Part shown: in pieces, positions 1-39,499 of the stretch | How positions within the stretch are numbered: position 1 is the stretch's first letter | Layout: every line of letters starts with the position of its first letter | Assembly: GCA_964544025.1 (NCBI GenBank) | Contig: CAZJCL010000001.1 | Location: 55,824-95,322 of the forward strand | Direction of reading: 5' to 3' | Source: an uncultured Opitutales bacterium | GTDB lineage: Bacteria; Verrucomicrobiota; Verrucomicrobiia; Opitutales; T3Sed10-336 | DNA: 39,499 nt | Translations under genes and position numbers: made by a program | The notes under the pieces: generated by a model | Seen by the model: the letters and a program-made list of their open reading frames with translations, nothing else | Told to the model about the DNA's origin: nothing | The model's database searches: none

Positions 1-2
1 CC

Positions 3-460
3 GGATCGATCCTCGACAGCGGCGACGCGGGCGGGTTGGAGGATGTGATCGCGGCGCAACTTCGCATGGTGGCGGGAACCGGAATCGGGGCGGTCAACAA
101 CCCGATCGAAACCTTGGTGGAAACCGTTTCGGCGCGGGCGGCGGGCGGCGGAATTTATTTGGCGGAATCGGACGATCTGACGGTCGGAGCCGTCGGTGTC
201 GAGGTGTGGCGTTTCCTGCCGGATAGCACCACCATCGCTGTTACGGATGCGGCGCAGAGCGATCTTCGCATCACGGGAGGTGACGGCTCCATCGCGGTTT
301 CGGCGGGCGGAAACGTGACGTCGGACGATGGCGACAGCGACGGATTTGCGATTCAGGCTCCGGGAAGCGGCGCGGTTTCCGTGGTCACGTTGAATGGCGG
401 CGATCTGACGTTGAACGCGGCGGTCGATGCCGGAACCGGGAATGCGATTTTCGTTTCCGA
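3..460 (+). repeat. Last recognisable copy of the ~225-aa higher-order unit that makes up gene 3
   Basis: The translation GSILDSGDAGGLEDVIAAQLRMVAGTGIGAVNNPIETLVETVSARAAGGGIYLAESDDLTVGAVGVEV..AVTDAAQSDLRITGGDGSIAVSAGG matches the gene-3 unit landmarks in order: GSILDGGD, GLRLVAG-GIGTLG, IET, LSARAG-GGI, QSD, GNGSIV. Confidence 0.7.
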
Positions 461-3400
461 TGGGGATTTCGCGCTGAATGACACGACGATCGCGGCGGGC
501 GGAACTTTGACGATCGATGTCGCGGGGAATGCCGTAATCGCCGGAGATGCGACCTTGGGCGGAACGAGCGCGGTTGATGTGGCGGGCAATTTTGAGATGG
601 AAGGAACGTTTGCCGGCGGCGGCGATTCCGTTTTCACGATTGGCGACGACGCGACTGTCATCGGAACCGTGGCGGTGGTCGGGAATCTCGAAATGGAGAG
701 CGGCGGATTTATCGCTCTGGCGGGCGATTTCTCCAGCACCGGCAACAGCGATTTCGTTTCCGCGACGAGTTTCGAGTTGGGTGGTGCGCTGACCGTCGGA
801 GGAGCTTTGGCCATCGACTCCGGAGCTTCGACGAGTTTGAACGGGGATGTCGCGGTGATCGGGGCAAGCGATATCACGAGTGCCGGGCGTCTCGATATCC
901 ACGGAACGTTCGCGAGCGGAAGCGCCGTGATCGCGGTTGGCGGCGAAACCTTTGTCGATGCCGAGGTGACGATACTCGGGAATCTCGCGATCGATGGCGA
1001 TGGTTCCATCGAACTGCGCGACAATTTCGACGTGGGAGGGAACGCGACCATTACGGGCGGCGCGGCTGTCTCGGTTTTCGGCGTTCTGGGGGCGGGGCAG
1101 AATTTGGCGGTCGATGCCGCCGGTGCGATTGTTCTCGATGGGACTTTCGCGGCGGACAGCGCGGCTTCGTTCAAGACCGATGCGGGATTCGATTTTGAAG
1201 GGAGAATCACGACCGGCGGGCCGCTGACGATCGACGCGGCGACGGCGGTTGTGATGACCGGAACCGTCGAAGCGGGCGGCGAGGCGATGATCGCGGCGGG
1301 CGGCGGTGTTTCTCTCGATGGAGATTTGGTTGCGGGCGGAGATACCTCGGTCGCTTCGGACGGGGCGATTACGGTCGATGGTTCGATGGAGGTTGCGGGC
1401 GATTTGGCGTTCAACGGCGTCGGGACGGTCGATTTGGGCGACGATATCCAGGCGTCCGGCAATATCGTCATCGACACTTCGGGAGCGGTTATTTTGGCCG
1501 GAATGATCGTATCCGGCGCCGATACGACGGTGGCCGCGCTGCGTTTCTCGTTGACCGGCGCGCTGACTGCGGGAGGCGCTTTGGAGGTGGAAACGGTGGA
1601 GGAGGCGACTTTTGCGGGGACGGTGTCGGTGGTTGGGAACCACACGCTTTCGGTGGGCGGCGACTTGGTTATTGGCGGAATTCTCACGGTCGGCGGCGAC
1701 GCGATCTGGACCGTCGGCGGCACGACCGGGGTGAACGCCGAGGTCTCGATTTCGGGGGATCTCGATTTGGACGGAACGGGGGCTATCGATTTGCGTCACG
1801 ATTTCGAAATCGGGGAGAACGTCTCGATTTCCGGTGGCGACGCGGTGACGGTGGATGGAGTTTTCTTCGCGGGCGGCGATCTCGAAACCGCGGCGGCGGG
1901 CGCGCTTGTTTGGAGCGGTCAGTCGACGGTTTCCGGCGAGAGCGTGTTGCAATCCGACACCTCGATTTCCCTGACGGGCGATTTCACGGTGGGCGGCGGC
2001 GCGTCGGTTTCGTCGATCGGGTTCGTGGCCATCGACGGAACGGTGGAGGTCGCCGGAGCGAGCGTTTTCAATGTTGGCGACGATTTGTCGATCACCGGCG
2101 CTTACGAATCGGGCGGTGCCACGATCGCGGTGAATGGTGCGACGACGCTGGATGGAGTTTTGACGGTTTCGGGCGGGCTTTCGATCAACGGCGCGGAGGC
2201 GATCGTTCTGGGCGACGAAATTACGGTGACGGGCGATGTCGCGATTTCTGGTGGCGGGACGGTCTCGGTGTCCGGAGATGTTTTCGTGTCGGGCGAATTT
2301 ACGATGGACGCGTCCGACGCGGCGACATTGACGGGGGATTTCGCGGTGGGCGGGAACATTGATTGGACGGTTGGCGGGGATCTGGTTTTCGACGGAACGC
2401 TGGACGCGGAAGCAACGCTGACGTTTGGCGCGTTCGGGAACGCGGAGTTGAGCGGCACGATTTCGGTGGAAGGAATTGTGACCGGAACGGCGAACGGGAA
2501 TTTGTCGGTGGCCGGAAGTTTTGCCGGGGAGGCCGATGCTTCTTTCGGAGCGGGAGGAAGCGCGACGTTCGATGGAACATTTGTATTTGCCGGCGACGTT
2601 CAGGTGGATGGAGAGGGAACGATCGAGCTGAGCGACGCGGTTCATGCGGGAGGAAGTCTTACGATCACCGGAAACGATGCGGTCGTTTTGAGCGGGGATA
2701 TCGCAACGGGCGGGGAATTTATCGTTCGCGCGGCGGGCGAGATCCGGATGGATGGATTGTTCGAGAGCGGGTCGGATGTTGTTTGGGAGACGGGCGAGGG
2801 AATCGTTTTCGACGGAACGTTGGCTGTTTTGAACGGTGACTTCGCGGCGGAAGCGGTCTTGGGAATGACTTTTGCGGGAACGGCGACGGTGTCGGGTTCG
2901 AGTGCGGTGTCGGTGGGCGGTGATCTGGATATTGTTGGGGATGTTACCGGCGGAAGCATGGATTTACGTTCCGGCGGCGCAATGACGATCGCGGCGGCGA
3001 TGACGATCACCGGAAATCTCGCGATCCATTCTGTGGGGGCGCTCTCGGTGGGTCATACGATTTCGGTTTCGCAGGCGTTTTCGGCTACCGGCGAGTCGGA
3101 TGTGACGATCGGTAACACGGGGAACGAGATCGAGGTGGGGAACGGGTTTACCGTTGTCGCGGATGAGGCGGTTTCCGTGAGTGGACAGATCGAGATCGGC
3201 GAGGATGGAGTTTTCGAGGCGGGAACGGATTTGGCGTTGACCGGAACCGTTTCCACTGGCGGCGTGATTCAGGTTTCCGCCGGGGGAGCGGTCAATGTCG
3301 CGGGAACTGTTGCGATCGGCGGTCTTGCGAACGTCGCGGCTGGCGGAGATTTGACGATGGCCGGGAGTTATACGGTCGCGGGCGGCATTGCCTTGACGGC

Positions 3401-6400
3401 GGGCGGATCCGCGACGGTGGACGCCACCATCGCGGCTGGCGGAAATCTTGCGATTACCGGGACCGGTGCCATCGATTTGCGGGAAGATATTTTCGCGGCG
3501 GGCAACGTGGAGATCGATGGTTCTGATACGGTGGCGGTCACGGGCCGGCTGGAGGCGGGGAACGATTTGGCGATCACGTCGAGAGGAAAAACCGTTCTTG
3601 CGGCAACGATTGTTAGCGGCGGGGACAGCGCGTTCGCGGCGGATGCCGGTTTCGCGCTGGTTGGTTCTCTCACGGTTGGCGGTGCGCTTACGGTCGAATC
3701 GGGCGAGGCGATCGCGCTGACCGGTCCGGTTGTCGTTGAAGGCTCCGCAACTTTCGGGTCGGTTGGCGACCTCCTCCTCGCGGGGACTTTTGAATCCGGG
3801 GAGAATATGTCCTGGAGCGCGGGAGGTTTGACGGAATTGGCTGGCGACGTGTTCGTTGCCGGCACGCTCGCAATCGTCGGGGTTGGGGCGATCGATCTGG
3901 GCGACCAGATCGAGGTGGGAGGCGCGGTTTCCATCACCGGTGGCGATGCTTTGACGGTTTCGGGAACGTTGACGGCGGGCGAGGAAATCTCGGTGCTGGT
4001 GGAAGGCGCGATTGATTTGGATGGCGACGTTATCAGTGGAGGCGACGCCGATTTCGCGACGGACGCCGGATTCGGGATGGACGGGACGTTGACCGTGGCC
4101 GGAAATCTGGAAATCGCAGCCGGCACCGATGCGAGTGTTTCGGGCGATGTGGATGTGAGCGATTCGAGCGCGGTAACGGCGGGCGGATCGATTTCAGTCG
4201 AAGGTCTTTACGCGGCGGGAAATTCGAGTTTCGACGCGGGAGGAGATTTGTCGGTCGATGCGACCGTGGTTGTTTCCGGGAATCTGTTGGTCGAGGCGGT
4301 GGGAGCGATAGGTTTGGGCGACGATGTCGAAGTGACGCAATCGGTGACGATTACCGGGGGCGCGGTTTCTCTGACCGGAGCGTGGACGGTGGGGACCGGG
4401 TTGACGATTGGCGGGGCCGGTTCGCTTTCGTTGGACGGAGAATTTTTGATTGGCGGGAATGTGTCGCTGAACGGCGGGCAAGGAGTCGCGATTTCGGGGA
4501 CGATGACCACCGGAAGTTTGACGATCGACGCGGATGCGGACGTGGAGTTGACGGGGAATATTTGGGTTATCGGGTCGAGCGGAATTGTTTCCGGCGGGGA
4601 TTTGACGATCGGCGGGACGTTTACGAGCGGCATCGCGACTTTCGCGGTAACCGGGTCGACGAACATTGCGGCCGATGTTTCCGTGATCGGCGATTTGACG
4701 ATTTCCGGTATTGGACGAATCGAGTTGGGCGACGAGGTCGAGATTCGCGGTGATTTGGCGGTGACCGGCGAAAGCGCGGTGGAGATTTTGGGGACGGTTG
4801 ATGTTGATGGAGCCTTTACGATTTCGGCGGCCGGGATGCTGGGTGTCGATGCCGCGGTTGCGGCGGACGGGGACATCGGTTTGACGACGGGAGCGAGTTT
4901 GGTTTTTGCCGGATCTTTGACGGCGGGCGGCAATTTGACGATCGAATCGGCGGACGACGCGACACTTACAGGGGTGGTGACTGTGGTTGGCGGAAGCGTG
5001 TTGACGGCGGGCGGGAATTTGTCGCTCACCGGTTCGATGACGGCGGGAGCCGGAGCGAGTTTCGACGCGGACGGTTCGATCACCGTGATCGCGCAAGTGA
5101 GAGTTACCGGAGGAATTTCGGTGGACGGCGCGGGAGCGATTCTGTTCCGGGAAGAGCTTTCGGCGACCGGCGATATTCTTATCGAAGGAGGCGACGCGTT
5201 TGCCTTGACGGGGATTTTGAGCGCCGGAGGAAATCTTTCGATGGATGTCGTGGGCGCGGTGGCGATCGAGGGAGCGGTTTCGGTGGGCGGCGAGACGACG
5301 TTGAGCAACGATGGCACGTTCGCTCTCGGCGGGACTTTCGCGGGGGCGGGAAGTTTGGTTGCGACGAGCGGAGGAAGCGCGACGTTCGCGGCTACGGTCG
5401 AAGTGGATGGGGCGATCGCGATTTCATCGACGGGCGGGTCGATTTCGATGACCGGCGTTTCGCGGTTGATTTCGGCGACTTCGGGCGTCGCGCTGACCGC
5501 GGGGGATTCCATCACGCTGGGCGGCATTCAAGCGGCGGGGGCTGTGACGGTTACGGCGGGGAGCGGAGCGATTTTGAGCGCGGGAACGGTTCATCGTTCG
5601 ATCGAGTCAGGCGTGGGCGTCGATCTTTCGGCGGCGGCTGGAATCGGTCGCACGGGATCGGGAGCGATTACGGTTCAGGCGCCGGAGTTGCGATTTGAGA
5701 ACTTGCAAGGCGGATCGGTTTATCTGGCGGTGGCCGGCGCGATCGCGGTGACCGGTGGCGCTCTTCATGGAACGGGCAACTTGAATGTTTCGGTGGCCGG
5801 AGGCGGATTGAACGTGGTGGGCGGGATTTCGGTTGCCGGCGGTTCGGCGACGGTTCGCGTGGACGGTCAAGTGTTGCTTGGCGCGGCGGTTTTTGCGGAA
5901 CGGGATATCCGGTTGACCGGTTCCGGGCTGGCGGTGGCGGCGGAGTTCGATGTGACCGCGACGCTTCTGGAATCGGAGAAGGGGCAGATCGAGGCGCGGG
6001 CGATCGGCGATCTGACGTTGCCAGCGGGCAGTTTGATTCACGCGGTTGAGGGATCGGTGCGGTTGCAGTCGGGAGGATCGATGACGGTCGGCGTTATCGA
6101 GGCGGCGGTTCTGGTCGATCTGCGGTCGGGCGGTGATCTGATGGCGGCGGGGAACGCGAGAACGGCGCATGAGATCCGGTCTTCGAGTGTGCGGATGTTT
6201 GCGGCGGGGGATATCGGGGCGGCGGAAGCGCCGGTGTTGTCGGCGGCGGGACGTCTCGATTTCGAGGCGGGCGGAAACGCGACGGTGTTCGAAGCGGACG
6301 ATCTTGAAATCGGCCGGTATGGGTTGCGGTTGACGGACGGAGAGGCGGGCGACGAATTGCGTTTGCGGATGGGCGAAGGGGAGCTTTCGGTGGCGGGCGG

Positions 6401-7457
6401 GGAAACGACCATTCCCGGCGCGGGGGATTTCGTACTCACATCGGATGGAACGGTGACGCTGGGAGGGAAATTGTTAAGCCCGTCGGGGAATATCGTGATC
6501 GACACGTTCGGGTTGCTGGTGAACGGGGAATTGCCGGCGGCGATTGTTTCCGCGCCAAACGGGAAAATTTCGCTGATCGTCGGTGCGGGCGAGTTGGGTG
6601 AGGGATTGAGCCTTTCGGCGGACACGTTCGAGGCGGTAATCGCGGCGGGCGATTTGCGGGTGCTTTTTGCCGGAACGGTTCGCGTGGGCGCGGCGGGGAT
6701 TCATGTGCTCGACGGTTCGGGCTCCGCGGATGTTACCGTGGTGGGCGGCGATCTGGAGCTGACCGGAACGGTTTTGGCGACGGGCGGAATCCGGATCGAT
6801 GTTCCGAACGGGGCGCTGAAGGTTTTGGCCGGCGCTGCGGGCGGAAATATTTTGGACGCGGGCGTTGCTTCGCTGGCGATCGAGCTCGGCGCGGGAGTCG
6901 TCGTGGAGAACGGCGAGCGGATTCAGGTGTTGGCCGGAGAATTCAGTGCCGTGACAACGGCGGGAGATTTGCGGTTCGGGTTGAACGGTCCGTTGACGGC
7001 GATCGGTTCCGGTGGTGTGCGGATCGCGGGCGGTTCCGGCAGGATCGATTTGCGCGTGCCGGTGGGGAATGTCCAGACGTTCGGGGACATCCGTCACGAC
7101 GGCGGGGGCGATATCTTCTTCTCGGTCAACGACGGCTCGCTGGTCATGGAAGCGGGAAGCCGGATGTCGCTCTCGGGAGGCAATCTCGCGATGAACGTGC
7201 GCAACCTGATCGTTATCAGCGAGGTGTTCAGCCTGGGCGGTTCGATCAATATCGTCAGCACGCACAGCTCGATTCTGCGGCAGGTCAATTTGGCTTCCTC
7301 CATTCCAAACATCACCTCTTTGGTCGCTCCGGTCTTCGCGATGTCGGGCACCATCAACCTCCTTATTGACAGCGGTTCGACGACCATCAACGGGCAGACG
7401 GTTTTCCGCTCGCCGACGGATTTATACCTCTTGGTTTCCGGCAGCTATCGCACATGA
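3..7457 (+). CDS. C-terminal 2,484 codons of a giant secreted beta-solenoid-like repeat protein; the 5' end lies upstream of the window
   Basis: The frame with codon starts divisible by 3 is open from nt 3 to TGA 7455-7457. The track start at 36 is only a TTG inside this open frame. The residues before it (GSILDSGDAGG) continue the repeat. The translation is Gly/Ala/Val/Ser/Thr/Asp-rich with ~20-residue rungs (e.g. GNLAIDGDGSIELRDNFDVGGNATITGG). I found no Cys in the 2,473 listed residues. Confidence 0.92.
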   Translation, partial: GSILDSGDAGGLEDVIAAQLRMVAGTGIGAVNNPIETLVETVSARAAGGGIYLAESDDLTVGAVGVEVWRFLPDSTTIAVTDAAQSDLRITGGDGSIAVSAGGNVTSDDGDSDGFAIQAPGSGAVSVVTLNGGDLTLNAAVDAGTGNAIFVSDGDFALNDTTIAAGGTLTIDVAGNAVIAGDATLGGTSAVDVAGNFEMEGTFAGGGDSVFTIGDDATVIGTVAVVGNLEMESGGFIALAGDFSSTGNSDFVSATSFELGGALTVGGALAIDSGASTSLNGDVAVIGASDITSAGRLDIHGTFASGSAVIAVGGETFVDAEVTILGNLAIDGDGSIELRDNFDVGGNATITGGAAVSVFGVLGAGQNLAVDAAGAIVLDGTFAADSAASFKTDAGFDFEGRITTGGPLTIDAATAVVMTGTVEAGGEAMIAAGGGVSLDGDLVAGGDTSVASDGAITVDGSMEVAGDLAFNGVGTVDLGDDIQASGNIVIDTSGAVILAGMIVSGADTTVAALRFSLTGALTAGGALEVETVEEATFAGTVSVVGNHTLSVGGDLVIGGILTVGGDAIWTVGGTTGVNAEVSISGDLDLDGTGAIDLRHDFEIGENVSISGGDAVTVDGVFFAGGDLETAAAGALVWSGQSTVSGESVLQSDTSISLTGDFTVGGGASVSSIGFVAIDGTVEVAGASVFNVGDDLSITGAYESGGATIAVNGATTLDGVLTVSGGLSINGAEAIVLGDEITVTGDVAISGGGTVSVSGDVFVSGEFTMDASDAATLTGDFAVGGNIDWTVGGDLVFDGTLDAEATLTFGAFGNAELSGTISVEGIVTGTANGNLSVAGSFAGEADASFGAGGSATFDGTFVFAGDVQVDGEGTIELSDAVHAGGSLTITGNDAVVLSGDIATGGEFIVRAAGEIRMDGLFESGSDVVWETGEGIVFDGTLAVLNGDFAAEAVLGMTFAGTATVSGSSAVSVGGDLDIVGDVTGGSMDLRSGGAMTIAAAMTITGNLAIHSVGALSVGHTISVSQAFSATGESDVTIGNTGNEIEVGNGFTVVADEAVSVSGQIEIGEDGVFEAGTDLALTGTVSTGGVIQVSAGGAVNVAGTVAIGGLANVAAGGDLTMAGSYTVAGGIALTAGGSATVDATIAAGGNLAITGTGAIDLREDIFAAGNVEIDGSDTVAVTGRLEAGNDLAITSRGKTVLAATIVSGGDSAFAADAGFALVGSLTVGGALTVESGEAIALTGPVVVEGSATFGSVGDLLLAGTFESGENMSWSAGGLTELAGDVFVAGTLAIVGVGAIDLGDQIEVGGAVSITGGDALTVSGTLTAGEEISVLVEGAIDLDGDVISGGDADFATDAGFGMDGTLTVAGNLEIAAGTDASVSGDVDVSDSSAVTAGGSISVEGLYAAGNSSFDAGGDLSVDATVVVSGNLLVEAVGAIGLGDDVEVTQSVTITGGAVSLTGAWTVGTGLTIGGAGSLSLDGEFLIGGNVSLNGGQGVAISGTMTTGSLTIDADADVELTGNIWVIGSSGIVSGGDLTIGGTFTSGIATFAVTGSTNIAADVSVIGDLTISGIGRIELGDEVEIRGDLAVTGESAVEILGTVDVDGAFTISAAGMLGVDAAVAADGDIGLTTGASLVFAGSLTAGGNLTIESADDATLTGVVTVVGGSVLTAGGNLSLTGSMTAGAGASFDADGSITVIAQVRVTGGISVDGAGAILFREELSATGDILIEGGDAFALTGILSAGGNLSMDVVGAVAIEGAVSVGGETTLSNDGTFALGGTFAGAGSLVATSGGSATFAATVEVDGAIAISSTGGSISMTGVSRLISATSGVALTAGDSITLGGIQAAGAVTVTAGSGAILSAGTVHRSIESGVGVDLSAAAGIGRTGSGAITVQAPELRFENLQGGSVYLAVAGAIAVTGGALHGTGNLNVSVAGGGLNVVGGISVAGGSATVRVDGQVLLGAAVFAERDIRLTGSGLAVAAEFDVTATLLESEKGQIEARAIGDLTLPAGSLIHAVEGSVRLQSGGSMTVGVIEAAVLVDLRSGGDLMAAGNARTAHEIRSSSVRMFAAGDIGAAEAPVLSAAGRLDFEAGGNATVFEADDLEIGRYGLRLTDGEAGDELRLRMGEGELSVAGGETTIPGAGDFVLTSDGTVTLGGKLLSPSGNIVIDTFGLLVNGELPAAIVSAPNGKISLIVGAGELGEGLSLSADTFEAVIAAGDLRVLFAGTVRVGAAGIHVLDGSGSADVTVVGGDLELTGTVLATGGIRIDVPNGALKVLAGAAGGNILDAGVASLAIELGAGVVVENGERIQVLAGEFSAVTTAGDLRFGLNGPLTAIGSGGVRIAGGSGRIDLRVPVGNVQTFGDIRHDGGGDIFFSVNDGSLVMEAGSRMSLSGGNLAMNVRNLIVISEVFSLGGSINIVSTHSSILRQVNLASSIPNITSLVAPVFAMSGTINLLIDSGSTTINGQTVFRSPTDLYLLVSGSYRT
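560..5520 (+). repeat. About 11 copies of a ~420-bp (~140-aa) super-repeat, each made of several ~20-aa solenoid rungs
   Basis: The anchor motif G-[ND]-L-x-[IVL]-x-G-x-G-x-I-[ED]-L-x-[DE] recurs at roughly nt 979, 1399, 1755, 2172, 2593, 3013, 3440, 3862, 4279, 4690 and 5108. Spacing is 356-427 bp, mostly 411-427. Confidence 0.7.
7075..7454 (+). other. Non-repetitive C-terminal ~125-aa tail of gene 1, with a distinct composition and codon usage
   Basis: The sequence is ...DIRHDGGGDIFFSVNDGSLVMEAGSRMSLSGGNLAMNVRNLIVISEVFSLGGSINIVSTHSSILRQVNLASSIPNITSLVAPVFAMSGTINLLIDSGSTTINGQTVFRSPTDLYLLVSGSYRT. Codons switch to C-ending forms (ATC, AGC, TTC, GTC, AAC, CTC, ACC). A hand count of nt 7261-7320 gives C21 G10 A12 T17, which reverses the G>C skew of the repeats. 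Confidence 0.55.
7454..7457 (+). promoter_or_regulatory. ATGA stop/start overlap between gene 1 and gene 2 (translational coupling junction)
   Basis: The sequence here is cgcacATGAgat. TGA 7455-7457 ends gene 1 and ATG 7454-7456 starts gene 2. Confidence 0.75.
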
Positions 7458-7540
7458 GATTTTCAGGGCAAACCTTCGTGAAATTGATTTTGGCCGCGGC
7501 GCTCGCGGTTTCCGCTGGATTGTCGCCGGCGGCGGCGCAG
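7454..7540 (+). other. Sec-type signal peptide, with probable SPase I cleavage after AAA/AAQ and no lipobox Cys
   Basis: The N-terminus has a basic start (MRF..K), a hydrophobic core (LILAAALAVSAGL) and an Ala-rich cleavage region (SPAAAQ|DL). Confidence 0.7.
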
Positions 7541-10500
7541 GATCTGCGCGGTCTCGAACGAGCGTTCGACGCGGCGGTGGTGGTCGACGGGGCGCTGGTC
7601 GCTTTGACGGAGGAAGGGCCGATTGTTCGTTCGGTGGATGGCGGGGCGAATTTTCACACGCTTCGGGCACCAACTCCTCCGGATACGTTGCGGGCGCTGG
7701 CGGCGGCGGAAAGGATCGTGGTCGCGGGGGGGAGCAGCGGGTTGCTGTTGCGTTCGGATTTCGGGGTGGCGCCGACGGTTTGGACGGAAGTGGACGACGG
7801 CGGGACGCTCGGGTCGATCCAAGGAATCGCCCACAACGGAAACGGGACTTGGGTGGCGGTAGGGGGAAACGGATTTTCGGGCGGGATTTTGGTTTCATCG
7901 GACGGCGGTATTTCGTGGTCTTCGGCGAGCGACGTTCCGGCTGCGCCGCTTTACGCGGTTGCGTGGAACGCGGTCGCGAACGAATGGATCGCGGTGGGCG
8001 GGGACGGTTTCGATGGCGCGATTTTCCGTTCGGCGAACGCGCAAACGTGGACGCCGGTGCCGGTTCCGGCGGGAACGGGTAATCTTCTCGCGGTCGCCGT
8101 CGATGAAGCGGGGAATGTTCTGGCGGTGGGAGAGGGCGGGGCGATGCTTTCCTCGGAGGATGACGGTGCGACGTTCGAGGCGGTGGCCGGGATTTCGGTT
8201 TCGGAGGATTTGTTGACGGTGGTTTCTTCCGGGCCGAATCAGTGGGTGGTCGCGGGCGAGGGAGGCGTGGCGGTTTCCATCGATGCCGGCGAGTCGATAT
8301 TTTTGTTTGAACCGGATCCTTCGGAACCGGTGATCAAGACCCTTTTGGTGCTTGAGGGTTCGGTCCTGTTTCTCGGGCGGGATTTTATCCCGGCTCCGGA
8401 GATTTCGCCCGCCGGAGGAACTTACGCCGATCCGGTGAGCGTCACGCTGAGCGGCGCGCCGGAGATTTATTACACTTTGGACGGATCGCTGCCGACGGTC
8501 GATTCAACGCTTTTCACGACGCCGTTCGACGTGGCGACATCGGCGATGGTGCGGGCGGTGGCCTGGGACGCGGACGCGGCGATTTATAGTCCGGTCGCTT
8601 CCGCTTATTACACGATCGAAAGCGCTCCTGACGCGGTCGCCGCTCCGTCGATCAGTCCGGTCGGCGGCACTTACGTCGGTTCGGTGGTGGTGACGTTGAG
8701 CGCGGATCCGGGCGTTTCGATTTATTACACAACGAACGGATCGGCTCCGACGACGGCGTCGCAGTTTTACGCCGGGCCGTTCACGTTGACCTCTTCGGCG
8801 ACGGTGCGAGCGGTGGCGTGGGATTGGAGCAAAGCGATTTACAGTGACGAAAGCAGCGCCAGTTACACGGTGGCTCCGGCGGCTCCGGGGATTTCGCCAG
8901 CGGGCGGGGATTTCGTGGGTCCGACCTCGATTACGCTCAGCGCGGCTTCCGGGGCGGCGATATTTTATACTCTCGACGGCTCGGAACCCGATGGAGATTC
9001 GACGTTGTATGAGGGGCCGTTCACGCTGGATAAACCGACGACGGTGAAGGCGGTGGCGCGGGCCGGTGGAATTTTCAGCGACGTATCCACGTCCGTTTTT
9101 ACGATCGCGCCGACCGCTCCGGCGATTGGACCGGCGGCCGGGACGCATGTCGGTCCGGTGACCGTAACGCTCACCGCGCAACCCGGGGCGGAGATTTTTT
9201 ACACGGTTGACGGAACGACGCCGTCGGAGGTTTCGACTCCCTACACGGGGCCTTTTGCGGTTTCCGCTTCGTCGACGGTTCGGGCGATCGCGCGGGCGCA
9301 TGGCGTGAACAGTCCGGTGGCGTCGGCGAGTTATTTGATCGCTCCGTTTGCCCCGCAGATTTCGCCCGTCGCCGGGACTTATTTCGGTCCGGTCAATGTA
9401 ACTATCGAGGCCGAAGCGGGAACGGAGATTTTTTACACGGTTGACGGATCGACGCCGACGACGGGTTCGGAACCGTATGTCGGGCCATTTTCGATCACGA
9501 ATTCTTTGACCGTGCGGGCGATCGCCAGTCGAGGCGGTGTGAGCGGGCCGGTGGCGACTACGAATTACACGATCGGGCCGCAAGCTCCGTCGATTTCGCC
9601 AGCTCCGGGAACCTACGTGGGGCCGGTTTCGGTGACGTTGAATGCCCAGGGGGGAGCGGCGATTTATTATACGTTGGATGGAAGCGCGCCGACGACGGGT
9701 TCGATTTTGTATGCGGGACCATTCTCGGTGGCGACGTCCGGCACGGTGCGGGCGATGGCACGGGCGAACGGGGTTTCGAGTCCGGTGGCGTCGGCGGCGT
9801 ATGTGATCGCGCCGTTCGCGCCGGAGATTTCGCCGGGAGAAGGGACGTATGTGGGATCCGTGGCGGTGACCTTGAGCGCGCAGCCGGGAGCGACGATTTA
9901 TTACACGCTGAACGGCGCGAATCCGACGACGGCTTCGGCGGTTTATTCGGGACCCTTTAATGTGACGTCCACTTCGACAGTGAAAACGATGGCGCGGTTG
10001 AACGGGGTAAACGGTCCGGTGGCCTCGCGTGTTTTCACCGTTGCTCCTCCGGCGCCGACGATTTCTCCGGCGGGAGGAACGCATGTCGGACCGGTTTCCG
10101 TGAGCTTGAGCGGGCAGTCGGGAGCGACCCTTTATTATACGCTTGATGGTTCGGAGCCGACGACGGGGTCGACGGTTTATTCGGGACCTTTCAATGTTGC
10201 GGTCACGTCGACGGTGAAGGCGATGGCGCGGCGGAACAATGTCAATGGACCGGTCGCGTCGTCGACGTTTACCATCGCGCCGTTTGCGCCGACTATTTCG
10301 CCGGCGGCGGGGACGTATGTCGGACCGATTTCGGTTTCGGTGGCGGCGCAGACGGGGGCGACGATTTATTACACGGTCGACGGTTCCGAGCCGACGACGG
10401 CTTCGCCCGTTTATGCGGGGGCGATTCCGGTTTCCGTGACTTCGACAGTGAAGGCGATGGCGCGGTTGAACGGGGTGAACGGTCCAGTCGCTTCGGCGGC

Positions 10501-13500
10501 CTACACGATCGCTCCGACGGCGCCGACGATTTCGCCGGAAGCGGGAATGCACGTCGGGCCGGCGACGGTGACGATAACGGCCCAGCCCGGTGCGACGATT
10601 TACTACACTCTGAACGGTTCGGATCCGACGACGAGTTCGCCGGTGTATTCGAATCCGCTGACGGTTTCGACGTCGTCGACGGTGAAGGCGATGGCGCGTT
10701 TTAACGGGGTGAACGGGCCGATCGCGTCCGCTTCCTACACGATCGCGCCGTTTGCTCCGGTGGCGTCGCCGGAGGCGGGTTCATATGTCGGGCCGACGCG
10801 GGTGACGCTGACGGCGCAGTCGGGGGCGACGATTTTTTATACGTTGGACGGGAGCAATCCGACGACGAGTTCCGCGACTTATACGACACCGTTTACGCTG
10901 AACGCTCCGACGACGGTGAAAGCGATGGCGCGAGCCAACAACGTCGACAGTCCGACGATGACGGCGGATTACATAATCGCGCCGAACGCGCCGGCAATTT
11001 CGCCCGCGGCGGGAACTTATGTCGGGCCGACGCAGGTGACGTTGAGCGCGCAAGGCGGCGCGACGATTTTTTATACGGTCGACGGAAGCGAGCCGACGAC
11101 GGATTCGGCGGTTTATTCGGGGCCATTGACTATTTCCGAATCGGCGACGATCCGGGCGATGGCGCGGGCGCATTCGGTGAACAGTCCGGTTTCGGCGGCC
11201 GCGTTTACGATCGCGCCGTTCGCGCCGGAGATCACACCGGCGGCGGGAACGCATGTCGGGCCGATTTCGGTTTCGATGACCGCGCAGGCGGGGGCGACGA
11301 TTTATTATACGGTGGACGGAACGGAACCGACGACGGAATCGGCGCAGTATAATGGTCCTTTCACCGTGTCGGCTTCCGCGACGGTGAAAGCGAGGGCGAG
11401 ATTGAACGGGGTCGACGGACCGGTTGCCACGGCGGCGTACACGATCGCGCCTTTCGCGCCGGAGATCGCTCCGGAACCGGGGACTTACGTCGGGCCGCTT
11501 TCGGTGACTCTCGCGGCGCCACCGGGCGCGACGATTTATTACACGACGGATGGAAGCAATCCGACGACGACTTCAGCGATTTACGCGACGCCGTTTACGA
11601 TCTTGAAGTCGTCGACGGTGAAAGCGATGGCGCGGGCGAACGGAGTGAACGGTCCGGTGGCGTCGGCGGAATATTTCATCGCGCCTTTCGCTCCGGTGAT
11701 CGCGCCGGCGTCGGGAACTTATGTTGGGCCGATTACGATTTCGTTGAGCGCGCAGGCTGGAGCGACGATTTTTTATACGACGAACGGAGCGGAACCGACG
11801 ACGGCTTCTTCGGTTTATTCCGGGAGTTTCACTTTGGCGCAATCGGCGACGGTGAAAGCGATGGCGCGTTTGAACAACGTGAACGGGCCGGTGGCTTCGG
11901 CGGCTTATACGATCGCGCCATTCGCGCCGGAGATTTCGCCGGCGGGCGGCACGTATGTGGGTTCGGTTTCGGTAATGCTGTCGGCGCAACCGGGGGCGGA
12001 GATTTATTATACGATCGATGGAACGCAGCCGACGACGGGTTCGAGTTTGTATGTCGCGCCGTTCACGGTGTCGTCTTCGTCGACCGTGATAGCGATGGCG
12101 CGCGTGAACGGGGTGAACGGTCCGACGGCATCGGCGAGTTACACGATCGCTCCGTTCGCCGTGGAAATTTCACCGGCCGTGGGGACTTATGTCGGGCCGA
12201 TTTCGGTGACGTTGAGCGCGCAGGGCGGGGCGACGATTTATTATACGGTGGATGGAAGCGATCCGACGACGGGGTCTGCGGTGTATGGCGCACCGTTCAC
12301 GGTTTCCGAGTCGGCGACGGTGAAGGCGATGGCGCGATTGAACGGAGTGAACGGTCCGGTGGCGTCGGCGAGTTATGTGATCGCGCCGCTGGCACCGACG
12401 ATTTCGCCGGCTTCGGGAACGTATGTTGGTTCGACGCTGGTTACCTTGAGTGCGCATCCGGATGCTTCGATTTTCTACACATTGGACGGCAGCGAACCGA
12501 CGCCGGAATCGCTAGTTTATTCGGGGCCGTTCACGGTTTCCGAATCGGCGACGGTGAAAGCGATGGCGCGATTGAATGGCGTGAACGGTCCGGGGGCGTC
12601 GGCGAGTTACACGATCGCGCCGTTGGCTCCGGTGTTTTCTCCCGCGCCGGGAACTTACACGGGACCGACTTCGGTGACGTTGTCGGCGCAAGCGGGGGCC
12701 ACGATTTTTTACACGGTCGACGGATCGGAGCCAACGGCGTCTTCGGCCGTGTATTCGGAACCGCTGACGGTATCGCGTTCGGCGACGGTGAAGGCGATGG
12801 CGCGGTTGCATGAGGTGAATGGTCCTGTCGCGTCGGCAGCGTATGCCATCGTTCCTCTTGCGCCGGTTATTTCTCCGGAAGCAGGGACGTATTATGGAGC
12901 GGTGAATGTTTCGATCAGCGCTCCGGAAGGCGCGGCGATTCATTATACGATCAACGGAGAGGATCCGACCGTTTCCTCGCCGGTTTACACTTCGCCGATC
13001 CGGGTTTCGAACGGGGCGACGGTAAAAGCGATCGCGCGGCGGGACGGGTTGAACAGCGCGGTCGCTTCGGCGGCGTATTCGGTGCTGCCTTTGACGGTCG
13101 ATTTCACTCCGGCGGGCGGATCGTATGCGGAGCCGGTGGCGGTGGAATTGAGCGCGCCGGGAGGAGCGGAAATTTATTATACGCTCGATGGAAGCGATCC
13201 GACGACTGCTTCGCCGGTTTATTTGTTTCCGATCGAAATATCCGTTTCGACGACGGTGAAAGCGATGGCGCGTTTGAACGGGGTGAACGGTCCGGTGGCG
13301 TCGGCCCGTTATAACATCGCTCCGGCGGCTCCCTTGATCTCGCCGGCGTCGGGAGCATATGTCGGATCGGTTTCGGTGACGATTTCGACGCAGGCGGGGG
13401 CGACGGTTTATTATACCTTGAACGGAAGCGAACCGACGACGGGATCGCCGGTTTATAGTTCTCCGATTCCGGTTTCAGATTCGGCGACGGTGAAAGCGAT

Positions 13501-15664
13501 GGCGAGGTTGGACGGCTTGAACAGCGCGGTGAGTTCGGCGGTTTACACGATTTCGCCTTTGGCCGTCGAGGTTTCGCCGCCAGCCGGAACATATCCGGAA
13601 CCGGTTTCGGTGGAGATGAGCGGACCGGCGGGAGCGGAGATTTATTACACGGTGGATGGAAGCGAGCCGACGACGGCGTCGGCTGTTTATTCCGGGCCGA
13701 TCAAGATTTCGGTATCGACGACGGTGAAGGCGGTGGCGCATTTAAACGATGTCGCGGGGCCGGTGACGACGGCGGTTTATCGGATCGCTCCGGGCGCGCC
13801 GACCATTGCGCCGGGAACGGGAACTTACGTGGGGCAGGCTGTGGTGACTCTCGGGGCGCAGGAGGGGGCGGCGATTCATTACACTTTGGATGGGACGGAA
13901 CCGACGGCGGGTTCTGCGGTGTATTCGGGGCCGATCACGATTTCGACCTCGACGACGTTGAAGGCGATGGCGCGTTTGGACGGTGTGAATGGGCCGACAG
14001 CATCGGCCAACTACACGATCGCGCCGCCGGCTCCTGAGTTTTCGCCAAGTTCCGGGACTTATGAGGGATCGGTTTCGGTCACTTTGTCGGCGCGGGAAGG
14101 GGCGTTGATTTATTACACGACCGACGGAACGCAGCCTTCGGTGGATTCGAACGTTTATACGGTGCCGGTGCTGGTGTCGAATTCGACCACGATTCGGGCG
14201 ATGGCGCGTTTGAACGGGGTGAACGGTCCGGTGGCGTCGGCGGATTACGCGATCGTTCCGCTGGCACCGGTCATTTCGCCGGGTTCGGGGCCATATGCGG
14301 GGGCGGTTTCGGTGACGATTTCCGCGCAGGCCGGATCGACGATTTATTACACGCTGGACGGTTCCGAGCCGACGACATCTTCGCCGGTTTATACGGGACC
14401 TTTTTCGATTTCGACCGCGCTGACGGTGAAGGCGATGGCGCGGCTTGGCGAATTGAACAGCGAGATCGCTTCGGCCAGTTACACATTTTCGCCGCTGGTT
14501 GTCGGGATTTCGCCGGGCTCGGGAACGTATTCCGGGCCGGTTTCGGTGGTGTTGACGGCACCTTTCGGGGCGGCGATCCATTACACTTTGGACGGGAGCA
14601 ATCCGACGACCTCCTCGCCGGTTTATTCTTCGCCGGTTGAGATTTCGGAATCGACGACGGTTCGGGCGATGGCGCGGTTGAGCGGAGTCAACGGGCCGGT
14701 GTCGTCGGCACATTTTGTCATCGAATCGGAAGGCGAGACGGAACAGCCGTATCGGTTGGCGATTGATCCGCTTCCGAACGGGTTTTTGCGTTTGACGCTT
14801 TCGGGTTCGGAGGAAGGGAAGCATTATCAGTTGCAGACTTCCGAGGATCTCAAGAACTGGTCGAATTCCGGGGCTCCAATTGCGGGCACGGGGGCGGCTT
14901 TGATTTGGGAAGTGGCGGCGGAAGGGGAGCGGGCGTTTTTCCGGGTTTCCACGACGACGGCGCTCGTCGCCGCGCCGGTTATCTCTCCGGACGGGGGAAT
15001 GTTTGCCGGTCCGGTTACCGTGACGATCGATGGCGGAGCGGGAGCGCAGGTGTTTTACACATTGGACGGGTCGGTGCCGACGACGGATTCGACCCTTTAT
15101 GCGGGACCGTTTGAAATGGCGGTTTCCGGAACGGTTCGGGCGGTGTCGGTTTCCGGCGGGATTTTGAGTTCGGTTTCGTCGGCGACTTTTGTGATCGAGC
15201 CTTCCTCGCCGTCGCAGCCGCGTTTGACGATAGTTCCGGAAACGGGTGGGAAGTTGCGTTTGACATTATCGAACGCGGTGGCGGGCGTTTTCTATCAATT
15301 GCAAACGACGATGGATCTGGCGGTTTGGTCGGATATCGAAGCTCCGAAATCGGGGGCGGGCGGAGATCTGGTTTGGAGTATCGCGGATGATGGGTCGCGG
15401 CGGTTTTTCCGGGTTGTCGAGGTTCCGGCTCCGGCGGCCGCCGAGGCGCTTTCGCTGGGGATTTTGGCGGTTTCGTCTTCCGAATTGCGGTTGACGCTGA
15501 CGGGCGGGGAAAGCGGGAGCTATTACCAGTTGCAGACCTCGGTCGATCTTCGCGAGTGGTTTGATTTGGAGGAGAGGCGTTTGGGGACCGGTCGGGATCT
15601 GATCTGGACTGTCGCGCTCAGCGATCCGGCGCGTTTTTATCGGGTCGTGGCCATGCCAGAGTGA
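7454..15664 (+). CDS. 2,736-aa secreted multidomain protein: signal peptide, Asp-box beta-propeller, 28 CHB_HEX_C/Fn3_assoc-like Ig-fold domains and three C-terminal YQLQTS modules
   Basis: This is a complete ORF from ATG 7454 to TGA 15662-15664. The N-terminus MRFSGQTFVKLILAAALAVSAGLSPAAAQ is signal-peptide-like. The repeats carry the I[YF]YT-DGS-PT..S..Y motif typical of the chitobiase/beta-hexosaminidase C-terminal and Fn3-associated domain families. Confidence 0.95.
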   Translation: MRFSGQTFVKLILAAALAVSAGLSPAAAQDLRGLERAFDAAVVVDGALVALTEEGPIVRSVDGGANFHTLRAPTPPDTLRALAAAERIVVAGGSSGLLLRSDFGVAPTVWTEVDDGGTLGSIQGIAHNGNGTWVAVGGNGFSGGILVSSDGGISWSSASDVPAAPLYAVAWNAVANEWIAVGGDGFDGAIFRSANAQTWTPVPVPAGTGNLLAVAVDEAGNVLAVGEGGAMLSSEDDGATFEAVAGISVSEDLLTVVSSGPNQWVVAGEGGVAVSIDAGESIFLFEPDPSEPVIKTLLVLEGSVLFLGRDFIPAPEISPAGGTYADPVSVTLSGAPEIYYTLDGSLPTVDSTLFTTPFDVATSAMVRAVAWDADAAIYSPVASAYYTIESAPDAVAAPSISPVGGTYVGSVVVTLSADPGVSIYYTTNGSAPTTASQFYAGPFTLTSSATVRAVAWDWSKAIYSDESSASYTVAPAAPGISPAGGDFVGPTSITLSAASGAAIFYTLDGSEPDGDSTLYEGPFTLDKPTTVKAVARAGGIFSDVSTSVFTIAPTAPAIGPAAGTHVGPVTVTLTAQPGAEIFYTVDGTTPSEVSTPYTGPFAVSASSTVRAIARAHGVNSPVASASYLIAPFAPQISPVAGTYFGPVNVTIEAEAGTEIFYTVDGSTPTTGSEPYVGPFSITNSLTVRAIASRGGVSGPVATTNYTIGPQAPSISPAPGTYVGPVSVTLNAQGGAAIYYTLDGSAPTTGSILYAGPFSVATSGTVRAMARANGVSSPVASAAYVIAPFAPEISPGEGTYVGSVAVTLSAQPGATIYYTLNGANPTTASAVYSGPFNVTSTSTVKTMARLNGVNGPVASRVFTVAPPAPTISPAGGTHVGPVSVSLSGQSGATLYYTLDGSEPTTGSTVYSGPFNVAVTSTVKAMARRNNVNGPVASSTFTIAPFAPTISPAAGTYVGPISVSVAAQTGATIYYTVDGSEPTTASPVYAGAIPVSVTSTVKAMARLNGVNGPVASAAYTIAPTAPTISPEAGMHVGPATVTITAQPGATIYYTLNGSDPTTSSPVYSNPLTVSTSSTVKAMARFNGVNGPIASASYTIAPFAPVASPEAGSYVGPTRVTLTAQSGATIFYTLDGSNPTTSSATYTTPFTLNAPTTVKAMARANNVDSPTMTADYIIAPNAPAISPAAGTYVGPTQVTLSAQGGATIFYTVDGSEPTTDSAVYSGPLTISESATIRAMARAHSVNSPVSAAAFTIAPFAPEITPAAGTHVGPISVSMTAQAGATIYYTVDGTEPTTESAQYNGPFTVSASATVKARARLNGVDGPVATAAYTIAPFAPEIAPEPGTYVGPLSVTLAAPPGATIYYTTDGSNPTTTSAIYATPFTILKSSTVKAMARANGVNGPVASAEYFIAPFAPVIAPASGTYVGPITISLSAQAGATIFYTTNGAEPTTASSVYSGSFTLAQSATVKAMARLNNVNGPVASAAYTIAPFAPEISPAGGTYVGSVSVMLSAQPGAEIYYTIDGTQPTTGSSLYVAPFTVSSSSTVIAMARVNGVNGPTASASYTIAPFAVEISPAVGTYVGPISVTLSAQGGATIYYTVDGSDPTTGSAVYGAPFTVSESATVKAMARLNGVNGPVASASYVIAPLAPTISPASGTYVGSTLVTLSAHPDASIFYTLDGSEPTPESLVYSGPFTVSESATVKAMARLNGVNGPGASASYTIAPLAPVFSPAPGTYTGPTSVTLSAQAGATIFYTVDGSEPTASSAVYSEPLTVSRSATVKAMARLHEVNGPVASAAYAIVPLAPVISPEAGTYYGAVNVSISAPEGAAIHYTINGEDPTVSSPVYTSPIRVSNGATVKAIARRDGLNSAVASAAYSVLPLTVDFTPAGGSYAEPVAVELSAPGGAEIYYTLDGSDPTTASPVYLFPIEISVSTTVKAMARLNGVNGPVASARYNIAPAAPLISPASGAYVGSVSVTISTQAGATVYYTLNGSEPTTGSPVYSSPIPVSDSATVKAMARLDGLNSAVSSAVYTISPLAVEVSPPAGTYPEPVSVEMSGPAGAEIYYTVDGSEPTTASAVYSGPIKISVSTTVKAVAHLNDVAGPVTTAVYRIAPGAPTIAPGTGTYVGQAVVTLGAQEGAAIHYTLDGTEPTAGSAVYSGPITISTSTTLKAMARLDGVNGPTASANYTIAPPAPEFSPSSGTYEGSVSVTLSAREGALIYYTTDGTQPSVDSNVYTVPVLVSNSTTIRAMARLNGVNGPVASADYAIVPLAPVISPGSGPYAGAVSVTISAQAGSTIYYTLDGSEPTTSSPVYTGPFSISTALTVKAMARLGELNSEIASASYTFSPLVVGISPGSGTYSGPVSVVLTAPFGAAIHYTLDGSNPTTSSPVYSSPVEISESTTVRAMARLSGVNGPVSSAHFVIESEGETEQPYRLAIDPLPNGFLRLTLSGSEEGKHYQLQTSEDLKNWSNSGAPIAGTGAALIWEVAAEGERAFFRVSTTTALVAAPVISPDGGMFAGPVTVTIDGGAGAQVFYTLDGSVPTTDSTLYAGPFEMAVSGTVRAVSVSGGILSSVSSATFVIEPSSPSQPRLTIVPETGGKLRLTLSNAVAGVFYQLQTTMDLAVWSDIEAPKSGAGGDLVWSIADDGSRRFFRVVEVPAPAAAEALSLGILAVSSSELRLTLTGGESGSYYQLQTSVDLREWFDLEERRLGTGRDLIWTVALSDPARFYRVVAMPE
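7541..8389 (+). other. BNR/Asp-box (Ycf48- or sialidase-like) beta-propeller, about 6 blades
   Basis: Blade signatures recur roughly every 45-50 aa: IVRSVDGGANF, LLRSDFG..TVW, LVSSDGGISW (a classic S-x-D-x-G-x-x-W Asp-box), IFRSANAQTW, MLSSEDDGATF, VAVSIDAGESIF. Confidence 0.6.
8390..14725 (+). repeat. 27 contiguous in-frame tandem copies of a 234-bp (78-aa) CHB_HEX_C/Fn3_assoc-like domain
   Basis: I counted 27 consecutive units of the form AP[FTLPN]AP-ISP--GTYVGP-SV-LSAQ-GATI[YF]YT[LV]DGS-PTT-S-VYSGPF-V--S-TVKAMARLNGVNGPVASA-YTI. A unit counted by hand has 78 residues. The central units (about 8-19) are the most uniform. Confidence 0.92.
14741..15661 (+). repeat. C-terminal region: three ~75-aa 'L-RLTL-G----YQLQTS-DL--W---------G--L-W-------RFFRV' modules, with a 28th CHB_HEX_C-like domain between modules 1 and 2
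   Basis: Module 1 spans about 14741-14958 (FLRLTLSGSEEGKHYQLQTSEDLKNWS...RAFFRV). Domain 28 spans about 14959-15205 (..QVFYTLDGSVPTTDS..). Module 2 spans about 15206-15425 (KLRLTLSNAVAGVFYQLQTTMDLAVWS...RRFFRV). Module 3 spans about 15426-15661 (ELRLTLTGGESGSYYQLQTSVDLREWF...ARFYRV). Confidence 0.75.
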
Positions 15665-15719
15665 TTTTTTCGAATATTAGTTGTTAATTTTACCTCCACC
15701 GTCTAGCACCATCACCTGC
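15665..15719 (+). other. The only intergenic spacer in the window (55 bp, AT-rich relative to its flanks); a possible internal promoter or translation-initiation region for gene 3
   Basis: The sequence is ttttttcgaatattagttgttaattttacctccaccgtctagcaccatcacctgc. A T6 run directly follows the stop. There is a -35-like TTGTTA at 15681-15686 but no convincing -10 box, Shine-Dalgarno sequence or hairpin. Confidence 0.3.
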
Positions 15720-15791
15720 ATGTCAAAAGCCCGAATCGTCAGCTTTGCTGTGGAGGCCCTGGAGTCTCGCATATTGCTGTCGGCGGCGCCT
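15720..15791 (+). other. LEPR-XLL-like N-terminal motif (variant LESRILLSA)
   Basis: The N-terminus is MSKARIVSFAVEALESRILLSAAP, with the motif LESRILLSA at nt 15759-15785. The NCBIfam 'LEPR-XLL domain' is a short N-terminal signature (LEPRxLLSA) of very large repetitive secreted proteins, mainly from Planctomycetes and relatives (recalled from memory, not searched). Confidence 0.6.
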
Positions 15792-18700
15792 CTCGATTCC
15801 ATGTTGGCTGGTGAGGAGGCAGCGCCGGAGGCGGTTTACGTTTCGGCGATCGAGGTGGAGGAGACGGTTTGTGGCGCGGCGGCGATGGAGATGGAGGAGG
15901 GGAGCGAGGAGCTCTTCGACGGGGCGGCGGATTTGGAGTCGACGGCGTCTCCCTTGGAGGAACCGGGGGAAATGGCTATGCAGCCTTTCTCTGAAGTGGA
16001 GACGAGCGCTCCGGCGATTTTTCAAAGCGGTTTTACGATTATCGATCCGGGAACGACGCATACGTTTCGTTCGACGACGGGCGGCATTTTTTTCTCGGGT
16101 CCGGGATCGATTGACGGAACGCCGGGAGCGACGGAGGAGAACGTGCGTTTTATTTCGGCGACGGCGATTTCCATCGACGTTCCGATCGGCGGAGCGAGTC
16201 CGATTCACGATTTGATCGTTTCGGCCGGATCGAACATTTTTTTCGGCGGGAGCATTCACATCACCGGCGATTTGATCGTGGAGCGGGGGGCGCAGGTGAC
16301 GTTCGACCGCGACGTGACGGTGGAGGGGAACATCATTATCGGAGACGAATCGGCGCCAGGGGATGTGGGAGGCGTGACCTTCAACGCGAACAGCATCGTC
16401 AACGCCGGGGGCGAAATTCGTATTCATACGAGCGGTGGAGTGGAGTTTCGCAACAGCGTGGGCGCGACGATGGTTCCCGATTTGGTGGAAGTTGTCGCGG
16501 GCGGGACGGTCAATTTCTTTCACGAACTGACGGCGGGAACGGCGGCGGTTTCCGGGGCGAATGTGAATTTCGAGCGGGCGGTGCGCGTGGACGAAGCGTC
16601 GATCACGGCGGCGGATTTGCTGACGATTGGGAACGTATTCGAGATTGGAAACGGGGACGCGGTACTGACGGCGAACCGGGTCGGTTTCACGGGCGGTTAC
16701 GGGTCGTTGCAATCGACGGGCGCGGCGTCGACGTTGACGATCCGGCCTTTCACGGCGTCGCGGGCGATCGGGATCGGGGATCCTTCGGGCGGGACTTTCA
16801 ACCGGTTGCAGATTTCGCATGTGGAGTTGAACGCGATCAACAACGGATTTCGGGAGTTGATCATCGGAGATTTGGTGGCGGGGACGGGGGAAGTCCGGAT
16901 CGCGAATATCGGTTTGGCGCAAACGGTGGCAATCGCGCAGATCCAGAACGCGGCGACATTCGCGGGCGGATCGGTGATTGTGGAAGGACGCGTGGATGTG
17001 GATGGTCTCGCGGATTATCTTCGTTTGGTGGCGCGGACGGGGGATGTGGTGGTCGACGAGGCGATCAACCAATCCGCGACGGAGCGGAATGGATGGGTGC
17101 GGATCGAGGCGGCGCGGGATATCGTCGTGAACCGGCCGGTTTTCGCGCTGGACCGGATTTCGCTGACGGCGGGTTATTTTGGTGGAAACGGGAGCGTGAT
17201 CGTCCATTCGACGGGAGCGGATTCCGGGCAGTTGTGGACCACGGGAACGGGTCCGGCTTTTTCGGAGCGGAGGATTGAAATAAGCGCGGGCGAGGGTGGA
17301 GGAGATATTGTTTGGACGGACGGTTCCGGGGCGGTGACTTTTTGGGCGGCGGGTTCGGGCGGGGCGATTGCGATGCGGGCGCCGGCGGGGGCGATCAGGC
17401 AAAACGGCGGCGTGATTCGCGCCGAAGTGCTGGCGGTTCGGTCGTTTGGAGATGTTTCCATTGTGTCGGCGGAGGTGGACCGGATCGGGCTGGTGGAGTT
17501 TTCGGGCGCGGCGTTGTTTTCCGGAGTTGCGGATTCGATCGACGGTATTGTGATCGCGGGGCCGGGCTCGTTGAATTTTGCCGGATTGCAATCTTTGGTT
17601 GTTGATCGTGTGACCACCGATGGCGGCGACATAACGTTGATCACGAGGGCGGTGATCGGAGCGGATTTGACGCTTGGCCGAATTGCGTCCGGGAGCGGAA
17701 ATATTTCGTTGAGCGCCGACGGATCCATTGTGGATGGTTTGGCGGGGGCGGGTATTGTGAATCTTGCCACGAGCGGTCGGGTCGCGTTGATCGCGAGCTT
17801 GGGAATCGGCGGTTCGGGGAGCGCGGATATCGATACGCGTGTTGGAGGTTTGGCCGCGACGAATTTGGCGACCGGGGGGATTTACATTCACGACCGCGGG
17901 AATCTGGTGATCGATGGCGCGGTTGAGACGCTGGCCGGGGACGGATCGATTATTCTCGTGGCGGAGGGCGCGGTTTTCACGGTGAACGCGACGGTTTCGG
18001 CGCATGGCGGAGGGGACGTTTTGCTCGATGCGCCGGCGGGGGACCTTGTTTTGGATGCGGCGGTGAGGTCGGCGGAAGGACATTTGACGATCCGGGCGGA
18101 GAACAATCTCGCGTTGGCGGGTTCCGCTTCCGTCTGGACGGGTGCTCCTGGGACGATTTTGCTGCGGACGGCGACGGGGGCGATTTCGATGAGCGGAACT
18201 TCGGCGGTCGCGGCGACGGGATCGAATTTGCGGGTCGAGGGCGGCGGGGATATCGGGTTGGGAAATCTTTCGGCGGAGCGGGTGGCGGTGGTTTCGGCGG
18301 GAGGATCGATTTTCAATTCCAGCGGATCGGCGGCGAATGTGACGGCGGACGAGTTGCGGCTTGAAGCGGCGAAAGCGGTCGGTTCGGCGGCGGTTGCGTT
18401 GACGACGGATGTTGCGCGAATCGCGGCTTTTGCGGGAAGCGCGGATGGGGTGTCGAAGGGGATTTATCTTGCGCAAGACGGCGCGGTTTCGGTTTCGGAA
18501 ATCGGGCCGGTCTCGGTTGAGGCGGTTTCGGCGGAGGGTGGTTCGAGCACGGTTGCGGATGTTGGAGGGTTGAGCGGACTTCGGACGGGGAACAACGGCA
18601 ATATCGTGTTGGTCGCGGCGGGCGAGGCTCGCCTCGACGATGGAGCGGGGGATGGAATCGCGGTATCGGCGGACGGTTCGGGGCGGGTTCGGATCGAGGC

Positions 18701-21700
18701 GGCGGGGGCGGGGAGCGATGTTATCGCGTTGGGCGATGTCCGGAGCGCGACCGGTCATGTGACGATGGTCGCGGCCGGGGCGGTTTCTCTCGGAAGCGGA
18801 GTTTCAGTGGCGACGGCGGGGGCGGGGACGATTTTTATTCGGGCCGAGGGCGGAAGCGTGACGATGGCGGGCGACGCACGGGCGGTGGCCGCGAATTCGG
18901 CGGTGCGGGTTTCCGCTTTGTCCGATATTTATCTCGGCGAAATCGCCGGAGCGGATGTTTCGGTGGAGGCGGAAGGAGGGTCGATTTTGGCGGCGACGGG
19001 ATCGACGATGAACGTTGCGGCGTCGCGGCTTCGTTTGGAGGCGGACGGTTCGGCGGGAACGGAGGCGGCGCCACTGGTGACGAGCGTGACGCTGTTGGCG
19101 GCGGTGGCCCGCGGGAACGGCGGCGGTCGCGGGATTTTTGTGCGGCAGTATGGGGATGTTTCGGTGACGCCGCTTCGGATCGACGGGTTTGCCGTTTCGG
19201 CGGATGGGAGCGAGGTGCCGTGGTCGGACGGGATGTTGCCGGTGGTGGCGGAGAATGGCGGCGATGTGCGGATTGTCGCGGACGGATCGGTGGATTTGAT
19301 TGCCGGGACGGGGAGCGGGAACGCGGTTTTGGCGGGCGGTTTCGTTGAGGTTCGCGCGCAGGGAGTGGGGAGCGATCTGACGGTTTCGGGGGATGTTCGG
19401 GCGGAAAACGGGGCGGTCGATCTTTTCGCGGGCGGAAGCGTGGAGCTTGTTGTGGGGAGCGCGGTGGTGGCGGCGGGGAATAAGGCGGTCGCGATTCGGG
19501 CCGAGGGCGGGACGTTGACGATGGCGGATGGCGCGACGGTGGCGACGGCGGCCGGGCGGGTGACTTTGTTCGCGAAAGGGGATGTTCTGGTTTCGGCGAT
19601 AATTTCGGAAACGGGGGATTTGTTTGTCGCGAGCGAGGAAGGGGCGATTTTCGATAACACGGCGGCCGAGACTCCGAATTTGGCGACGCTCGGGACGGCG
19701 CATCTTTTGGCGGCAACCGGGATTGGCGTGGCGGGGGATGGCGATCTGGATTCGGGAGTTTCGTTTCTGACGGCGCGGAACACGACTTCGGGAGATATCG
19801 CGATTCATGCGGCACGGAATTTGACGATTTCGAGCGCGGCGGAAATCACGTCGGGCGGAGTGCGGAATGAAGGGGTTGGCGGTTCGGTTTTGATCGATAC
19901 GCGGAACGGATCGATTGCGGTTGCGGGGGAAATATTCGCGGAAGGCGGGAACATTCTTTTGGAAACGTCGGGAGTTGGCGGCGGGAATTTGCGGATCGAC
20001 GCGCCGGTGACGGCGGTTCGGGGAGCGATCACTTTGCACGCGCGGGAAGCGTTTTCGATCGACGCGGCGGTGGCGGCGGTCGCGGGGGGAACGATTTTTC
20101 TTTGGGCGGAAAACGGGGGGTTGACGCTTTCGCCGGGGGCGACGGTGACAACGGCGGATGAATCCATTTTTATCCGCGCTCATGGAAACGCGATTGTTAC
20201 CGGAATCGACGCGGGGACGGGCGGTGTTTCCGTGGTTTCCGGGACCGGCGCGATCATCGACGGTGGCGACGCGAACCGCGATATGGCGGCGGGGAGTTTG
20301 CGGTTGTCCGCTTTCGGCGGGATCGGCGCGGGGAACGCGCTGGATATCGACGTGCGGAATTTGGCGGCGGCGGCGAATGGCGGAATCGATTTGTCGAATT
20401 TCGGGGATGTGGCGGTGGATACGGTTTCGGCGGTTTCGGTCGAGCGGGTTTTGCGCGATAATACGGTCGCGATGGTTGGGGACGCGGGGCGGGTCAGCGA
20501 TTTGACGACGACGGGTGGGAATATCCGGCTAGTAAGCGAAACGGGAGCGATCACGTTGCGCGATGGATTTGATAACGATCTGGTCGCGGTGGATGCGGGA
20601 GGCGGGTCGATTTCGATTTTCGCGGCGACGGAGATTGCGCAGTTCGCCAACGTTGTGACGGCGGGTTCGGGGACGATCGCGTTGGGGGCGGAAAGTGGCT
20701 CGATTTTGATGAGCGATGGGGCGGCGGCGGTTGGTGTCGCCGGGTCGATCGTGTATTCGGCGGGTGGGGATATTTGGGTTTCGCGTATCGAAACCGCGAG
20801 TGGTGATTTGAGTCTGACGGCGGGGAGCCGGATTTTGGATAACACGGTCGCGGAAACGCCGAATTTGATCACGTCGGGTTTGGTTTCGTTGGATGCGCGG
20901 AACGGAATCGGGGACGTGGGAGTGGCGGATATCGACACGGAAGCCGGCTCGTTGGTCGCGGTCAACCGGATTGGCGGGCGAATCGTGATCGAGGAAGCGG
21001 ACGGTTTGGTGGTTTCGGGTTCGGGAATTTCGAATTTGGGCGGCGATATTTTGGTTACGGTCGTTGCGGGAAATCTTGTGGTCGGCGGCGATGTGTCGGC
21101 GGGTGGAGCGGGCAATGTTCTTCTTCGGACGACGGCGGGGAGCGGCGCGATTTCGGGGACGGCGAATGTTTCGACGGATTCCGGACATATTACGATTTTT
21201 TCGCCGCGCGCGATTCAATGGAGCGGATCCGCGAGGATTATGGCGGGAGGAGCGGGTTCGTTGACGGTTTCGGCGGGAGCGAGGTCGGTGAGTTTCGGGA
21301 GCGGAGTGTTGGTTGGTTCCACGAGTGGAGATGCGCGATTGACGGCGGCGGCGGATGTTTCGCTGGGCGGGGTTTCGACGAGCGGGAAAGTTTTTGTCCA
21401 GGCGGGGTCGGGGTCGATTTTCAATAACAGCGACACTTATGTGAACATCGTTGCGAGCGGTGTGCGTCTTGAGGCGGGGACGGGCGTCGGGGTTTTGGGC
21501 GCGTCGGCCCGTCCGGTGACGATCGACGCGGGAACAGTGGCGGCGCGGGCGACTTCCGGCGGGATCAATCTTCTCGAATCGACGTCGGTTTCGGTGGGGA
21601 GCGTTTCGGTTTTGACGCGACGAGTGAACGCGGATGGTTCGTTCACGGAGGAGACGGGGGCGGCGGTTTCGGATTTGGCGACGACGGGCGGAAACGGGTC

Positions 21701-24700
21701 GATCGTTTTGCGGACTTTGGATGGAGGAATCCGGTTGCTTGATGGAGACGTGGCGAATGGTGTCGCGGTGCAGGCTCATGGGAGCGGCAATGTTTTGCTG
21801 GAAGCGGGAGGCTCGGGGGCGGAGATTTTGGCCGGAGCCGATGTGCGGAGCGTTTCGGGGCATGTCTCGGTGGTGGCGGCGGGGTCGGTCGCGTTTTCGG
21901 CCGGGGCGGATATTTTGACCGGTTTGGCGGGAACGATTTATGTGGAGGCGGTTGCGGGTTCGGTTGCGATGGACGATGCGAGCCGGTTTAGCAGCGTGTC
22001 GGGCGGGATTCGCGTGGTGGCTGGCGGCGATGTTTTGCTGGGTGGAATCAGCACCGGGGGGAATGTGGCGATCATCGCGGGCGGGTCGATTTTGGACAAT
22101 GGCGATACGCGGGTCGATGTGAGCGCGAACGGGTTGCTGATGAACGCGGGTGTGGGAGTGGGAACGCTCGGAGCGGGAGCGAACGCGATCGAAACGAGCG
22201 TGAGCGTTTTGACGGCGAGGGGCGGCGCGGGAGGAATCCATGTGCGGGAAAGCGGCGACTTGGTTGTCGGCGATGTGACGGTGACGGTGAGGAAGGTTTC
22301 GGCGGACGGAACGGTCGCGGCGGTTGTCGAGGGAGCGCAATCGGATGTCGCGACGGTGAGCGGGGACGGATCGATCGTGCTTCGTTTGACGAACGGGTCG
22401 CTGCGCTTGACGGCGGGAGCGACGACGAGCGGAAATCTGGCGGTGAGCGCGCATGGCGCGGGGAATGTTTTGTTGGATACGATCGGGGCGTTTACGGAGA
22501 TTTTCGCCGACGCGGGAATCGGTTCCGGGTCGGGAAATATTTCCGTGACGAGCGCGATCCGGGCCGGGTTTGGCGCGGGCGCGGATATTCGGACGGGTTC
22601 TGACGGGACCATCGATGTGGTGGCGCGAACGGGTTTTATTTCGATGGATGGCGATAGCGTTTTCTCGGCGGAGGAAGGCGACATCCGGTTGATGGCTCCG
22701 GCGGAGATTTTGTTGGGCAGTTTGCGAACTGGAGGAAATGTTTCGGTGATTTCGCAGCTGGCCTCGATTCTCGACAACGGGAACGGGGGCGTGAACATCG
22801 AGGCTCGCGGGGCGCGGCTTTTCGCGTTGGCTGACATTGGCATTTTGGTGCCGATCGGGGTGGGTTCGGGTCCGAATCCGATCGATACGGATGTTGCGAT
22901 TCTCACGGCGCGTTCGCAGGCGGGGGATATTAACATTTTGGAGCGGAGATCGGTGACGGTGGCCGATGTCGCCGCGATGGTGAACCGGGTGAATCCGGAT
23001 GGATCGACGGCGGAGGTTCGCGACGAAGCGCAGGCGGATATTCTCACGCTGGGGGAAAACGGGTCGATCGTGCTGCGGAGCGAGGGCGGAGATATTTTCC
23101 TGAGCGACGGGGCGATGCTTGTCGATGGGAGCGCCGGGGAAGACGGGATCGCGGTATCGGCGCATGGATCGGGATCGATTTTGATCGAGGCGATGGGGGC
23201 GGGGACGGATGTCTCGGCGACCGCGGATATTCGTTCGGGAACGGGGCATATCACTTTGATCGGGGCGCGGTCGCTGGAGTTTGGCGGCGATACCGAAGTT
23301 TTCACCGGCGGCGGGGGAACGCTTTATCTGGAGGCGGTGACGGGGAACGTGGAGCAAGCGGGCGACAGCCGTTTCGTCGCGGATCAGGGCGATGTGCGGA
23401 TCGCGGCGGGGAATTCCATTTTGCTCGGTGGGGTGACGACGAATGGCGATGTTTCGTTGATTGCCGGGCGCGGGTCGATTTTGGACAGCGGGAACGTGGT
23501 GGGGCGCGAGAATGTGGTCGCGCGAGATTTGCGTTTGGTGGCGGGCAGCGGAATCGGGACGCCGGGGAACCATTTCGAAACGCGGGTGGAGGTTCTTTCG
23601 GCTCGGGCGGGCTCGGACGGAATTTTTCTCTGGGAAACGGACGGGCTGACCGTGGACGCGACGGGCGCGACCGTTTCGCGAGTGAACGCAGACAACACGT
23701 TGACGACGGTGAGCGACGCGGAGCAGAGCGGCGTGGCGACGGTCGCGGGCAACGGATCGATCGTGATCCGGACGCTGGGTGGAAACCTGACGTTGGACGA
23801 CGGCGTCGCGGGGGATGGCGATGCGATTTCGGCGCACGGTTCGGGAAATATTCTGCTGGAAGCGGCGGGCGCGGGAACGGATATTTTGGCGGGCGCGGCG
23901 ATTCGTTCGGGTTCGGGTCATGTGACATTGCTGGCGGCGCGGGCGGTTTATTTTTCCACCGGGGCCGATGTGGCGACGGGCGGGGCGGGGACGATCGAAA
24001 TCGCGGCCCGCGACGGGTCGATCACGATGGCGGATGGTGTTCGTTTTTCCAGCGGGAGCGGGGATTTGCGTTTGCATGCGGCGGGGAGTGTTTGGGTCGG
24101 CGGTTTGGCGACGGGTGGAAACGTTTCCATTCTCGCGGCGACGGGGTCGATTTTGGGGAATGGCGATGCGCAGATTGAGGTGGTGGCTTCGGGATTGCGC
24201 TTGGTGGCGGGCGTGGGAGTCGGGAAGTTGGGAGTCGGCGCGGTTCCATTCCGGACAACCGTGGCGACGGTGACGGCGCGCGCTGGAGGCGGTGGGATCA
24301 ATCTTTTGGAGACGGACGCGTTGGTTGTGGATGATGTCGCGGTGACGGTGAAGCGGGTGAACCAGGACGCGACGGTCACGGACTTTACGGACGCGGCGCA
24401 AGCGGATGTCGCGACGGTTTCGGAGAACGGAGGGATTGTGATTCGGACGTTGGCGGGGAGCTTGACGTTGAACGACGGGGCGGCGGGCGCGGATGGTTGG
24501 GCGGTTTCGGCGGACGGGTCGGGGAATGTTTTGGTGGAGGCGGGGGGCGTCGGGGCGATTGTTTTGGCGAACGCGGGAATCGTGGCTGGTTCGGGGCATG
24601 TTTCGGTGGTGGCCGCGCGATCGGTTTCGTTTGCGGGATCGGCAGGAATCGCGACGGGCGGTAGTGGGACGATTTTCATGGCTTCGATTTCGGGCAATGT

Positions 24701-27700
24701 TTCGCAGGCGGATGCTAGCCGTTTCGTGGCGGAGAATGGCGATGTGCGGGTGATCGCGGCGGGCGATTTCCGGATCGGGGGAATTACGACGGGCGGGAAT
24801 GTTTCGCTGATCGCGGAGAGCGGATCGATTTTGGACGGGGGAGACGCGTTTGGCGGGGAGGATGTGATCGCGAACCGGTTGCGGATGACGGCGGGCGCGG
24901 GAATCGGAACCGGGAACGCGATCGAGACGCGGGTTTCGCGGTTGAGCGCGCGGGCGGGCGCGGGCGGGATTTTCATTCGGGAAACGGATGCGCTGACGAT
25001 CGACGATACGTGGGCGAGCGTCTTGCGGGTTTTGGCGGACGGGGGAACGGTCGGGACTCTGGATTCGGCGCAGAGCGATGTGCGGACGGCGGATGGCGGG
25101 TCGATCGTGATTCGGAGCGCCGGCGGTTCGATTACGTTGAACGACGGGACGGCGTTGGCGGACGGGGTTTCGGTTTCGGCGGCGGGCGGCGGTAATGTTT
25201 TGGTGGAAACGATTGGTGGCGGCGGGGATGTCGGGGTGAGCGCCGATATCGTTTCGGGGAGCGGGCATGTGAGCGTGCTCGCCGGGAGAAATGTGCTTTT
25301 TGGGGCGGGTGCGGATATTTGGACGGGGGGAGCGGGGACGTTGAACATCGAGGCGGCGACGGGATCGGTCGTGATGGATGACGAAACGCGTTTTGGCGCG
25401 GAGACCGGAAGCGTTCGGGTTTACGCGGCGGTCGATGTGATAGTGGGCGGTGTTTCGACGGGTGGGGATGTTTCGATTTCGGCGGTTGGCGGGTCCATTC
25501 GCAGCGCGGGCGATAGTTATTTGGATGTCGTGGCGGATGGGTTGCGATTGGTCGCGGGGGGCGGAATCGGGAAATCGGGAGCGGAGAACGATCCGATCAG
25601 GACGTCGGTTGCGGTTTTGTCGGCTCGGACGGGTTCCGGCGGAATTAATTTGGTCGAGGCGGACGCGCTGGTTGTCGACGACGTGCGGGTCGCGGTGGAG
25701 CGGGTGAATTTCGATGCTTCGACGACCGCCGCGGTGGACGCGGTGCAATCGGGGATTGTTTCGGGTGGATCGGTTTTGTTGCGGACGCTGGGGGGGGATT
25801 TGACGTTGAACGCGGGTTCGGCTCCGGCGAACGGAATCGCGATTGAGAAGACGGGGGCGGGGACGATTCTTGTCGAGGCGGCGGGGGCGGGGACGAGCGT
25901 TTTTGTGAACGGGGAGATCGCCGGGTATCGCGGGGATGTTTCGGTGATCGCGGATCGATCGGTGGTTTTTGCGGACGCGGGGATTTCGTTGAACGTGATC
26001 TTCAGCGGGACGATTTTTGTGCGCGCGGGCGCGGGATCGATCGTGATGGAGGGGGAGAGCATTTTCCGGAGTGCGGGGGGGGATATGCGGTTGGAGGCTT
26101 TCGAGGATGTGCGGTTGGGGCAGCTTCGCGCGGGGGTTTACGGCGGGGGGACGACGATTTCGGTGACGGCGACTAGCGGGTCGATTTTGAATAACGCGCC
26201 GGAAATGTCGCTGAACGTGGCGGCGGACCGGTTGCGTTTGGTGGCGGGGATCGGTGTTGGGGTTTTGGGGGAGTTGGCTAAGGCTGTTGAAACGCAGGTG
26301 GGTTCGGTCGCGGTTCGGGCTGGGGGCGGCGGGATTAATATTTTGAATCGCGGGGATTTGGCGGTCGAGGGTGTCGCGTCGAAGGTGAACCGGGTGAATG
26401 AGGACGGGTCGGTGACGGCGTTGGCGGAAGCGGTGTTGTCGGATGTGCGGACGGTTTCGGGGAACGGCTCGATCGTGCTGCGGACACTGGGGGGAGATTT
26501 GACGTTGAACGACGGAACGGCTCCGGCGGACGGGATCGCGGTTTCGGCGCATGGAACCGGAAACATTCGGTTGGAGGCGGCTGGTGCGGAATCGGATTTG
26601 TTGGTGAACGCGAACGTGGAATCGGGGGGCGGTTATATCTCGATGCTCGGCGGGCGGGATATTCGTTTCGCGGCGGGAGTGCGGGTTTCGGGCAGCGGGA
26701 AGACGCTGGATCTGGAGGCGGGTTCCGGATCGATTGTGATGGGCGATGGAACGGTTTTTGACGGGGGAGCGGCGGATATTCGTTTGCGGGCCGGGCTGGA
26801 TGTTGTGGTGGGGGGAATCGCGACGAGCGGGAATGTTTCGATCACGTCGGTCGCGGGTTCGGTTTTGAGCGGAGGGAAGGCGGAAGTGGATGTGGCGGCG
26901 AACGGATTGCGGTTGGCGGCGGGGACCGGAGTGGGAACGCTGGGGGTGGGGGCGAAGGCGTTGCGGACGGCGGTGGCGACGTTGAGCGCGCGGAGCGAAA
27001 CGGGGAGCATTAATATTTTGAATACGGGAATGCTCGCGGTCGACGATGTCGCGGTTTCGGTTTTCCGGGTGGGAATCGACGGTGTCGCGGATGTGGTGAC
27101 GGACGCGGCGCAATCGGATGTGCGGACATTCGGCGGGAACGGGTCGATTATTTTGCGGACGGTGGCGGGGAATTTGACGTTGAATGATGGGACGGCTTCG
27201 GCGGATGGCGTGGCGGTTTCGGCGCATGGAACGGGGAATATTTTGCTCGAGGCGGGCGGGGCGGTTTCGGATTTGGCGGTGAACGCGGAGGTGCGTTCGG
27301 GTTCGGGGAATATCACGTTGCTGGCGGGGCGGAACGTGGGGATCGGGGCAGTTTCGGTGACGACGGGCGGGGCGGGAACGATCGATGTGGAGGCGGAAGC
27401 GGGTTCGATTTCGATGGCGGACGGGGGATCGATTTCGGCGGCGGATGGGAACGTGCGATTGCATGCGGCGGGGGATGTGATTTTGAGCGGCATCCGGACG
27501 AGCGGCGATGTCGCGGTGACTGCGAATTGGGGGTCGATTTTGGATGGAGGCGATACTTACGTCGATGTGGCAGCGAATGGATTGCGATTGTTGTCACGCG
27601 GGGGAATTGGGACGTTGGGGACGGGAGCAAACGGGATCGAAACGGCGGTGGCGACGCTGAGCGCACGAGCGGACGACGGTGGTATTCACATCGTGGAAGC

Positions 27701-30700
27701 GGACGCGCTGGTGGTGGGGACGGTGGGCGTGGCGGTGCGGCGGGTGATGGCAAACGGGTTGCTGACTTGGGTAACGTATCTAGGGCAATCGGATGTGAGA
27801 ACGACGGGGGATGGTTCGATTGTTTTGCGAACAATTTCGGGGGATTTGACACTGACGGATGGAACGGGTCCGGCGGATGGCGTGGCGGTTTCAGCGCGCG
27901 TGAATGTTTTGCTGGAGGCGGGCGGGGCGGATTCCGATCTTTTGGTGAATGCGGATGTGCGCCTGGAATTGGGCGCGGCGAGTTTGGTGGCGGGCGGTTC
28001 GGTGACATTGGGAGCGGGCGTGAGGATCGCGAATGGGGGGAGAGGCAGCATTGAGGTGGAGGCTTCGGGCGGGTCGATCACGATGTCGGAGGGGAGTTCG
28101 ATCAGCGGTGGAAGCGGAACGGTTCATTTGTGGGCGGCGGTGGATGTTTCGTTGGGCGAGGTTTCGACGACGCGGGATGTGTGGATCGTGGCTTTGGCGG
28201 GGTCGATATCGGACAATGGCGTCGATTCGGTGAACGTGGCGGCGAGGAATCTCCGTATGGTTGCGGGCGTGGGAATCGGGACGTTGGGAGCGGGGGCGGA
28301 TGCGATTGAAACGCGGGTGTCGGTTTTGAACGCCCGGGCGGGTTCGGGTGGTATTAATATTTTGGAGGCGGACGATCTGGAGATAGGGGCGTTCGCGGTT
28401 TCGGTTAGGCGGGTGGAGAGGGACGGAACGATTGGCGGGGAAGTTCCGCTTCGCGCGGCGGCGGAGGACGGGCGGGTCGCTACGACGGATGGGGACGGAT
28501 CGATTGTTGTGCGGACGGTGGCGGGGAGTTTGGTTTTGGGGGATGGGGTTTGGGCGGTTCCGGCGACGGTTTCGGCGGATGGTTCGGGTTCGATTTTGCT
28601 GGAGGCGAACGGCGCGGGATCGGATGTGATCGTGGGCGGGCGTGTGGAAGCGGTTTCGGGGTCGATTACGGTGGCGGCGGCGCGGTCGGTGTCGATTTTG
28701 GGAGACTTCTGGATTTGGTCGGGGACGGGGACGACAGATGTGGAGGCGCGCGGTGGATCGATCGAGATGAGTCCGTTGGCGTGGGTGGGAGGTAATCATC
28801 TTCGTTTGCGGGCGGCGGAGGATGTGGTTTTGGGGTCGGCGTTTGCCGCCGGGAATGCTTCGATCACGGCGGTGGACGGTTCAATTTCGCGGGGATCGGC
28901 GGGTGGGATCGATGTGACGGCGGGCGGTTTGCGTTTGTCGGCCGGAACGGGAATCGGGACGTTGGGAGCGGGCGCGATGCCGTTGCGAACGAATGCGATG
29001 ATTTTGAGCGCTCGTGCGGGCGGTGGCGGTGTTAATGTTTTGGAAGCGAACGCGTTGGTGGTGGGGACGGTGAGCGTGACGGTGCAGCGGGTGATGGCGG
29101 ATGGTTCGTTGACGGCTTTGACGGACGCGGGGCAATCGGATGCGGCGACGACGGGCGGGAACGGATCGATTGTGTTGCGGACGGTTGTCGGGAGCTTGGG
29201 GTTGACGGATGGAGTCGGTCCGGCGGATGGCGTGGCGGTTTCGGCGCACGGAACCGGGAACGTTTTGCTGGAGGCCGGGGGAGCGGTTTCGGATTTGGCG
29301 GTGAACGCGGATGTGCGTTCGGGATCGGGGAACGTGACTTTGCGGGCGGGGAGGAATGTGACGTTTGCCGGGACCGGCGTGCTTACGGGTGGAATGGGAA
29401 CGGTTTTTGTCGAGGCGGCGGGCGGTTCGATCGGGATGGGGGACGCGAGTTTGATTTTCGCGGAGAGCGGGAATGTGCGATTGCGGGCGGCCGGGAGCGT
29501 GACGCTGGGTGGTGTTTGGACGGGCGGGCATGTTTCGATCATTGCGGCGAACGGTTCGATTTTGGACGGAGGCGATTCATATACGGATGTGGTGGCGAGT
29601 GGATTGCGTCTGGTTGCGGGCGTGGGAATCGGAACGCTCGGGGGCGGGGCGAATGGAATCGACGTGGCGGCGGGAACGCTGAGCGCGCGCGGCGGATCGA
29701 GCGGTGTCCATGTGGTGGCGACGAACGCGTTGACGGTGGGGACGGTGAGCGTGACGGTGCAGCGGGTGGCGGCGGACGGATCGGTGACGCCGGTGACGGA
29801 CGCGGCGCTTTCGGATGTGCGGACGACGGGCGGGGACGGTTCGGTTGTTTTGCGGACTTTGGCGGGGAATTTGACGCTGACCGATGGGACGGCTTTTGCG
29901 GATGGCGTGGCGGTTTCGGCGCACGGAGCGGGGAATGTTTTGCTGGAGGCGGGCGGGGCGGTTTCGGATTTGGCGGTGAACGCGGAGGTGCGTTCGGGTT
30001 CGGGAAATATCACGTTGCTGGCGGGGCGGAGCGTGAGGATCGGAGAAGTCGCGGTGACGACGGGCGGGGCGGGGACGGTCGATGTGGAGGCGGGAGCGGG
30101 ATCGATTTCGGTGGCGGATGGAGGGGCGGTTTCGGCGGGCGACGGGAACGTGCGTTTGCGGGCGGCGGGGGACGTGGTTTTGAGCGGAATCGCTACGGGC
30201 GGGGACGTTTCGGTGACGTCGGTTTCGGGGTGGATTTTGGACGGAGGGGATACTTTCGCGGATGTGGCGGCGAACGGTTTGCGTTTGTCGGCCGGGGCGG
30301 GAATCGGAACGCTGGGGGCGGGAGCGAATGGAATCGAGACGGTGGTGGCGAGGTTGAGCGCTCGGGCTGGCGGCGGGGGGATTCATGTTTTGGAGGCGGA
30401 CGCGTTGATCGTGGGGACGGTGGGCGTGGCGGTGCGGCGGGTGACGGCGGATGGGTCGGTGACGTTGGTGACGGATGAGGCGCAGTCGGATGTTGTGACG
30501 ACGGGCGGGGATGGCTCGATTGTTTTGCGGACGGTGGCGGGGAGTTTGACGCTGACGGATGGGACGGGTTTGGCGGATGGCGTGGCGGTTTCGGCGCACG
30601 GGGCGGGGAATGTTTTGGTTGAGGCGGGTGGAGCGGGGGCGGATTTGGCGGTGAACGCGGCGGTGGTGTCGGGTTCTGGTCATGTGACGCTTTTCGCGCG

Positions 30701-33700
30701 GCGGTCGGCGATTTTCGCGGCTTCGTCGGTGGCTACGGGAACCGGGGGGACGATTTCGGTGGAGGCGGCGACGGGTTCGATTTCGATGAGCGTTGGTAGC
30801 CGCGTGGACGGAGCGGGATCGATTCGGCTGTATGCGGCGGAAAGCGTCCGGCTGAGCGAGGTGGTTTCGACGGGCGGGGATGTTTCGGTGACGGCGGTTT
30901 CGGGTTCCATTTTGGGCAATGGCGACGGGCGGGTTGCGTTGGCGGGCGAGGGAATTCGGTTGGTGGCGGGAGTGGGGATAGGGACTTTGGGCGCGGTGGT
31001 GAATCCGGTCGGTATGAGCGGCGGGACAGTTTCGGCGCGGGCGGGGAGCGGCGGGATTAATTTGTTGGAGACGGATTCGCTGGTCGTGGGAACGGTGAGT
31101 GTGACGGTGGAGCGGGTGGCGGCGGATGGATCGGTTTCGACGGTGACGGACGCGGCGCTTTCGGATGTGCGGACGACGGGCGGGAACGGTTCTGTTGTGA
31201 TTCGGGCGGTGAAGGGGAGTTTGACGCTGACGGATGGAATGGGGGCGGGAGACGGGGTTTCGGTTGCGGCGCACGGGAGCGGAAACGTGTTGTTGCAAGC
31301 GGGCGGGAGTTCTTCGGATATTTTAATCCATGCGAGCGTGACGTCGGGAACCGGGCATCTGTCGCTGATCGCCGGCCGCAACGTCACTCTCTCGGCGGGG
31401 ACGCTTGTGTCGAGTGGCGGAACCGGAACGGTGGATATCGAAGCGACCGCGGGATCGATCATGATGGCCGATACCAGTCGCGTTGCTTCGGAAATCGGAA
31501 CGATTCGGCTGCGGGCGGGAACGGACGTTACGCTGGGCGGGGTGGAGGCGAAAGGGAACGTTTCCGTTGAGGCTATCCAAGGCTGGATTCTCGACGGCGG
31601 GGACACGTATACCGACGTGATCGCCCAGGGGTTGAACCTTGTTGCGGGAGTTGGAGTGGGGCGACTTGGTGCCGGGGCGAATGCAATCGAGACGCAAGCG
31701 GTCATTTTAAACGCGCGAGCGGGTTCGGGTGGCATCAACGTGGTTGAGGCCGATGGATTGAGAACCGGGGTTTCCATGAGCATGCATGTTTTCCGGGTTT
31801 TGCCCTCCGCGACGCTCTTTTTGCGGGCGGCTGGCGTGGCCACCGGGATCCAAACTATTGGGGGTGACGGCTCGGTTGTAATTCGAACACTGGCAGGAAG
31901 TCTTGAACTCAATTCGGTGGTCGCAAACGATTATCGCGCGGCAATCGCGCACGGGAGCGGGAATATCTTGCTTCACGCGGGCGGCGCGGGATCGAATCTT
32001 ACGCTGAACGGGGGCGTTGTTTCCGGTGAGGGGCATATTTCGTTGATCGCGAATCGTTCCGTGGTAATCGCGCAGCCGCGGGAGGTAGCTACCGGAAGCG
32101 GTTCGGTTAATGTGGAAGCGTCCCAAGGCACAATATTCATGGTGAACGGAAGCCGGATCTTGAGCGGTGCGGGAAATATTCGGCTGCACGCGGCGGAGGA
32201 CGTCGCGTTGGGTGGGATCGCGACGACCGGAGACGTGTCGATATCCGCGGTGGCGGGCTCCATTCTCGATAACGGCGACGCGCATCTGGATGTGGCCGCG
32301 AACGGTTTGCGGATCGTGGCGGGTGTGGGAATTGGGACGCTGGGGACGGGAGCGAACGGGATCGAGACGGCGGTTGCGACGGTGAGCGCGCGGGCGGGAT
32401 CGGGCGGAGTTAATATTTTGGAGGCGGATGCGTTGACGGTGGGCGATGTCGCGGTGACGGTGCGGAAGGTTCGCGCGGATGCGACGGTGGAATCGGTTCA
32501 GGATGCGGTTCAGTCGGATGTGAGAACGATTTCGGGGAACGGCTCGATCGTGATTCGGACGGTGGCGGGCGGTTTGACGCTCAACGACGGGACGGCGGCG
32601 GCGGATGGAGTGGCGGTTTCGGCGCACGGTTCGGGGAACGTTTTCCTGGAGGCGGGAGGAAGCGAATCGTTGTTGAACGTGAATGCCGACGTGGTGAGCG
32701 GCAGCGGCCATATTACGCTTTTTTCGGGGCGGGATGCGGTTTTGTCGGGCGCGCAGGTGTTGAGCGGCGGTTTGGGGACGGTGGTGATTAGAACCGGGGG
32801 TTCGATCACGATGTCGGAGGATAGCCGGATCGATGGAGGGGCCGGAAACATTCAATTGGCTGCGGCGCGCGATGTTTGGCTGGGGGGAGTGCGGACTTCG
32901 GGAGGTGTTTCCATCACGGCGGTTTCGGGTTCGGTTCTCGATAGCGGCGGCACTTCGGTGAATGTGGAAGCGAGCGGATTGCGTTTGATGGCGGGCGCGG
33001 GAATCGGAACGCTGGGGGCGGAGAGCAACCCGATCAGGACCGCGGTGGCCACTTTGAACGCGGAGGCTGGAGCGGGTGGTATCAATATTCTGGAGGCGGA
33101 TTCGCTGGAGATTGTTATCGGAGACCCGGTTGTGTTCATTGTGCGGCGGGTGCTGGAAACGGGAGGTACGATGGGGTTCATTGAACTTTATCACCGTGTC
33201 TTGACCACTACTTCCGGGAATGGAGATATCGTGATTCGCACGACGAACGGGAGTATTCGTTTGGATTCCGCCGACGGCGAATGGCGGGGAGTGGCGGCGC
33301 ATAGTAGCGGGAATATTTTGCTGGAGGCGGGCGGCGCGAACTCGGATTTGTCGGCGCATGTGAGTGTGATGTCGGGAGGAGGGCATGTGACGTTGTTGGC
33401 CGGGCGGAATATCGAACTTTTTGCCGAGGTTTCGACGGGAATCGGAACCGGGGAGGCGGGGACGGTGATTTTGGAAGCCGGATCGGGTTCGATCACGATG
33501 GCCGACGCGAGCCTGATCTCCACGGCTTCCGGCAGCGTTCGTTTGCATGCCGCGCTGGATATCGTTTTGGGCGGTATTTTGGCGGGTGGAAATGTCGCGA
33601 TCACGGCCGTGGGCGGATCGATTTTGGATGGCGGCGACGTGTTGGAGGATGTGGTCGCGCCGGGATTGCGGTTGGTGGCGGGCGAGGGAATCGGGAGGCT

Positions 33701-36700
33701 GGGAGCGGGAGCGAACGCGATCGAAGCGGCGGTGGGGAGGTTGTCGGCGCGGGCGGGTGCGGGCGGTATTAATGTTTTGGCGACGTATGGACTGGTGATT
33801 GGAGACGTTGCGGTGGTGACGCAGCGGGTGGGCGCGGATGGGTCGGTGACGGCGGTGACGGATGAAGCGCAGTCGGATGTGGCGACGATCGCGGGGAACG
33901 GTTCGATCGTGGTGCGGACGCTGGGCGGGGATTTGGTGTTGAACGACGGTTCGGCTCCGGAGGACGGGGTTTCCGTTTGGAGTCATGGCAGCGGGAACAT
34001 CCGGTTGGAATCGGGAGGGGCGACTTCGGATTTGTTGGTGAACGCGGATGTGCGGTCGGATTCGGGGAACGTGACGCTGTTGGCGGGCGGTTCGCTGATT
34101 TTCGCGGATGAGGCGGGGATTTCGACAGACGGGTTTGTCGATTTGGAGGCGATCGCGGGAAGTATTGTTACCGGAGGGGCTTTGCGGATTTCGGGCGGGA
34201 ATATCCGGTTGCATGCCGGGGACGATATTGTTCTGGGGAGCATTTTGAGTTCCGGCGACGTTTCGGTTTCGTCGGCGAATGGATCGATTCTGAATGGGGG
34301 AACCGGCGGGGTGAATATCGTGGCCGACCGGTTGCGGTTGTTCGCCGGAGCGGGAATCGGGACGTTGGGTGCGGGGGCGAATGCGCTGACGACCAGGGTG
34401 AACGCGTTGACGGCGCGGGCGGGATCCGGCGGGATTAATATTTTCAATACGGGATCGGTGACGGTGAGCACGGTCGGCGTGGTGACCGGGCGGGTCGGCA
34501 TCGATGCTTTGGTGACGACGGTGACGGTTCCCGAGCAGTCGGATTTGGCGACGGCGGGGAATGGTTCGATCGTTTTGCGGACGGTGGATGGCGGAATCGC
34601 GTTTGACGAAGGGCGAAGCGTGTCGGCTCACGGAGAGGGGAATGTTCTTTTGGAAGCGACGGGATCGGAAAGCGCGGTTGTTATTGGCGGGGCGGTTTTG
34701 TCTGGAGCGGGACATGTGACGGTGACGGGGGAAAGCGGCGTTACGTTTAGCGGTATTGGTGCGCGGATCGCGACGGGCGGGGCGGGGACGGTGACGGTGG
34801 AATCGGGGCGCGGAATTTCGATGGCGGCGGTTCACGAAATCGTGGCGGAGAGCGGGAATATCCGGCTTGTCGCCGATTTGTCCGTTACGGTTGGACGAAT
34901 CGCGACGGCGGGGGATGTTTCGATGGTGGCCGGCAGGGCGATCCGAGGGGCGGCGGGAAGTTCGGTTCATGTCGAAGCGGCCGGTTTGCGTTTGGATTCG
35001 CGGGCGGGAATCGGCGGGATGGGATTTGCGCCGTTTGTTACGGATGTTTCCGTTCTGAGCGCCCGTGTAGAAGACGGACGTATCACGATTTTGGAAATGG
35101 ACGATCTCACAATCGACGGGGTTGCGGTGATGGTTCACAAGGTCGGGGCGGATGGTTCGACCGCTCCGGTGATGGACGTGTTGCAGTCGGACGTGGTTTC
35201 CGGGGGGGACGTAATTCTCGGAACGGTGAACGGGACGCTGACGTTGAACGACGGTTCGGCTCCCGGTGACGGGATCGCAGTTTCGGCCGGTTTGAACGTG
35301 CGGCTCGAAGCGGCCGGGGCGGAGTCGGATCTTGTGGTGAACGGGGAAATCCGGTCGGCGACCCGGGCGGTCGATTTGCGGGCGGGGAGATCGGTGATTT
35401 TTGATTCCGGCGCGCGGGTGGTCGCGTTGGGGCAGGGGACGGTGAATGTGGAGGCGGCGGGTGGCGGAATCGCGATGGCGGATGGCGCGTTGATCGACAC
35501 GGCGTTGGGGATTCGGCTTCATGCGCACGGAGATGTGGTTTTGGGCGGGTTGCGGGTTTGGGAAACGGTCGGGAAAGTGGCGGTTGTTTCCGCGAGCGGA
35601 TCGATTTTGGACGGGGGCGACGCGCATATCGATGTGGTGGCGAAGGAGCTTTCGCTGTGGGCGGCGGCGGGAATCGGGGAATTGGGCGAGGAGGCGGACG
35701 CGATCGAAACGCGGGTGGGCGTGGTTTCGGCTTGGAGCGGCGGCGGGGTTAATCTTTTGGAGACGGATGGGCTCGTGGTCGGCGCGGTGGCGGTTTCGGT
35801 GCGGCGGGTGGATGCGGATGGAACGGACGCGGAATTTACGGCAGAGGCTTTGTTCGGGTTGACGAGCGGCGGCGCGACGGTGGTGCGGACGGTTGAGGGG
35901 GATCTGGTTTTGACGGCGGGGAGCGGAGGGGAGCGCGCGGTGGAAGCGGCCGGGAACGTTCTATTGGCGGCGGGCGGAATCAGGGCGGATTTGACGGTCG
36001 GGGGCGGCGTGGTTTCCGGAGGGCATTTGACGTTGCTGGCGGGGCGATCGGTGACGGTGGCGTCGGGAGTGACGATTTCGGGCGCGGGAACGGCCAACGT
36101 GGAAGCGGGCACCGGATCGATTTTGATGGGGGCGGGAAGCCGGGTGGAAACGGCGGGGAATGTCCGGATGGCGGCGGCGACGGATGTTGTTTTGGGCGTT
36201 TTGGAGACGGGTGGGGATGTTTCGATTACCGCGGTGGCGGGTTCGATTTTGCGGAACGCGGAGGAAACGGGTGCGTTGGTTGCGCGGATGTTGCGGTTGA
36301 ACGCGGGGGCGGGAATCGGGATTTTGGGTGAGGGAGCTTATCCGTTGTTGACGTCGGTGACGAGGGTTTCGGCGCGGGCGGGGAACGGCGGAATTAATTT
36401 GTTCAATACGGGCAGTTTGACGGTCGGCCTGGTTCGGGTGGCGGTGTCGAAGGTTTTGGCGGACGGCGGAACGGAAATGGTCGAGGATGGGCCCCAGGCG
36501 GATTTGGTGACGGCGGGCGGAGATGGTTCGATCGTGGTGCGGGTATTCGACGGGGATTTAGTTTTGACGGATGGCCCGGGCGGGGAAGCGGGGGTGGCGG
36601 TTTCGGCGCACGGCGCGGGGAATATTTTGCTGGCGACCGACGCGGGGAGGTTGATCCGGGTCAATGCGGGCGTGGTCTCGGCGAATGGGAATATCTCGAT

Positions 36701-39499
36701 TTTGGCGGGCGGGGAGATTGTTTTTTCCTCGGGAGCCGATGTGAGCAGTGGGAGCGGAACGATCGATATCGAAGCGGCGGGCGGATCGATTCGGATGGGG
36801 GGCGGAAGTCGGATTGAGGGGGGCGCGGGGGATATTCGGCTGCACGCGGCGAACGATGTGGCGCTCGGTGGCGTGAGTAATTTAGGAGATGTTTCGATTA
36901 CCGCGTTGAGCGGATCGATTACGGGAGCGGGTTCGGGCGATGTTGACGTGGCGGCGGGCGGGTTGCGGCTTTTCGCGGGCGGTGCAATCGGAGAGCCGAC
37001 GGCGCACTTGCGGACTTCCGTCGCGACTTTGACGGCCCGGTCGGGAACGGGAGGGATTTATGTGGAGGAAACGGATTCGGTGATCGTTGGGTGGGTTGAT
37101 GTTTCGGTGGAACGCGTGGGGGACAATGGCCGGACGACTTCCGTGGGTGCCGGTTTGCAAACGGGTCTCGCGACGGGAGGGAGCGACGGGAATCTGGTTT
37201 TTCGCACGATCGGCGGAAGCATTGTTTTGGATGGGGGTGTCGCGGTTTCGGGTGAGGCGAATCTTCTTTTGAGCGCGGGGGGAGCCGGTTCGGATTTGGT
37301 GGTTAATTCTTCGGTTTCGTTTGGAGCCGGGGCGGCGAGCCTTCACGCGGGGCGGTCGATTTTTGTCGGAGTTGGGGTGGAGATTTCGGGAACGAACGTT
37401 GGCGATCTGGATCTGGAGGCGGTCTCGGGTTCGATCGTGATGGCGGATGGGGCGAGGGTTGCGAGCGGAACCGGAGCGATACGTTTGCGCGCGGCGGGTG
37501 ATGTGATTTTGGGAGAGGTGCGCACCGGTGGCGATGTTTCGATCATCGCGGAAGGCGGCTCGATTTTGGACCGGAATGGGGATTTCGCGAATGTGACGGC
37601 GCGCCGTTTGCGATTGGTGGCGGGGTCGGGAATCGGCACGCTGGGCGCGGAGGCCGATGCGATCGAGACGAAGGTGGAGCGGCTTTCGGCGCGGGCTGGC
37701 GGCGGGGGAATTAACATCCGTCAAGAAGGAGCGCTCGCGATCGGAGATGTATCGGTCTCGGTTCGCCGGGTAGGGATTTCCGGAACCACAATGCGGTTGG
37801 CGGACGCGATGCAGTCGGATGTGGCGACGGTGGGCGGAAACGGGTCGATTGTTATCCGTGTGATTGGTGGCGGGATTACTCTGGACGACGGTTCCGTGCC
37901 GGTAGATGCGGTCGCGGTTCGCGCTCACGGCAGTGGAAATGTTTTAATCGAGGCGAGCGGCGCGGGAGCGGATATTGTGGCGAACGTTTCGTATGTGCAG
38001 TCGGGTTCGGGTCACGTTTCTCTGCTGGCTGGTCGATCCGTGATTCTTCAGGGCGGGGCGGGAGTGATGACGGGCGGCGCGGGAACGGTGAGCGTGGAAG
38101 CGCTGGCGGGAGTGGTTTGGATGTCGGCCACGAGCAATATTTTCAGCGGAACCGGGAATGTCCGGTTGGTGGCGGCGACGGACGCGGCGATCGGACATGT
38201 GGCGACGGCGGGAGATGTGTCGATTCGGGCGGGCGGAAATATTTTCGGGATTTCGGATTTCAATTTGGTCGCGCACCGGGCGCGATTGGAGGCGGGCGGA
38301 AGTATCGGAGTTTCAAGGGGGGCGGGTCGCGCGATTGGGATGGAGGTTTCGGTGGTGAGTGCTCTAGCGGGCGGCGGAGGAGTTCATCTGTTTAACGGAA
38401 TCGCGCTGACGGTTGGCGAGGTGGAAGTCGCGGTGTGGAAGGTCGAGGCGGATGGCGGGGTGTCGGTGGTGACGGAGGCGGCGTTGTCGGGAATTCGCGC
38501 AACGGCGGGCGATGGCACGGTCGTTGTTCGGAGTTTGGGCGGAGTTGTCGTGGACGACGAAATCATGGCGGATGGAGTGGGGACGATTTTGGTGGAGGCG
38601 ATCGGCGTGGACGCTGTTTTGGCGGTGAATGCGGGGGTGCGATCCGGGATTGGGCATGTGACGTTGATCGGCGATTCCGTTTCGGTGGCGGATGGCGTGA
38701 CGGTGTTTAGCGGCGCGTCGGGGACGGTGGAGATCGTGGCGCGTGGAGGTGCTATTGCGATGGGCGTGGGGAGTCGCGTGGATTCGGGCTCGGGGAATGT
38801 GCGGTTGGCGGCGGCGGGGGATGTCGTTTTGGGACGTTTGGTTACCACGCGCGCGGTTTCGATTTTGGCGGCGGGAGGATCGATTTTGGGTGCCGGGAAT
38901 GAGGAACCGGTTGTGACGGCTTCGGCGTTGCGGATGGTTGCGGGCGGCGCGATTGGAACGGGAGCGAATCCGCTGGAGATCGATGTGGGGACGGTGAGCG
39001 CGCGGGCGGAGAATGGCGGGATTTATTTGCGGGCGGGTTCGGCGATTGTTGTTGGATCGGTGGCGGTGGCGGTGCAACGAGTGGGGGAATCCGGCGGGGT
39101 GTCGGAGGTTTCGGATGCGGCTTTGGCGGGAGTGGCGACGTTGGGGGGGAATGGATCGGTTGTGATTCGGGCGGGCGTGGGTTTGACAGTTAACGCGGGT
39201 GTCGCGGCGCATGGGAGCGGGAATGTTCTGCTGGAGGCGGGCGCTGTGGATGCGGAAATTTCGCTTCGGGCGAGTGTGACGTCGGGGAGCGGACATATTT
39301 CGGTTTTGGCGGGGCTGTCGGTGACGTTTGGCGCGGGCGCGGATATCGTGAGCGGCGGAGCGGGAACGGTGGATATCGCGGCGGGCGGCGGGGCGATTTG
39401 GATGGCGGACGCGAGCCGGATCGACGCGGGGGCGGGGAATGTGCGGTTGAGCGCGGCGGGCGATGTGACGTTGGGCGGAATTTTGACGACGGGGAACGT
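15720..39499 (+). CDS. Giant secreted beta-solenoid-like repeat protein of at least 7,926 codons; the 3' end lies beyond the window (not in the supplied ORF track)
   Basis: The ATG is at 15720 and the nearest in-frame upstream stop is TAG 15678-15680. I found no in-frame stop through nt 39499, by hand translation of long stretches plus checks of suspicious taa/tag/tga strings I noticed. The track lists no + ORF in this frame after 15664, which is only possible if the frame never closes. The translation is periodic and protein-like, whereas the antisense ORFs are Arg/Pro/His-rich. Confidence 0.93.
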   Translation, partial: MSKARIVSFAVEALESRILLSAAPLDSMLAGEEAAPEAVYVSAIEVEETVCGAAAMEMEEGSEELFDGAADLESTASPLEEPGEMAMQPFSEVETSAPAIFQSGFTIIDPGTTHTFRSTTGGIFFSGPGSIDGTPGATEENVRFISATAISIDVPIGGASPIHDLIVSAGSNIFFGGSIHITGDLIVERGAQVTFDRDVTVEGNIIIGDESAPGDVGGVTFNANSIVNAGGEIRIHTSGGVEFRNSVGATMVPDLVEVVAGGTVNFFHELTAGTAAVSGANVNFERAVRVDEASITAADLLTIGNVFEIGNGDAVLTANRVGFTGGYGSLQSTGAASTLTIRPFTASRAIGIGDPSGGTFNRLQISHVELNAINNGFRELIIGDLVAGTGEVRIANIGLAQTVAIAQIQNAATFAGGSVIVEGRVDVDGLADYLRLVARTGDVVVDEAINQSATERNGWVRIEAARDIVVNRPVFALDRISLTAGYFGGNGSVIVHSTGADSGQLWTTGTGPAFSERRIEISAGEGGGDIVWTDGSGAVTFWAAGSGGAIAMRAPAGAIRQNGGVIRAEVLAVRSFGDVSIVSAEVDRIGLVEFSGAALFSGVADSIDGIVIAGPGSLNFAGLQSLVVDRVTTDGGDITLITRAVIGADLTLGRIASGSGNISLSADGSIVDGLAGAGIVNLATSGRVALIASLGIGGSGSADIDTRVGGLAATNLATGGIYIHDRGNLVIDGAVETLAGDGSIILVAEGAVFTVNATVSAHGGGDVLLDAPAGDLVLDAAVRSAEGHLTIRAENNLALAGSASVWTGAPGTILLRTATGAISMSGTSAVAATGSNLRVEGGGDIGLGNLSAERVAVVSAGGSIFNSSGSAANVTADELRLEAAKAVGSAAVALTTDVARIAAFAGSADGVSKGIYLAQDGAVSVSEIGPVSVEAVSAEGGSSTVADVGGLSGLRTGNNGNIVLVAAGEARLDDGAGDGIAVSADGSGRVRIEAAGAGSDVIALGDVRSATGHVTMVAAGAVSLGSGVSVATAGAGTIFIRAEGGSVTMAGDARAVAANSAVRVSALSDIYLGEIAGADVSVEAEGGSILAATGSTMNVAASRLRLEADGSAGTEAAPLVTSVTLLAAVARGNGGGRGIFVRQYGDVSVTPLRIDGFAVSADGSEVPWSDGMLPVVAENGGDVRIVADGSVDLIAGTGSGNAVLAGGFVEVRAQGVGSDLTVSGDVRAENGAVDLFAGGSVELVVGSAVVAAGNKAVAIRAEGGTLTMADGATVATAAGRVTLFAKGDVLVSAIISETGDLFVASEEGAIFDNTAAETPNLATLGTAHLLAATGIGVAGDGDLDSGVSFLTARNTTSGDIAIHAARNLTISSAAEITSGGVRNEGVGGSVLIDTRNGSIAVAGEIFAEGGNILLETSGVGGGNLRIDAPVTAVRGAITLHAREAFSIDAAVAAVAGGTIFLWAENGGLTLSPGATVTTADESIFIRAHGNAIVTGIDAGTGGVSVVSGTGAIIDGGDANRDMAAGSLRLSAFGGIGAGNALDIDVRNLAAAANGGIDLSNFGDVAVDTVSAVSVERVLRDNTVAMVGDAGRVSDLTTTGGNIRLVSETGAITLRDGFDNDLVAVDAGGGSISIFAATEIAQFANVVTAGSGTIALGAESGSILMSDGAAAVGVAGSIVYSAGGDIWVSRIETASGDLSLTAGSRILDNTVAETPNLITSGLVSLDARNGIGDVGVADIDTEAGSLVAVNRIGGRIVIEEADGLVVSGSGISNLGGDILVTVVAGNLVVGGDVSAGGAGNVLLRTTAGSGAISGTANVSTDSGHITIFSPRAIQWSGSARIMAGGAGSLTVSAGARSVSFGSGVLVGSTSGDARLTAAADVSLGGVSTSGKVFVQAGSGSIFNNSDTYVNIVASGVRLEAGTGVGVLGASARPVTIDAGTVAARATSGGINLLESTSVSVGSVSVLTRRVNADGSFTEETGAAVSDLATTGGNGSIVLRTLDGGIRLLDGDVANGVAVQAHGSGNVLLEAGGSGAEILAGADVRSVSGHVSVVAAGSVAFSAGADILTGLAGTIYVEAVAGSVAMDDASRFSSVSGGIRVVAGGDVLLGGISTGGNVAIIAGGSILDNGDTRVDVSANGLLMNAGVGVGTLGAGANAIETSVSVLTARGGAGGIHVRESGDLVVGDVTVTVRKVSADGTVAAVVEGAQSDVATVSGDGSIVLRLTNGSLRLTAGATTSGNLAVSAHGAGNVLLDTIGAFTEIFADAGIGSGSGNISVTSAIRAGFGAGADIRTGSDGTIDVVARTGFISMDGDSVFSAEEGDIRLMAPAEILLGSLRTGGNVSVISQLASILDNGNGGVNIEARGARLFALADIGILVPIGVGSGPNPIDTDVAILTARSQAGDINILERRSVTVADVAAMVNRVNPDGSTAEVRDEAQADILTLGENGSIVLRSEGGDIFLSDGAMLVDGSAGEDGIAVSAHGSGSILIEAMGAGTDVSATADIRSGTGHITLIGARSLEFGGDTEVFTGGGGTLYLEAVTGNVEQAGDSRFVADQGDVRIAAGNSILLGGVTTNGDVSLIAGRGSILDSGNVVGRENVVARDLRLVAGSGIGTPGNHFETRVEVLSARAGSDGIFLWETDGLTVDATGATVSRVNADNTLTTVSDAEQSGVATVAGNGSIVIRTLGGNLTLDDGVAGDGDAISAHGSGNILLEAAGAGTDILAGAAIRSGSGHVTLLAARAVYFSTGADVATGGAGTIEIAARDGSITMADGVRFSSGSGDLRLHAAGSVWVGGLATGGNVSILAATGSILGNGDAQIEVVASGLRLVAGVGVGKLGVGAVPFRTTVATVTARAGGGGINLLETDALVVDDVAVTVKRVNQDATVTDFTDAAQADVATVSENGGIVIRTLAGSLTLNDGAAGADGWAVSADGSGNVLVEAGGVGAIVLANAGIVAGSGHVSVVAARSVSFAGSAGIATGGSGTIFMASISGNVSQADASRFVAENGDVRVIAAGDFRIGGITTGGNVSLIAESGSILDGGDAFGGEDVIANRLRMTAGAGIGTGNAIETRVSRLSARAGAGGIFIRETDALTIDDTWASVLRVLADGGTVGTLDSAQSDVRTADGGSIVIRSAGGSITLNDGTALADGVSVSAAGGGNVLVETIGGGGDVGVSADIVSGSGHVSVLAGRNVLFGAGADIWTGGAGTLNIEAATGSVVMDDETRFGAETGSVRVYAAVDVIVGGVSTGGDVSISAVGGSIRSAGDSYLDVVADGLRLVAGGGIGKSGAENDPIRTSVAVLSARTGSGGINLVEADALVVDDVRVAVERVNFDASTTAAVDAVQSGIVSGGSVLLRTLGGDLTLNAGSAPANGIAIEKTGAGTILVEAAGAGTSVFVNGEIAGYRGDVSVIADRSVVFADAGISLNVIFSGTIFVRAGAGSIVMEGESIFRSAGGDMRLEAFEDVRLGQLRAGVYGGGTTISVTATSGSILNNAPEMSLNVAADRLRLVAGIGVGVLGELAKAVETQVGSVAVRAGGGGINILNRGDLAVEGVASKVNRVNEDGSVTALAEAVLSDVRTVSGNGSIVLRTLGGDLTLNDGTAPADGIAVSAHGTGNIRLEAAGAESDLLVNANVESGGGYISMLGGRDIRFAAGVRVSGSGKTLDLEAGSGSIVMGDGTVFDGGAADIRLRAGLDVVVGGIATSGNVSITSVAGSVLSGGKAEVDVAANGLRLAAGTGVGTLGVGAKALRTAVATLSARSETGSINILNTGMLAVDDVAVSVFRVGIDGVADVVTDAAQSDVRTFGGNGSIILRTVAGNLTLNDGTASADGVAVSAHGTGNILLEAGGAVSDLAVNAEVRSGSGNITLLAGRNVGIGAVSVTTGGAGTIDVEAEAGSISMADGGSISAADGNVRLHAAGDVILSGIRTSGDVAVTANWGSILDGGDTYVDVAANGLRLLSRGGIGTLGTGANGIETAVATLSARADDGGIHIVEADALVVGTVGVAVRRVMANGLLTWVTYLGQSDVRTTGDGSIVLRTISGDLTLTDGTGPADGVAVSARVNVLLEAGGADSDLLVNADVRLELGAASLVAGGSVTLGAGVRIANGGRGSIEVEASGGSITMSEGSSISGGSGTVHLWAAVDVSLGEVSTTRDVWIVALAGSISDNGVDSVNVAARNLRMVAGVGIGTLGAGADAIETRVSVLNARAGSGGINILEADDLEIGAFAVSVRRVERDGTIGGEVPLRAAAEDGRVATTDGDGSIVVRTVAGSLVLGDGVWAVPATVSADGSGSILLEANGAGSDVIVGGRVEAVSGSITVAAARSVSILGDFWIWSGTGTTDVEARGGSIEMSPLAWVGGNHLRLRAAEDVVLGSAFAAGNASITAVDGSISRGSAGGIDVTAGGLRLSAGTGIGTLGAGAMPLRTNAMILSARAGGGGVNVLEANALVVGTVSVTVQRVMADGSLTALTDAGQSDAATTGGNGSIVLRTVVGSLGLTDGVGPADGVAVSAHGTGNVLLEAGGAVSDLAVNADVRSGSGNVTLRAGRNVTFAGTGVLTGGMGTVFVEAAGGSIGMGDASLIFAESGNVRLRAAGSVTLGGVWTGGHVSIIAANGSILDGGDSYTDVVASGLRLVAGVGIGTLGGGANGIDVAAGTLSARGGSSGVHVVATNALTVGTVSVTVQRVAADGSVTPVTDAALSDVRTTGGDGSVVLRTLAGNLTLTDGTAFADGVAVSAHGAGNVLLEAGGAVSDLAVNAEVRSGSGNITLLAGRSVRIGEVAVTTGGAGTVDVEAGAGSISVADGGAVSAGDGNVRLRAAGDVVLSGIATGGDVSVTSVSGWILDGGDTFADVAANGLRLSAGAGIGTLGAGANGIETVVARLSARAGGGGIHVLEADALIVGTVGVAVRRVTADGSVTLVTDEAQSDVVTTGGDGSIVLRTVAGSLTLTDGTGLADGVAVSAHGAGNVLVEAGGAGADLAVNAAVVSGSGHVTLFARRSAIFAASSVATGTGGTISVEAATGSISMSVGSRVDGAGSIRLYAAESVRLSEVVSTGGDVSVTAVSGSILGNGDGRVALAGEGIRLVAGVGIGTLGAVVNPVGMSGGTVSARAGSGGINLLETDSLVVGTVSVTVERVAADGSVSTVTDAALSDVRTTGGNGSVVIRAVKGSLTLTDGMGAGDGVSVAAHGSGNVLLQAGGSSSDILIHASVTSGTGHLSLIAGRNVTLSAGTLVSSGGTGTVDIEATAGSIMMADTSRVASEIGTIRLRAGTDVTLGGVEAKGNVSVEAIQGWILDGGDTYTDVIAQGLNLVAGVGVGRLGAGANAIETQAVILNARAGSGGINVVEADGLRTGVSMSMHVFRVLPSATLFLRAAGVATGIQTIGGDGSVVIRTLAGSLELNSVVANDYRAAIAHGSGNILLHAGGAGSNLTLNGGVVSGEGHISLIANRSVVIAQPREVATGSGSVNVEASQGTIFMVNGSRILSGAGNIRLHAAEDVALGGIATTGDVSISAVAGSILDNGDAHLDVAANGLRIVAGVGIGTLGTGANGIETAVATVSARAGSGGVNILEADALTVGDVAVTVRKVRADATVESVQDAVQSDVRTISGNGSIVIRTVAGGLTLNDGTAAADGVAVSAHGSGNVFLEAGGSESLLNVNADVVSGSGHITLFSGRDAVLSGAQVLSGGLGTVVIRTGGSITMSEDSRIDGGAGNIQLAAARDVWLGGVRTSGGVSITAVSGSVLDSGGTSVNVEASGLRLMAGAGIGTLGAESNPIRTAVATLNAEAGAGGINILEADSLEIVIGDPVVFIVRRVLETGGTMGFIELYHRVLTTTSGNGDIVIRTTNGSIRLDSADGEWRGVAAHSSGNILLEAGGANSDLSAHVSVMSGGGHVTLLAGRNIELFAEVSTGIGTGEAGTVILEAGSGSITMADASLISTASGSVRLHAALDIVLGGILAGGNVAITAVGGSILDGGDVLEDVVAPGLRLVAGEGIGRLGAGANAIEAAVGRLSARAGAGGINVLATYGLVIGDVAVVTQRVGADGSVTAVTDEAQSDVATIAGNGSIVVRTLGGDLVLNDGSAPEDGVSVWSHGSGNIRLESGGATSDLLVNADVRSDSGNVTLLAGGSLIFADEAGISTDGFVDLEAIAGSIVTGGALRISGGNIRLHAGDDIVLGSILSSGDVSVSSANGSILNGGTGGVNIVADRLRLFAGAGIGTLGAGANALTTRVNALTARAGSGGINIFNTGSVTVSTVGVVTGRVGIDALVTTVTVPEQSDLATAGNGSIVLRTVDGGIAFDEGRSVSAHGEGNVLLEATGSESAVVIGGAVLSGAGHVTVTGESGVTFSGIGARIATGGAGTVTVESGRGISMAAVHEIVAESGNIRLVADLSVTVGRIATAGDVSMVAGRAIRGAAGSSVHVEAAGLRLDSRAGIGGMGFAPFVTDVSVLSARVEDGRITILEMDDLTIDGVAVMVHKVGADGSTAPVMDVLQSDVVSGGDVILGTVNGTLTLNDGSAPGDGIAVSAGLNVRLEAAGAESDLVVNGEIRSATRAVDLRAGRSVIFDSGARVVALGQGTVNVEAAGGGIAMADGALIDTALGIRLHAHGDVVLGGLRVWETVGKVAVVSASGSILDGGDAHIDVVAKELSLWAAAGIGELGEEADAIETRVGVVSAWSGGGVNLLETDGLVVGAVAVSVRRVDADGTDAEFTAEALFGLTSGGATVVRTVEGDLVLTAGSGGERAVEAAGNVLLAAGGIRADLTVGGGVVSGGHLTLLAGRSVTVASGVTISGAGTANVEAGTGSILMGAGSRVETAGNVRMAAATDVVLGVLETGGDVSITAVAGSILRNAEETGALVARMLRLNAGAGIGILGEGAYPLLTSVTRVSARAGNGGINLFNTGSLTVGLVRVAVSKVLADGGTEMVEDGPQADLVTAGGDGSIVVRVFDGDLVLTDGPGGEAGVAVSAHGAGNILLATDAGRLIRVNAGVVSANGNISILAGGEIVFSSGADVSSGSGTIDIEAAGGSIRMGGGSRIEGGAGDIRLHAANDVALGGVSNLGDVSITALSGSITGAGSGDVDVAAGGLRLFAGGAIGEPTAHLRTSVATLTARSGTGGIYVEETDSVIVGWVDVSVERVGDNGRTTSVGAGLQTGLATGGSDGNLVFRTIGGSIVLDGGVAVSGEANLLLSAGGAGSDLVVNSSVSFGAGAASLHAGRSIFVGVGVEISGTNVGDLDLEAVSGSIVMADGARVASGTGAIRLRAAGDVILGEVRTGGDVSIIAEGGSILDRNGDFANVTARRLRLVAGSGIGTLGAEADAIETKVERLSARAGGGGINIRQEGALAIGDVSVSVRRVGISGTTMRLADAMQSDVATVGGNGSIVIRVIGGGITLDDGSVPVDAVAVRAHGSGNVLIEASGAGADIVANVSYVQSGSGHVSLLAGRSVILQGGAGVMTGGAGTVSVEALAGVVWMSATSNIFSGTGNVRLVAATDAAIGHVATAGDVSIRAGGNIFGISDFNLVAHRARLEAGGSIGVSRGAGRAIGMEVSVVSALAGGGGVHLFNGIALTVGEVEVAVWKVEADGGVSVVTEAALSGIRATAGDGTVVVRSLGGVVVDDEIMADGVGTILVEAIGVDAVLAVNAGVRSGIGHVTLIGDSVSVADGVTVFSGASGTVEIVARGGAIAMGVGSRVDSGSGNVRLAAAGDVVLGRLVTTRAVSILAAGGSILGAGNEEPVVTASALRMVAGGAIGTGANPLEIDVGTVSARAENGGIYLRAGSAIVVGSVAVAVQRVGESGGVSEVSDAALAGVATLGGNGSVVIRAGVGLTVNAGVAAHGSGNVLLEAGAVDAEISLRASVTSGSGHISVLAGLSVTFGAGADIVSGGAGTVDIAAGGGAIWMADASRIDAGAGNVRLSAAGDVTLGGILTTGN
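15792..16013 (+). other. Acidic, Glu-rich low-complexity linker following the N-terminal motif
   Basis: The sequence is LDSMLAGEEAAPEAVYVSAIEVEETVCGAAAMEMEEGSEELFDGAADLESTASPLEEPGEMAMQPFSEVETSAP. It contains the only Cys I saw in gene 3. Confidence 0.6.
17700..39499 (+). repeat. About 33 tandem copies of a ~225-aa higher-order solenoid unit (645-708 bp in the regular part, 576-666 bp in the first six)
   Basis: The 'G-S-I-[LF]-[DN]' anchor occurs at about nt 17712, 18302, 18968, 19633, 20247, 20823, 21410, 22083, 22762, 23470, 24143, 24823, 25491, 26176, 26856, 27530, 28198, 28873, 29553, 30228, 30900, 31578, 32255, 32925, 33610, 34280, 34940, 35597, 36240, 36910, 37555, 38230 and 38875. A second landmark, SAHGSGN[VI]LLEA, recurs with the same period. 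Confidence 0.88.

What the first reader, a model, noticed from the sequence alone, without database searches (positions are those of the whole stretch)
1..39499. Three-gene giant locus: two paralogous solenoid giants flank a translationally coupled propeller plus poly-Ig rod protein
The window holds more than 13,100 codons (2,484 + 2,736 + at least 7,926) in three same-strand genes. They are separated only by a 4-nt overlap and a 55-bp spacer. There is no room for any regulator, transporter, chaperone or enzyme.

All three products look extracellular. Gene 2 has a Sec signal peptide, gene 3 has a LEPR-XLL-like N-terminus, and genes 1 and 3 have acidic, Cys-free/Cys-poor solenoid repeats.

In the visible parts I see none of the hallmarks of described giant-adhesin systems:
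- no TPS domain with NPNL/NPNGI
- no C-terminal autotransporter barrel
- no GGxGxD RTX nonapeptides
- no LPXTG motif

My hypothesis is a co-expressed extracellular fibre, adhesion or capture apparatus. Gene 2 would be a rod from 28 Ig-like domains with a propeller head. Genes 1 and 3 would be long solenoid filaments. This is inference; nothing in the window assigns a function.
Basis: inference. Interest (0 to 1): 0.85.

Follow-up and report, generated by a model that had tools for sequence, protein, structure and literature searches.

The report
Paired giant fibre genes with partners
The window is the middle of a gene cluster conserved in marine Verrucomicrobia, in which two enormous beta-solenoid "LEPR-XLL" proteins are each followed by a small secreted propeller-shaped partner, and here one partner has grown from about 460 to 2,736 residues by gaining 28 Ig-like domains.

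Summary
There are three same-strand ORFs: g1 (3-7457, open at its 5' end), g2 (7454-15664) and g3 (15720 to the window end, still open). They are joined by an ATGA overlap and a 55-bp spacer. All three products are acidic and nearly Cys-free.

g3 belongs to the NCBI-annotated class of LEPR-XLL giant proteins. After its N-terminal region it carries at least 33 tandem ~225-aa modules. One module models confidently as an all-beta solenoid, and the module matches no Pfam or NCBIfam family. A profile of it finds 2,113 cluster representatives.

g1 is the C-terminal end of a second giant of the same family. g2 has a Sec signal peptide, a Ycf48/BNR-like propeller, 28 CHB_HEX_C_1 domains and three copies of a ~70-aa C-terminal domain.

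The order giant, partner, giant recurs in Thalassobacterium sedimentorum and three metagenome contigs. In the three loci where the end of the second giant was read, a second propeller partner follows it. The start-stop overlap recurs too. Giant C-termini and partners fall into the same two classes.

Orthologous partners have 0-1 Ig-like domain, so the 28-copy rod is a lineage-specific expansion. No function has been tested. A surface fibre with a docking partner is my inference. The closest studied relatives are Cag_663 and Cag_665 of Chlorobium chlorochromatii.

The parts
3..7457 (+). g1: the C-terminal 2,484 codons of a LEPR-XLL-family giant ('giant 1' type). Its start lies upstream of the window.
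   Evidence: The frame is open from base 3. There are no Pfam or NCBIfam hits. Its C-terminus is homologous to the extreme C-terminus of family giants.
60..575 (+). One ~225-aa solenoid module (g1 aa 20-191), the same module that builds g3.
   Evidence: The module HMM gives E 1.4e-32. The motif L.M.AG.GIG...P.ET.V.T.SARA..GGIYL is also shared with Marinobacter protein P0001.
576..6299 (+). A solenoid of a different type with a 20/40-aa period (g1 aa ~192-2099).
   Evidence: Autocorrelation peaks at 20, 40, 60 and 80 aa. Only weak similarity to FHA/TpsA-type beta-helix shafts was found; the best hits are P0001 and P0127.
6300..7454 (+). The conserved class-A C-terminal domain of giant 1 (g1 aa 2100-2484), proposed to be the docking site for the partner.
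   Evidence: It is 55% identical to the end of P0147 and 33-34% identical to the ends of P0042, P0066 and P0100. The class A/B block structure matches the partner classes.
7454..15664 (+). g2: the class-A propeller partner, expanded to 2,736 aa. Its start overlaps the g1 stop as ATGA.
   Evidence: It is 40% identical to the Thalassobacterium 464-aa orthologue over the propeller and first CHB_HEX domain.
7454..7540 (+). Sec-type signal peptide (g2 aa 1-29, AAA/QD site). g2 has no Cys, so it is not a lipoprotein.
   Evidence: Read directly from the sequence. No signal-peptide predictor was available.
7541..8383 (+). BNR/Ycf48-like beta-propeller (g2 aa ~30-310).
   Evidence: Pfam PSII_BNR scores 30.5 bits against a cutoff of 27. 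The PDB profile search finds Ycf48 and the GH74 propeller. Two Asp-box-like motifs are present.
8402..14746 (+). 27 tandem CHB_HEX_C_1 Ig-like domains with a 78-aa period and no linkers.
14750..14953 (+). C-dom copy 1 (~70 aa, motif Y.LQ.S.DL..W ... FFRV).
   Evidence: The domain is homologous to the C-terminal domain of nearly all partner orthologues.
14984..15220 (+). The 28th CHB_HEX_C_1 domain.
15221..15661 (+). C-dom copies 2 and 3. No Pfam family matches.
   Evidence: The single-sequence AF2 model was unusable.
15665..15719 (.). 55-bp AT-rich spacer between g2 and g3.
   Evidence: No consensus promoter or terminator lies inside it. The equivalent gap is a few to 133 nt in orthologous loci.
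15720..39497 (+). g3: a LEPR-XLL giant ('giant 2' type), with 7,926 codons visible. It runs off the 3' end of the window.
   Evidence: Its N-terminal 700 aa are 51%, 41% and 40% identical to P0059, P0021 and P0017, which occupy the giant-2 position in their loci.
15744..15809 (+). LEPR-XLL N-terminal motif (g3 aa 9-30, FAVEALESRILLSAAPLD).
   Evidence: NCBIfam NF012209 scores 25 bits against a cutoff of 17. The family consensus is F..E.LE.RILLSADP, with no hydrophobic core.
15810..17786 (+). N-terminal solenoid region shared by the family (g3 aa ~31-689).
17787..39497 (+). At least 33 tandem ~225-aa beta-solenoid modules (g3 aa ~690-7926).
   Evidence: Module HMM hits and alignment A1. The AF2 model has pLDDT 95.6 and is all-beta.

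Best explanation
The window is the central part of a conserved operon found in Verrucomicrobiota (Opitutia, and MAGs labelled Kiritimatiellia). The operon is built from a duplicated two-gene cassette. Each cassette consists of a LEPR-XLL giant beta-solenoid protein and, immediately downstream and usually translationally coupled, a small Sec-exported partner made of a beta-propeller, 0-1 Ig-like domain and a ~70-aa C-terminal domain (C-dom).

g1 is the tail of giant 1, g2 is its class-A partner and g3 is giant 2. Its class-B partner, and possibly a small autotransporter-type barrel, should lie beyond the 3' end of the window.

Shown here:
- family membership
- the solenoid module
- the conserved gene order and start-stop overlap
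- the matched A/B classes of giant C-termini and partners

Inferred:
- The giants leave the cell without a Sec signal. [quoted passage not shown]
- Outside the cell they fold into rigid acidic fibres of the order of 0.1-0.2 micrometres.
- Each partner, made in roughly 1:1 ratio through the coupling, docks with its propeller on the conserved C-terminal domain of its own giant. Its C-dom binds a second target, either the cell envelope or a ligand.
- In this lineage, 28 Ig-like domains between the propeller and the C-dom turn a compact adaptor into a rod of roughly 100 nm. This lengthens the reach or stand-off of the assembly.
For: Family and module:
- g3 hits the LEPR-XLL model above its curated cutoff.
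- g3 contains at least 33 modules.
- One module models as an all-beta solenoid at pLDDT 95.6.
- A profile search finds 2,113 representatives, which are giants with up to ~40 matched stretches. NCBI names several of them 'LEPR-XLL domain-containing protein'.
- 67 of the retrieved sequences (including near-identical cluster members) share the N-terminal consensus F..E.LE.RILLSADP.
- The g1 C-terminus matches the extreme C-terminus of family giants.

Synteny:
- Thalassobacterium: 6,462 aa, 464 aa, 4,533 aa, 397 aa.
- ENA contig: 6,460, 446, 5,669, 396.
- JGI contig: 4,981, 474, giant 2 (called as 2,345- and 3,280-aa pieces), 631, then a 332-aa barrel.
- JGI fragment: giant, 472, LEPR giant.
- Opitutales MAG: 7,278, 383, then a 328-aa barrel.
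- Kiritimatiellae-labelled MAG: 5,445, 464.
- L008: giant followed by a propeller protein.
- A start-stop overlap joins giant and partner at six of the ten junctions examined.

Pairing:
- The bit-score matrices of the partners and of the giant C-termini split into the same two classes.
- All 6 looked-up giants with the conserved C-terminus have a partner downstream. P0015, which lacks that C-terminus, does not.

Extracytoplasmic location:
- g2 has a signal peptide.
- All three proteins are nearly Cys-free and have pI near 4-4.5.

Precedent:
- Giants with a LEPRxLL N-terminus in Chl. chlorochromatii are reported to be transcribed over their full length and to reach the partner cell.
- The related planctomycete motif RRLxxExLExRxLLA marks cell-surface proteins.
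Against: - There is no expression, localisation or interaction data for this subfamily.
- No export machinery is consistently linked. A TolC/MFP cluster lies near one related locus only, and no ABC transporter gene was seen in the 10 kb read.
- The LEPR-XLL segment has no hydrophobic core, so the export route is unknown.
- Docking of the propeller on the giant's C-terminus rests only on gene adjacency and parallel classes. The within-class similarity partly mirrors species phylogeny.
- The propeller could instead be an enzyme. It gives weak hits to F510_1955 glycosylhydrolase and the GH74 propeller.
- The module model has no significant structural neighbour (best Foldseek E 0.1, TM 0.2-0.35). 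Its exact geometry, and therefore the fibre length, is uncertain.
- The N-terminus of g1 and the C-terminus of g3 are outside the window.
Confidence: 0.6

Rival explanations
1. A LapA/MpIBP-like type I secretion adhesin. The giants would be exported C-terminus first by a T1SS encoded elsewhere, and the LEPR-XLL/N-terminal region would stay in the envelope as a retention module. The conserved C-terminus would be the secretion signal rather than a docking site. g2 would be an independent secreted protein that happens to be co-regulated.
For: - The giants lack a Sec signal, are acidic and are Cys-free.
- They have a conserved extreme C-terminus.
- C-terminus-first export through TolC/SapC/HlyD-like proteins is proposed for the LEPRxLL-bearing giants Cag_663 and Cag_665.
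- TolC-like and MFP genes lie near one related locus.
Against: - There are no RTX nonapeptides.
- No ABC transporter was seen in any flank read. The TolC/MFP cluster is in one locus only and sits beside a RiPP-type HExxH protease.
- From my own knowledge, T1SS signals are short and poorly conserved. Here a ~385-aa domain is conserved and falls into the same classes as the partner.
- The recurring start-stop overlap argues for a stoichiometric partner.
Confidence: 0.2
2. A device for cell-to-cell contact or injection. [quoted passage not shown] The propeller partner would be a tip or receptor-binding element.
For: [quoted passage not shown]
- The module profile gives a weak hit to the VgrG spike (E 0.0056).
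Against: - No toxin or effector domain was found in the parts of the two giants covered by the window, about 10,400 residues.
- The VgrG hit is not significant.
- The carriers identified here include a cultured isolate (Thalassobacterium) and environmental MAGs. From my own knowledge, these groups are free-living polysaccharide degraders.
- Homology of the module to the Cag beta-helix could not be tested.
Confidence: 0.1
3. A polysaccharide-capture or enzyme-display scaffold. The propeller partner would be a glycoside hydrolase or lectin, and the solenoids would be CASH-like carbohydrate-binding surfaces. The whole would work like an extended cellulosome-type structure.
For: - CHB_HEX_C_1 domains are named after, and found in, chitobiases and beta-hexosaminidases.
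- The propeller gives weak hits to F510_1955 glycosylhydrolase and the GH74 xyloglucanase propeller.
- Foldseek's top, non-significant neighbours are tapirin and pectate lyases.
- A GH127 gene lies next to one related giant.
Against: - All enzyme-family hits are far below their curated cutoffs.
- Ycf48-like propellers are not enzymes.
- The invariant module positions are almost all Gly, which points to structural rather than catalytic conservation.
- No CAZyme gene is consistently linked.
Confidence: 0.1

Closest known systems
LEPR-XLL domain-containing giant proteins (NCBIfam NF012209, 'LEPR-8K'), for example WP_308985623.1 of Thalassobacterium sedimentorum
   Same: g3 has the N-terminal motif above the curated cutoff. 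It shares the N-terminal 700-aa region (41% identity to P0021, which is WP_308985623.1), the 225-aa modules and the position in the operon.
   Different: The NCBIfam model covers only the 24-aa motif. Neither the module, nor the conserved C-terminal domain, nor the partner gene has a Pfam or NCBIfam model that matched in these searches. g3 is longer than its orthologues (at least 7,926 aa against about 4,500-5,800 aa).
Cag_663 and Cag_665 of Chlorobium chlorochromatii (bioRxiv 10.64898/2026.03.19.712371)
   Same: They have a LEPRxLL N-terminus and are two tandem giants separated by one small gene. They carry a long parallel beta-helix with predicted cation sites about every 249 aa, against a 225-aa module here. 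They lack a classical signal, and there is evidence that they leave the cell.
   Different: The gene between them is TolC-like, not a propeller/Ig protein. They are 20,647 and 36,806 aa long, with other N-terminal architectures and MtxA-like C-termini. The organism belongs to a different phylum. Sequence homology of the beta-helix to the module here could not be tested.
Planctomycete N-terminal motif RRLxxExLExRxLLA (Studholme et al. 2004, as cited in PMC8567305)
   Same: The core LE.R.LL(S/A) lies at the extreme N-terminus of cell-surface proteins and was proposed to be a novel export signal.
   Different: That motif is found on many proteins of ordinary size. Its mechanism has not been established.
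Filamentous haemagglutinin / TpsA (two-partner secretion)
   Same: These are long acidic beta-helical shafts. The only database similarity of the central region of g1 is to such shafts.
   Different: g3 has no TPS domain and no NPNL/NPNGI motif, and no TpsB was called in any flank read. The similarity is weak and repeat-driven (24-28% identity).
Giant T1SS adhesins (LapA, MpIBP, SiiE)
   Same: They share the overall logic of a non-Sec giant with an N-terminal region, a repetitive extender and a C-terminal region (comparison from my own knowledge).
   Different: Their extenders are Ig-like domains, whereas here the extender is a solenoid. This locus has no RTX repeats and no linked ABC/MFP/OMP genes.
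SprB with SprF, and the PorZ-type attachment components of the type IX system (comparison from memory, not tested)
   Same: A giant surface filament has a small cognate accessory gene next to it. PorZ also combines beta-propellers with a C-terminal beta-sandwich domain.
   Different: These belong to Bacteroidota. No homology was detected here, and the only related Pfam hit (GldM_3rd, E 0.12) is noise.

Membership tests
LEPR-XLL giant proteins (NCBIfam NF012209) | The 24-aa N-terminal LEPRxLL domain scores above the curated cutoff. | tested here: met
   g3 aa 9-30 score 25 bits against a cutoff of 17. The N-terminus of g1 lies outside the window.
LEPR-XLL giant proteins (NCBIfam NF012209) | Very large size (thousands of residues). 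| tested here: met
   At least 7,926 codons of g3 are visible. Family members run up to 7,902 aa.
Unnamed 225-aa solenoid-module family (profile A1) | Tandem ~225-aa modules that match the profile. | tested here: met
   g3 gives 36 HMM stretches and g1 gives one clear module. The profile finds 2,113 representatives at E<=1e-3.
Giant-plus-propeller-partner cassette (defined here) | A conserved class A or B C-terminal domain on the giant, followed at once by a propeller + C-dom gene. | tested here: met
   Met for g1 and g2, and seen in six other loci. For g3 the 3' end is outside the window.
Two-partner secretion (TpsA/TpsB) | An N-terminal TPS domain (PF05860) with NPNL/NPNGI, and a TpsB gene nearby. 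| tested here: not met
   g3 has no Pfam hit, the motifs are absent, and no TpsB was called in the window or in related flanks. The N-terminus of g1 cannot be tested.
Classical autotransporter (type Va) | A C-terminal beta-barrel (PF03797) on the same polypeptide. | tested here: not met
   The g1 C-terminus has no such domain. A separate ~330-aa barrel-only gene follows the cassette in two related loci. The g3 C-terminus was not seen.
RTX / T1SS adhesins | GGxGxD nonapeptide repeats and linked ABC, MFP and OMP genes. | tested here: not met
   The motif counts in the two giants (0 and 2) are at or below shuffle expectation. No transporter gene lies in the window. One related locus has TolC and MFP genes, with no ABC transporter in the 10 kb read.
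Sortase substrates | An LPXTG motif. | tested here: not met
   No occurrences in g1, g2 or g3.
Cag_663/Cag_665-type giants | Sequence homology of the beta-helix, a TolC-like gene between the giants, and an MtxA-like C-terminus. | not testable with these tools
   The Cag sequences could not be fetched. The gene between the giants here is a propeller/Ig protein, not a TolC-like one.
CHB_HEX_C_1 (PF13290) | The domain scores above the gathering cutoff. | tested here: met
   g2 gives 28 stretches and 1,584.9 bits.
Ycf48/BNR beta-propeller (PF14870) | The domain scores above the gathering cutoff. | tested here: met
   30.5 bits against a cutoff of 27, which is marginal. The PDB profile search hits Ycf48 at E 9.6e-6. 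The NCBIfam Ycf48 equivalog is far below its cutoff, so this is the same fold and not an orthologue.

The most novel reading that the evidence does not exclude
The LEPR-XLL giant, its cognate propeller/C-dom partner and, where present, the small autotransporter-type barrel together form a previously undescribed, dedicated export-and-anchoring pathway for fibres of about 4,500-10,000 residues in PVC bacteria. The partner would capture the giant's conserved C-terminal domain. The number of Ig-like domains in the partner (0, 1 or 28) would set how far the fibre is held from the cell.
Probability: 0.25. Interest if true: 0.8.

Novelty: new variant of a known kind. Interest (0 to 1): 0.6.

Why it matters
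- Giant genes are common in PVC bacteria, but very few have a testable mechanism.
- This work ties a large, unmodelled family of solenoid giants (over 2,000 cluster representatives, no Pfam model) to a specific, co-inherited small partner. It also shows that the pair was duplicated as a unit.
- This gives a concrete handle in a cultured strain, Thalassobacterium sedimentorum SDUM461004. Its four genes can be checked for co-transcription, surface location and partner dependence.
- The window itself offers a natural experiment. The same partner carries 28 Ig-like domains here against one elsewhere. This predicts a measurable difference in fibre geometry.

Tried and rejected
Searches that gave little or nothing:
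- The word-indexed protein search failed on these low-complexity giants. The g3 N-terminus found nothing and the module profile found only seven short proteins. The exhaustive HMM search was what worked.
- Exact look-ups of g2, P0001 and P0019 found no contig.
- The 8-sequence C-terminal alignment was too divergent to drive the genome scan. A 3-sequence version found one locus.
- The metagenome scan with the propeller alignment gave only one relevant locus out of five.
- The single-sequence AF2 model of the g2 C-terminal domains was unusable (pLDDT 47).
- Foldseek against PDB and against viral structures gave no significant neighbour for the module.
- PDB sequence searches with the module and C-terminal profiles gave nothing significant.
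- A literature search for surface appendages in Coraliomargaritaceae was uninformative.

Ideas rejected:
- Assembly artefact: the repeats are at most 74% identical.
- Anti-phage DUF499: the NCBIfam hit of 297 bits against a cutoff of 1,200 covers a ~50-residue part of the model matched repeatedly along the g2 domain array.
- Chlamydial Pmp: E 0.12.
- The TolC/MFP/HExxH cluster as the dedicated exporter: it was seen next to one locus only.
- Antisense ORFs in the window: I take these to be GC-rich shadow frames.

Full report
**Observation**

The window holds three same-strand open frames and nothing else of note. Frame 3 is open from base 3 to 7454, which gives 2,484 codons with no start inside the window. 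An ATG at 7454 overlaps the g1 stop as ATGA and opens a 2,736-codon ORF that ends at 15664. After a 55-bp spacer, an ATG at 15720 opens a frame that is still open at 39497, giving 7,926 codons. No Rfam family and no tRNA gene is present. The many antisense ORFs lie in a 60-65% GC sequence and I take them to be shadow frames.

All three products are acidic, with pI 4.05, 4.48 and 4.45. They are nearly free of Cys (0, 0 and 1 residues) and poor in Lys.

The repeats are diverged. DNA copies are at most ~74% identical and the longest exact direct repeat is 59 bp. Repeat collapse or expansion during assembly is therefore unlikely.

GGxGxD in the two giants occurs at or below shuffle expectation, and there is no NPNL/NPNGI, LPXTG, TPS or autotransporter domain.

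**g3**

Residues 9-30 (FAVEALESRILLSAAPLD) hit NCBIfam NF012209, the 'LEPR-8K' model that names LEPR-XLL domain-containing proteins. The score is 25 bits, above the curated cutoff of 17.

From about residue 690 to the end of the window, g3 is a tandem array of ~225-aa modules. An HMM built from 11 units finds 36 stretches in g3. In an alignment of 26 units, the others are 39-71% identical to the first, and the invariant positions are almost all Gly.

AlphaFold2, given this alignment, models one module as an uninterrupted all-beta solenoid. Mean pLDDT is 95.6 and the model has 26 short strands, no helices, no low-confidence linker and no terminal cap. I infer from this that the array forms a continuous rod. 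A two-module model was not run.

The module has no Pfam or NCBIfam family. It has no significant relative in the PDB by sequence. It has none by fold either: the best Foldseek E-value is 0.1 and the hit lists are dominated by beta-helices.

**The family**

An exhaustive profile search of 1.84 billion cluster representatives found 2,113 proteins at E<=1e-3 and 558 at E<=1e-30. Many of them are 4,000-7,900 aa long with 20-40 matched stretches.

Named members come from Horticoccus luteus, Opitutales MAGs, Thalassobacterium sedimentorum, MAGs labelled Kiritimatiellia, Planctomicrobium, and bins labelled Halarcobacter and Limnospira. Their names are 'hypothetical', 'beta strand repeat-containing' or 'LEPR-XLL domain-containing protein'.

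Sixty-seven retrieved sequences share the N-terminal consensus F..E.LE.RILLSADP after a short basic stretch. Some of these are near-identical cluster members. None has a hydrophobic core.

The first 700 aa of g3 are 51%, 41% and 40% identical to the N-termini of P0059, P0021 and P0017. The word-indexed search had missed all of this.

**g1**

g1 opens with one module (aa 20-191, E 1.4e-32). It continues with ~1,900 aa of a different solenoid that has a 20/40-aa period. That region resembles only FHA-type shafts weakly, plus a Marinobacter hypothetical protein.

The last 385 aa match the extreme C-terminus of family giants. Identity is 55% to P0147 and 33-34% to P0042, P0066 and P0100. Of these, P0042 and P0066 have LEPR N-termini and P0100 does too. 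P0147 is a C-terminal fragment.

g1 is therefore the tail of a second LEPR-XLL-family giant, not a separate kind of protein.

**g2**

g2 starts with a signal-peptide-like N-terminus and contains no Cys. Next comes a BNR/Ycf48-like propeller (Pfam PSII_BNR 30.5 bits against a cutoff of 27; PDB profile hits to Ycf48 and the GH74 propeller). Then come 28 CHB_HEX_C_1 domains on an exact 78-aa period. Three copies of a ~70-aa domain with the motif Y.LQ.S.DL..W...FYRV match no Pfam family.

**Neighbourhoods**

The table lists the gene order found in each related locus. Sizes are in amino acids.

| Locus | Source | Gene order |
|---|---|---|
| L002/L015 | Thalassobacterium sedimentorum SDUM461004 (Puniceicoccales) | giant 6,462; partner 464 (signal peptide, propeller, one CHB_HEX, C-dom; 40% identical to g2); LEPR-XLL giant 4,533; propeller + C-dom protein 397; contig end |
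| L014 | ENA contig | 6,460; 446; 5,669; 396 |
| L005/L007 | JGI contig | 4,981; 474; giant 2, called as 2,345- and 3,280-aa pieces plus two short ORFs; 631-aa propeller protein; 332-aa autotransporter-type barrel with no passenger |
| L006 | 7-kb JGI contig | giant end; 472; giant start |
| L013 | Opitutales MAG | 7,278; 383; 328-aa barrel |
| L016 | MAG labelled Kiritimatiellae | 5,445; 464 |
| L008 | LFIK01007939.1 | giant end overlapped by a propeller protein |

Counting the window, ten junctions between a giant and its partner were seen, and the genes overlap at six of them. The one giant that lacks the conserved C-terminus, P0015, is followed by a GH127 gene and has no partner.

**Pairing**

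All-against-all bit scores split the partners into two classes. Class A follows giant 1 and carries a CHB_HEX domain. Class B follows giant 2. The last 400 aa of the giants split into exactly the same two classes.

This means the giant-plus-partner cassette was duplicated as a unit and the pairs have stayed together since. g1 and g2 are a class-A pair. By its N-terminus and its position, g3 is a giant 2, so a class-B partner is expected beyond the window.

Every other class-A partner has one CHB_HEX domain and is 446-474 aa long. g2, with 28, is a singleton cluster in the 15-billion-protein collection.

**Mechanism**

The following is shown:
- The family and the module.
- The conserved order of the genes.
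- The recurring start-stop overlap.
- The matched classes of giants and partners.
- The signal-peptide-like N-terminus of the partner.

The rest is inferred. The giants have no Sec-type signal. They would be exported either through the LEPR-XLL N-terminus or C-terminus first. The related motif was proposed as a novel export signal on planctomycete surface proteins (PMC8567305). [quoted passage not shown]

Outside the cell they would form rigid acidic solenoid fibres. At roughly nine rungs per module, the visible part of g3 would be of the order of 0.15 micrometres. This figure is a rough estimate.

The partner would dock on its giant's C-terminal domain through the propeller and bind something else through the C-dom. 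The Ig-like domains would set the distance between the two binding ends. At ~3.5-4 nm per domain, 28 domains give about 100 nm.

Which end faces the cell cannot be decided from the data. The small barrel gene seen in two loci is a candidate outer-membrane dock.

**Comparison with known systems**

The closest studied system is the pair Cag_663 and Cag_665 of Chlorobium chlorochromatii. They have LEPRxLL N-termini and a long parallel beta-helix with predicted cation sites about every 249 aa. They are two giants separated by one small gene. They are reported to be transcribed over their whole length and to reach the partner bacterium (bioRxiv 10.64898/2026.03.19.712371). There the small gene is TolC-like, whereas here it is a propeller/Ig protein.

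Two-partner secretion, classical autotransporter, RTX/T1SS adhesin and sortase-substrate memberships were tested and not met. In my literature searches, I found no description of the 225-aa module, the conserved C-terminal domain or the partner cassette. The databases name the partners only 'chitobiase/beta-hexosaminidase C-terminal domain-containing', 'photosystem II stability/assembly factor-like' or 'hypothetical'.

**Verdict**

This is a new variant of a known kind: LEPR-XLL giants, now with a defined cognate partner and, in this lineage, a unique 28-domain expansion of that partner. Function is untested.

Noticed in passing
L003 1-9829, L013 1-9899, L016 1-9927: Directly upstream of three module-family giants (P0015, P0034, P0054) lie genes called at 21,146, 21,533 and 20,427 aa. 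Their last ~3,300 aa have no module and no similarity to g1 or g3. They share a C-terminal motif: GRA[DN]GRH, then about ten residues, then [FY].[ED]S.TFR[AS]P. This looks like a second, unrelated family of giants that is repeatedly linked to LEPR-module giants.
   Followed up: partly
L007 21789-22787; L013 33013-33999: Stand-alone ~330-aa autotransporter-type beta-barrel proteins (PF03797, E 3e-25) with a signal peptide and no passenger follow the class-B partner in two loci from different lineages. The two are clearly homologous to each other.
   Followed up: partly
L007 23239-29843: A cluster lies downstream of one cassette: a TolC-like OEP, an MFP, a GAF-MFP fusion, a 715-aa HExxH membrane protein (best NCBIfam match is the daptide intramembrane metalloprotease, below cutoff) and a SecA gene. 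It was not seen in the other loci, so it is probably unrelated.
   Followed up: partly
window 7454-15664: NCBIfam's anti-phage DUF499 equivalog hits g2 at E 2.8e-88, but with 297 bits against a cutoff of 1,200. The hit covers a ~50-residue part of the model matched repeatedly along the g2 domain array. It is a repeat-driven false lead.
   Followed up: yes
window 576-6299: The central part of g1 is a 20/40-aa-period solenoid. At the same position its orthologues (L002, L005, L014) have 225-aa modules. The closest matches are a Marinobacter sp. DSM 26671 hypothetical protein (P0001) and P0127. This suggests the shaft was replaced or invaded by another repeat type.
   Followed up: partly
L005 10001-27038 (same region as L007 2452-19843); L001 1-14161: Giant 2 in the JGI contig is called as pieces of 2,345, 48, 124 and 3,280 aa. 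A giant in GCA_037975565.1 is split into about a dozen short ORFs. I take these to be frameshifts or sequencing errors in giant genes, which also fragment the family in the protein databases.
   Followed up: no
P0137, P0095, P0162: In some family members the g3-type N-terminal region starts about 4,200-6,100 residues into the protein, after long unrelated N-terminal parts. The LEPR motif is still at residue ~13-15 in P0137 and P0162. These are larger architectures of the same family.
   Followed up: partly
window 1-39499: GC skew on the coding strand is strongly positive throughout (0.13-0.44 in 2-kb windows) and is lowest over the g2 Ig array. I attribute it to the Gly/Val/Asp/Ala-rich codon content rather than to replication.
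   Followed up: no
L016 28027-28863: A rhomboid-family gene follows the partner in the MAG labelled Kiritimatiellae. Whether it is linked to the cassette is unknown.
   Followed up: no

Follow-up and report, generated by a model that had tools for sequence, protein, structure and literature searches.

The gene described here occupies positions 7454..15664 on the plus strand of the window, by which we mean the whole 39,499-nt stretch of DNA that was analysed. It is an intact open reading frame encoding a protein of 2,736 aa, predicted to be secreted, in which a propeller is followed by an array of CHB domains and by C-terminal modules (C-modules). Directly upstream lies the 3' part of a giant solenoid gene (3..7457, plus strand) with an open frame of at least 2,484 aa that exceeds the window start. 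The TGA of this frame shares an ATGA with the ATG of the 7454..15664 gene, and this 4-bp overlap confirms the translationally coupled arrangement described in the first-pass annotation. The coils of the upstream giant have a period of 20 aa, and its conserved portion is the last ~680 aa, which are 49–55% identical to the genes located 5' of shorter orthologues at loci L001, L003, and L005. No Pfam or NCBIfam family matched it.

Downstream, the 5' part of a second giant gene (15720..39497, plus strand) has an open frame of at least 7,926 aa that exceeds the window end and consists of a LEPR-XLL N-terminus followed by 225-aa repeats. This same-strand giant had been overlooked in the first-pass annotation. 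Its aa 9–30 belong to the LEPR-XLL family according to the NCBIfam model NF012209 (LEPR-8K, 23.7 bits against a cut-off of 17), and the motif is kept in the downstream genes of L001, L003, L005, L006, and L012. Over its first 2,800–3,300 aa, the giant shares 46–50% identity with its counterparts downstream in L001 and L005. The giants of the window are free of CHB units and C-modules. Long minus-strand ORFs adjoining the gene gave no Pfam matches and are Arg-rich antisense artefacts of the plus-strand giants. A promoter and terminator scan returned no more sites than expected by chance, no route of secretion across the outer membrane was identifiable within the window, and an exact look-up of the 2,736-aa protein returned no record.

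The protein begins with a classical Sec-type signal peptide (aa 1–29, 7454..7540, plus strand; MRFSGQTFVKLILAAALAVSAGLSPAAAQ), as previously annotated, to which the N-termini of the short orthologues are equivalent. In the structure model, it appears as a helix at aa 7–20 with low pLDDT. It has no lipobox Cys, and the whole protein is devoid of Cys. The following region (aa 30–312, 7541..8389, plus strand) is an Asp-box/Ycf48-like beta-propeller of approximately seven blades, with three Asp-boxes at aa 60, 148, and 234. Pfam assigned aa ~108–272 to PSII_BNR (PF14870), although marginally (30.5–33 bits against a cut-off of 27). The AlphaFold2 model of the propeller has a pLDDT of 86 and a pTM of 0.82, and its best Foldseek matches were Ycf48 structures (E ~1e-9, TM 0.62), followed by GH74 propellers. 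The BNR/Ycf48-like fold named in the first-pass annotation is thus supported by both the PSII_BNR score and the predicted structure. Orthology to Ycf48 was rejected, as the NCBIfam equivalog PRK13684 scored 26.8–30.2 bits against a cut-off of 326, and identity to solved Ycf48 structures is 15–17%. Ycf48/HCF136, the photosystem II assembly factor, has the same seven-bladed Asp-box propeller fold but lacks an Ig array and a C-module, and the context of the window is unrelated to photosynthesis.

The GH74 matches raise the question of whether the head could be an enzyme, namely a glycoside hydrolase of the BNR type (GH74- or sialidase-like) that a stalk keeps at a distance from the cell. Weak matches to the NCBIfam "glycosylhydrolase" model F510_1955 (NF045728, 41–51 bits) and to BNR_2 (19.5 bits) point in the same direction, but both scores are far below the respective cut-offs of 175 and 31.4 bits. 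GH74 enzymes require a cleft between two propellers, while only a single propeller of ~280 aa is present here, and the TM scores normalized to the GH74 targets are 0.15–0.28. The sialidase RIP motif is absent from the propeller, the best structural match is the non-enzymatic Ycf48, and Pfam and NCBIfam detected no catalytic family in the 2,736-aa protein, in agreement with the original description. We therefore regard an enzymatic head as very improbable.

Following the propeller, 27 tandem CHB_HEX_C_1/Fn3_assoc Ig-like domains span aa 313–2427 (8390..14734, plus strand), and a 28th CHB_HEX_C_1 domain is located separately at aa 2508–2585 (14975..15208, plus strand). Pfam recognized CHB_HEX_C_1 (PF13290) in 28 stretches with a total of 1,585 bits against a cut-off of 22, and Fn3_assoc (PF13287) on the same 28 stretches with 1,294 bits against a cut-off of 23. 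The HMM search against Pfam and NCBIfam thereby bears out the family names that had been assigned from a motif, and together with a motif scan it also reproduces the count of 27 tandem copies and one separate copy. The 27 units abut and, from aa 478 onwards, recur every 78 aa exactly, and the junctions between them are short and Pro-rich (consensus YtIaP.AP.ISP), which fits the rod that had been suggested from the linkers. The conserved positions of the units lie mainly in motifs of the core and the turns (IYYT, DGS-PT, and TVKA). The unit profile matched only two solved structures, 6q63 and 8ayr, with one matched stretch in each; of the solved PF13290 examples, one occurs in a beta-hexosaminidase and one in an F5/8-type protein.

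The 234-bp units had been described as near-identical and hence prone to collapse or expansion, which does not hold. Pairwise DNA identity averages 63% and reaches 77% at most, exact direct repeats within the gene are up to 44 bp long, and Tandem Repeats Finder (TRF) reported 65–70% matches on the array. Identity across the array is 0.55 at third codon positions versus 0.72 at positions 1 and 2, and every unit is distinct without any lag structure. Given these codon-position identities, the lack of lag structure, and the short longest repeat, the array is old, and purifying selection acts on it. That the copy number is an artefact of assembly, with the repeat array expanded or collapsed, is conceivable because in-phase units could be mis-joined without loss of the reading frame, and because the exact protein occurs on one contig only. 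With units no more than 77% identical, all distinct, and sharing no exact repeat longer than 44 bp, collapse or expansion is unlikely and the earlier concern largely unfounded. Synonymous sites are also strongly diverged, and the C-terminal end and downstream junction were reproduced in an independent sample (L012) at 78% identity. We consider an artefactual copy number extremely improbable.

Profiles from defense systems and phages also gave matches. The DUF499 anti-phage models NF042962 and PDLC02192 (PADLOC) scored 297 bits against a cut-off of 1,200, and 187 bits, respectively. These matches involve only ~50 profile positions (841–893), repeated over the CHB units, and a defense role was rejected. 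A phage origin was likewise rejected, the sole match being one weak PHROG of function not known.

The C-terminal region contains three C-modules of ~75 aa each, in line with the number first reported, with a mutual identity of 41–47%. Copy 1 (aa 2428–2502, 14735..14959) follows the tandem array, copy 2 (aa 2584–2658, 15203..15427) follows the 28th CHB domain, and copy 3 (aa 2661–2735, 15434..15658) ends one residue short of the stop, all on the plus strand. The AlphaFold2 model of copy 3 (pLDDT 89) gave only weak, generic FN3/Ig matches in Foldseek against PDB and viral structures, and a PDB sequence search with the C-module and with pieces of both giants yielded no match. The C-module is an FN3-like beta-sandwich family that is missing from Pfam and NCBIfam and comprises 658 representative clusters. 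These were obtained by an exhaustive profile search, as a word-indexed search yielded one fragment only. Most members are the extreme C-termini of secreted proteins, and in 97 of 159 fetched matches the module stops within 7 residues of the C-terminus. Its partner domains (fn3, F5/8-C, CBM, BACON, GH9, LRR, and DUF11) are typical of secreted or surface proteins. In L012, modules 2 and 3 are kept in tandem and followed by the LEPR-XLL giant, with 78% DNA identity to the window, which includes copy 2.

T9SS sorting domains (Por_Secre_tail) are likewise small beta-sandwiches at the extreme C-terminus of unrelated secreted proteins. In contrast to these, the C-module occurs in one to three tandem copies and matched neither Por_Secre_tail (PF18962) nor TIGR04183 or TIGR04131 at E-values up to 1 in Pfam and NCBIfam. 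We know of no T9SS context for the C-module, and the protein was rejected as T9SS cargo.

Nine propeller orthologues with 24–56% identity were found, all of them short (328–474 aa), with zero or one CHB domain and one C-module. The short proteins of this kind considered together with their gene context are P0122–P0133, except P0127. The closest homologues share 50–56% identity over 100% of the propeller yet are only 390–474 aa long with a single terminal C-module, and the remaining ones share 24–40% identity with the propeller. Gene order was read in nine loci from different samples (L001–L006, L008, L010, and L011). A large same-strand gene lies directly 5' of the short orthologue in all nine, and five of them (L001–L004 and L006) show a 4-bp or 1-bp overlap with this upstream gene. 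On the 3' side, a LEPR-XLL gene is found in L001, L003, L005, and L006. L002 and L001 represent one and the same relative, a later start having been called for the downstream gene in L002, and the L004 contig stops just past the propeller gene. A PATR-repeat gene is located downstream in L010 and a similar gene with no Pfam match in L011, while in L008 and L009 the gene after the orthologue encodes a stand-alone autotransporter beta-barrel. Sequence comparison identified the giants flanking the short orthologues as orthologous to those of the window. No relatives were found in GTDB genomes (searched for the propeller alignment and the LEPR-XLL N-terminus) or in JGI contigs (searched for the propeller and the upstream giant C-terminus); as each scan used two short peptide patterns, this absence is weak evidence. 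The PATR and LEPR-XLL genes beside the propeller gene hint at a bacterium of the PVC type.

The 2,736-aa protein shares its signal peptide, propeller, C-module, and locus position with the short orthologues, and differs in having 28 CHB domains rather than zero or one and three C-modules rather than one. We define here an accessory family, for which there is no database model, by a signal peptide, a Ycf48-like propeller that aligns over its full length, at least one terminal C-module, and a position directly 3' of a large same-strand gene, and the protein shows every one of these features. Judging from the zero or one CHB domain of the short orthologues and the conserved position beside the giants, the window holds a lineage-specific expansion of a conserved accessory gene from one to 28 domains. 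None of the array units stands out as orthologous to the lone CHB domain found in short proteins. The first-pass annotation had not recognized the 7454..15664 gene as an enlarged orthologue of a small conserved accessory gene.

Long arrays of this kind had been presented as rare, which overstates the case, as a search for homologues with 20 or more copies returned at least ten other database proteins with 20–43 CHB_HEX_C_1 copies. Their uninterrupted runs reach 40, 40, 33, and 29 units, and in one of the proteins, P0007, 23 copies come after a signal peptide and an NHL propeller. The metagenome arrays of P0002/P0004/P0005, P0003, P0007, and P0009 belong to the same repeat family with 34–43% identity (runs of 40, 40, 33, 29, and 23). 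They are combined with different heads (NHL, protease, and others) and C-terminal ends (T9SS CTD or IPT-like): P0002/P0004/P0005 carry a T9SS Por tail, P0003 and P0007 an NHL propeller, and P0009 a sedolisin head. None of the proteins with 20–43 copies has the Ycf48-like propeller or the C-module.

Giant adhesins with Ig-like "extender" regions include Marinomonas MpIBP (~120 BIg domains), Salmonella SiiE (53 BIg domains), and Pseudomonas LapA. Like these, the present protein places a long unbroken run of Ig-like domains, joined by short junctions, between a binding module and a cell-attached end, lacks a catalytic domain, and follows a spacer logic in which a ligand-binding head, here predicted, is projected. 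Its repeats belong to CHB_HEX_C_1/Fn3_assoc and not to the BIg/Big_2 or Cadherin-like families, a Sec signal peptide takes the place of a T1SS C-terminal signal with RTX repeats, and unlike the adhesins the protein has an N-terminal Ycf48-type propeller head and is encoded between much larger fibres. Membership of the RTX/T1SS giant adhesins was rejected, as the Pfam and NCBIfam searches gave no RTX match and the N-terminus resembles a classical Sec signal peptide. An autotransporter (type V) identity was also rejected because the PF03797 barrel is absent from the 2,736-aa protein.

We lean towards reading the gene product as a secreted surface protein of head-on-a-stalk build, without catalytic function, that serves as an accessory or partner of the neighboring giant fibres, since its position beside the giants is conserved and translational coupling to the upstream gene is frequent. 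The most likely function is that of a spacer-mounted binding head working with the giant fibres. The Sec signal peptide would direct export of the protein to a putative extracellular location, and the N-terminal Ycf48/Asp-box-type propeller may act as a head that binds a protein or glycan ligand. Ig-like domains are ~3.5–4 nm long, so the 27 abutting CHB_HEX_C_1 domains would form a stiff spacer of ~100 nm, and the three FN3-like C-modules may be the end that attaches to the cell envelope or to a partner. Amplification of a resident CHB domain would then have placed the head far from the tail, at a distance comparable with that of the giant fibres. A point against this is that the short orthologues adjoin equally giant neighbors (5,400–5,791 aa) with no long spacer; the cassette thus does not require one, and a matching of lengths is unsupported.

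The array could instead be active in its own right, in a stand-alone multivalent adhesin or glycan binder whose 28 CHB domains provide an avidity surface rather than a passive spacer, with the neighborhood of the giants reflecting co-regulation only. The CHB_HEX_C_1 family occurs beside glycosidases and CBMs, including the beta-hexosaminidase and F5/8-type solved examples, long arrays recur as a portable module behind proteases, lectins, and NHL and RCC1 propellers, and purifying selection acts on the units. On the other hand, we know of no established carbohydrate-binding function for PF13290, the conserved residues of the units are mainly those to be expected of a scaffold, and synteny and translational coupling kept across orthologues of 24–56% identity argue for a link to the giants. 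We thus find the multivalent binder fairly unlikely.

The presence of a Ycf48/BamB-like propeller near autotransporter genes suggests by analogy another possible role for the protein, that of a periplasmic or outer-membrane factor in the assembly of the giant or type V-like neighbors, with the propeller as scaffold and the array as a lineage-specific add-on. Ycf48, the best fold match, is itself an assembly factor, the upstream giant is tightly coupled, and an autotransporter beta-barrel (L008/L009) or a PATR passenger-type protein (L010) is encoded next to some orthologues. The periplasm, however, is ~25–30 nm wide, which is too narrow for a rod of ~100 nm, and the protein has neither a lipobox nor any Cys. 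The partners of the C-module are domains of extracellular proteins, and the score for the NCBIfam Ycf48 equivalog (27–30 bits) is far from its cut-off of 326. An assembly role is therefore improbable in our view.

A more far-reaching version of the accessory-partner reading, which we put forward tentatively as possible but rather doubtful, is that the propeller and C-module protein is a dedicated, conserved part of an undescribed giant-fibre surface system built from LEPR-XLL/PATR solenoids of 5,000–8,000+ aa, joined in some cases by a separate autotransporter barrel. The protein might serve as a tip, tether, or docking factor, the propeller contacting the fibres and the C-module the envelope, and 28-fold amplification of a single resident Ig-like domain might have changed its reach, in one lineage, from a few nanometres to ~100 nm. 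If so, nature would offer a series of length variants with which the holding and use of such fibres could be probed.

Of the large genes in environmental bacteria, those for giant repetitive surface proteins count among the least understood, and to our knowledge no parts of the fibre system of these giant solenoid genes have been described. A small, conserved, Sec-exported propeller protein that is genetically tied to them is a candidate accessory factor, and the natural series of 0, 1, and 28 spacer domains in an orthologous cassette suits tests of spacer or "ruler" ideas. The FN3-like C-module is widespread and merits a family model in Pfam and NCBIfam. The CHB_HEX_C_1 domain, for its part, is not just a glycosidase appendage present singly or in small numbers, as arrays of 20–43 copies recur in metagenomes.

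An intact plus-strand ORF (7454..15664) encodes a protein of 2,736 aa, which starts with a typical Sec signal peptide and, lacking cysteine, is not a lipoprotein. Pfam places a PSII_BNR propeller (PF14870) at aa ~108-272 (30.5-33 bits versus a cut-off of 27), and CHB_HEX_C_1 (PF13290, 1,585 bits) and Fn3_assoc (PF13287, 1,294 bits) match the same 28 stretches, bearing out the family assignment of the first-pass annotation. A motif scan located the first three CHB units at aa 313-390, 398-475, and 478-555, followed by 24 more with an exact 78-aa period up to aa 2427, giving 27 units in tandem (aa 313-2427) and one more at aa 2508-2585. Three C-terminal modules (C-modules) of ~75 aa each, with a mutual identity of 41-47% and the common motif LRLTL..G..YQLQTS.DL..W...G...L.W......FFRV, occupy aa 2428-2502, 2584-2658, and 2661-2735 (14735-15658 of the window, plus strand). 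No catalytic family was found in the protein with Pfam and NCBIfam, and the start ATG and the stop of the frame upstream overlap as ATGA. Thus, signal peptide, propeller, 27 + 1 units, three C-modules, lack of a catalytic domain, and translational coupling are all present as first described.

The gene sits between two giants, both on the plus strand, with frame 3 open on either side and no terminator-like signal above chance between it and them. The 3′ part of the upstream giant (3-7457) is an open frame of at least 2,484 aa forming a solenoid whose coils repeat every 20 aa, in which good conservation among relatives is limited to the last ~680 aa (49-55% identity to the counterparts in loci L001, L003, and L005). 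A weak likeness to the Chlamydia Pmp middle domain was non-significant (E = 0.12). The 5′ part of the downstream giant (15720-39497; frame open from 15681) begins at ATG 15720 with the N-terminal sequence MSKARIVSFAVEALESRILLSAAP..., encodes at least 7,926 aa, and continues past the end of the window. NCBIfam recognises a LEPR-XLL domain at its N-terminus (23.7 bits versus a cut-off of 17; motif VEALESRILLSAAP), and there is a 225-aa repeat from ~aa 1500, with no Pfam family found. LEPR-XLL giants of ~8,000 aa in Vibrio have C-terminal RTX/serralysin domains (PMC10868602).

A search with the propeller alone (aa 29-312) found 26 relatives. The four closest have 390-474 aa and are 50-56% identical over the entire propeller, and the more distant ones (~24-40% identity) have 328-459 aa. 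When aligned, the short relatives share a common plan consisting of a signal peptide, the propeller, at most one CHB domain, and a single terminal C-module. Genomic context was read for ten of them, and in nine (P0122, P0123, which was read twice, P0124, P0126, and P0130-P0133) there was a C-module and a similar gene arrangement; the tenth, P0134 in L007, is a more distant propeller without a C-module in an unrelated context.

In L001, L002, and L003, the 472/474-aa propeller gene shares 4 bp with the end of a gene of at least 4,774 or 4,981 aa, and a LEPR-XLL gene comes next (5,791 aa in L001). L004 (38% identity) has a 5,400-aa gene upstream, again with a 4-bp overlap, and its contig stops just past the propeller gene. 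LEPR-XLL genes also lie downstream in L005 (at least 2,766 aa; upstream gene of at least 2,092 aa) and in L006 (at least 1,967 aa; 1-bp overlap with the upstream gene). Large cut genes lie upstream of the propeller gene in L010 and L011, and the downstream gene in L010 (2628-4385) encodes a signal-peptide protein with passenger-associated transport (PATR) repeats (41.8 bits versus a cut-off of 27); that of L011 is similar to it but has no Pfam match. Also in L011 (4592-5793), the C-module of the 328-aa P0132 is split off and called as a 72-aa ORF of its own (5575-5793), probably due to a frameshift or sequencing error. In L008 (1950-2972) and L009 (1802-2422), a stand-alone 340-aa autotransporter beta-barrel (PF03797, 108 bits) comes right after a 32%-identical propeller orthologue, which hints at a link between the propeller cassette and type V secretion.

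The first 2,800-3,300 aa of the downstream giant are 46-50% identical to the counterparts in L001 and L005, and the giants beside the short propeller genes are orthologous to those in the window. As the propeller relatives share plan, position, and orthologous giants, the gene of interest is the orthologous counterpart of a short, conserved accessory gene; here, the resident CHB domain has expanded to 28 copies and the C-module to three. Many units are 40-50% identical to the lone CHB domain of the short proteins and none stands out, which is consistent with amplification in situ. In another sample, a 1,162-bp contig (L012, 1-1162; JGI 3300009095) has 78% DNA identity to 15248-16386 and spans C-modules 2 and 3, the stretch between the genes, and the beginning of the LEPR-XLL giant; therefore, the multi-module tail is present in a second organism. 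No other long member of this propeller family was found in the collection of 5.8 billion proteins.

Long arrays invite the suspicion of an assembly artefact, the more so as the units had initially been described as near-identical repeats. In fact, DNA identity between units averages 63% with a maximum of 77%, no exact direct repeat in the gene exceeds 44 bp, and TRF matches reach just 65-70%, making an artefact unlikely. Protein identity between units is 53% on average (maximum 74%), third codon positions are less identical (0.55) than positions 1 and 2 (0.72), and identity does not depend on the distance separating the units. The array is thus old and maintained by purifying selection rather than recently homogenised.

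The first-pass annotation also regarded long CHB arrays as unusual. When the whole protein was used as query against the 5.8 billion proteins and an HMM of the 28 units served to count copies in the matches, however, ten other proteins had at least 20 copies (43, 42, 36, 29, 23, 23, 22, 22, 21, and 20), P0011 being an additional 20-copy protein, with uninterrupted runs of up to 40, 40, 33, and 29 units. Their heads or tails vary widely, from a T9SS Por tail to NHL propellers and a sedolisin protease. An independent case of the propeller-on-CHB-stalk design is P0007, in which a signal peptide and an NHL propeller precede 23 copies. The architecture is thus less unusual than first thought. The only solved structures matched by the unit profile were 6q63 (beta-hexosaminidase) and 8ayr (F5/8-type protein), with one stretch each, which explains the impression that these domains come in few copies. 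The protein belongs to the CHB_HEX_C_1 multi-domain proteins of metagenomes and also to a previously undescribed propeller + C-module accessory family.

An AlphaFold2 model of the propeller (15 sequences; pLDDT 86, pTM 0.82) has about seven four-stranded blades, and its top PDB matches in Foldseek were Ycf48 structures (8am5_S, 5ojr, and 2xbg; E ~1e-9, TM 0.62, identity 15-17%), with GH74 and generic propellers ranking after them, so the modelled head has a Ycf48-type fold. This fold would suit a periplasmic BamB/Ycf48-like assembly factor, a less likely reading; the protein is not a Ycf48 orthologue, as the equivalog scores ~30 bits versus a cut-off of 326, and it ends in surface-type modules. 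An enzyme on a stalk is unlikely, as the head is not a credible glycosidase given family scores far under their cut-offs, a single propeller, and no RIP motif.

The C-module gave no sequence match in Pfam, NCBIfam, or PDB. Its AlphaFold2 model (pLDDT 89) is a small beta-sandwich with only weak FN3/Ig-like Foldseek matches in PDB and viral models (E ≥0.01, TM 0.5-0.66). In an exhaustive profile search, 658 of 1.84 billion representatives matched it at E ≤1e-3 and 41 at E ≤1e-10, often with one to three tandem copies; it ended within 7 residues of the C-terminus in 97 of the 159 matches fetched. The C-module is a widespread FN3-like domain without a Pfam or NCBIfam model (motif YQLQTS.DL..W...FYRV). 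Co-occurring domains (fn3, F5/8 type C, CBMs, BACON, GH9, LRR_5, DUF11, and Laminin_G_3) are typical of secreted or surface proteins, and this uncatalogued family behaves like a domain for docking or sorting of general use at the C-terminus. It was rejected as a T9SS CTD on sequence.

The units (consensus P.ISPa.GTYvGpvsVtlsAq.GAtIyYT.DGs.PTT.S.vY.gPf.vs.S.TVkAMARlngVNgPVASA.YtIaP.A.) are rich in Ala, Thr, Ser, Val, Pro, and Gly and adjoin without flexible linkers. An Ig-like domain is ~3.5-4 nm long, and 27 of them would extend about 100 nm. Giant adhesins such as MpIBP, SiiE, and LapA have Ig-like “extender” regions, which the protein resembles in working principle, but it falls outside those families, as the repeat family, head, and export signal all differ. 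Its Sec-type N-terminus, lack of a catalytic domain, binding-type propeller, rigid multi-domain array, and surface-type C-module are accompanied by a conserved gene position between giant solenoid or type V-like genes, often with translational coupling. We suggest that the protein is exported, that its C-terminal end is held on the envelope or on a partner, and that the propeller is presented ~100 nm away, where it may act with the neighbouring fibres, e.g., as a tether, tip, or docking factor. Less probably, the array itself could be a multivalent binder; in the tethered-propeller reading it would serve as a spacer. Since short orthologues serve equally giant neighbours, such a long spacer would be a lineage-specific retuning and not a requirement of the cassette. 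The conserved cassette, the 1-to-28 copy expansion, and the uncatalogued C-module are worth following.

Two features of the region may mislead annotation. GC skew is strongly positive across the window (up to +0.47), and very long minus-strand ORFs, the longest of 2,311 aa, lie opposite the G-rich plus-strand giants (15723-39296, e.g., 20529-27464 and 31707-35627). All are Arg-rich without Pfam matches and are antisense artefacts of the giants, which an ORF caller could mis-annotate as genes. DUF499 “anti-phage” models match every CHB unit (8390-15208) over just ~50 profile positions (841-893), with 297 bits in NCBIfam versus a cut-off of 1,200 and 187 bits in PADLOC. Evidently, these models hold a CHB_HEX_C-like stretch and could yield false defence annotations.

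What the first reader, a model, noticed from the sequence alone, without database searches (positions are those of the whole stretch)
15720..39499. A giant ORF of at least 7,926 codons, open at the window edge, is missing from the ORF track
From ATG 15720, in the frame whose codon starts are divisible by 3, I find no stop codon up to nt 39499. I hand-checked the suspicious stop-like strings I noticed. Each is either a sense codon or out of frame:
- 20529 CTA-GTA
- 27777 TAT-CTA-GGG
- 31704 ATT-TTA-AAC
- 33180 ATT-GAA-CTT
- 35067 GTA-GAA
- 36879 AAT-TTA-GGA
- 38361 GCT-CTA-GCG
- 39183 TTG-ACA-GTT

There is also an independent argument. The track lists no + strand ORF in this frame after 15664. 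Any in-frame stop would have created a multi-kb listed ORF, so the track evidently reports only ORFs closed by a stop inside the window.

The translation is periodic and protein-like. The minus-strand ORFs listed over the same DNA are Arg/Pro/His-rich low-complexity strings. A protein of at least 7.9k residues would be among the very largest bacterial proteins, and its true length is unknown.
Basis: seen in the sequence. Interest (0 to 1): 0.9.

Follow-up and report, generated by a model that had tools for sequence, protein, structure and literature searches.

The report
Giant beta-solenoid surface protein gene, truncated
The open frame is real: it encodes the first 7,926 residues of a giant, repeat-built beta-strand fibre protein of a kind already annotated in Verrucomicrobia ("LEPR-XLL domain-containing protein"), so it is a very large but not unprecedented gene whose function is still untested.

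Summary
Observation confirmed. From ATG 15720 the frame has no stop up to the window edge: 7,926 codons, where about 267 stops are expected by chance. The ORF lister omits it only because it drops ORFs that run off an end.

The frame is coding. Its codon usage matches the neighbouring gene (r=0.97). Its internal repeats diverge most at third codon positions, with dN/dS of 0.3-0.55.

Architecture:
- an N-terminal LEPR-XLL motif (NCBIfam NF012209, above cut-off)
- an acidic linker
- a conserved N-domain of about 450 aa
- at least 33 tandem units of about 223 aa, continuing to the window edge

AlphaFold models two units as an all-beta structure (pLDDT 94.5). It has no significant PDB match; the weak hits are autotransporter beta-helices.

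The unit has 3,248 representative relatives, many 5,000-7,900 aa long, mainly from Opitutia. Named examples are called "LEPR-XLL domain-containing", "hypothetical" or "filamentous hemagglutinin family" proteins.

A three-gene cassette is shared with Thalassobacterium sedimentorum: giant A, then a propeller/CHB_HEX_C protein, then giant B. There giant B is complete at 4,533 aa.

The stop codon and full length could not be recovered.

Verdict: a new, unusually long member of a known but uncharacterised kind. It is most likely a secreted or surface fibre or adhesin. TPS, autotransporter and RTX signatures are absent.

The parts
15720..39499 (+). Giant ORF 'giant B', 5' part only: 7,926 codons with no stop, running off the window
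   Evidence: The ATG at 15720 is supported by alignment of Met1 to Met1 of the closest relative, P0051.
15744..15809 (+). LEPR-XLL N-terminal motif (aa 9-30, FAVEALESRILLSAAP)
   Evidence: NCBIfam NF012209 'LEPR-8K': 24.4 bits against a cut-off of 17, E=1.5e-5. The same hit occurs in relatives P0007 and P0051.
15807..16019 (+). Acidic Glu/Ala-rich linker (aa 30-100); holds the only Cys of the protein (aa 51)
   Evidence: Composition: 17 Glu and 14 Ala in 71 residues.
16017..17399 (+). Conserved N-domain (aa ~100-560), beta-strand-repeat-like
   Evidence: The first 520 aa give phmmer scores of 525 bits to P0051 and 304-319 bits to P0003 and P0007, with their N-termini. BLASTP identity to P0051 is 52%. 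Alignment. The same domain lies internally in other giants.
17280..21689 (+). About 7 degenerate ~210-226-aa units (aa ~521-1990)
   Evidence: Unit HMM domain scores of 73-187 bits.
21690..39143 (+). 26 canonical ~223-aa units (aa 1991-7808)
   Evidence: Unit HMM scores of 183-277 bits each. Mean pairwise identity is 46% for protein and 57% for DNA. AF2 on two units gives pLDDT 94.5 and an all-beta model.
39144..39497 (+). Partial 27th canonical unit, cut by the window edge at about unit position 125
15665..15719 (.). 55-nt AT-rich intergenic spacer between the propeller/CHB_HEX_C gene and giant B
   Evidence: No sigma-70-like promoter was found in the 15300-16000 scan, and no terminator-like site lies inside the spacer itself: the two such sites are inside the upstream gene, at 15381 and 15452.
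7454..15664 (+). Middle gene of the cassette, 2,736 aa: Sec-type signal peptide, BNR/Ycf48-like propeller, 28 CHB_HEX_C_1/Fn3_assoc domains
   Evidence: Pfam. The orthologue sits in the same position in T. sedimentorum: 249 bits, 40% identity over the propeller.
3..7457 (+). Giant ORF 'giant A', 3' part only (2,484 aa, open at the left edge): partial 223-aa unit (aa 1-90), 12 repeats of about 139 aa (aa 129-1742), and a conserved ~700-aa C-terminal domain
   Evidence: The C-domain scores 190-310 bits against the C-termini of P0027, P0041, P0078, P0026 and L001 giant A, and 119-181 bits against P0031, P0007, P0036, P0003 and P0008. AF2 on the last 450 aa gives pLDDT 91, all beta.

Best explanation
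Positions 15720-39499 are the 5' part of a single real gene. It encodes a giant protein that is almost entirely beta-solenoid and is exported to form a long fibre or adhesin on, or released from, the cell surface of a verrucomicrobium (class Opitutia or near it).

Shown here:
- an uninterrupted coding frame under purifying selection
- an N-terminal LEPR-XLL motif
- an acidic linker
- a conserved N-domain
- at least 33 tandem ~223-aa modules, confidently modelled as stacked short beta-strands plus a longer beta-hairpin segment per module

Inferred from complete relatives and the upstream paralogue: the missing 3' end carries further modules and a conserved ~700-aa all-beta C-terminal domain. 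That would make the whole protein at least about 8,700 aa.

Inferred from architecture only: the LEPR-XLL segment serves export; the modules stack into a rigid rod on the order of 100 nm; and the rod works together with the neighbouring secreted propeller/CHB_HEX_C (carbohydrate-binding-type) protein and the paralogous giant A. All three are syntenic in Thalassobacterium sedimentorum. The likely role is attachment to polysaccharide-rich particles or to other cells.
For: Coding reality:
- No stop in 7,926 codons, against about 267 expected.
- RSCU correlation of 0.97 with the neighbouring gene, and GC3 of 0.71 as in both neighbours.
- Identity between units by codon position is 0.59/0.65/0.46.
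- dN/dS between units is 0.31-0.57 in 18 of 19 pairs.

Not an assembly collapse: the units share only 46% aa and 57% nt identity on average, and the longest exact repeat is 59 nt.

Family:
- LEPR-XLL hit above the curated cut-off.
- The unit profile finds 3,248 representative proteins at E<=1e-3 and 792 at E<=1e-30. Of the best 150, 29 are at least 5,000 aa and 42 start with LExRxLL.
- Named relatives come from Horticoccus luteus, Opitutales and Puniceicoccaceae MAGs, and T. sedimentorum.

Complete architecture: P0007 (WP_308985623.1, 4,533 aa) and P0003 (5,669 aa) have both a p3-like N-terminus and a p1-like C-terminus.

Fold: AF2 gives pLDDT 94.5 and pTM 0.93, all beta, for two units, and pLDDT 91, all beta, for the paralogue's C-terminus. 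The only Foldseek neighbours are beta-helical passengers and adhesins (Hbp, IgA1 protease, EspP, Ag43, MpAFP), all below significance.

Synteny: in T. sedimentorum (L001), giant A with a p1-like C-terminus (310 bits), a 471-aa orthologue of the middle gene (249 bits) and giant B with a p3-like N-terminus (319 bits) lie in the same order and on the same strand.

Extracellular context: the middle gene has a classical signal peptide and 28 CHB_HEX_C_1 domains.
Against: - No experiment or transcript/peptide evidence is available.
- The N-terminus is not a canonical Sec signal peptide: Glu residues interrupt the hydrophobic stretch (read from the sequence). The export role of LEPR-XLL is an assumption.
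- No secretion-system gene, outer-membrane barrel, TPS domain, RTX repeat or known anchor was found in the window, the paralogue or the complete orthologue.
- There is no significant structural match to any characterised adhesin; the best E-value is 0.056.
- The stop codon is not in the window, and the source contig was not found in the genome or metagenome collections, so the full length and C-terminus are extrapolated.
Confidence: 0.72

Rival explanations
1. The open frame is an assembly artefact: a chimeric or mis-counted concatenation of repeat units from one or several shorter genes. The true protein would then be much shorter, or the frame would really be interrupted.
For: Both ends of the window lie inside arrays of the same 223-aa unit and only about 6 residues apart in unit register, as happens when assemblers break at repeats. 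Many database contigs carrying relatives also end inside these genes.
Against: The units are strongly diverged: mean 57% nt identity, maximum 83%. The longest exact repeat is 59 nt, so ordinary k-mers and read pairs resolve them. Frame, codon usage and third-position divergence are uniform along 23.8 kb. Relatives from isolate genomes and long contigs have 20-44 units in single ORFs of 4,500-7,900 aa.
Confidence: 0.06
2. The left-edge ORF (3..7457) and the right-edge ORF (15720..39499) are two ends of the same gene, on a circular or tandemly duplicated element. The true product would then be about 10,400 aa.
For: The right ORF stops at about unit position 125 ('...GGILTTGN-V') and the left ORF starts at about unit position 133 ('GSILD...'). 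A gap of about 17 nt would therefore join them in register and in frame.
Against: There is no terminal sequence overlap. A 39.5-kb circle would hold only two genes and no replication functions. In T. sedimentorum the same cassette clearly has two separate giants on one linear contig, and giant B is complete at 4,533 aa. A register match within about 15 residues has roughly a 7% chance probability.
Confidence: 0.05
3. It is a classical two-partner-secretion (FHA/TpsA) or autotransporter adhesin that has diverged too far for the profile models. This is what one database annotation of a relative suggests ('filamentous hemagglutinin family outer membrane protein').
For: It has a beta-helical repeat architecture and giant size. 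The weak Foldseek neighbours are autotransporter passengers and TPS domains. A Puniceicoccaceae MAG relative carries the name given above.
Against: There is no Pfam or NCBIfam hit to the TPS domain, the autotransporter barrel or haemagglutinin repeats in the N-terminal 2,000 aa, in the paralogue's C-terminus or in the complete orthologue P0007. The modelled C-terminal 450 aa give only weak beta-helix matches and none to an outer-membrane barrel. The N-terminus carries LEPR-XLL instead of a Sec signal followed by a TPS domain.
Confidence: 0.12

Closest known systems
LEPR-XLL domain-containing proteins (NCBIfam NF012209, model name 'LEPR-8K'), e.g. WP_308985623.1 of Thalassobacterium sedimentorum (4,533 aa) and WP_220166622.1 of Horticoccus luteus (6,246 aa, 'hypothetical protein')
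   Same: The same N-terminal motif, above the cut-off. A homologous N-domain. The same ~223-aa unit. The same gene neighbourhood in T. sedimentorum.
   Different: It is longer (at least 7,926 aa, incomplete) and has more units (at least 33). Identity to the closest relative found is only 52% in the N-domain. Its middle-gene partner has expanded from 1 to 28 CHB_HEX_C_1 domains. None of these proteins has a tested function.
Filamentous haemagglutinin / TpsA proteins of two-partner secretion
   Same: Very long, Gly/Ala/Val/Ser-rich, beta-helical repeat proteins that form extracellular fibres. TPS domains (HMW1, HxuA, EtpA) appear among the weak structural neighbours.
   Different: There is no TPS domain, no haemagglutinin repeat hit and no TpsB gene in view. 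The repeat unit is ~223 aa with an internal long hairpin, not the ~19-residue FHA repeats (the latter figure is from my own knowledge).
Type Va autotransporter passengers (Hbp, IgA1 protease, EspP, Ag43) and chlamydial Pmp proteins of the PVC group
   Same: These are the best, though non-significant, Foldseek neighbours: E=0.056-1, TM 0.2-0.3. All are beta-solenoid stalks.
   Different: No C-terminal barrel is detected in the paralogue or orthologue. There are no Pmp repeat hits. The protein is at least about 5-8 times longer than the matched passenger-domain structures (about 900-1,000 residues).
Giant RTX/T1SS adhesins (LapA, MpIBP, SiiE) and giant proteins of Omnitrophota and other PVC phyla
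   Same: Multi-thousand-residue tandem-repeat surface proteins. The beta-helical Ca2+-dependent antifreeze protein (PDB 3p4g) is a weak structural neighbour. Enrichment of giant genes in PVC bacteria is documented (PMC11573180; bioRxiv 10.1101/2023.11.21.568195).
   Different: There are no RTX nonapeptides in p3, p1 or P0007, although one related giant (L002) has them. The repeats are solenoid modules, not Ig-like beads.

Membership tests
LEPR-XLL domain-containing protein (NCBIfam NF012209) | N-terminal ~24-aa LEPRxLL motif scoring above the curated cut-off | tested here: met
   24.4 bits against a cut-off of 17, at aa 9-30.
LEPR-XLL domain-containing protein (NCBIfam NF012209) | Motif located at the extreme N-terminus of a very large protein | tested here: met
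   Motif at aa 9-30 of a protein of at least 7,926 aa. Relatives with the motif are 2,300-7,700 aa.
Opitutia 223-aa-unit giant proteins (unnamed sequence family defined here by profile A1) | Tandem ~223-aa units matching the profile, plus a homologous N-domain | tested here: met
   35 unit matches. 3,248 representative relatives. The first 520 aa score 304-525 bits against P0051, P0007 and P0003.
Opitutia 223-aa-unit giant proteins (unnamed sequence family defined here by profile A1) | Conserved ~700-aa C-terminal domain ending in a hydrophobic strand plus an aromatic residue | not testable with these tools
   The 3' end of the gene lies outside the window, and the source contig was not found. 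The domain is present in the upstream paralogue and in P0007 and P0003.
Two-partner secretion TpsA / filamentous haemagglutinin | N-terminal TPS secretion domain (Pfam Haemagg_act) | tested here: not met
   No Pfam family at E<=0.1 in aa 1-2000, and none in the complete orthologue P0007.
Two-partner secretion TpsA / filamentous haemagglutinin | Adjacent TpsB (Omp85-type) transporter gene | tested here: inconclusive
   The window holds only three genes, none Omp85-like. In L001 the 9 kb upstream hold only giant A and the middle gene. Wider flanks were not available.
Type Va autotransporter | C-terminal 12-stranded beta-barrel translocator (Pfam Autotransporter) | tested here: inconclusive
   The protein's own C-terminus is missing. 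The paralogue p1 and orthologue P0007 have no such hit. The modelled last 450 aa of p1 match only beta-helices, weakly.
RTX / type I secreted giant adhesin | C-proximal RTX nonapeptide repeats (Pfam HemolysinCabind) | tested here: inconclusive
   None in the three scanned segments of p3 (aa 1-4000 and 6001-7926), in p1 or in P0007. The protein's own C-terminus is unseen. One related giant, L002, does carry them.
Chlamydial polymorphic membrane proteins | GGA(I/L/V)/FxxN repeats (Pfam Chlam_PMP) and a middle domain | tested here: not met
   No Pfam hit.

The most novel reading that the evidence does not exclude
The conserved cassette (giant A, then a secreted propeller/CHB_HEX_C lectin-like protein, then giant B) may be an uncharacterised surface-fibre system of Opitutia. 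The giants would be exported by a pathway keyed to the LEPR-XLL N-terminus, distinct from T1SS, T5SS and two-partner secretion. Their ~223-aa module would be a new beta-solenoid repeat class with no solved homologue. Fibre length and accessory-protein length would be evolvable by repeat gain: 4,533 aa to at least 7,926 aa for giant B, and 1 to 28 CHB_HEX_C_1 domains for the accessory protein.
Probability: 0.25. Interest if true: 0.6.

Novelty: new member of a known kind. Interest (0 to 1): 0.35.

Why it matters
The case shows concretely that edge-open ORFs must be reported. Here 60% of the window is one gene that the ORF track hid.

Biologically it adds the longest member yet seen, among the 150 best relatives, of a large and entirely uncharacterised family of verrucomicrobial giant beta-solenoid proteins. 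The family has more than 3,000 representative clusters and no Pfam model. The work also defines the family's building blocks: the LEPR-XLL motif, the N-domain, the 223-aa module and the C-domain. The conserved three-gene neighbourhood occurs in a cultivable species, which makes function, export route and fibre structure experimentally testable. It does not overturn any current view, because PVC bacteria are already known to be rich in giant genes.

Tried and rejected
- Word-indexed protein searches with aa 1-1000 and aa 100-530 found nothing, because low-complexity words saturated the 8,000-candidate list. The unit profile through the same tool returned only short fragments.
- An exact look-up of the middle protein found no encoding contig.
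- Scans of genome contigs and metagenome contigs with the last 499 aa, meant to extend the contig, found no relative. A metagenome scan with the middle-gene propeller also found nothing. The stop codon could therefore not be reached.
- The unit alignment was too variable for pattern-based locus search.
- A PDB sequence search gave only a marginal VgrG spike hit, E=0.005.
- Foldseek against PDB and BFVD gave no match at E<=0.001.
- Pfam and PADLOC found nothing in the giants, and NCBIfam only the LEPR-XLL motif. Rfam found nothing in the window.
- A circular-contig test found no terminal overlap.
- No simple sub-period showed up in the unit by autocorrelation.
- The NCBIfam/PADLOC 'DUF499 antiphage' hits on the middle gene were rejected as cross-matches of its repeated domain: 297 bits against a cut-off of 1,200.
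- The literature search found no paper on this family. 'LEPR-XLL' occurs in only two unrelated papers.

Full report
**1. The observation**

Translating the window from ATG 15720, in the frame whose codon starts are divisible by 3, gives 7,926 sense codons and no stop. The frame opens after TAG at 15678 and is still open at 39497. Base composition alone predicts about 267 stops over this length, so P(no stop) is about 1e-118.

The ORF-listing tool says it omits ORFs that run off an end. It lists no + strand ORF in this frame after 15664. That explains why the gene was missing from the track.

The same tool reports antisense ORFs of up to 2,311 aa across the region. The largest translates to 24% Arg, 10% Pro and 7% His. 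This is a shadow of a G-rich coding strand: codon position 1 is 54% G and position 3 is 51% G. The same bias explains the very high GC skew of 0.3-0.47.

**2. Is it a gene?**

Several independent signals say yes.
- Relative synonymous codon usage correlates at r=0.97 with the adjacent, Pfam-annotated gene. GC3 is 0.71 in all three genes.
- The protein is built of tandem ~223-aa units (35 HMM matches). The 26 best units are only 46% identical on average at the protein level (maximum 78%) and 57% at the DNA level (maximum 83%).
- Identity between units by codon position is 0.59/0.65/0.46. Third positions have diverged most.
- Nei-Gojobori dN/dS between units is 0.31-0.57 in 18 of 19 pairs.
- The longest exact repeat inside the ORF is 59 nt. 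Repeat collapse or mis-joining during assembly is therefore unlikely, although unit number can only be proven with long reads.
- The ATG at 15720 is supported by homology: Met1 aligns with Met1 of the closest relative.

**3. Anatomy**

- **aa 9-30.** These residues match NCBIfam NF012209 (LEPR-XLL, model name 'LEPR-8K') above its curated cut-off.
- **aa 30-100.** An acidic Glu/Ala-rich linker holding the protein's only cysteine.
- **aa ~100-560.** A conserved N-domain.
- **aa ~520 to the window edge.** About 7 degenerate and then 26 canonical units follow, plus a partial one cut at unit position ~125.
- **Composition.** 17.5% Gly, 14% Ala, 12.5% Val and 9% Ser.
- **Family scans.** Pfam has no model for any part of it. 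PADLOC has none either.
- **Fold of the unit.** AlphaFold2 on two consecutive units, using the 25 unit pairs as the alignment, gives pLDDT 94.5 and pTM 0.93. The model has only beta-strands: many short strands of 3-6 residues, then several long strands of 8-12 residues per unit.
- **Structural neighbours.** Foldseek finds no significant PDB or viral neighbour. The weak top hits are beta-helical autotransporter passengers (Hbp, IgA1 protease, EspC/EspP, SepA, Ag43), pectin-lyase-fold enzymes and the beta-helical Ca2+-dependent antifreeze protein. A profile search of PDB sequences gives only a marginal VgrG spike hit.

I read the protein as a very long beta-solenoid rod. The figure of '~100 nm' is an inference from the usual 4.8 Å rise per coil.

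**4. Surroundings**

The window contains just three genes, all on the + strand.
- **ORF 3..7457.** It is open at the left edge (2,484 aa). It begins inside the same 223-aa unit, continues with 12 repeats of a different ~139-aa repeat, and ends in a ~700-aa domain. AF2 models its last 450 aa as all-beta (pLDDT 91). These residues match only beta-helices, weakly, and no outer-membrane barrel. This ORF is the C-terminal part of a paralogous giant ('giant A').
- **ORF 7454..15664.** It overlaps giant A's stop by ATGA. It encodes a 2,736-aa protein with a classical signal peptide, a BNR/Ycf48-like propeller and 28 CHB_HEX_C_1/Fn3_assoc domains.
- **Spacer.** A 55-nt spacer with no sigma-70-like promoter or terminator-like signal in it precedes the giant ORF of the finding, 'giant B'.

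**5. Relatives**

An exhaustive HMMER search with the unit profile finds 3,248 representative proteins at E<=1e-3 and 792 at E<=1e-30. Of the best 150, 29 are at least 5,000 aa, the longest is 7,902 aa (partial), and 42 begin with LExRxLL.

Named members include:
- Horticoccus luteus WP_220166622.1 (6,246 aa, 'hypothetical protein')
- Opitutales MAG proteins of 7,278 and 7,902 aa
- a Puniceicoccaceae MAG protein called 'filamentous hemagglutinin family outer membrane protein'
- Thalassobacterium sedimentorum WP_308985623.1 (4,533 aa, 'LEPR-XLL domain-containing protein'; one UniRef name in the family is 'beta strand repeat-containing protein')

P0007 (the T. sedimentorum protein) and P0003 (5,669 aa) have both a p3-like N-terminus and a giant-A-like C-terminus. 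The missing 3' end of the window's gene therefore most probably carries that C-domain. The complete protein is then inferred to be at least about 8,700 aa.

A pattern scan of GTDB species genomes with the N-domain alignment returned 15 loci. Eleven are labelled Verrucomicrobiota: Thalassobacterium, Oleiharenicola, Didemnitutus, Opitutaceae, Akkermansia and unclassified MAGs. Three are Planctomycetota MAGs, one a Gemmatimonas MAG and one, weakly, a Rickettsiales MAG. At least nine of the contigs stop inside the gene.

In the T. sedimentorum locus the same three-gene order is found on the same strand:
- giant A with the conserved C-domain (310 bits)
- a 471-aa orthologue of the middle gene, with the propeller plus one CHB_HEX_C_1 domain (249 bits)
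- giant B with the p3-like N-terminus (319 bits)

The closest relative found is only 52% identical over the N-domain. The window's own proteins and contig are absent from the collections searched. The source is therefore an unsampled lineage, probably in or near class Opitutia. This placement is an inference from the best hits (for the taxonomy).

**6. Mechanism**

Shown: a giant, selected, repeat-built all-beta protein with a LEPR-XLL N-terminus, in a conserved cassette with a secreted carbohydrate-binding-type protein and a paralogous giant.

Inferred:
- It is exported and forms a long rigid fibre or adhesin at the cell surface.
- The LEPR-XLL segment is the export determinant.
- The cassette proteins act together in attachment to polysaccharide-rich surfaces or to other cells.

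Against a classical pathway:
- There is no TPS domain, autotransporter barrel, RTX repeat or Pmp repeat in this protein, its paralogue or its complete orthologue.
- The N-terminus is not a typical Sec signal.

The export route is therefore unknown. I put 0.72 on 'real giant exported beta-solenoid fibre/adhesin', most of it resting on the gene and the fold, less on the role.

**7. Rivals**

- **Assembly artefact (0.06).** Favoured only by both window ends lying in unit arrays. Contradicted by unit divergence and by the many long relatives.
- **The left and right ORFs are one gene on a circle or tandem duplication (0.05).** Suggested by the near-identical unit register at the two ends, about 6 residues apart. 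Contradicted by the absence of any terminal overlap, the implausible gene content of such a circle, and the clearly separate giants A and B in T. sedimentorum.
- **A highly diverged TPS or autotransporter adhesin (0.12).** Compatible with the fold class. But the TPS domain was tested and not found, and no barrel was detected in the paralogue or the orthologue.

**8. Novelty and score**

The class is known to annotation pipelines (LEPR-XLL domain-containing proteins), and giant genes are a documented feature of PVC bacteria (PMC11573180; bioRxiv 10.1101/2023.11.21.568195; PMC12057145). This is therefore a new member of a known kind, not a new kind.

What is new here:
- its size, the longest among the 150 best relatives
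- the definition of the 223-aa module, N-domain and C-domain, none of which has a Pfam model or a solved homologue
- the conserved three-gene cassette
- the 1-to-28 expansion of CHB_HEX_C_1 domains in the middle gene

No paper on the family was found. Interest is 0.35.

Noticed in passing
window 7454-15664: The middle gene has 28 CHB_HEX_C_1/Fn3_assoc domains, seen as a DNA tandem array at 9565-14443 with a period of 468 nt (2 x 234). Its orthologue at the same position in Thalassobacterium sedimentorum has one domain and is 471 aa. This is a roughly six-fold length expansion of the accessory protein, in the same lineage where giant B is also longer.
   Followed up: partly
window 1-272 and 39144-39499: Both window ends fall inside the same ~223-aa unit type and only about 6 residues apart in unit register. 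There is no nucleotide overlap. This may be chance (about 7%), a contig broken at a repeat, or a hint of a circular or tandem structure.
   Followed up: partly
window 7454-7457: The stop codon of giant A overlaps the start codon of the middle gene (ATGA). This suggests translational coupling or an operon. A 55-nt AT-rich spacer with no promoter or terminator consensus in it precedes giant B.
   Followed up: partly
window 387-5228: Giant A contains 12 tandem copies of a second, ~139-aa repeat. This repeat is absent from the visible part of giant B. Among the 182 relatives compared it matched only P0119.
   Followed up: partly
window 15720-39499, minus strand (e.g. 20529-27464, 31707-35627, 15723-18758): Antisense ORFs of 1,000-2,300 aa arise purely from the G-rich codon pattern of the sense strand. 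They are Arg/Pro/His-rich and could be mis-called as genes. GC skew reaches 0.47 over the same DNA.
   Followed up: yes
window 7454-15664 (aa ~1660-1711 and repeats): NCBIfam and PADLOC report 'DUF499 anti-phage' matches to the middle gene: 297 bits against a cut-off of 1,200, and 187 bits. These are local cross-matches of the repeated CHB_HEX_C-type domain, not evidence of a defence gene.
   Followed up: partly
L004-L007, L009-L014; P0107; P0084: The 'N-domain' of giant B also occurs thousands of residues inside other giants whose frames stay open across the whole fetched locus. The modules are evidently shuffled among giant genes. At least nine of the 15 GTDB contigs end inside such a gene, so database lengths underestimate the true sizes.
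   Followed up: partly
L002 1-8319: The upstream giant in a Verrucomicrobia MAG locus carries RTX calcium-binding nonapeptide repeats (Pfam HemolysinCabind, 65.6 bits). The window's giants do not.
   Followed up: no
P0182 (WP_315765924.1), P0171/P0174, L011, L015: Some family members are labelled as coming from Limnospira (a cyanobacterium), Actinobacteria, Gemmatimonas or Rickettsiales MAGs. Binning contamination or horizontal transfer are both possible.
   Followed up: no
window 27249-27307 and 29946-30004: The longest exact repeat in the giant ORF is 59 nt. Its two copies lie 2,697 nt (four units) apart, inside the most similar unit pair (78% aa identity). This points to a relatively recent four-unit block duplication.
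   Followed up: no

What the first reader, a model, noticed from the sequence alone, without database searches (positions are those of the whole stretch)
17700..39499. A hierarchical ~225-aa solenoid unit repeated about 33 times, possibly an uncharacterised repeat family
Each unit has about ten ~20-residue rungs and fixed landmarks. My hand-derived consensus is:

GSILDGGD-x4-V-A-x-GLRLVAG-x-GIGTLG-x-GAN-x-IET-x-V-x3-SARAG-x-GGINLLE-x-D-x-L-x-VG-x-V-x-V-x-V-x-RV-[~18 variable]-QSDV-x-T-x-GGNGSIVLRT-x2-G-x-LTLNDG-x-A-x-ADGVAVSAHGSGNVLLEAGG-x3-DL-x-VNA-x-V-x-SGSG[HN][VI]TLLAGR-x-V-...-TGG-x-GT-x-x-VEA-x2-GSI-x-MADG-...-GN[VI]RL-x-AAGDV-x-LGG-x3-GDVSI-x-A

The period is 645-708 bp from 21.4 kb onward. 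The first six units (17.7-21.4 kb) are shorter and more degenerate.

Two positions per unit carry the few His residues: AHG in roughly 19 of 29 units I read, and SGSGH, which alternates with N. This fits stacked ladder positions.

I cannot place the unit in a named Pfam family from memory. It is not the FhaB, PATR, VCBS or RTX repeat as I know them.
Basis: partly seen in the sequence, partly recalled or inferred. Interest (0 to 1): 0.7.

Follow-up and report, generated by a model that had tools for sequence, protein, structure and literature searches.

The report
Giant beta-solenoid surface protein repeat
The region is the real coding sequence of a giant bacterial protein (over 7,900 residues and still incomplete). 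It is built from 33 copies of a ~225-residue beta-solenoid module that occurs in thousands of giant secreted proteins but is missing from the Pfam, NCBIfam and PDB copies searched; it is most likely a long rigid cell-surface fibre.

Summary
One frame stays open from 15681 to the window end. The likely start is 15720, and the N-terminus matches the NCBIfam LEPR-XLL signature. A unit HMM finds 27 full tandem units (21411-39497, 208-236 aa apart, E 1e-56 to 1e-87), preceded by about 6 shorter, degenerate units (17721-21410).

AlphaFold2 models are all-beta and very confident (one unit pLDDT 96; three units pLDDT 94.7, pTM 0.91). Coevolution over 830 units shows parallel stacking at about 24 residues, roughly 9 rungs per unit, and one hairpin excursion at residues ~65-96.

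Pfam, NCBIfam and PDB sequence searches give nothing significant, and Foldseek against PDB and BFVD does no better than E 0.08. The family is nevertheless large: 2,397 representative proteins, many of 5,000-7,900 aa. Of the best 150, 56 carry an LEPR-like N-terminal motif and at least 7 a TPS-like start; at least one relative ends in a FlgD-Ig/T9SS-like domain.

ORF1 is the C-terminal end of a paralogue. The giant / propeller protein / giant gene order recurs in the cultured verrucomicrobium Thalassobacterium sedimentorum.

Best reading: the shaft of a giant extracellular fibre or adhesin. It is a new variant of a known kind, of moderate interest.

The parts
15720..39497 (+). ORF3: giant gene, cut off at its 3' end by the window (at least 7,926 codons from the likely ATG start).
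   Evidence: The frame is stop-free from 15681 to 39497. The ATG at 15720 lies 55 nt after the ORF2 stop. The N-terminal 667 aa are 39-51% identical to the N-termini of P0055, P0013 and P0009.
15744..15809 (+). LEPR-XLL N-terminal signature (FAVEALESRILLSAAPL), residues 9-30 of ORF3.
   Evidence: NCBIfam NF012209 'LEPR-8K': E 1.4e-5, 24.5 bits against a cutoff of 17, profile positions 1-22 of 24. A regex for the same motif hits 56 of the 150 best homologues.
15810..17720 (+). N-terminal region that is beta-rich but not made of the 225-aa unit.
   Evidence: No Pfam or NCBIfam hit. It is homologous to the N-termini of other LEPR-type family members. The unit HMM gives only weak partial hits here.
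17721..21410 (+). About 6 shorter or degenerate copies of the unit.
   Evidence: HMM domains cover aa 681-1912. Two are full length (E 1.5e-54 and 2.4e-47) and the rest are split or weak.
21411..39497 (+). 27 regular tandem units of about 225 aa. The last one is cut by the window end at model position 216.
   Evidence: Each unit scores E 1e-56 to 1e-87 at 208-236 aa spacing. See also alignment A1 and the DNA period of about 675 nt.
27723..27818 (+). Example of the once-per-unit beta-hairpin excursion: residues 65-96 of the unit at 27531-28205. It includes the most variable stretch of the unit.
   Evidence: DSSP strands at 65-72 and 78-86. DCA hairpin couplings 70-78, 70-80 and 73-79, with 52-64 stacking onto 97-113 across the hairpin. 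Family-wide column entropy is 2.7-3.3 bits at positions 77-85.
3..7457 (+). ORF1: C-terminal 2,484 aa of a paralogous giant gene, cut off at its 5' end by the window. It comprises one unit (nt 3-551), a second kind of ~20-aa-rung solenoid (~552-5200), and a conserved ~750-aa C-terminal module (~5205-7454).
   Evidence: Unit hit at aa 1-183, E 6e-34. The C-terminal module is 30-49% identical to the C-termini of P0152, P0030, P0047, P0091 and P0013, and 36% identical to the giant gene upstream of P0013 in Thalassobacterium. No Pfam or NCBIfam hit.
7454..15664 (+). ORF2: a 2,736-aa protein with a signal-peptide-like N-terminus, lying between the two giant genes. It has a Ycf48/BNR-like propeller followed by 28 CHB_HEX_C_1/Fn3_assoc modules. 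It is a conserved neighbour, not part of the repeat.
   Evidence: Pfam hits. Its start overlaps the ORF1 stop (ATGA). A 464-aa orthologue (40% identity over 376 aa) occupies the same position in Thalassobacterium locus L015.

Best explanation
ORF3 encodes a giant exported protein of a verrucomicrobial (Opitutales-like) bacterium, more than 7,900 aa here and probably more than 10,000 in full. Its shaft is one continuous, rigid parallel beta-solenoid.

The shaft is built from a ~225-residue super-repeat. Each unit contributes about 9 stacked rungs of roughly 19-25 residues, and one beta-hairpin (residues ~65-96) that leaves the stack and packs against two long strands of the same unit.

Inferred: at about 0.47 nm per rung, the 33 units in the window would make a rod of about 140 nm with a hairpin every ~4.3 nm.

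The protein starts with an LEPR-XLL signature. By analogy with its paralogue ORF1, it should continue into a second solenoid region and a conserved C-terminal module.

The most likely role is a long extracellular fibre or adhesin-like spacer. It would hold a distal module, or a periodic array of variable hairpin loops, far from the cell surface for attachment to particles, polymers or other cells.

Shown: coding status, repeat anatomy, predicted fold, family size, domain partners and synteny. Inferred: export, rod dimensions and an adhesive or spacer function.
For: - Coding and repeat anatomy.
- Fold: AF2 gives pLDDT 96.0 / pTM 0.92 for one unit and 94.7 / 0.91 for three units. Both are all-beta with no helices, and the high pTM over 677 aa implies fixed inter-unit geometry.
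- Independent coevolution: separations peak at 20-25, and a chain of stacking couplings defines about 9 rungs and a skipped hairpin.
- The best, non-significant Foldseek matches are almost all beta-helical adhesins and enzymes: Ag43, EtpA, tapirin, pectate lyases, Hap, HMW1.
- Composition is typical of secreted solenoids: G 18%, A 14%, V 13%, S 9%, no Cys, K 0.3%.
- Family-wide conserved positions are almost only G/A/V/L/I/S/T, plus D5 and E56. There is no catalytic-looking motif.
- Extracellular location is supported by domain partners of the same unit in other proteins. The LEPR-XLL match is, and an LEPR-like motif (regex) occurs in 56 of 150. P0065 has a TPS secretion domain (PF05860, E 2e-28), and 7 of 150 have a TPS-like N-terminal motif by regex, including P0065. 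P0137 has a C-terminal FlgD_ig domain (PF13860, 36.3 bits against a cutoff of 27) that also matches the T9SS type A sorting domain just below cutoff (22 against 23 bits).
- Sources name relatives 'filamentous hemagglutinin N-terminal domain-containing protein', 'Autotransporter adhesin, partial' and 'LEPR-XLL domain-containing protein'.
- The neighbour ORF2 carries carbohydrate-enzyme-associated modules and is conserved in position.
Against: - No ligand-binding, enzymatic or anchoring domain was identified in ORF3 or in the ORF1 C-terminus.
- No secretion-system genes lie in the window.
- As far as I know, the role of the LEPR-XLL motif in export has never been shown experimentally.
- There are no expression or localisation data for this family.
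- No structural match reaches significance, and TM-scores to classical three-sided beta-helices are low (0.20-0.41). The cross-section or twist may therefore differ from textbook beta-helix adhesins.
- Handedness and rod dimensions rest on models whose coordinates I could not inspect.
Confidence: 0.6

Rival explanations
1. Contact-dependent delivery device. The rod acts as a Ca2+-stiffened needle or stalk, in the manner of CdiA/FhaB or VgrG. It would carry its C-terminal module into or onto a neighbouring cell, as recently proposed for the LEPRxLL giant proteins Cag_663 and Cag_665 of Chlorobium chlorochromatii.
For: - The preprint 10.64898/2026.03.19.712371 describes LEPRxLL N-termini, 12,000-14,000-aa repetitive parallel beta-helices, weak VgrG similarity and predicted cation sites every 249 +/- 57 aa. 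That spacing is close to this unit length.
- My profile's only PDB sequence hit is also a VgrG spike helix (8gra, E 1e-3).
- Some family members carry a TPS domain, as CdiA does.
- D5 and E56 are the only conserved charged positions, one each per unit.
Against: - No toxin, immunity or pretoxin domain was found in ORF1's C-terminus or next to it.
- No TpsB, TolC or T6SS genes lie in the window.
- Homology of this unit to the Cag_663/665 helix was not tested.
- The VgrG hit is marginal and covers only the regular rungs.
Confidence: 0.12
2. Passive structural surface element. The rods form a coat, sheath or spacer layer (capsule scaffold, S-layer-like brush, anti-grazing or anti-phage barrier) and bind no specific ligand.
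For: - Two paralogous giants lie in tandem, and the locus is conserved.
- Conservation is purely structural.
- No binding domain was detected.
- The repeats are old and evenly diverged, which suggests selection for length and stiffness rather than for particular sites.
Against: - The hairpin loop is the most variable part of each unit and differs between units. That pattern fits exposed interaction surfaces better than a plain spacer.
- The conserved C-terminal module suggests a specific distal function.
Confidence: 0.2
3. Not a real gene: an assembly artefact or non-coding tandem DNA repeat that happens to stay open.
For: - Long repetitive genes are prone to mis-assembly.
- Long antisense ORFs also exist (2,311 aa on the minus strand).
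Against: - 7,939 stop-free codons.
- Units are only 60-90% identical in DNA, so collapse or expansion by the assembler is unlikely.
- Conservation is at the protein level, with hundreds of independent homologues from isolates and MAGs.
- The coevolution signal is consistent with the predicted fold.
Confidence: 0.01

Closest known systems
LEPR-XLL ('LEPR-8K') domain-containing giant proteins (NCBIfam NF012209), e.g. WP_308985623.1 of Thalassobacterium sedimentorum
   Same: - Same N-terminal signature, scoring above the curated cutoff.
- Same N-terminal region (40% identity), the same 225-aa units and, through ORF1, the same C-terminal module.
- Same gene order.
   Different: The NCBIfam model describes only the 24-residue N-terminal motif. 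It says nothing about the shaft, and the repeat unit itself has no model in Pfam or NCBIfam.
EtpA C-terminal repeat modules (ETEC TpsA adhesin; PDB 8vbb; PMC11463764)
   Same: - A super-repeat of almost the same size: four modules over residues 641-1534, about 223 aa each.
- Each EtpA module gives 9 strands per face of a parallel beta-helix, and the modules act together as a multivalent lectin. This unit has about 9 rungs per ~225 aa.
- Some homologues of this unit sit behind a TPS domain, as in EtpA.
   Different: - No sequence similarity: EtpA is absent from the PDB profile search even at E<=10.
- Foldseek gives E 0.5 and TM 0.20.
- In EtpA the only extra-helical inserts are in the N-terminal secretion domain, so its repeat modules carry none. 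This unit has a hairpin excursion.
- ORF3 has no TPS domain.
Chlorobium chlorochromatii giant symbiosis proteins Cag_663 / Cag_665 (bioRxiv 10.64898/2026.03.19.712371)
   Same: - LEPRxLL N-terminus.
- Very long, rigid, repetitive parallel beta-helix.
- Weak VgrG similarity.
- A predicted feature recurring about every 250 aa.
- Two giants in tandem separated by one gene.
   Different: - Those helices are reported to carry InterPro filamentous-hemagglutinin motifs. None is detected here.
- The intervening gene there is TolC-like. Here it is a propeller/CHB_HEX_C_1 protein.
- Direct homology of the units was not tested. A Chlorobiaceae MAG does carry this unit (L002, 50% identity).
FhaB/CdiA/HMW1-type TpsA shafts and autotransporter passengers (Ag43, Hap, pertactin)
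   Same: - Monomeric parallel beta-solenoid rods exported to the cell surface.
- Rungs of about 19-25 residues.
- These proteins dominate the (non-significant) Foldseek lists.
   Different: - No Fil_haemagg, PATR, pertactin or autotransporter-barrel hits.
- Their repeats are single rungs, not a 9-rung super-repeat with a hairpin.
- TM-scores are 0.31 or lower for these proteins.
VgrG C-terminal spike beta-helix (PDB 8gra)
   Same: It is the only PDB sequence hit. It aligns to unit positions 100-225, the regular rungs (E 1e-3).
   Different: - The score is marginal.
- From my own knowledge of the family, VgrG helices are intertwined trimers attached to gp27/gp5-like domains. No such domains are found here.

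Membership tests
LEPR-XLL domain-containing giant proteins (NCBIfam NF012209) | N-terminal ~24-residue LEPR-XLL motif scoring above the curated cutoff | tested here: met
   24.5 bits against a cutoff of 17, E 1.4e-5, residues 9-30, profile positions 1-22 of 24.
LEPR-XLL domain-containing giant proteins (NCBIfam NF012209) | Extremely long repetitive protein. The '8K' in the model name refers to the typical length; this reading is from my own knowledge. | tested here: met
   At least 7,926 codons and still open at the window end. Relatives are 4,500-7,900 aa.
TpsA / filamentous-haemagglutinin family (T5bSS) | N-terminal TPS secretion domain (PF05860) | tested here: not met
   No Pfam hit at E<=1 in ORF3 aa 1-1897. 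The domain is present in other carriers of the unit, e.g. P0065 at E 2e-28.
TpsA / filamentous-haemagglutinin family (T5bSS) | Fil_haemagg / haemagglutinin repeats in the shaft | tested here: not met
   No Pfam or NCBIfam (including TIGRFAM-derived) hit on three units or on the first 1,897 aa.
TpsA / filamentous-haemagglutinin family (T5bSS) | Adjacent TpsB transporter gene | tested here: inconclusive
   The window holds only ORF1, ORF2 and ORF3. Both flanks are cut inside giant genes.
RTX / T1SS giant adhesins (LapA, SiiE, MpIBP type) | RTX nonapeptide repeats and Ig-like or cadherin-like extender domains | tested here: not met
   No HemolysinCabind, Big, cadherin or VCBS hits in ORF3 or in the ORF1 C-terminus.
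Classical autotransporters (T5aSS) | C-terminal beta-barrel translocator; PATR or pertactin passenger repeats | tested here: not met
   The ORF1 C-terminus has only a sub-threshold ChlamPMP_M match (12.8 bits against a cutoff of 25, E 0.12). ORF3's own C-terminus lies outside the window.
EtpA-type C-terminal repeat modules | Detectable sequence or structural homology to the EtpA repeat modules | tested here: not met
   Absent from the PDB profile search at E<=10. Foldseek against 8vbb_A gives E 0.5, TM 0.20. Only the module size (~223 against ~225 aa) and the number of rungs (9) agree.
Parallel beta-solenoid (beta-helix) architecture | Successive rungs stacked in register and in parallel, at a spacing of about 18-30 residues | tested here: met
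   DCA separations peak at 20-25 (mode 24), with chains 14>39>60>107>131>154>178>202>222. DSSP shows regular short strands. hhalign finds self-similarity at a shift of 46.
Parallel beta-solenoid (beta-helix) architecture | Right-handed, three-sided cross-section (pectin-lyase-like fold) | not testable with these tools
Foldseek matches to pectate lyases, Ag43 and similar proteins are not significant (E>=0.08, TM<=0.41).

The most novel reading that the evidence does not exclude
The ~225-residue unit (about 9 rungs plus one hairpin 'wing') is an undescribed, structurally distinct beta-solenoid super-repeat family. It forms the shaft of giant secreted proteins in many phyla. Organism labels so far include Verrucomicrobiota, Kiritimatiellia, Chlorobiaceae, Desulfobacterales and Desulfuromonadaceae, Beta- and Gammaproteobacteria, a Bacteroidetes MAG, Pirellulaceae and Spirochaetes. 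It is attached to at least two or three different terminal secretion-type domains. Its regularly spaced, variable hairpins would form a multivalent binding array along a rod longer than 100 nm.
Probability: 0.5. Interest if true: 0.5.

Novelty: new variant of a known kind. Interest (0 to 1): 0.4.

Why it matters
Giant repetitive surface proteins are among the largest and least annotated genes in environmental bacteria. Annotation pipelines name them only by their small terminal domains.

This module covers most of the length of thousands of such proteins, yet it has no model in Pfam or NCBIfam and no solved relative. A family model would annotate a large amount of 'dark' sequence and help recognise fragmented giant genes in metagenomes. 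It would also show that one shaft module is shared by LEPR-XLL, two-partner-secretion and FlgD-Ig/T9SS-like proteins.

Two cultured isolates carry the unit: Thalassobacterium sedimentorum SDUM461004 and Vreelandella aquamarina QJJ-865. That makes export through the unexplained LEPR-XLL signature, and the function of the rod, experimentally approachable.

The general idea, a beta-helical fibre or adhesin, is not new.

Tried and rejected
- The word-indexed protein search was of little use on this low-complexity sequence. With profile A1 it returned only 6 fragments. With the ORF3 N-terminus it returned nothing at E<=1e-10, although 40-51% identical relatives exist. With the C-terminus of the Chlorobiaceae locus L002 it returned nothing. 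That last search was my attempt to reach the Chl. chlorochromatii giants, so the link stays untested.
- The search for related loci with the 29-unit alignment failed because no stretch was conserved enough. A 6-unit alignment worked.
- An exact look-up of ORF2 found no record, so the window's source contig was not identified. The taxonomic placement rests on synteny and similarity to Thalassobacterium and Opitutales proteins.
- A higher-order (2- or 3-unit) period suggested by motif spacings was rejected. Mean identity is flat across lags 1-13.
- The idea of a His ladder with a conserved functional role was rejected at family level. Both His columns are high-entropy across 731 units.
- Rejected on direct searches: RTX, VCBS, PATR, Fil_haemagg and autotransporter membership; homology to viral tail fibres; a secretion-partner gene next to homologues (TPR, MsrB, MFS and SBBP proteins, nothing consistent).
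- MAFFT aligned some three-unit rows one unit out of register. I accepted this because unit-on-unit alignment is still homologous.
Full report
**1. What is in the window**

The window holds three co-oriented genes on the + strand.

- ORF1 (nt 3-7457) runs in from the left edge.
- ORF2 (7454-15664, 2,736 aa) starts on an ATGA overlap with the ORF1 stop.
- After a 55-nt gap, a third frame stays open from 15681 to the last full codon at 39497, which is 7,939 codons.

G+C is about 62-64% with a strong positive GC skew throughout, reflecting the Gly/Val/Ala-rich coding strand. The long antisense ORFs (for example 20529-27464, 2,311 aa) are best read as shadow ORFs of this biased repeat. Homologues and the domain signature support the + frame.

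**2. Checking the observation**

Motif spacings of 225, 450 and 675 residues were visible at once. An HMM grown from one unit finds 27 full-length tandem copies from ORF3 residue 1911 to the window end (nt 21411-39497). They lie 208-236 residues apart, each at E 1e-56 to 1e-87. About six shorter, split or weaker copies lie between residues 681 and 1911 (nt 17721-21410).

At DNA level, repeat families recur at multiples of about 675 nt (639-711) with 60-90% identity. Tandem Repeats Finder misses them only because its period limit is 500.

Units are 32-68% identical (mean about 47%). Identity does not decay with distance and there is no 2- or 3-unit super-period. The array is therefore old and evenly diverged, not recently amplified, which also argues against assembly artefacts.

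The His observation holds within this protein: AHG column 18 of 29; SGSG[HN] column 16 H and 6 N. One addition: ORF1 begins with a copy of the same unit (E 6e-34).

**3. The gene and its relatives**

Taking the ATG at 15720, residues 9-30 (FAVEALESRILLSAAPL) match NCBIfam NF012209, the LEPR-XLL ('LEPR-8K') domain, above the curated cutoff. Nothing else in Pfam-A or NCBIfam matches the first 1,897 residues or three regular units, even at E<=1.

The word-indexed protein search was swamped by low complexity. The exhaustive HMMER search of 1.84 billion cluster representatives with the unit profile worked. It found 2,397 proteins at E<=1e-3, 1,359 at E<=1e-10 and 605 at E<=1e-30. The best hits are 2,000-7,900 aa with 10-37 matched stretches to the unit profile.

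Among the best 150:

- 56 carry an LEPR-like N-terminal motif by regex.
- At least 7 begin with a signal peptide plus a TPS-like domain. This was confirmed for P0065 (PF05860, E 2e-28).
- P0137 ends in a FlgD Ig-like domain. That domain also scores just under the cutoff for the T9SS type A sorting domain.

No Pfam model covers the unit in any of these. The precomputed Pfam field is empty for P0013 and P0007. Source names refer only to terminal domains: 'LEPR-XLL domain-containing protein', 'filamentous hemagglutinin N-terminal domain-containing protein', 'FlgD immunoglobulin-like domain containing protein', 'Autotransporter adhesin, partial' and 'hypothetical protein'.

A scan of GTDB species genomes found the unit in records labelled as follows:

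- MAGs: Chlorobiaceae, Thiobacillus, Desulfuromonadaceae, Verrucomicrobia, Betaproteobacteria, Bacteroidetes, Desulfobacterales, Comamonadaceae and Pirellulaceae.
- One complete isolate genome: Vreelandella aquamarina QJJ-865.

**4. Whole-protein architecture and locus**

ORF3's N-terminal 667 residues are 39-51% identical to the N-termini of P0055, P0013 and P0009. ORF1's last ~750 residues are 30-49% identical to the C-termini of P0152, P0030, P0047, P0091 and P0013.

P0013 has both ends. ORF1 and ORF3 are therefore two paralogous genes with the same plan:

- an LEPR-XLL signature;
- an N-terminal region of about 650 aa;
- N copies of the 225-aa unit;
- a second, different Gly/Asp-rich solenoid region of ~20-aa rungs (ORF1 aa ~184-1780);
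- a conserved C-terminal module ending in a recurring '...NG..(I/V)F.R......(L/I).(L/V)...(F/Y)..' tail.

P0013 is WP_308985623.1 of Thalassobacterium sedimentorum SDUM461004, a cultured marine verrucomicrobium (PMC11980603). Its locus reads: giant gene (6,462 aa, C-terminus 36% identical to ORF1), then a 464-aa protein 40% identical to the ORF2 N-terminus with CHB_HEX_C_1/Fn3_assoc, then P0013.

The giant / propeller protein / giant order is thus conserved. The window most likely comes from a related Opitutales-type organism; this is an inference, because the source contig itself was not found. The best-scoring relative, P0007 (6,754 aa), sits directly downstream of a called gene of 21,146 aa.

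**5. Structure**

AlphaFold2 with the 29-unit alignment gives a single-unit model with pLDDT 96.0 and pTM 0.92. It is all-beta, with about 22 short strands. Three consecutive units give pLDDT 94.7 and pTM 0.91, with no helices and no low-confidence linkers. That implies one continuous rigid body rather than beads on a string.

Because I could not see coordinates, I looked for independent evidence.

- Profile self-comparison aligns unit positions 100-185 with 146-228 (shift 46, probability 93.5%). The C-terminal ~130 residues are therefore regular rungs of about 23 residues carrying a G-x-(V/I)-x-(L/V)-x-A motif.
- Mean-field DCA was run on 830 units (effective number 769) from 156 proteins plus the window. 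Of the top 150 couplings, 55 have separations of 20-25, with a mode of 24.
- The stacking chain runs roughly 14 > 39 > 60 > 107 > 131 > 154 > 178 > 202 > 222, which is about 9 rungs.
- Positions 52-64 couple to 97-113, skipping 65-96. Within 65-96 there are hairpin couplings (70-78, 70-80, 73-79).
- The strongest coupling of all, 44-86, and also 19-83, tie the hairpin to the long strands 13-22 and 36-47.

Together with the DSSP strings, this supports a parallel beta-solenoid of about 9 rungs per unit with one hairpin excursion.

Inferred: at about 0.46-0.48 nm per rung (EtpA: about 54 rungs in ~25 nm, PMC11463764), 33 units give about 140 nm.

**6. Comparison with known structures and families**

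- The PDB sequence search with the profile finds only a VgrG spike helix (8gra, E 1e-3, regular rungs only) and a weaker T6SS protein.
- Foldseek gives no match below E 0.08 for one unit or three units, and nothing in BFVD.
- The top of the PDB lists is almost entirely beta-helix proteins: tapirin, Ag43, EtpA, antifreeze and ice-binding proteins, pectate lyases, Hap, HMW1 and HpmA. TM-scores are 0.20-0.41. The general class is therefore right, but no solved structure is a close relative.

The nearest architectural analogue is EtpA. Its C-terminal region is four ~223-residue modules, each contributing 9 strands per face of a three-sided helix, and the modules act together as a lectin. No sequence or significant structural similarity to it was detected.

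The nearest biological analogue is the pair of LEPRxLL giants of Chlorobium chlorochromatii. These are described as 240-400 nm repetitive parallel beta-helices with weak VgrG similarity and predicted cation sites every 249 +/- 57 residues, and are proposed to act as Ca2+-dependent injection devices. Whether their helix is made of this unit could not be tested.

**7. Function**

Across 731 near-full units from 156 proteins, the conserved positions are Gly, Ala, small hydroxyl and aliphatic residues, plus D5 (70%) and E56 (70%). The His columns and the hairpin loop are variable. The composition has no Cys and almost no Lys or aromatic residues. This is the signature of a structural module, not an enzyme.

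The same unit sits behind a TPS domain, in front of a FlgD-Ig/T9SS-like domain, and behind the LEPR-XLL signature. That places it outside the cell. The step is an inference from domain co-occurrence.

I therefore favour a long rigid extracellular fibre or adhesin-like spacer (confidence about 0.6). A passive surface-layer role (about 0.2) and a contact-dependent delivery role (about 0.12) are the main rivals. The variable, regularly spaced hairpins and the conserved C-terminal module are the obvious candidates for interaction surfaces.

The carbohydrate-enzyme-associated modules of the conserved neighbour ORF2, and a GH127 gene next to P0007, hint weakly at polysaccharide or particle attachment.

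**8. Novelty and score**

The kind of object is known: a giant beta-helical surface protein of the LEPR-XLL class. Close relatives are already in RefSeq under a terminal-domain name.

Three things are not catalogued in Pfam, NCBIfam or the PDB copies searched:

- the 225-residue, ~9-rung-plus-hairpin super-repeat itself;
- its abundance;
- its use with LEPR-XLL, TPS and FlgD-Ig/T9SS-like terminal domains.

I rate it a new variant of a known kind, interest 0.4. It is useful for annotation and, through the cultured carriers, for studying LEPR-XLL export. It would not greatly surprise a specialist.

Noticed in passing
window 7454-15664 (+): ORF2 is itself a giant repeat protein. It has a signal-peptide-like N-terminus, a Ycf48/BNR-like propeller, 28 CHB_HEX_C_1/Fn3_assoc modules (DNA period 234/468 nt at 9565-14443) and three C-terminal '...YQLQTS.DL..W...FYRV' modules. 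A 464-aa orthologue occupies the same slot between two giants in Thalassobacterium (L015).
   Followed up: partly
window ~552-5200 (+), ORF1 aa ~184-1780: A second, different solenoid-like region: Gly/Asp/Thr-rich rungs of about 20 aa (e.g. GDV.V.G...I.SAG.L.I.GTF..GG). It has no Pfam or NCBIfam hit and only weak matches to the 225-aa unit.
   Followed up: no
window ~7380-7454 (ORF1 C-terminus); also L015 ~8500-8583 and the C-termini of P0009, P0013, P0014, P0023, P0028, P0030, P0034, P0048, P0078, P0091: The extreme C-terminus of LEPR-type family members shares a tail, '...(I/V)NG..(I/V)F.R......(L/I).(L/V)...(F/Y)..'. It could be a sorting signal or a capping strand. Other family members end instead in 'FDYW.E.L.L', in poly-Arg tails, or in '...FYRV' modules.
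   Followed up: no
L016/L017/L018 1-9829: A called gene of 21,146 aa lies immediately upstream of P0007, the best homologue. Its last ~3,200 residues give no hit to the unit HMM.
   Followed up: partly
window 20529-27464 (-) and 31707-35627 (-): There are very long antisense ORFs (2,311 and 1,306 aa) opposite the repeat. They are most likely shadow ORFs caused by the biased, G-rich coding strand, and gene callers could mis-call them.
   Followed up: no
L002 ~1200-2000 (Chlorobiaceae MAG): Downstream of two full units, this protein carries ~70-aa repeats (A..PL.I.A..L.A.A.GGNI.L.DTAGGVAVGLV.AGG) that resemble only the first third of the 225-aa unit. The unit may be a composite of older sub-modules.
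   Followed up: no
L001 (GCA_037975565.1 contig JBBCBH010011374.1) 1-11415: A homologous giant gene is broken into about 12 short ORFs in shifting frames, all hitting the unit HMM. This is either a pseudogene or frameshift errors in the assembly.
   Followed up: no
window 7454-15664 (ORF2): NCBIfam reports 'DUF499_antiphage' at E 2.8e-88, but at 297 bits against a cutoff of 1,200 and in 20 short stretches. It is a repeat-driven spurious match, not a defence gene.
   Followed up: partly
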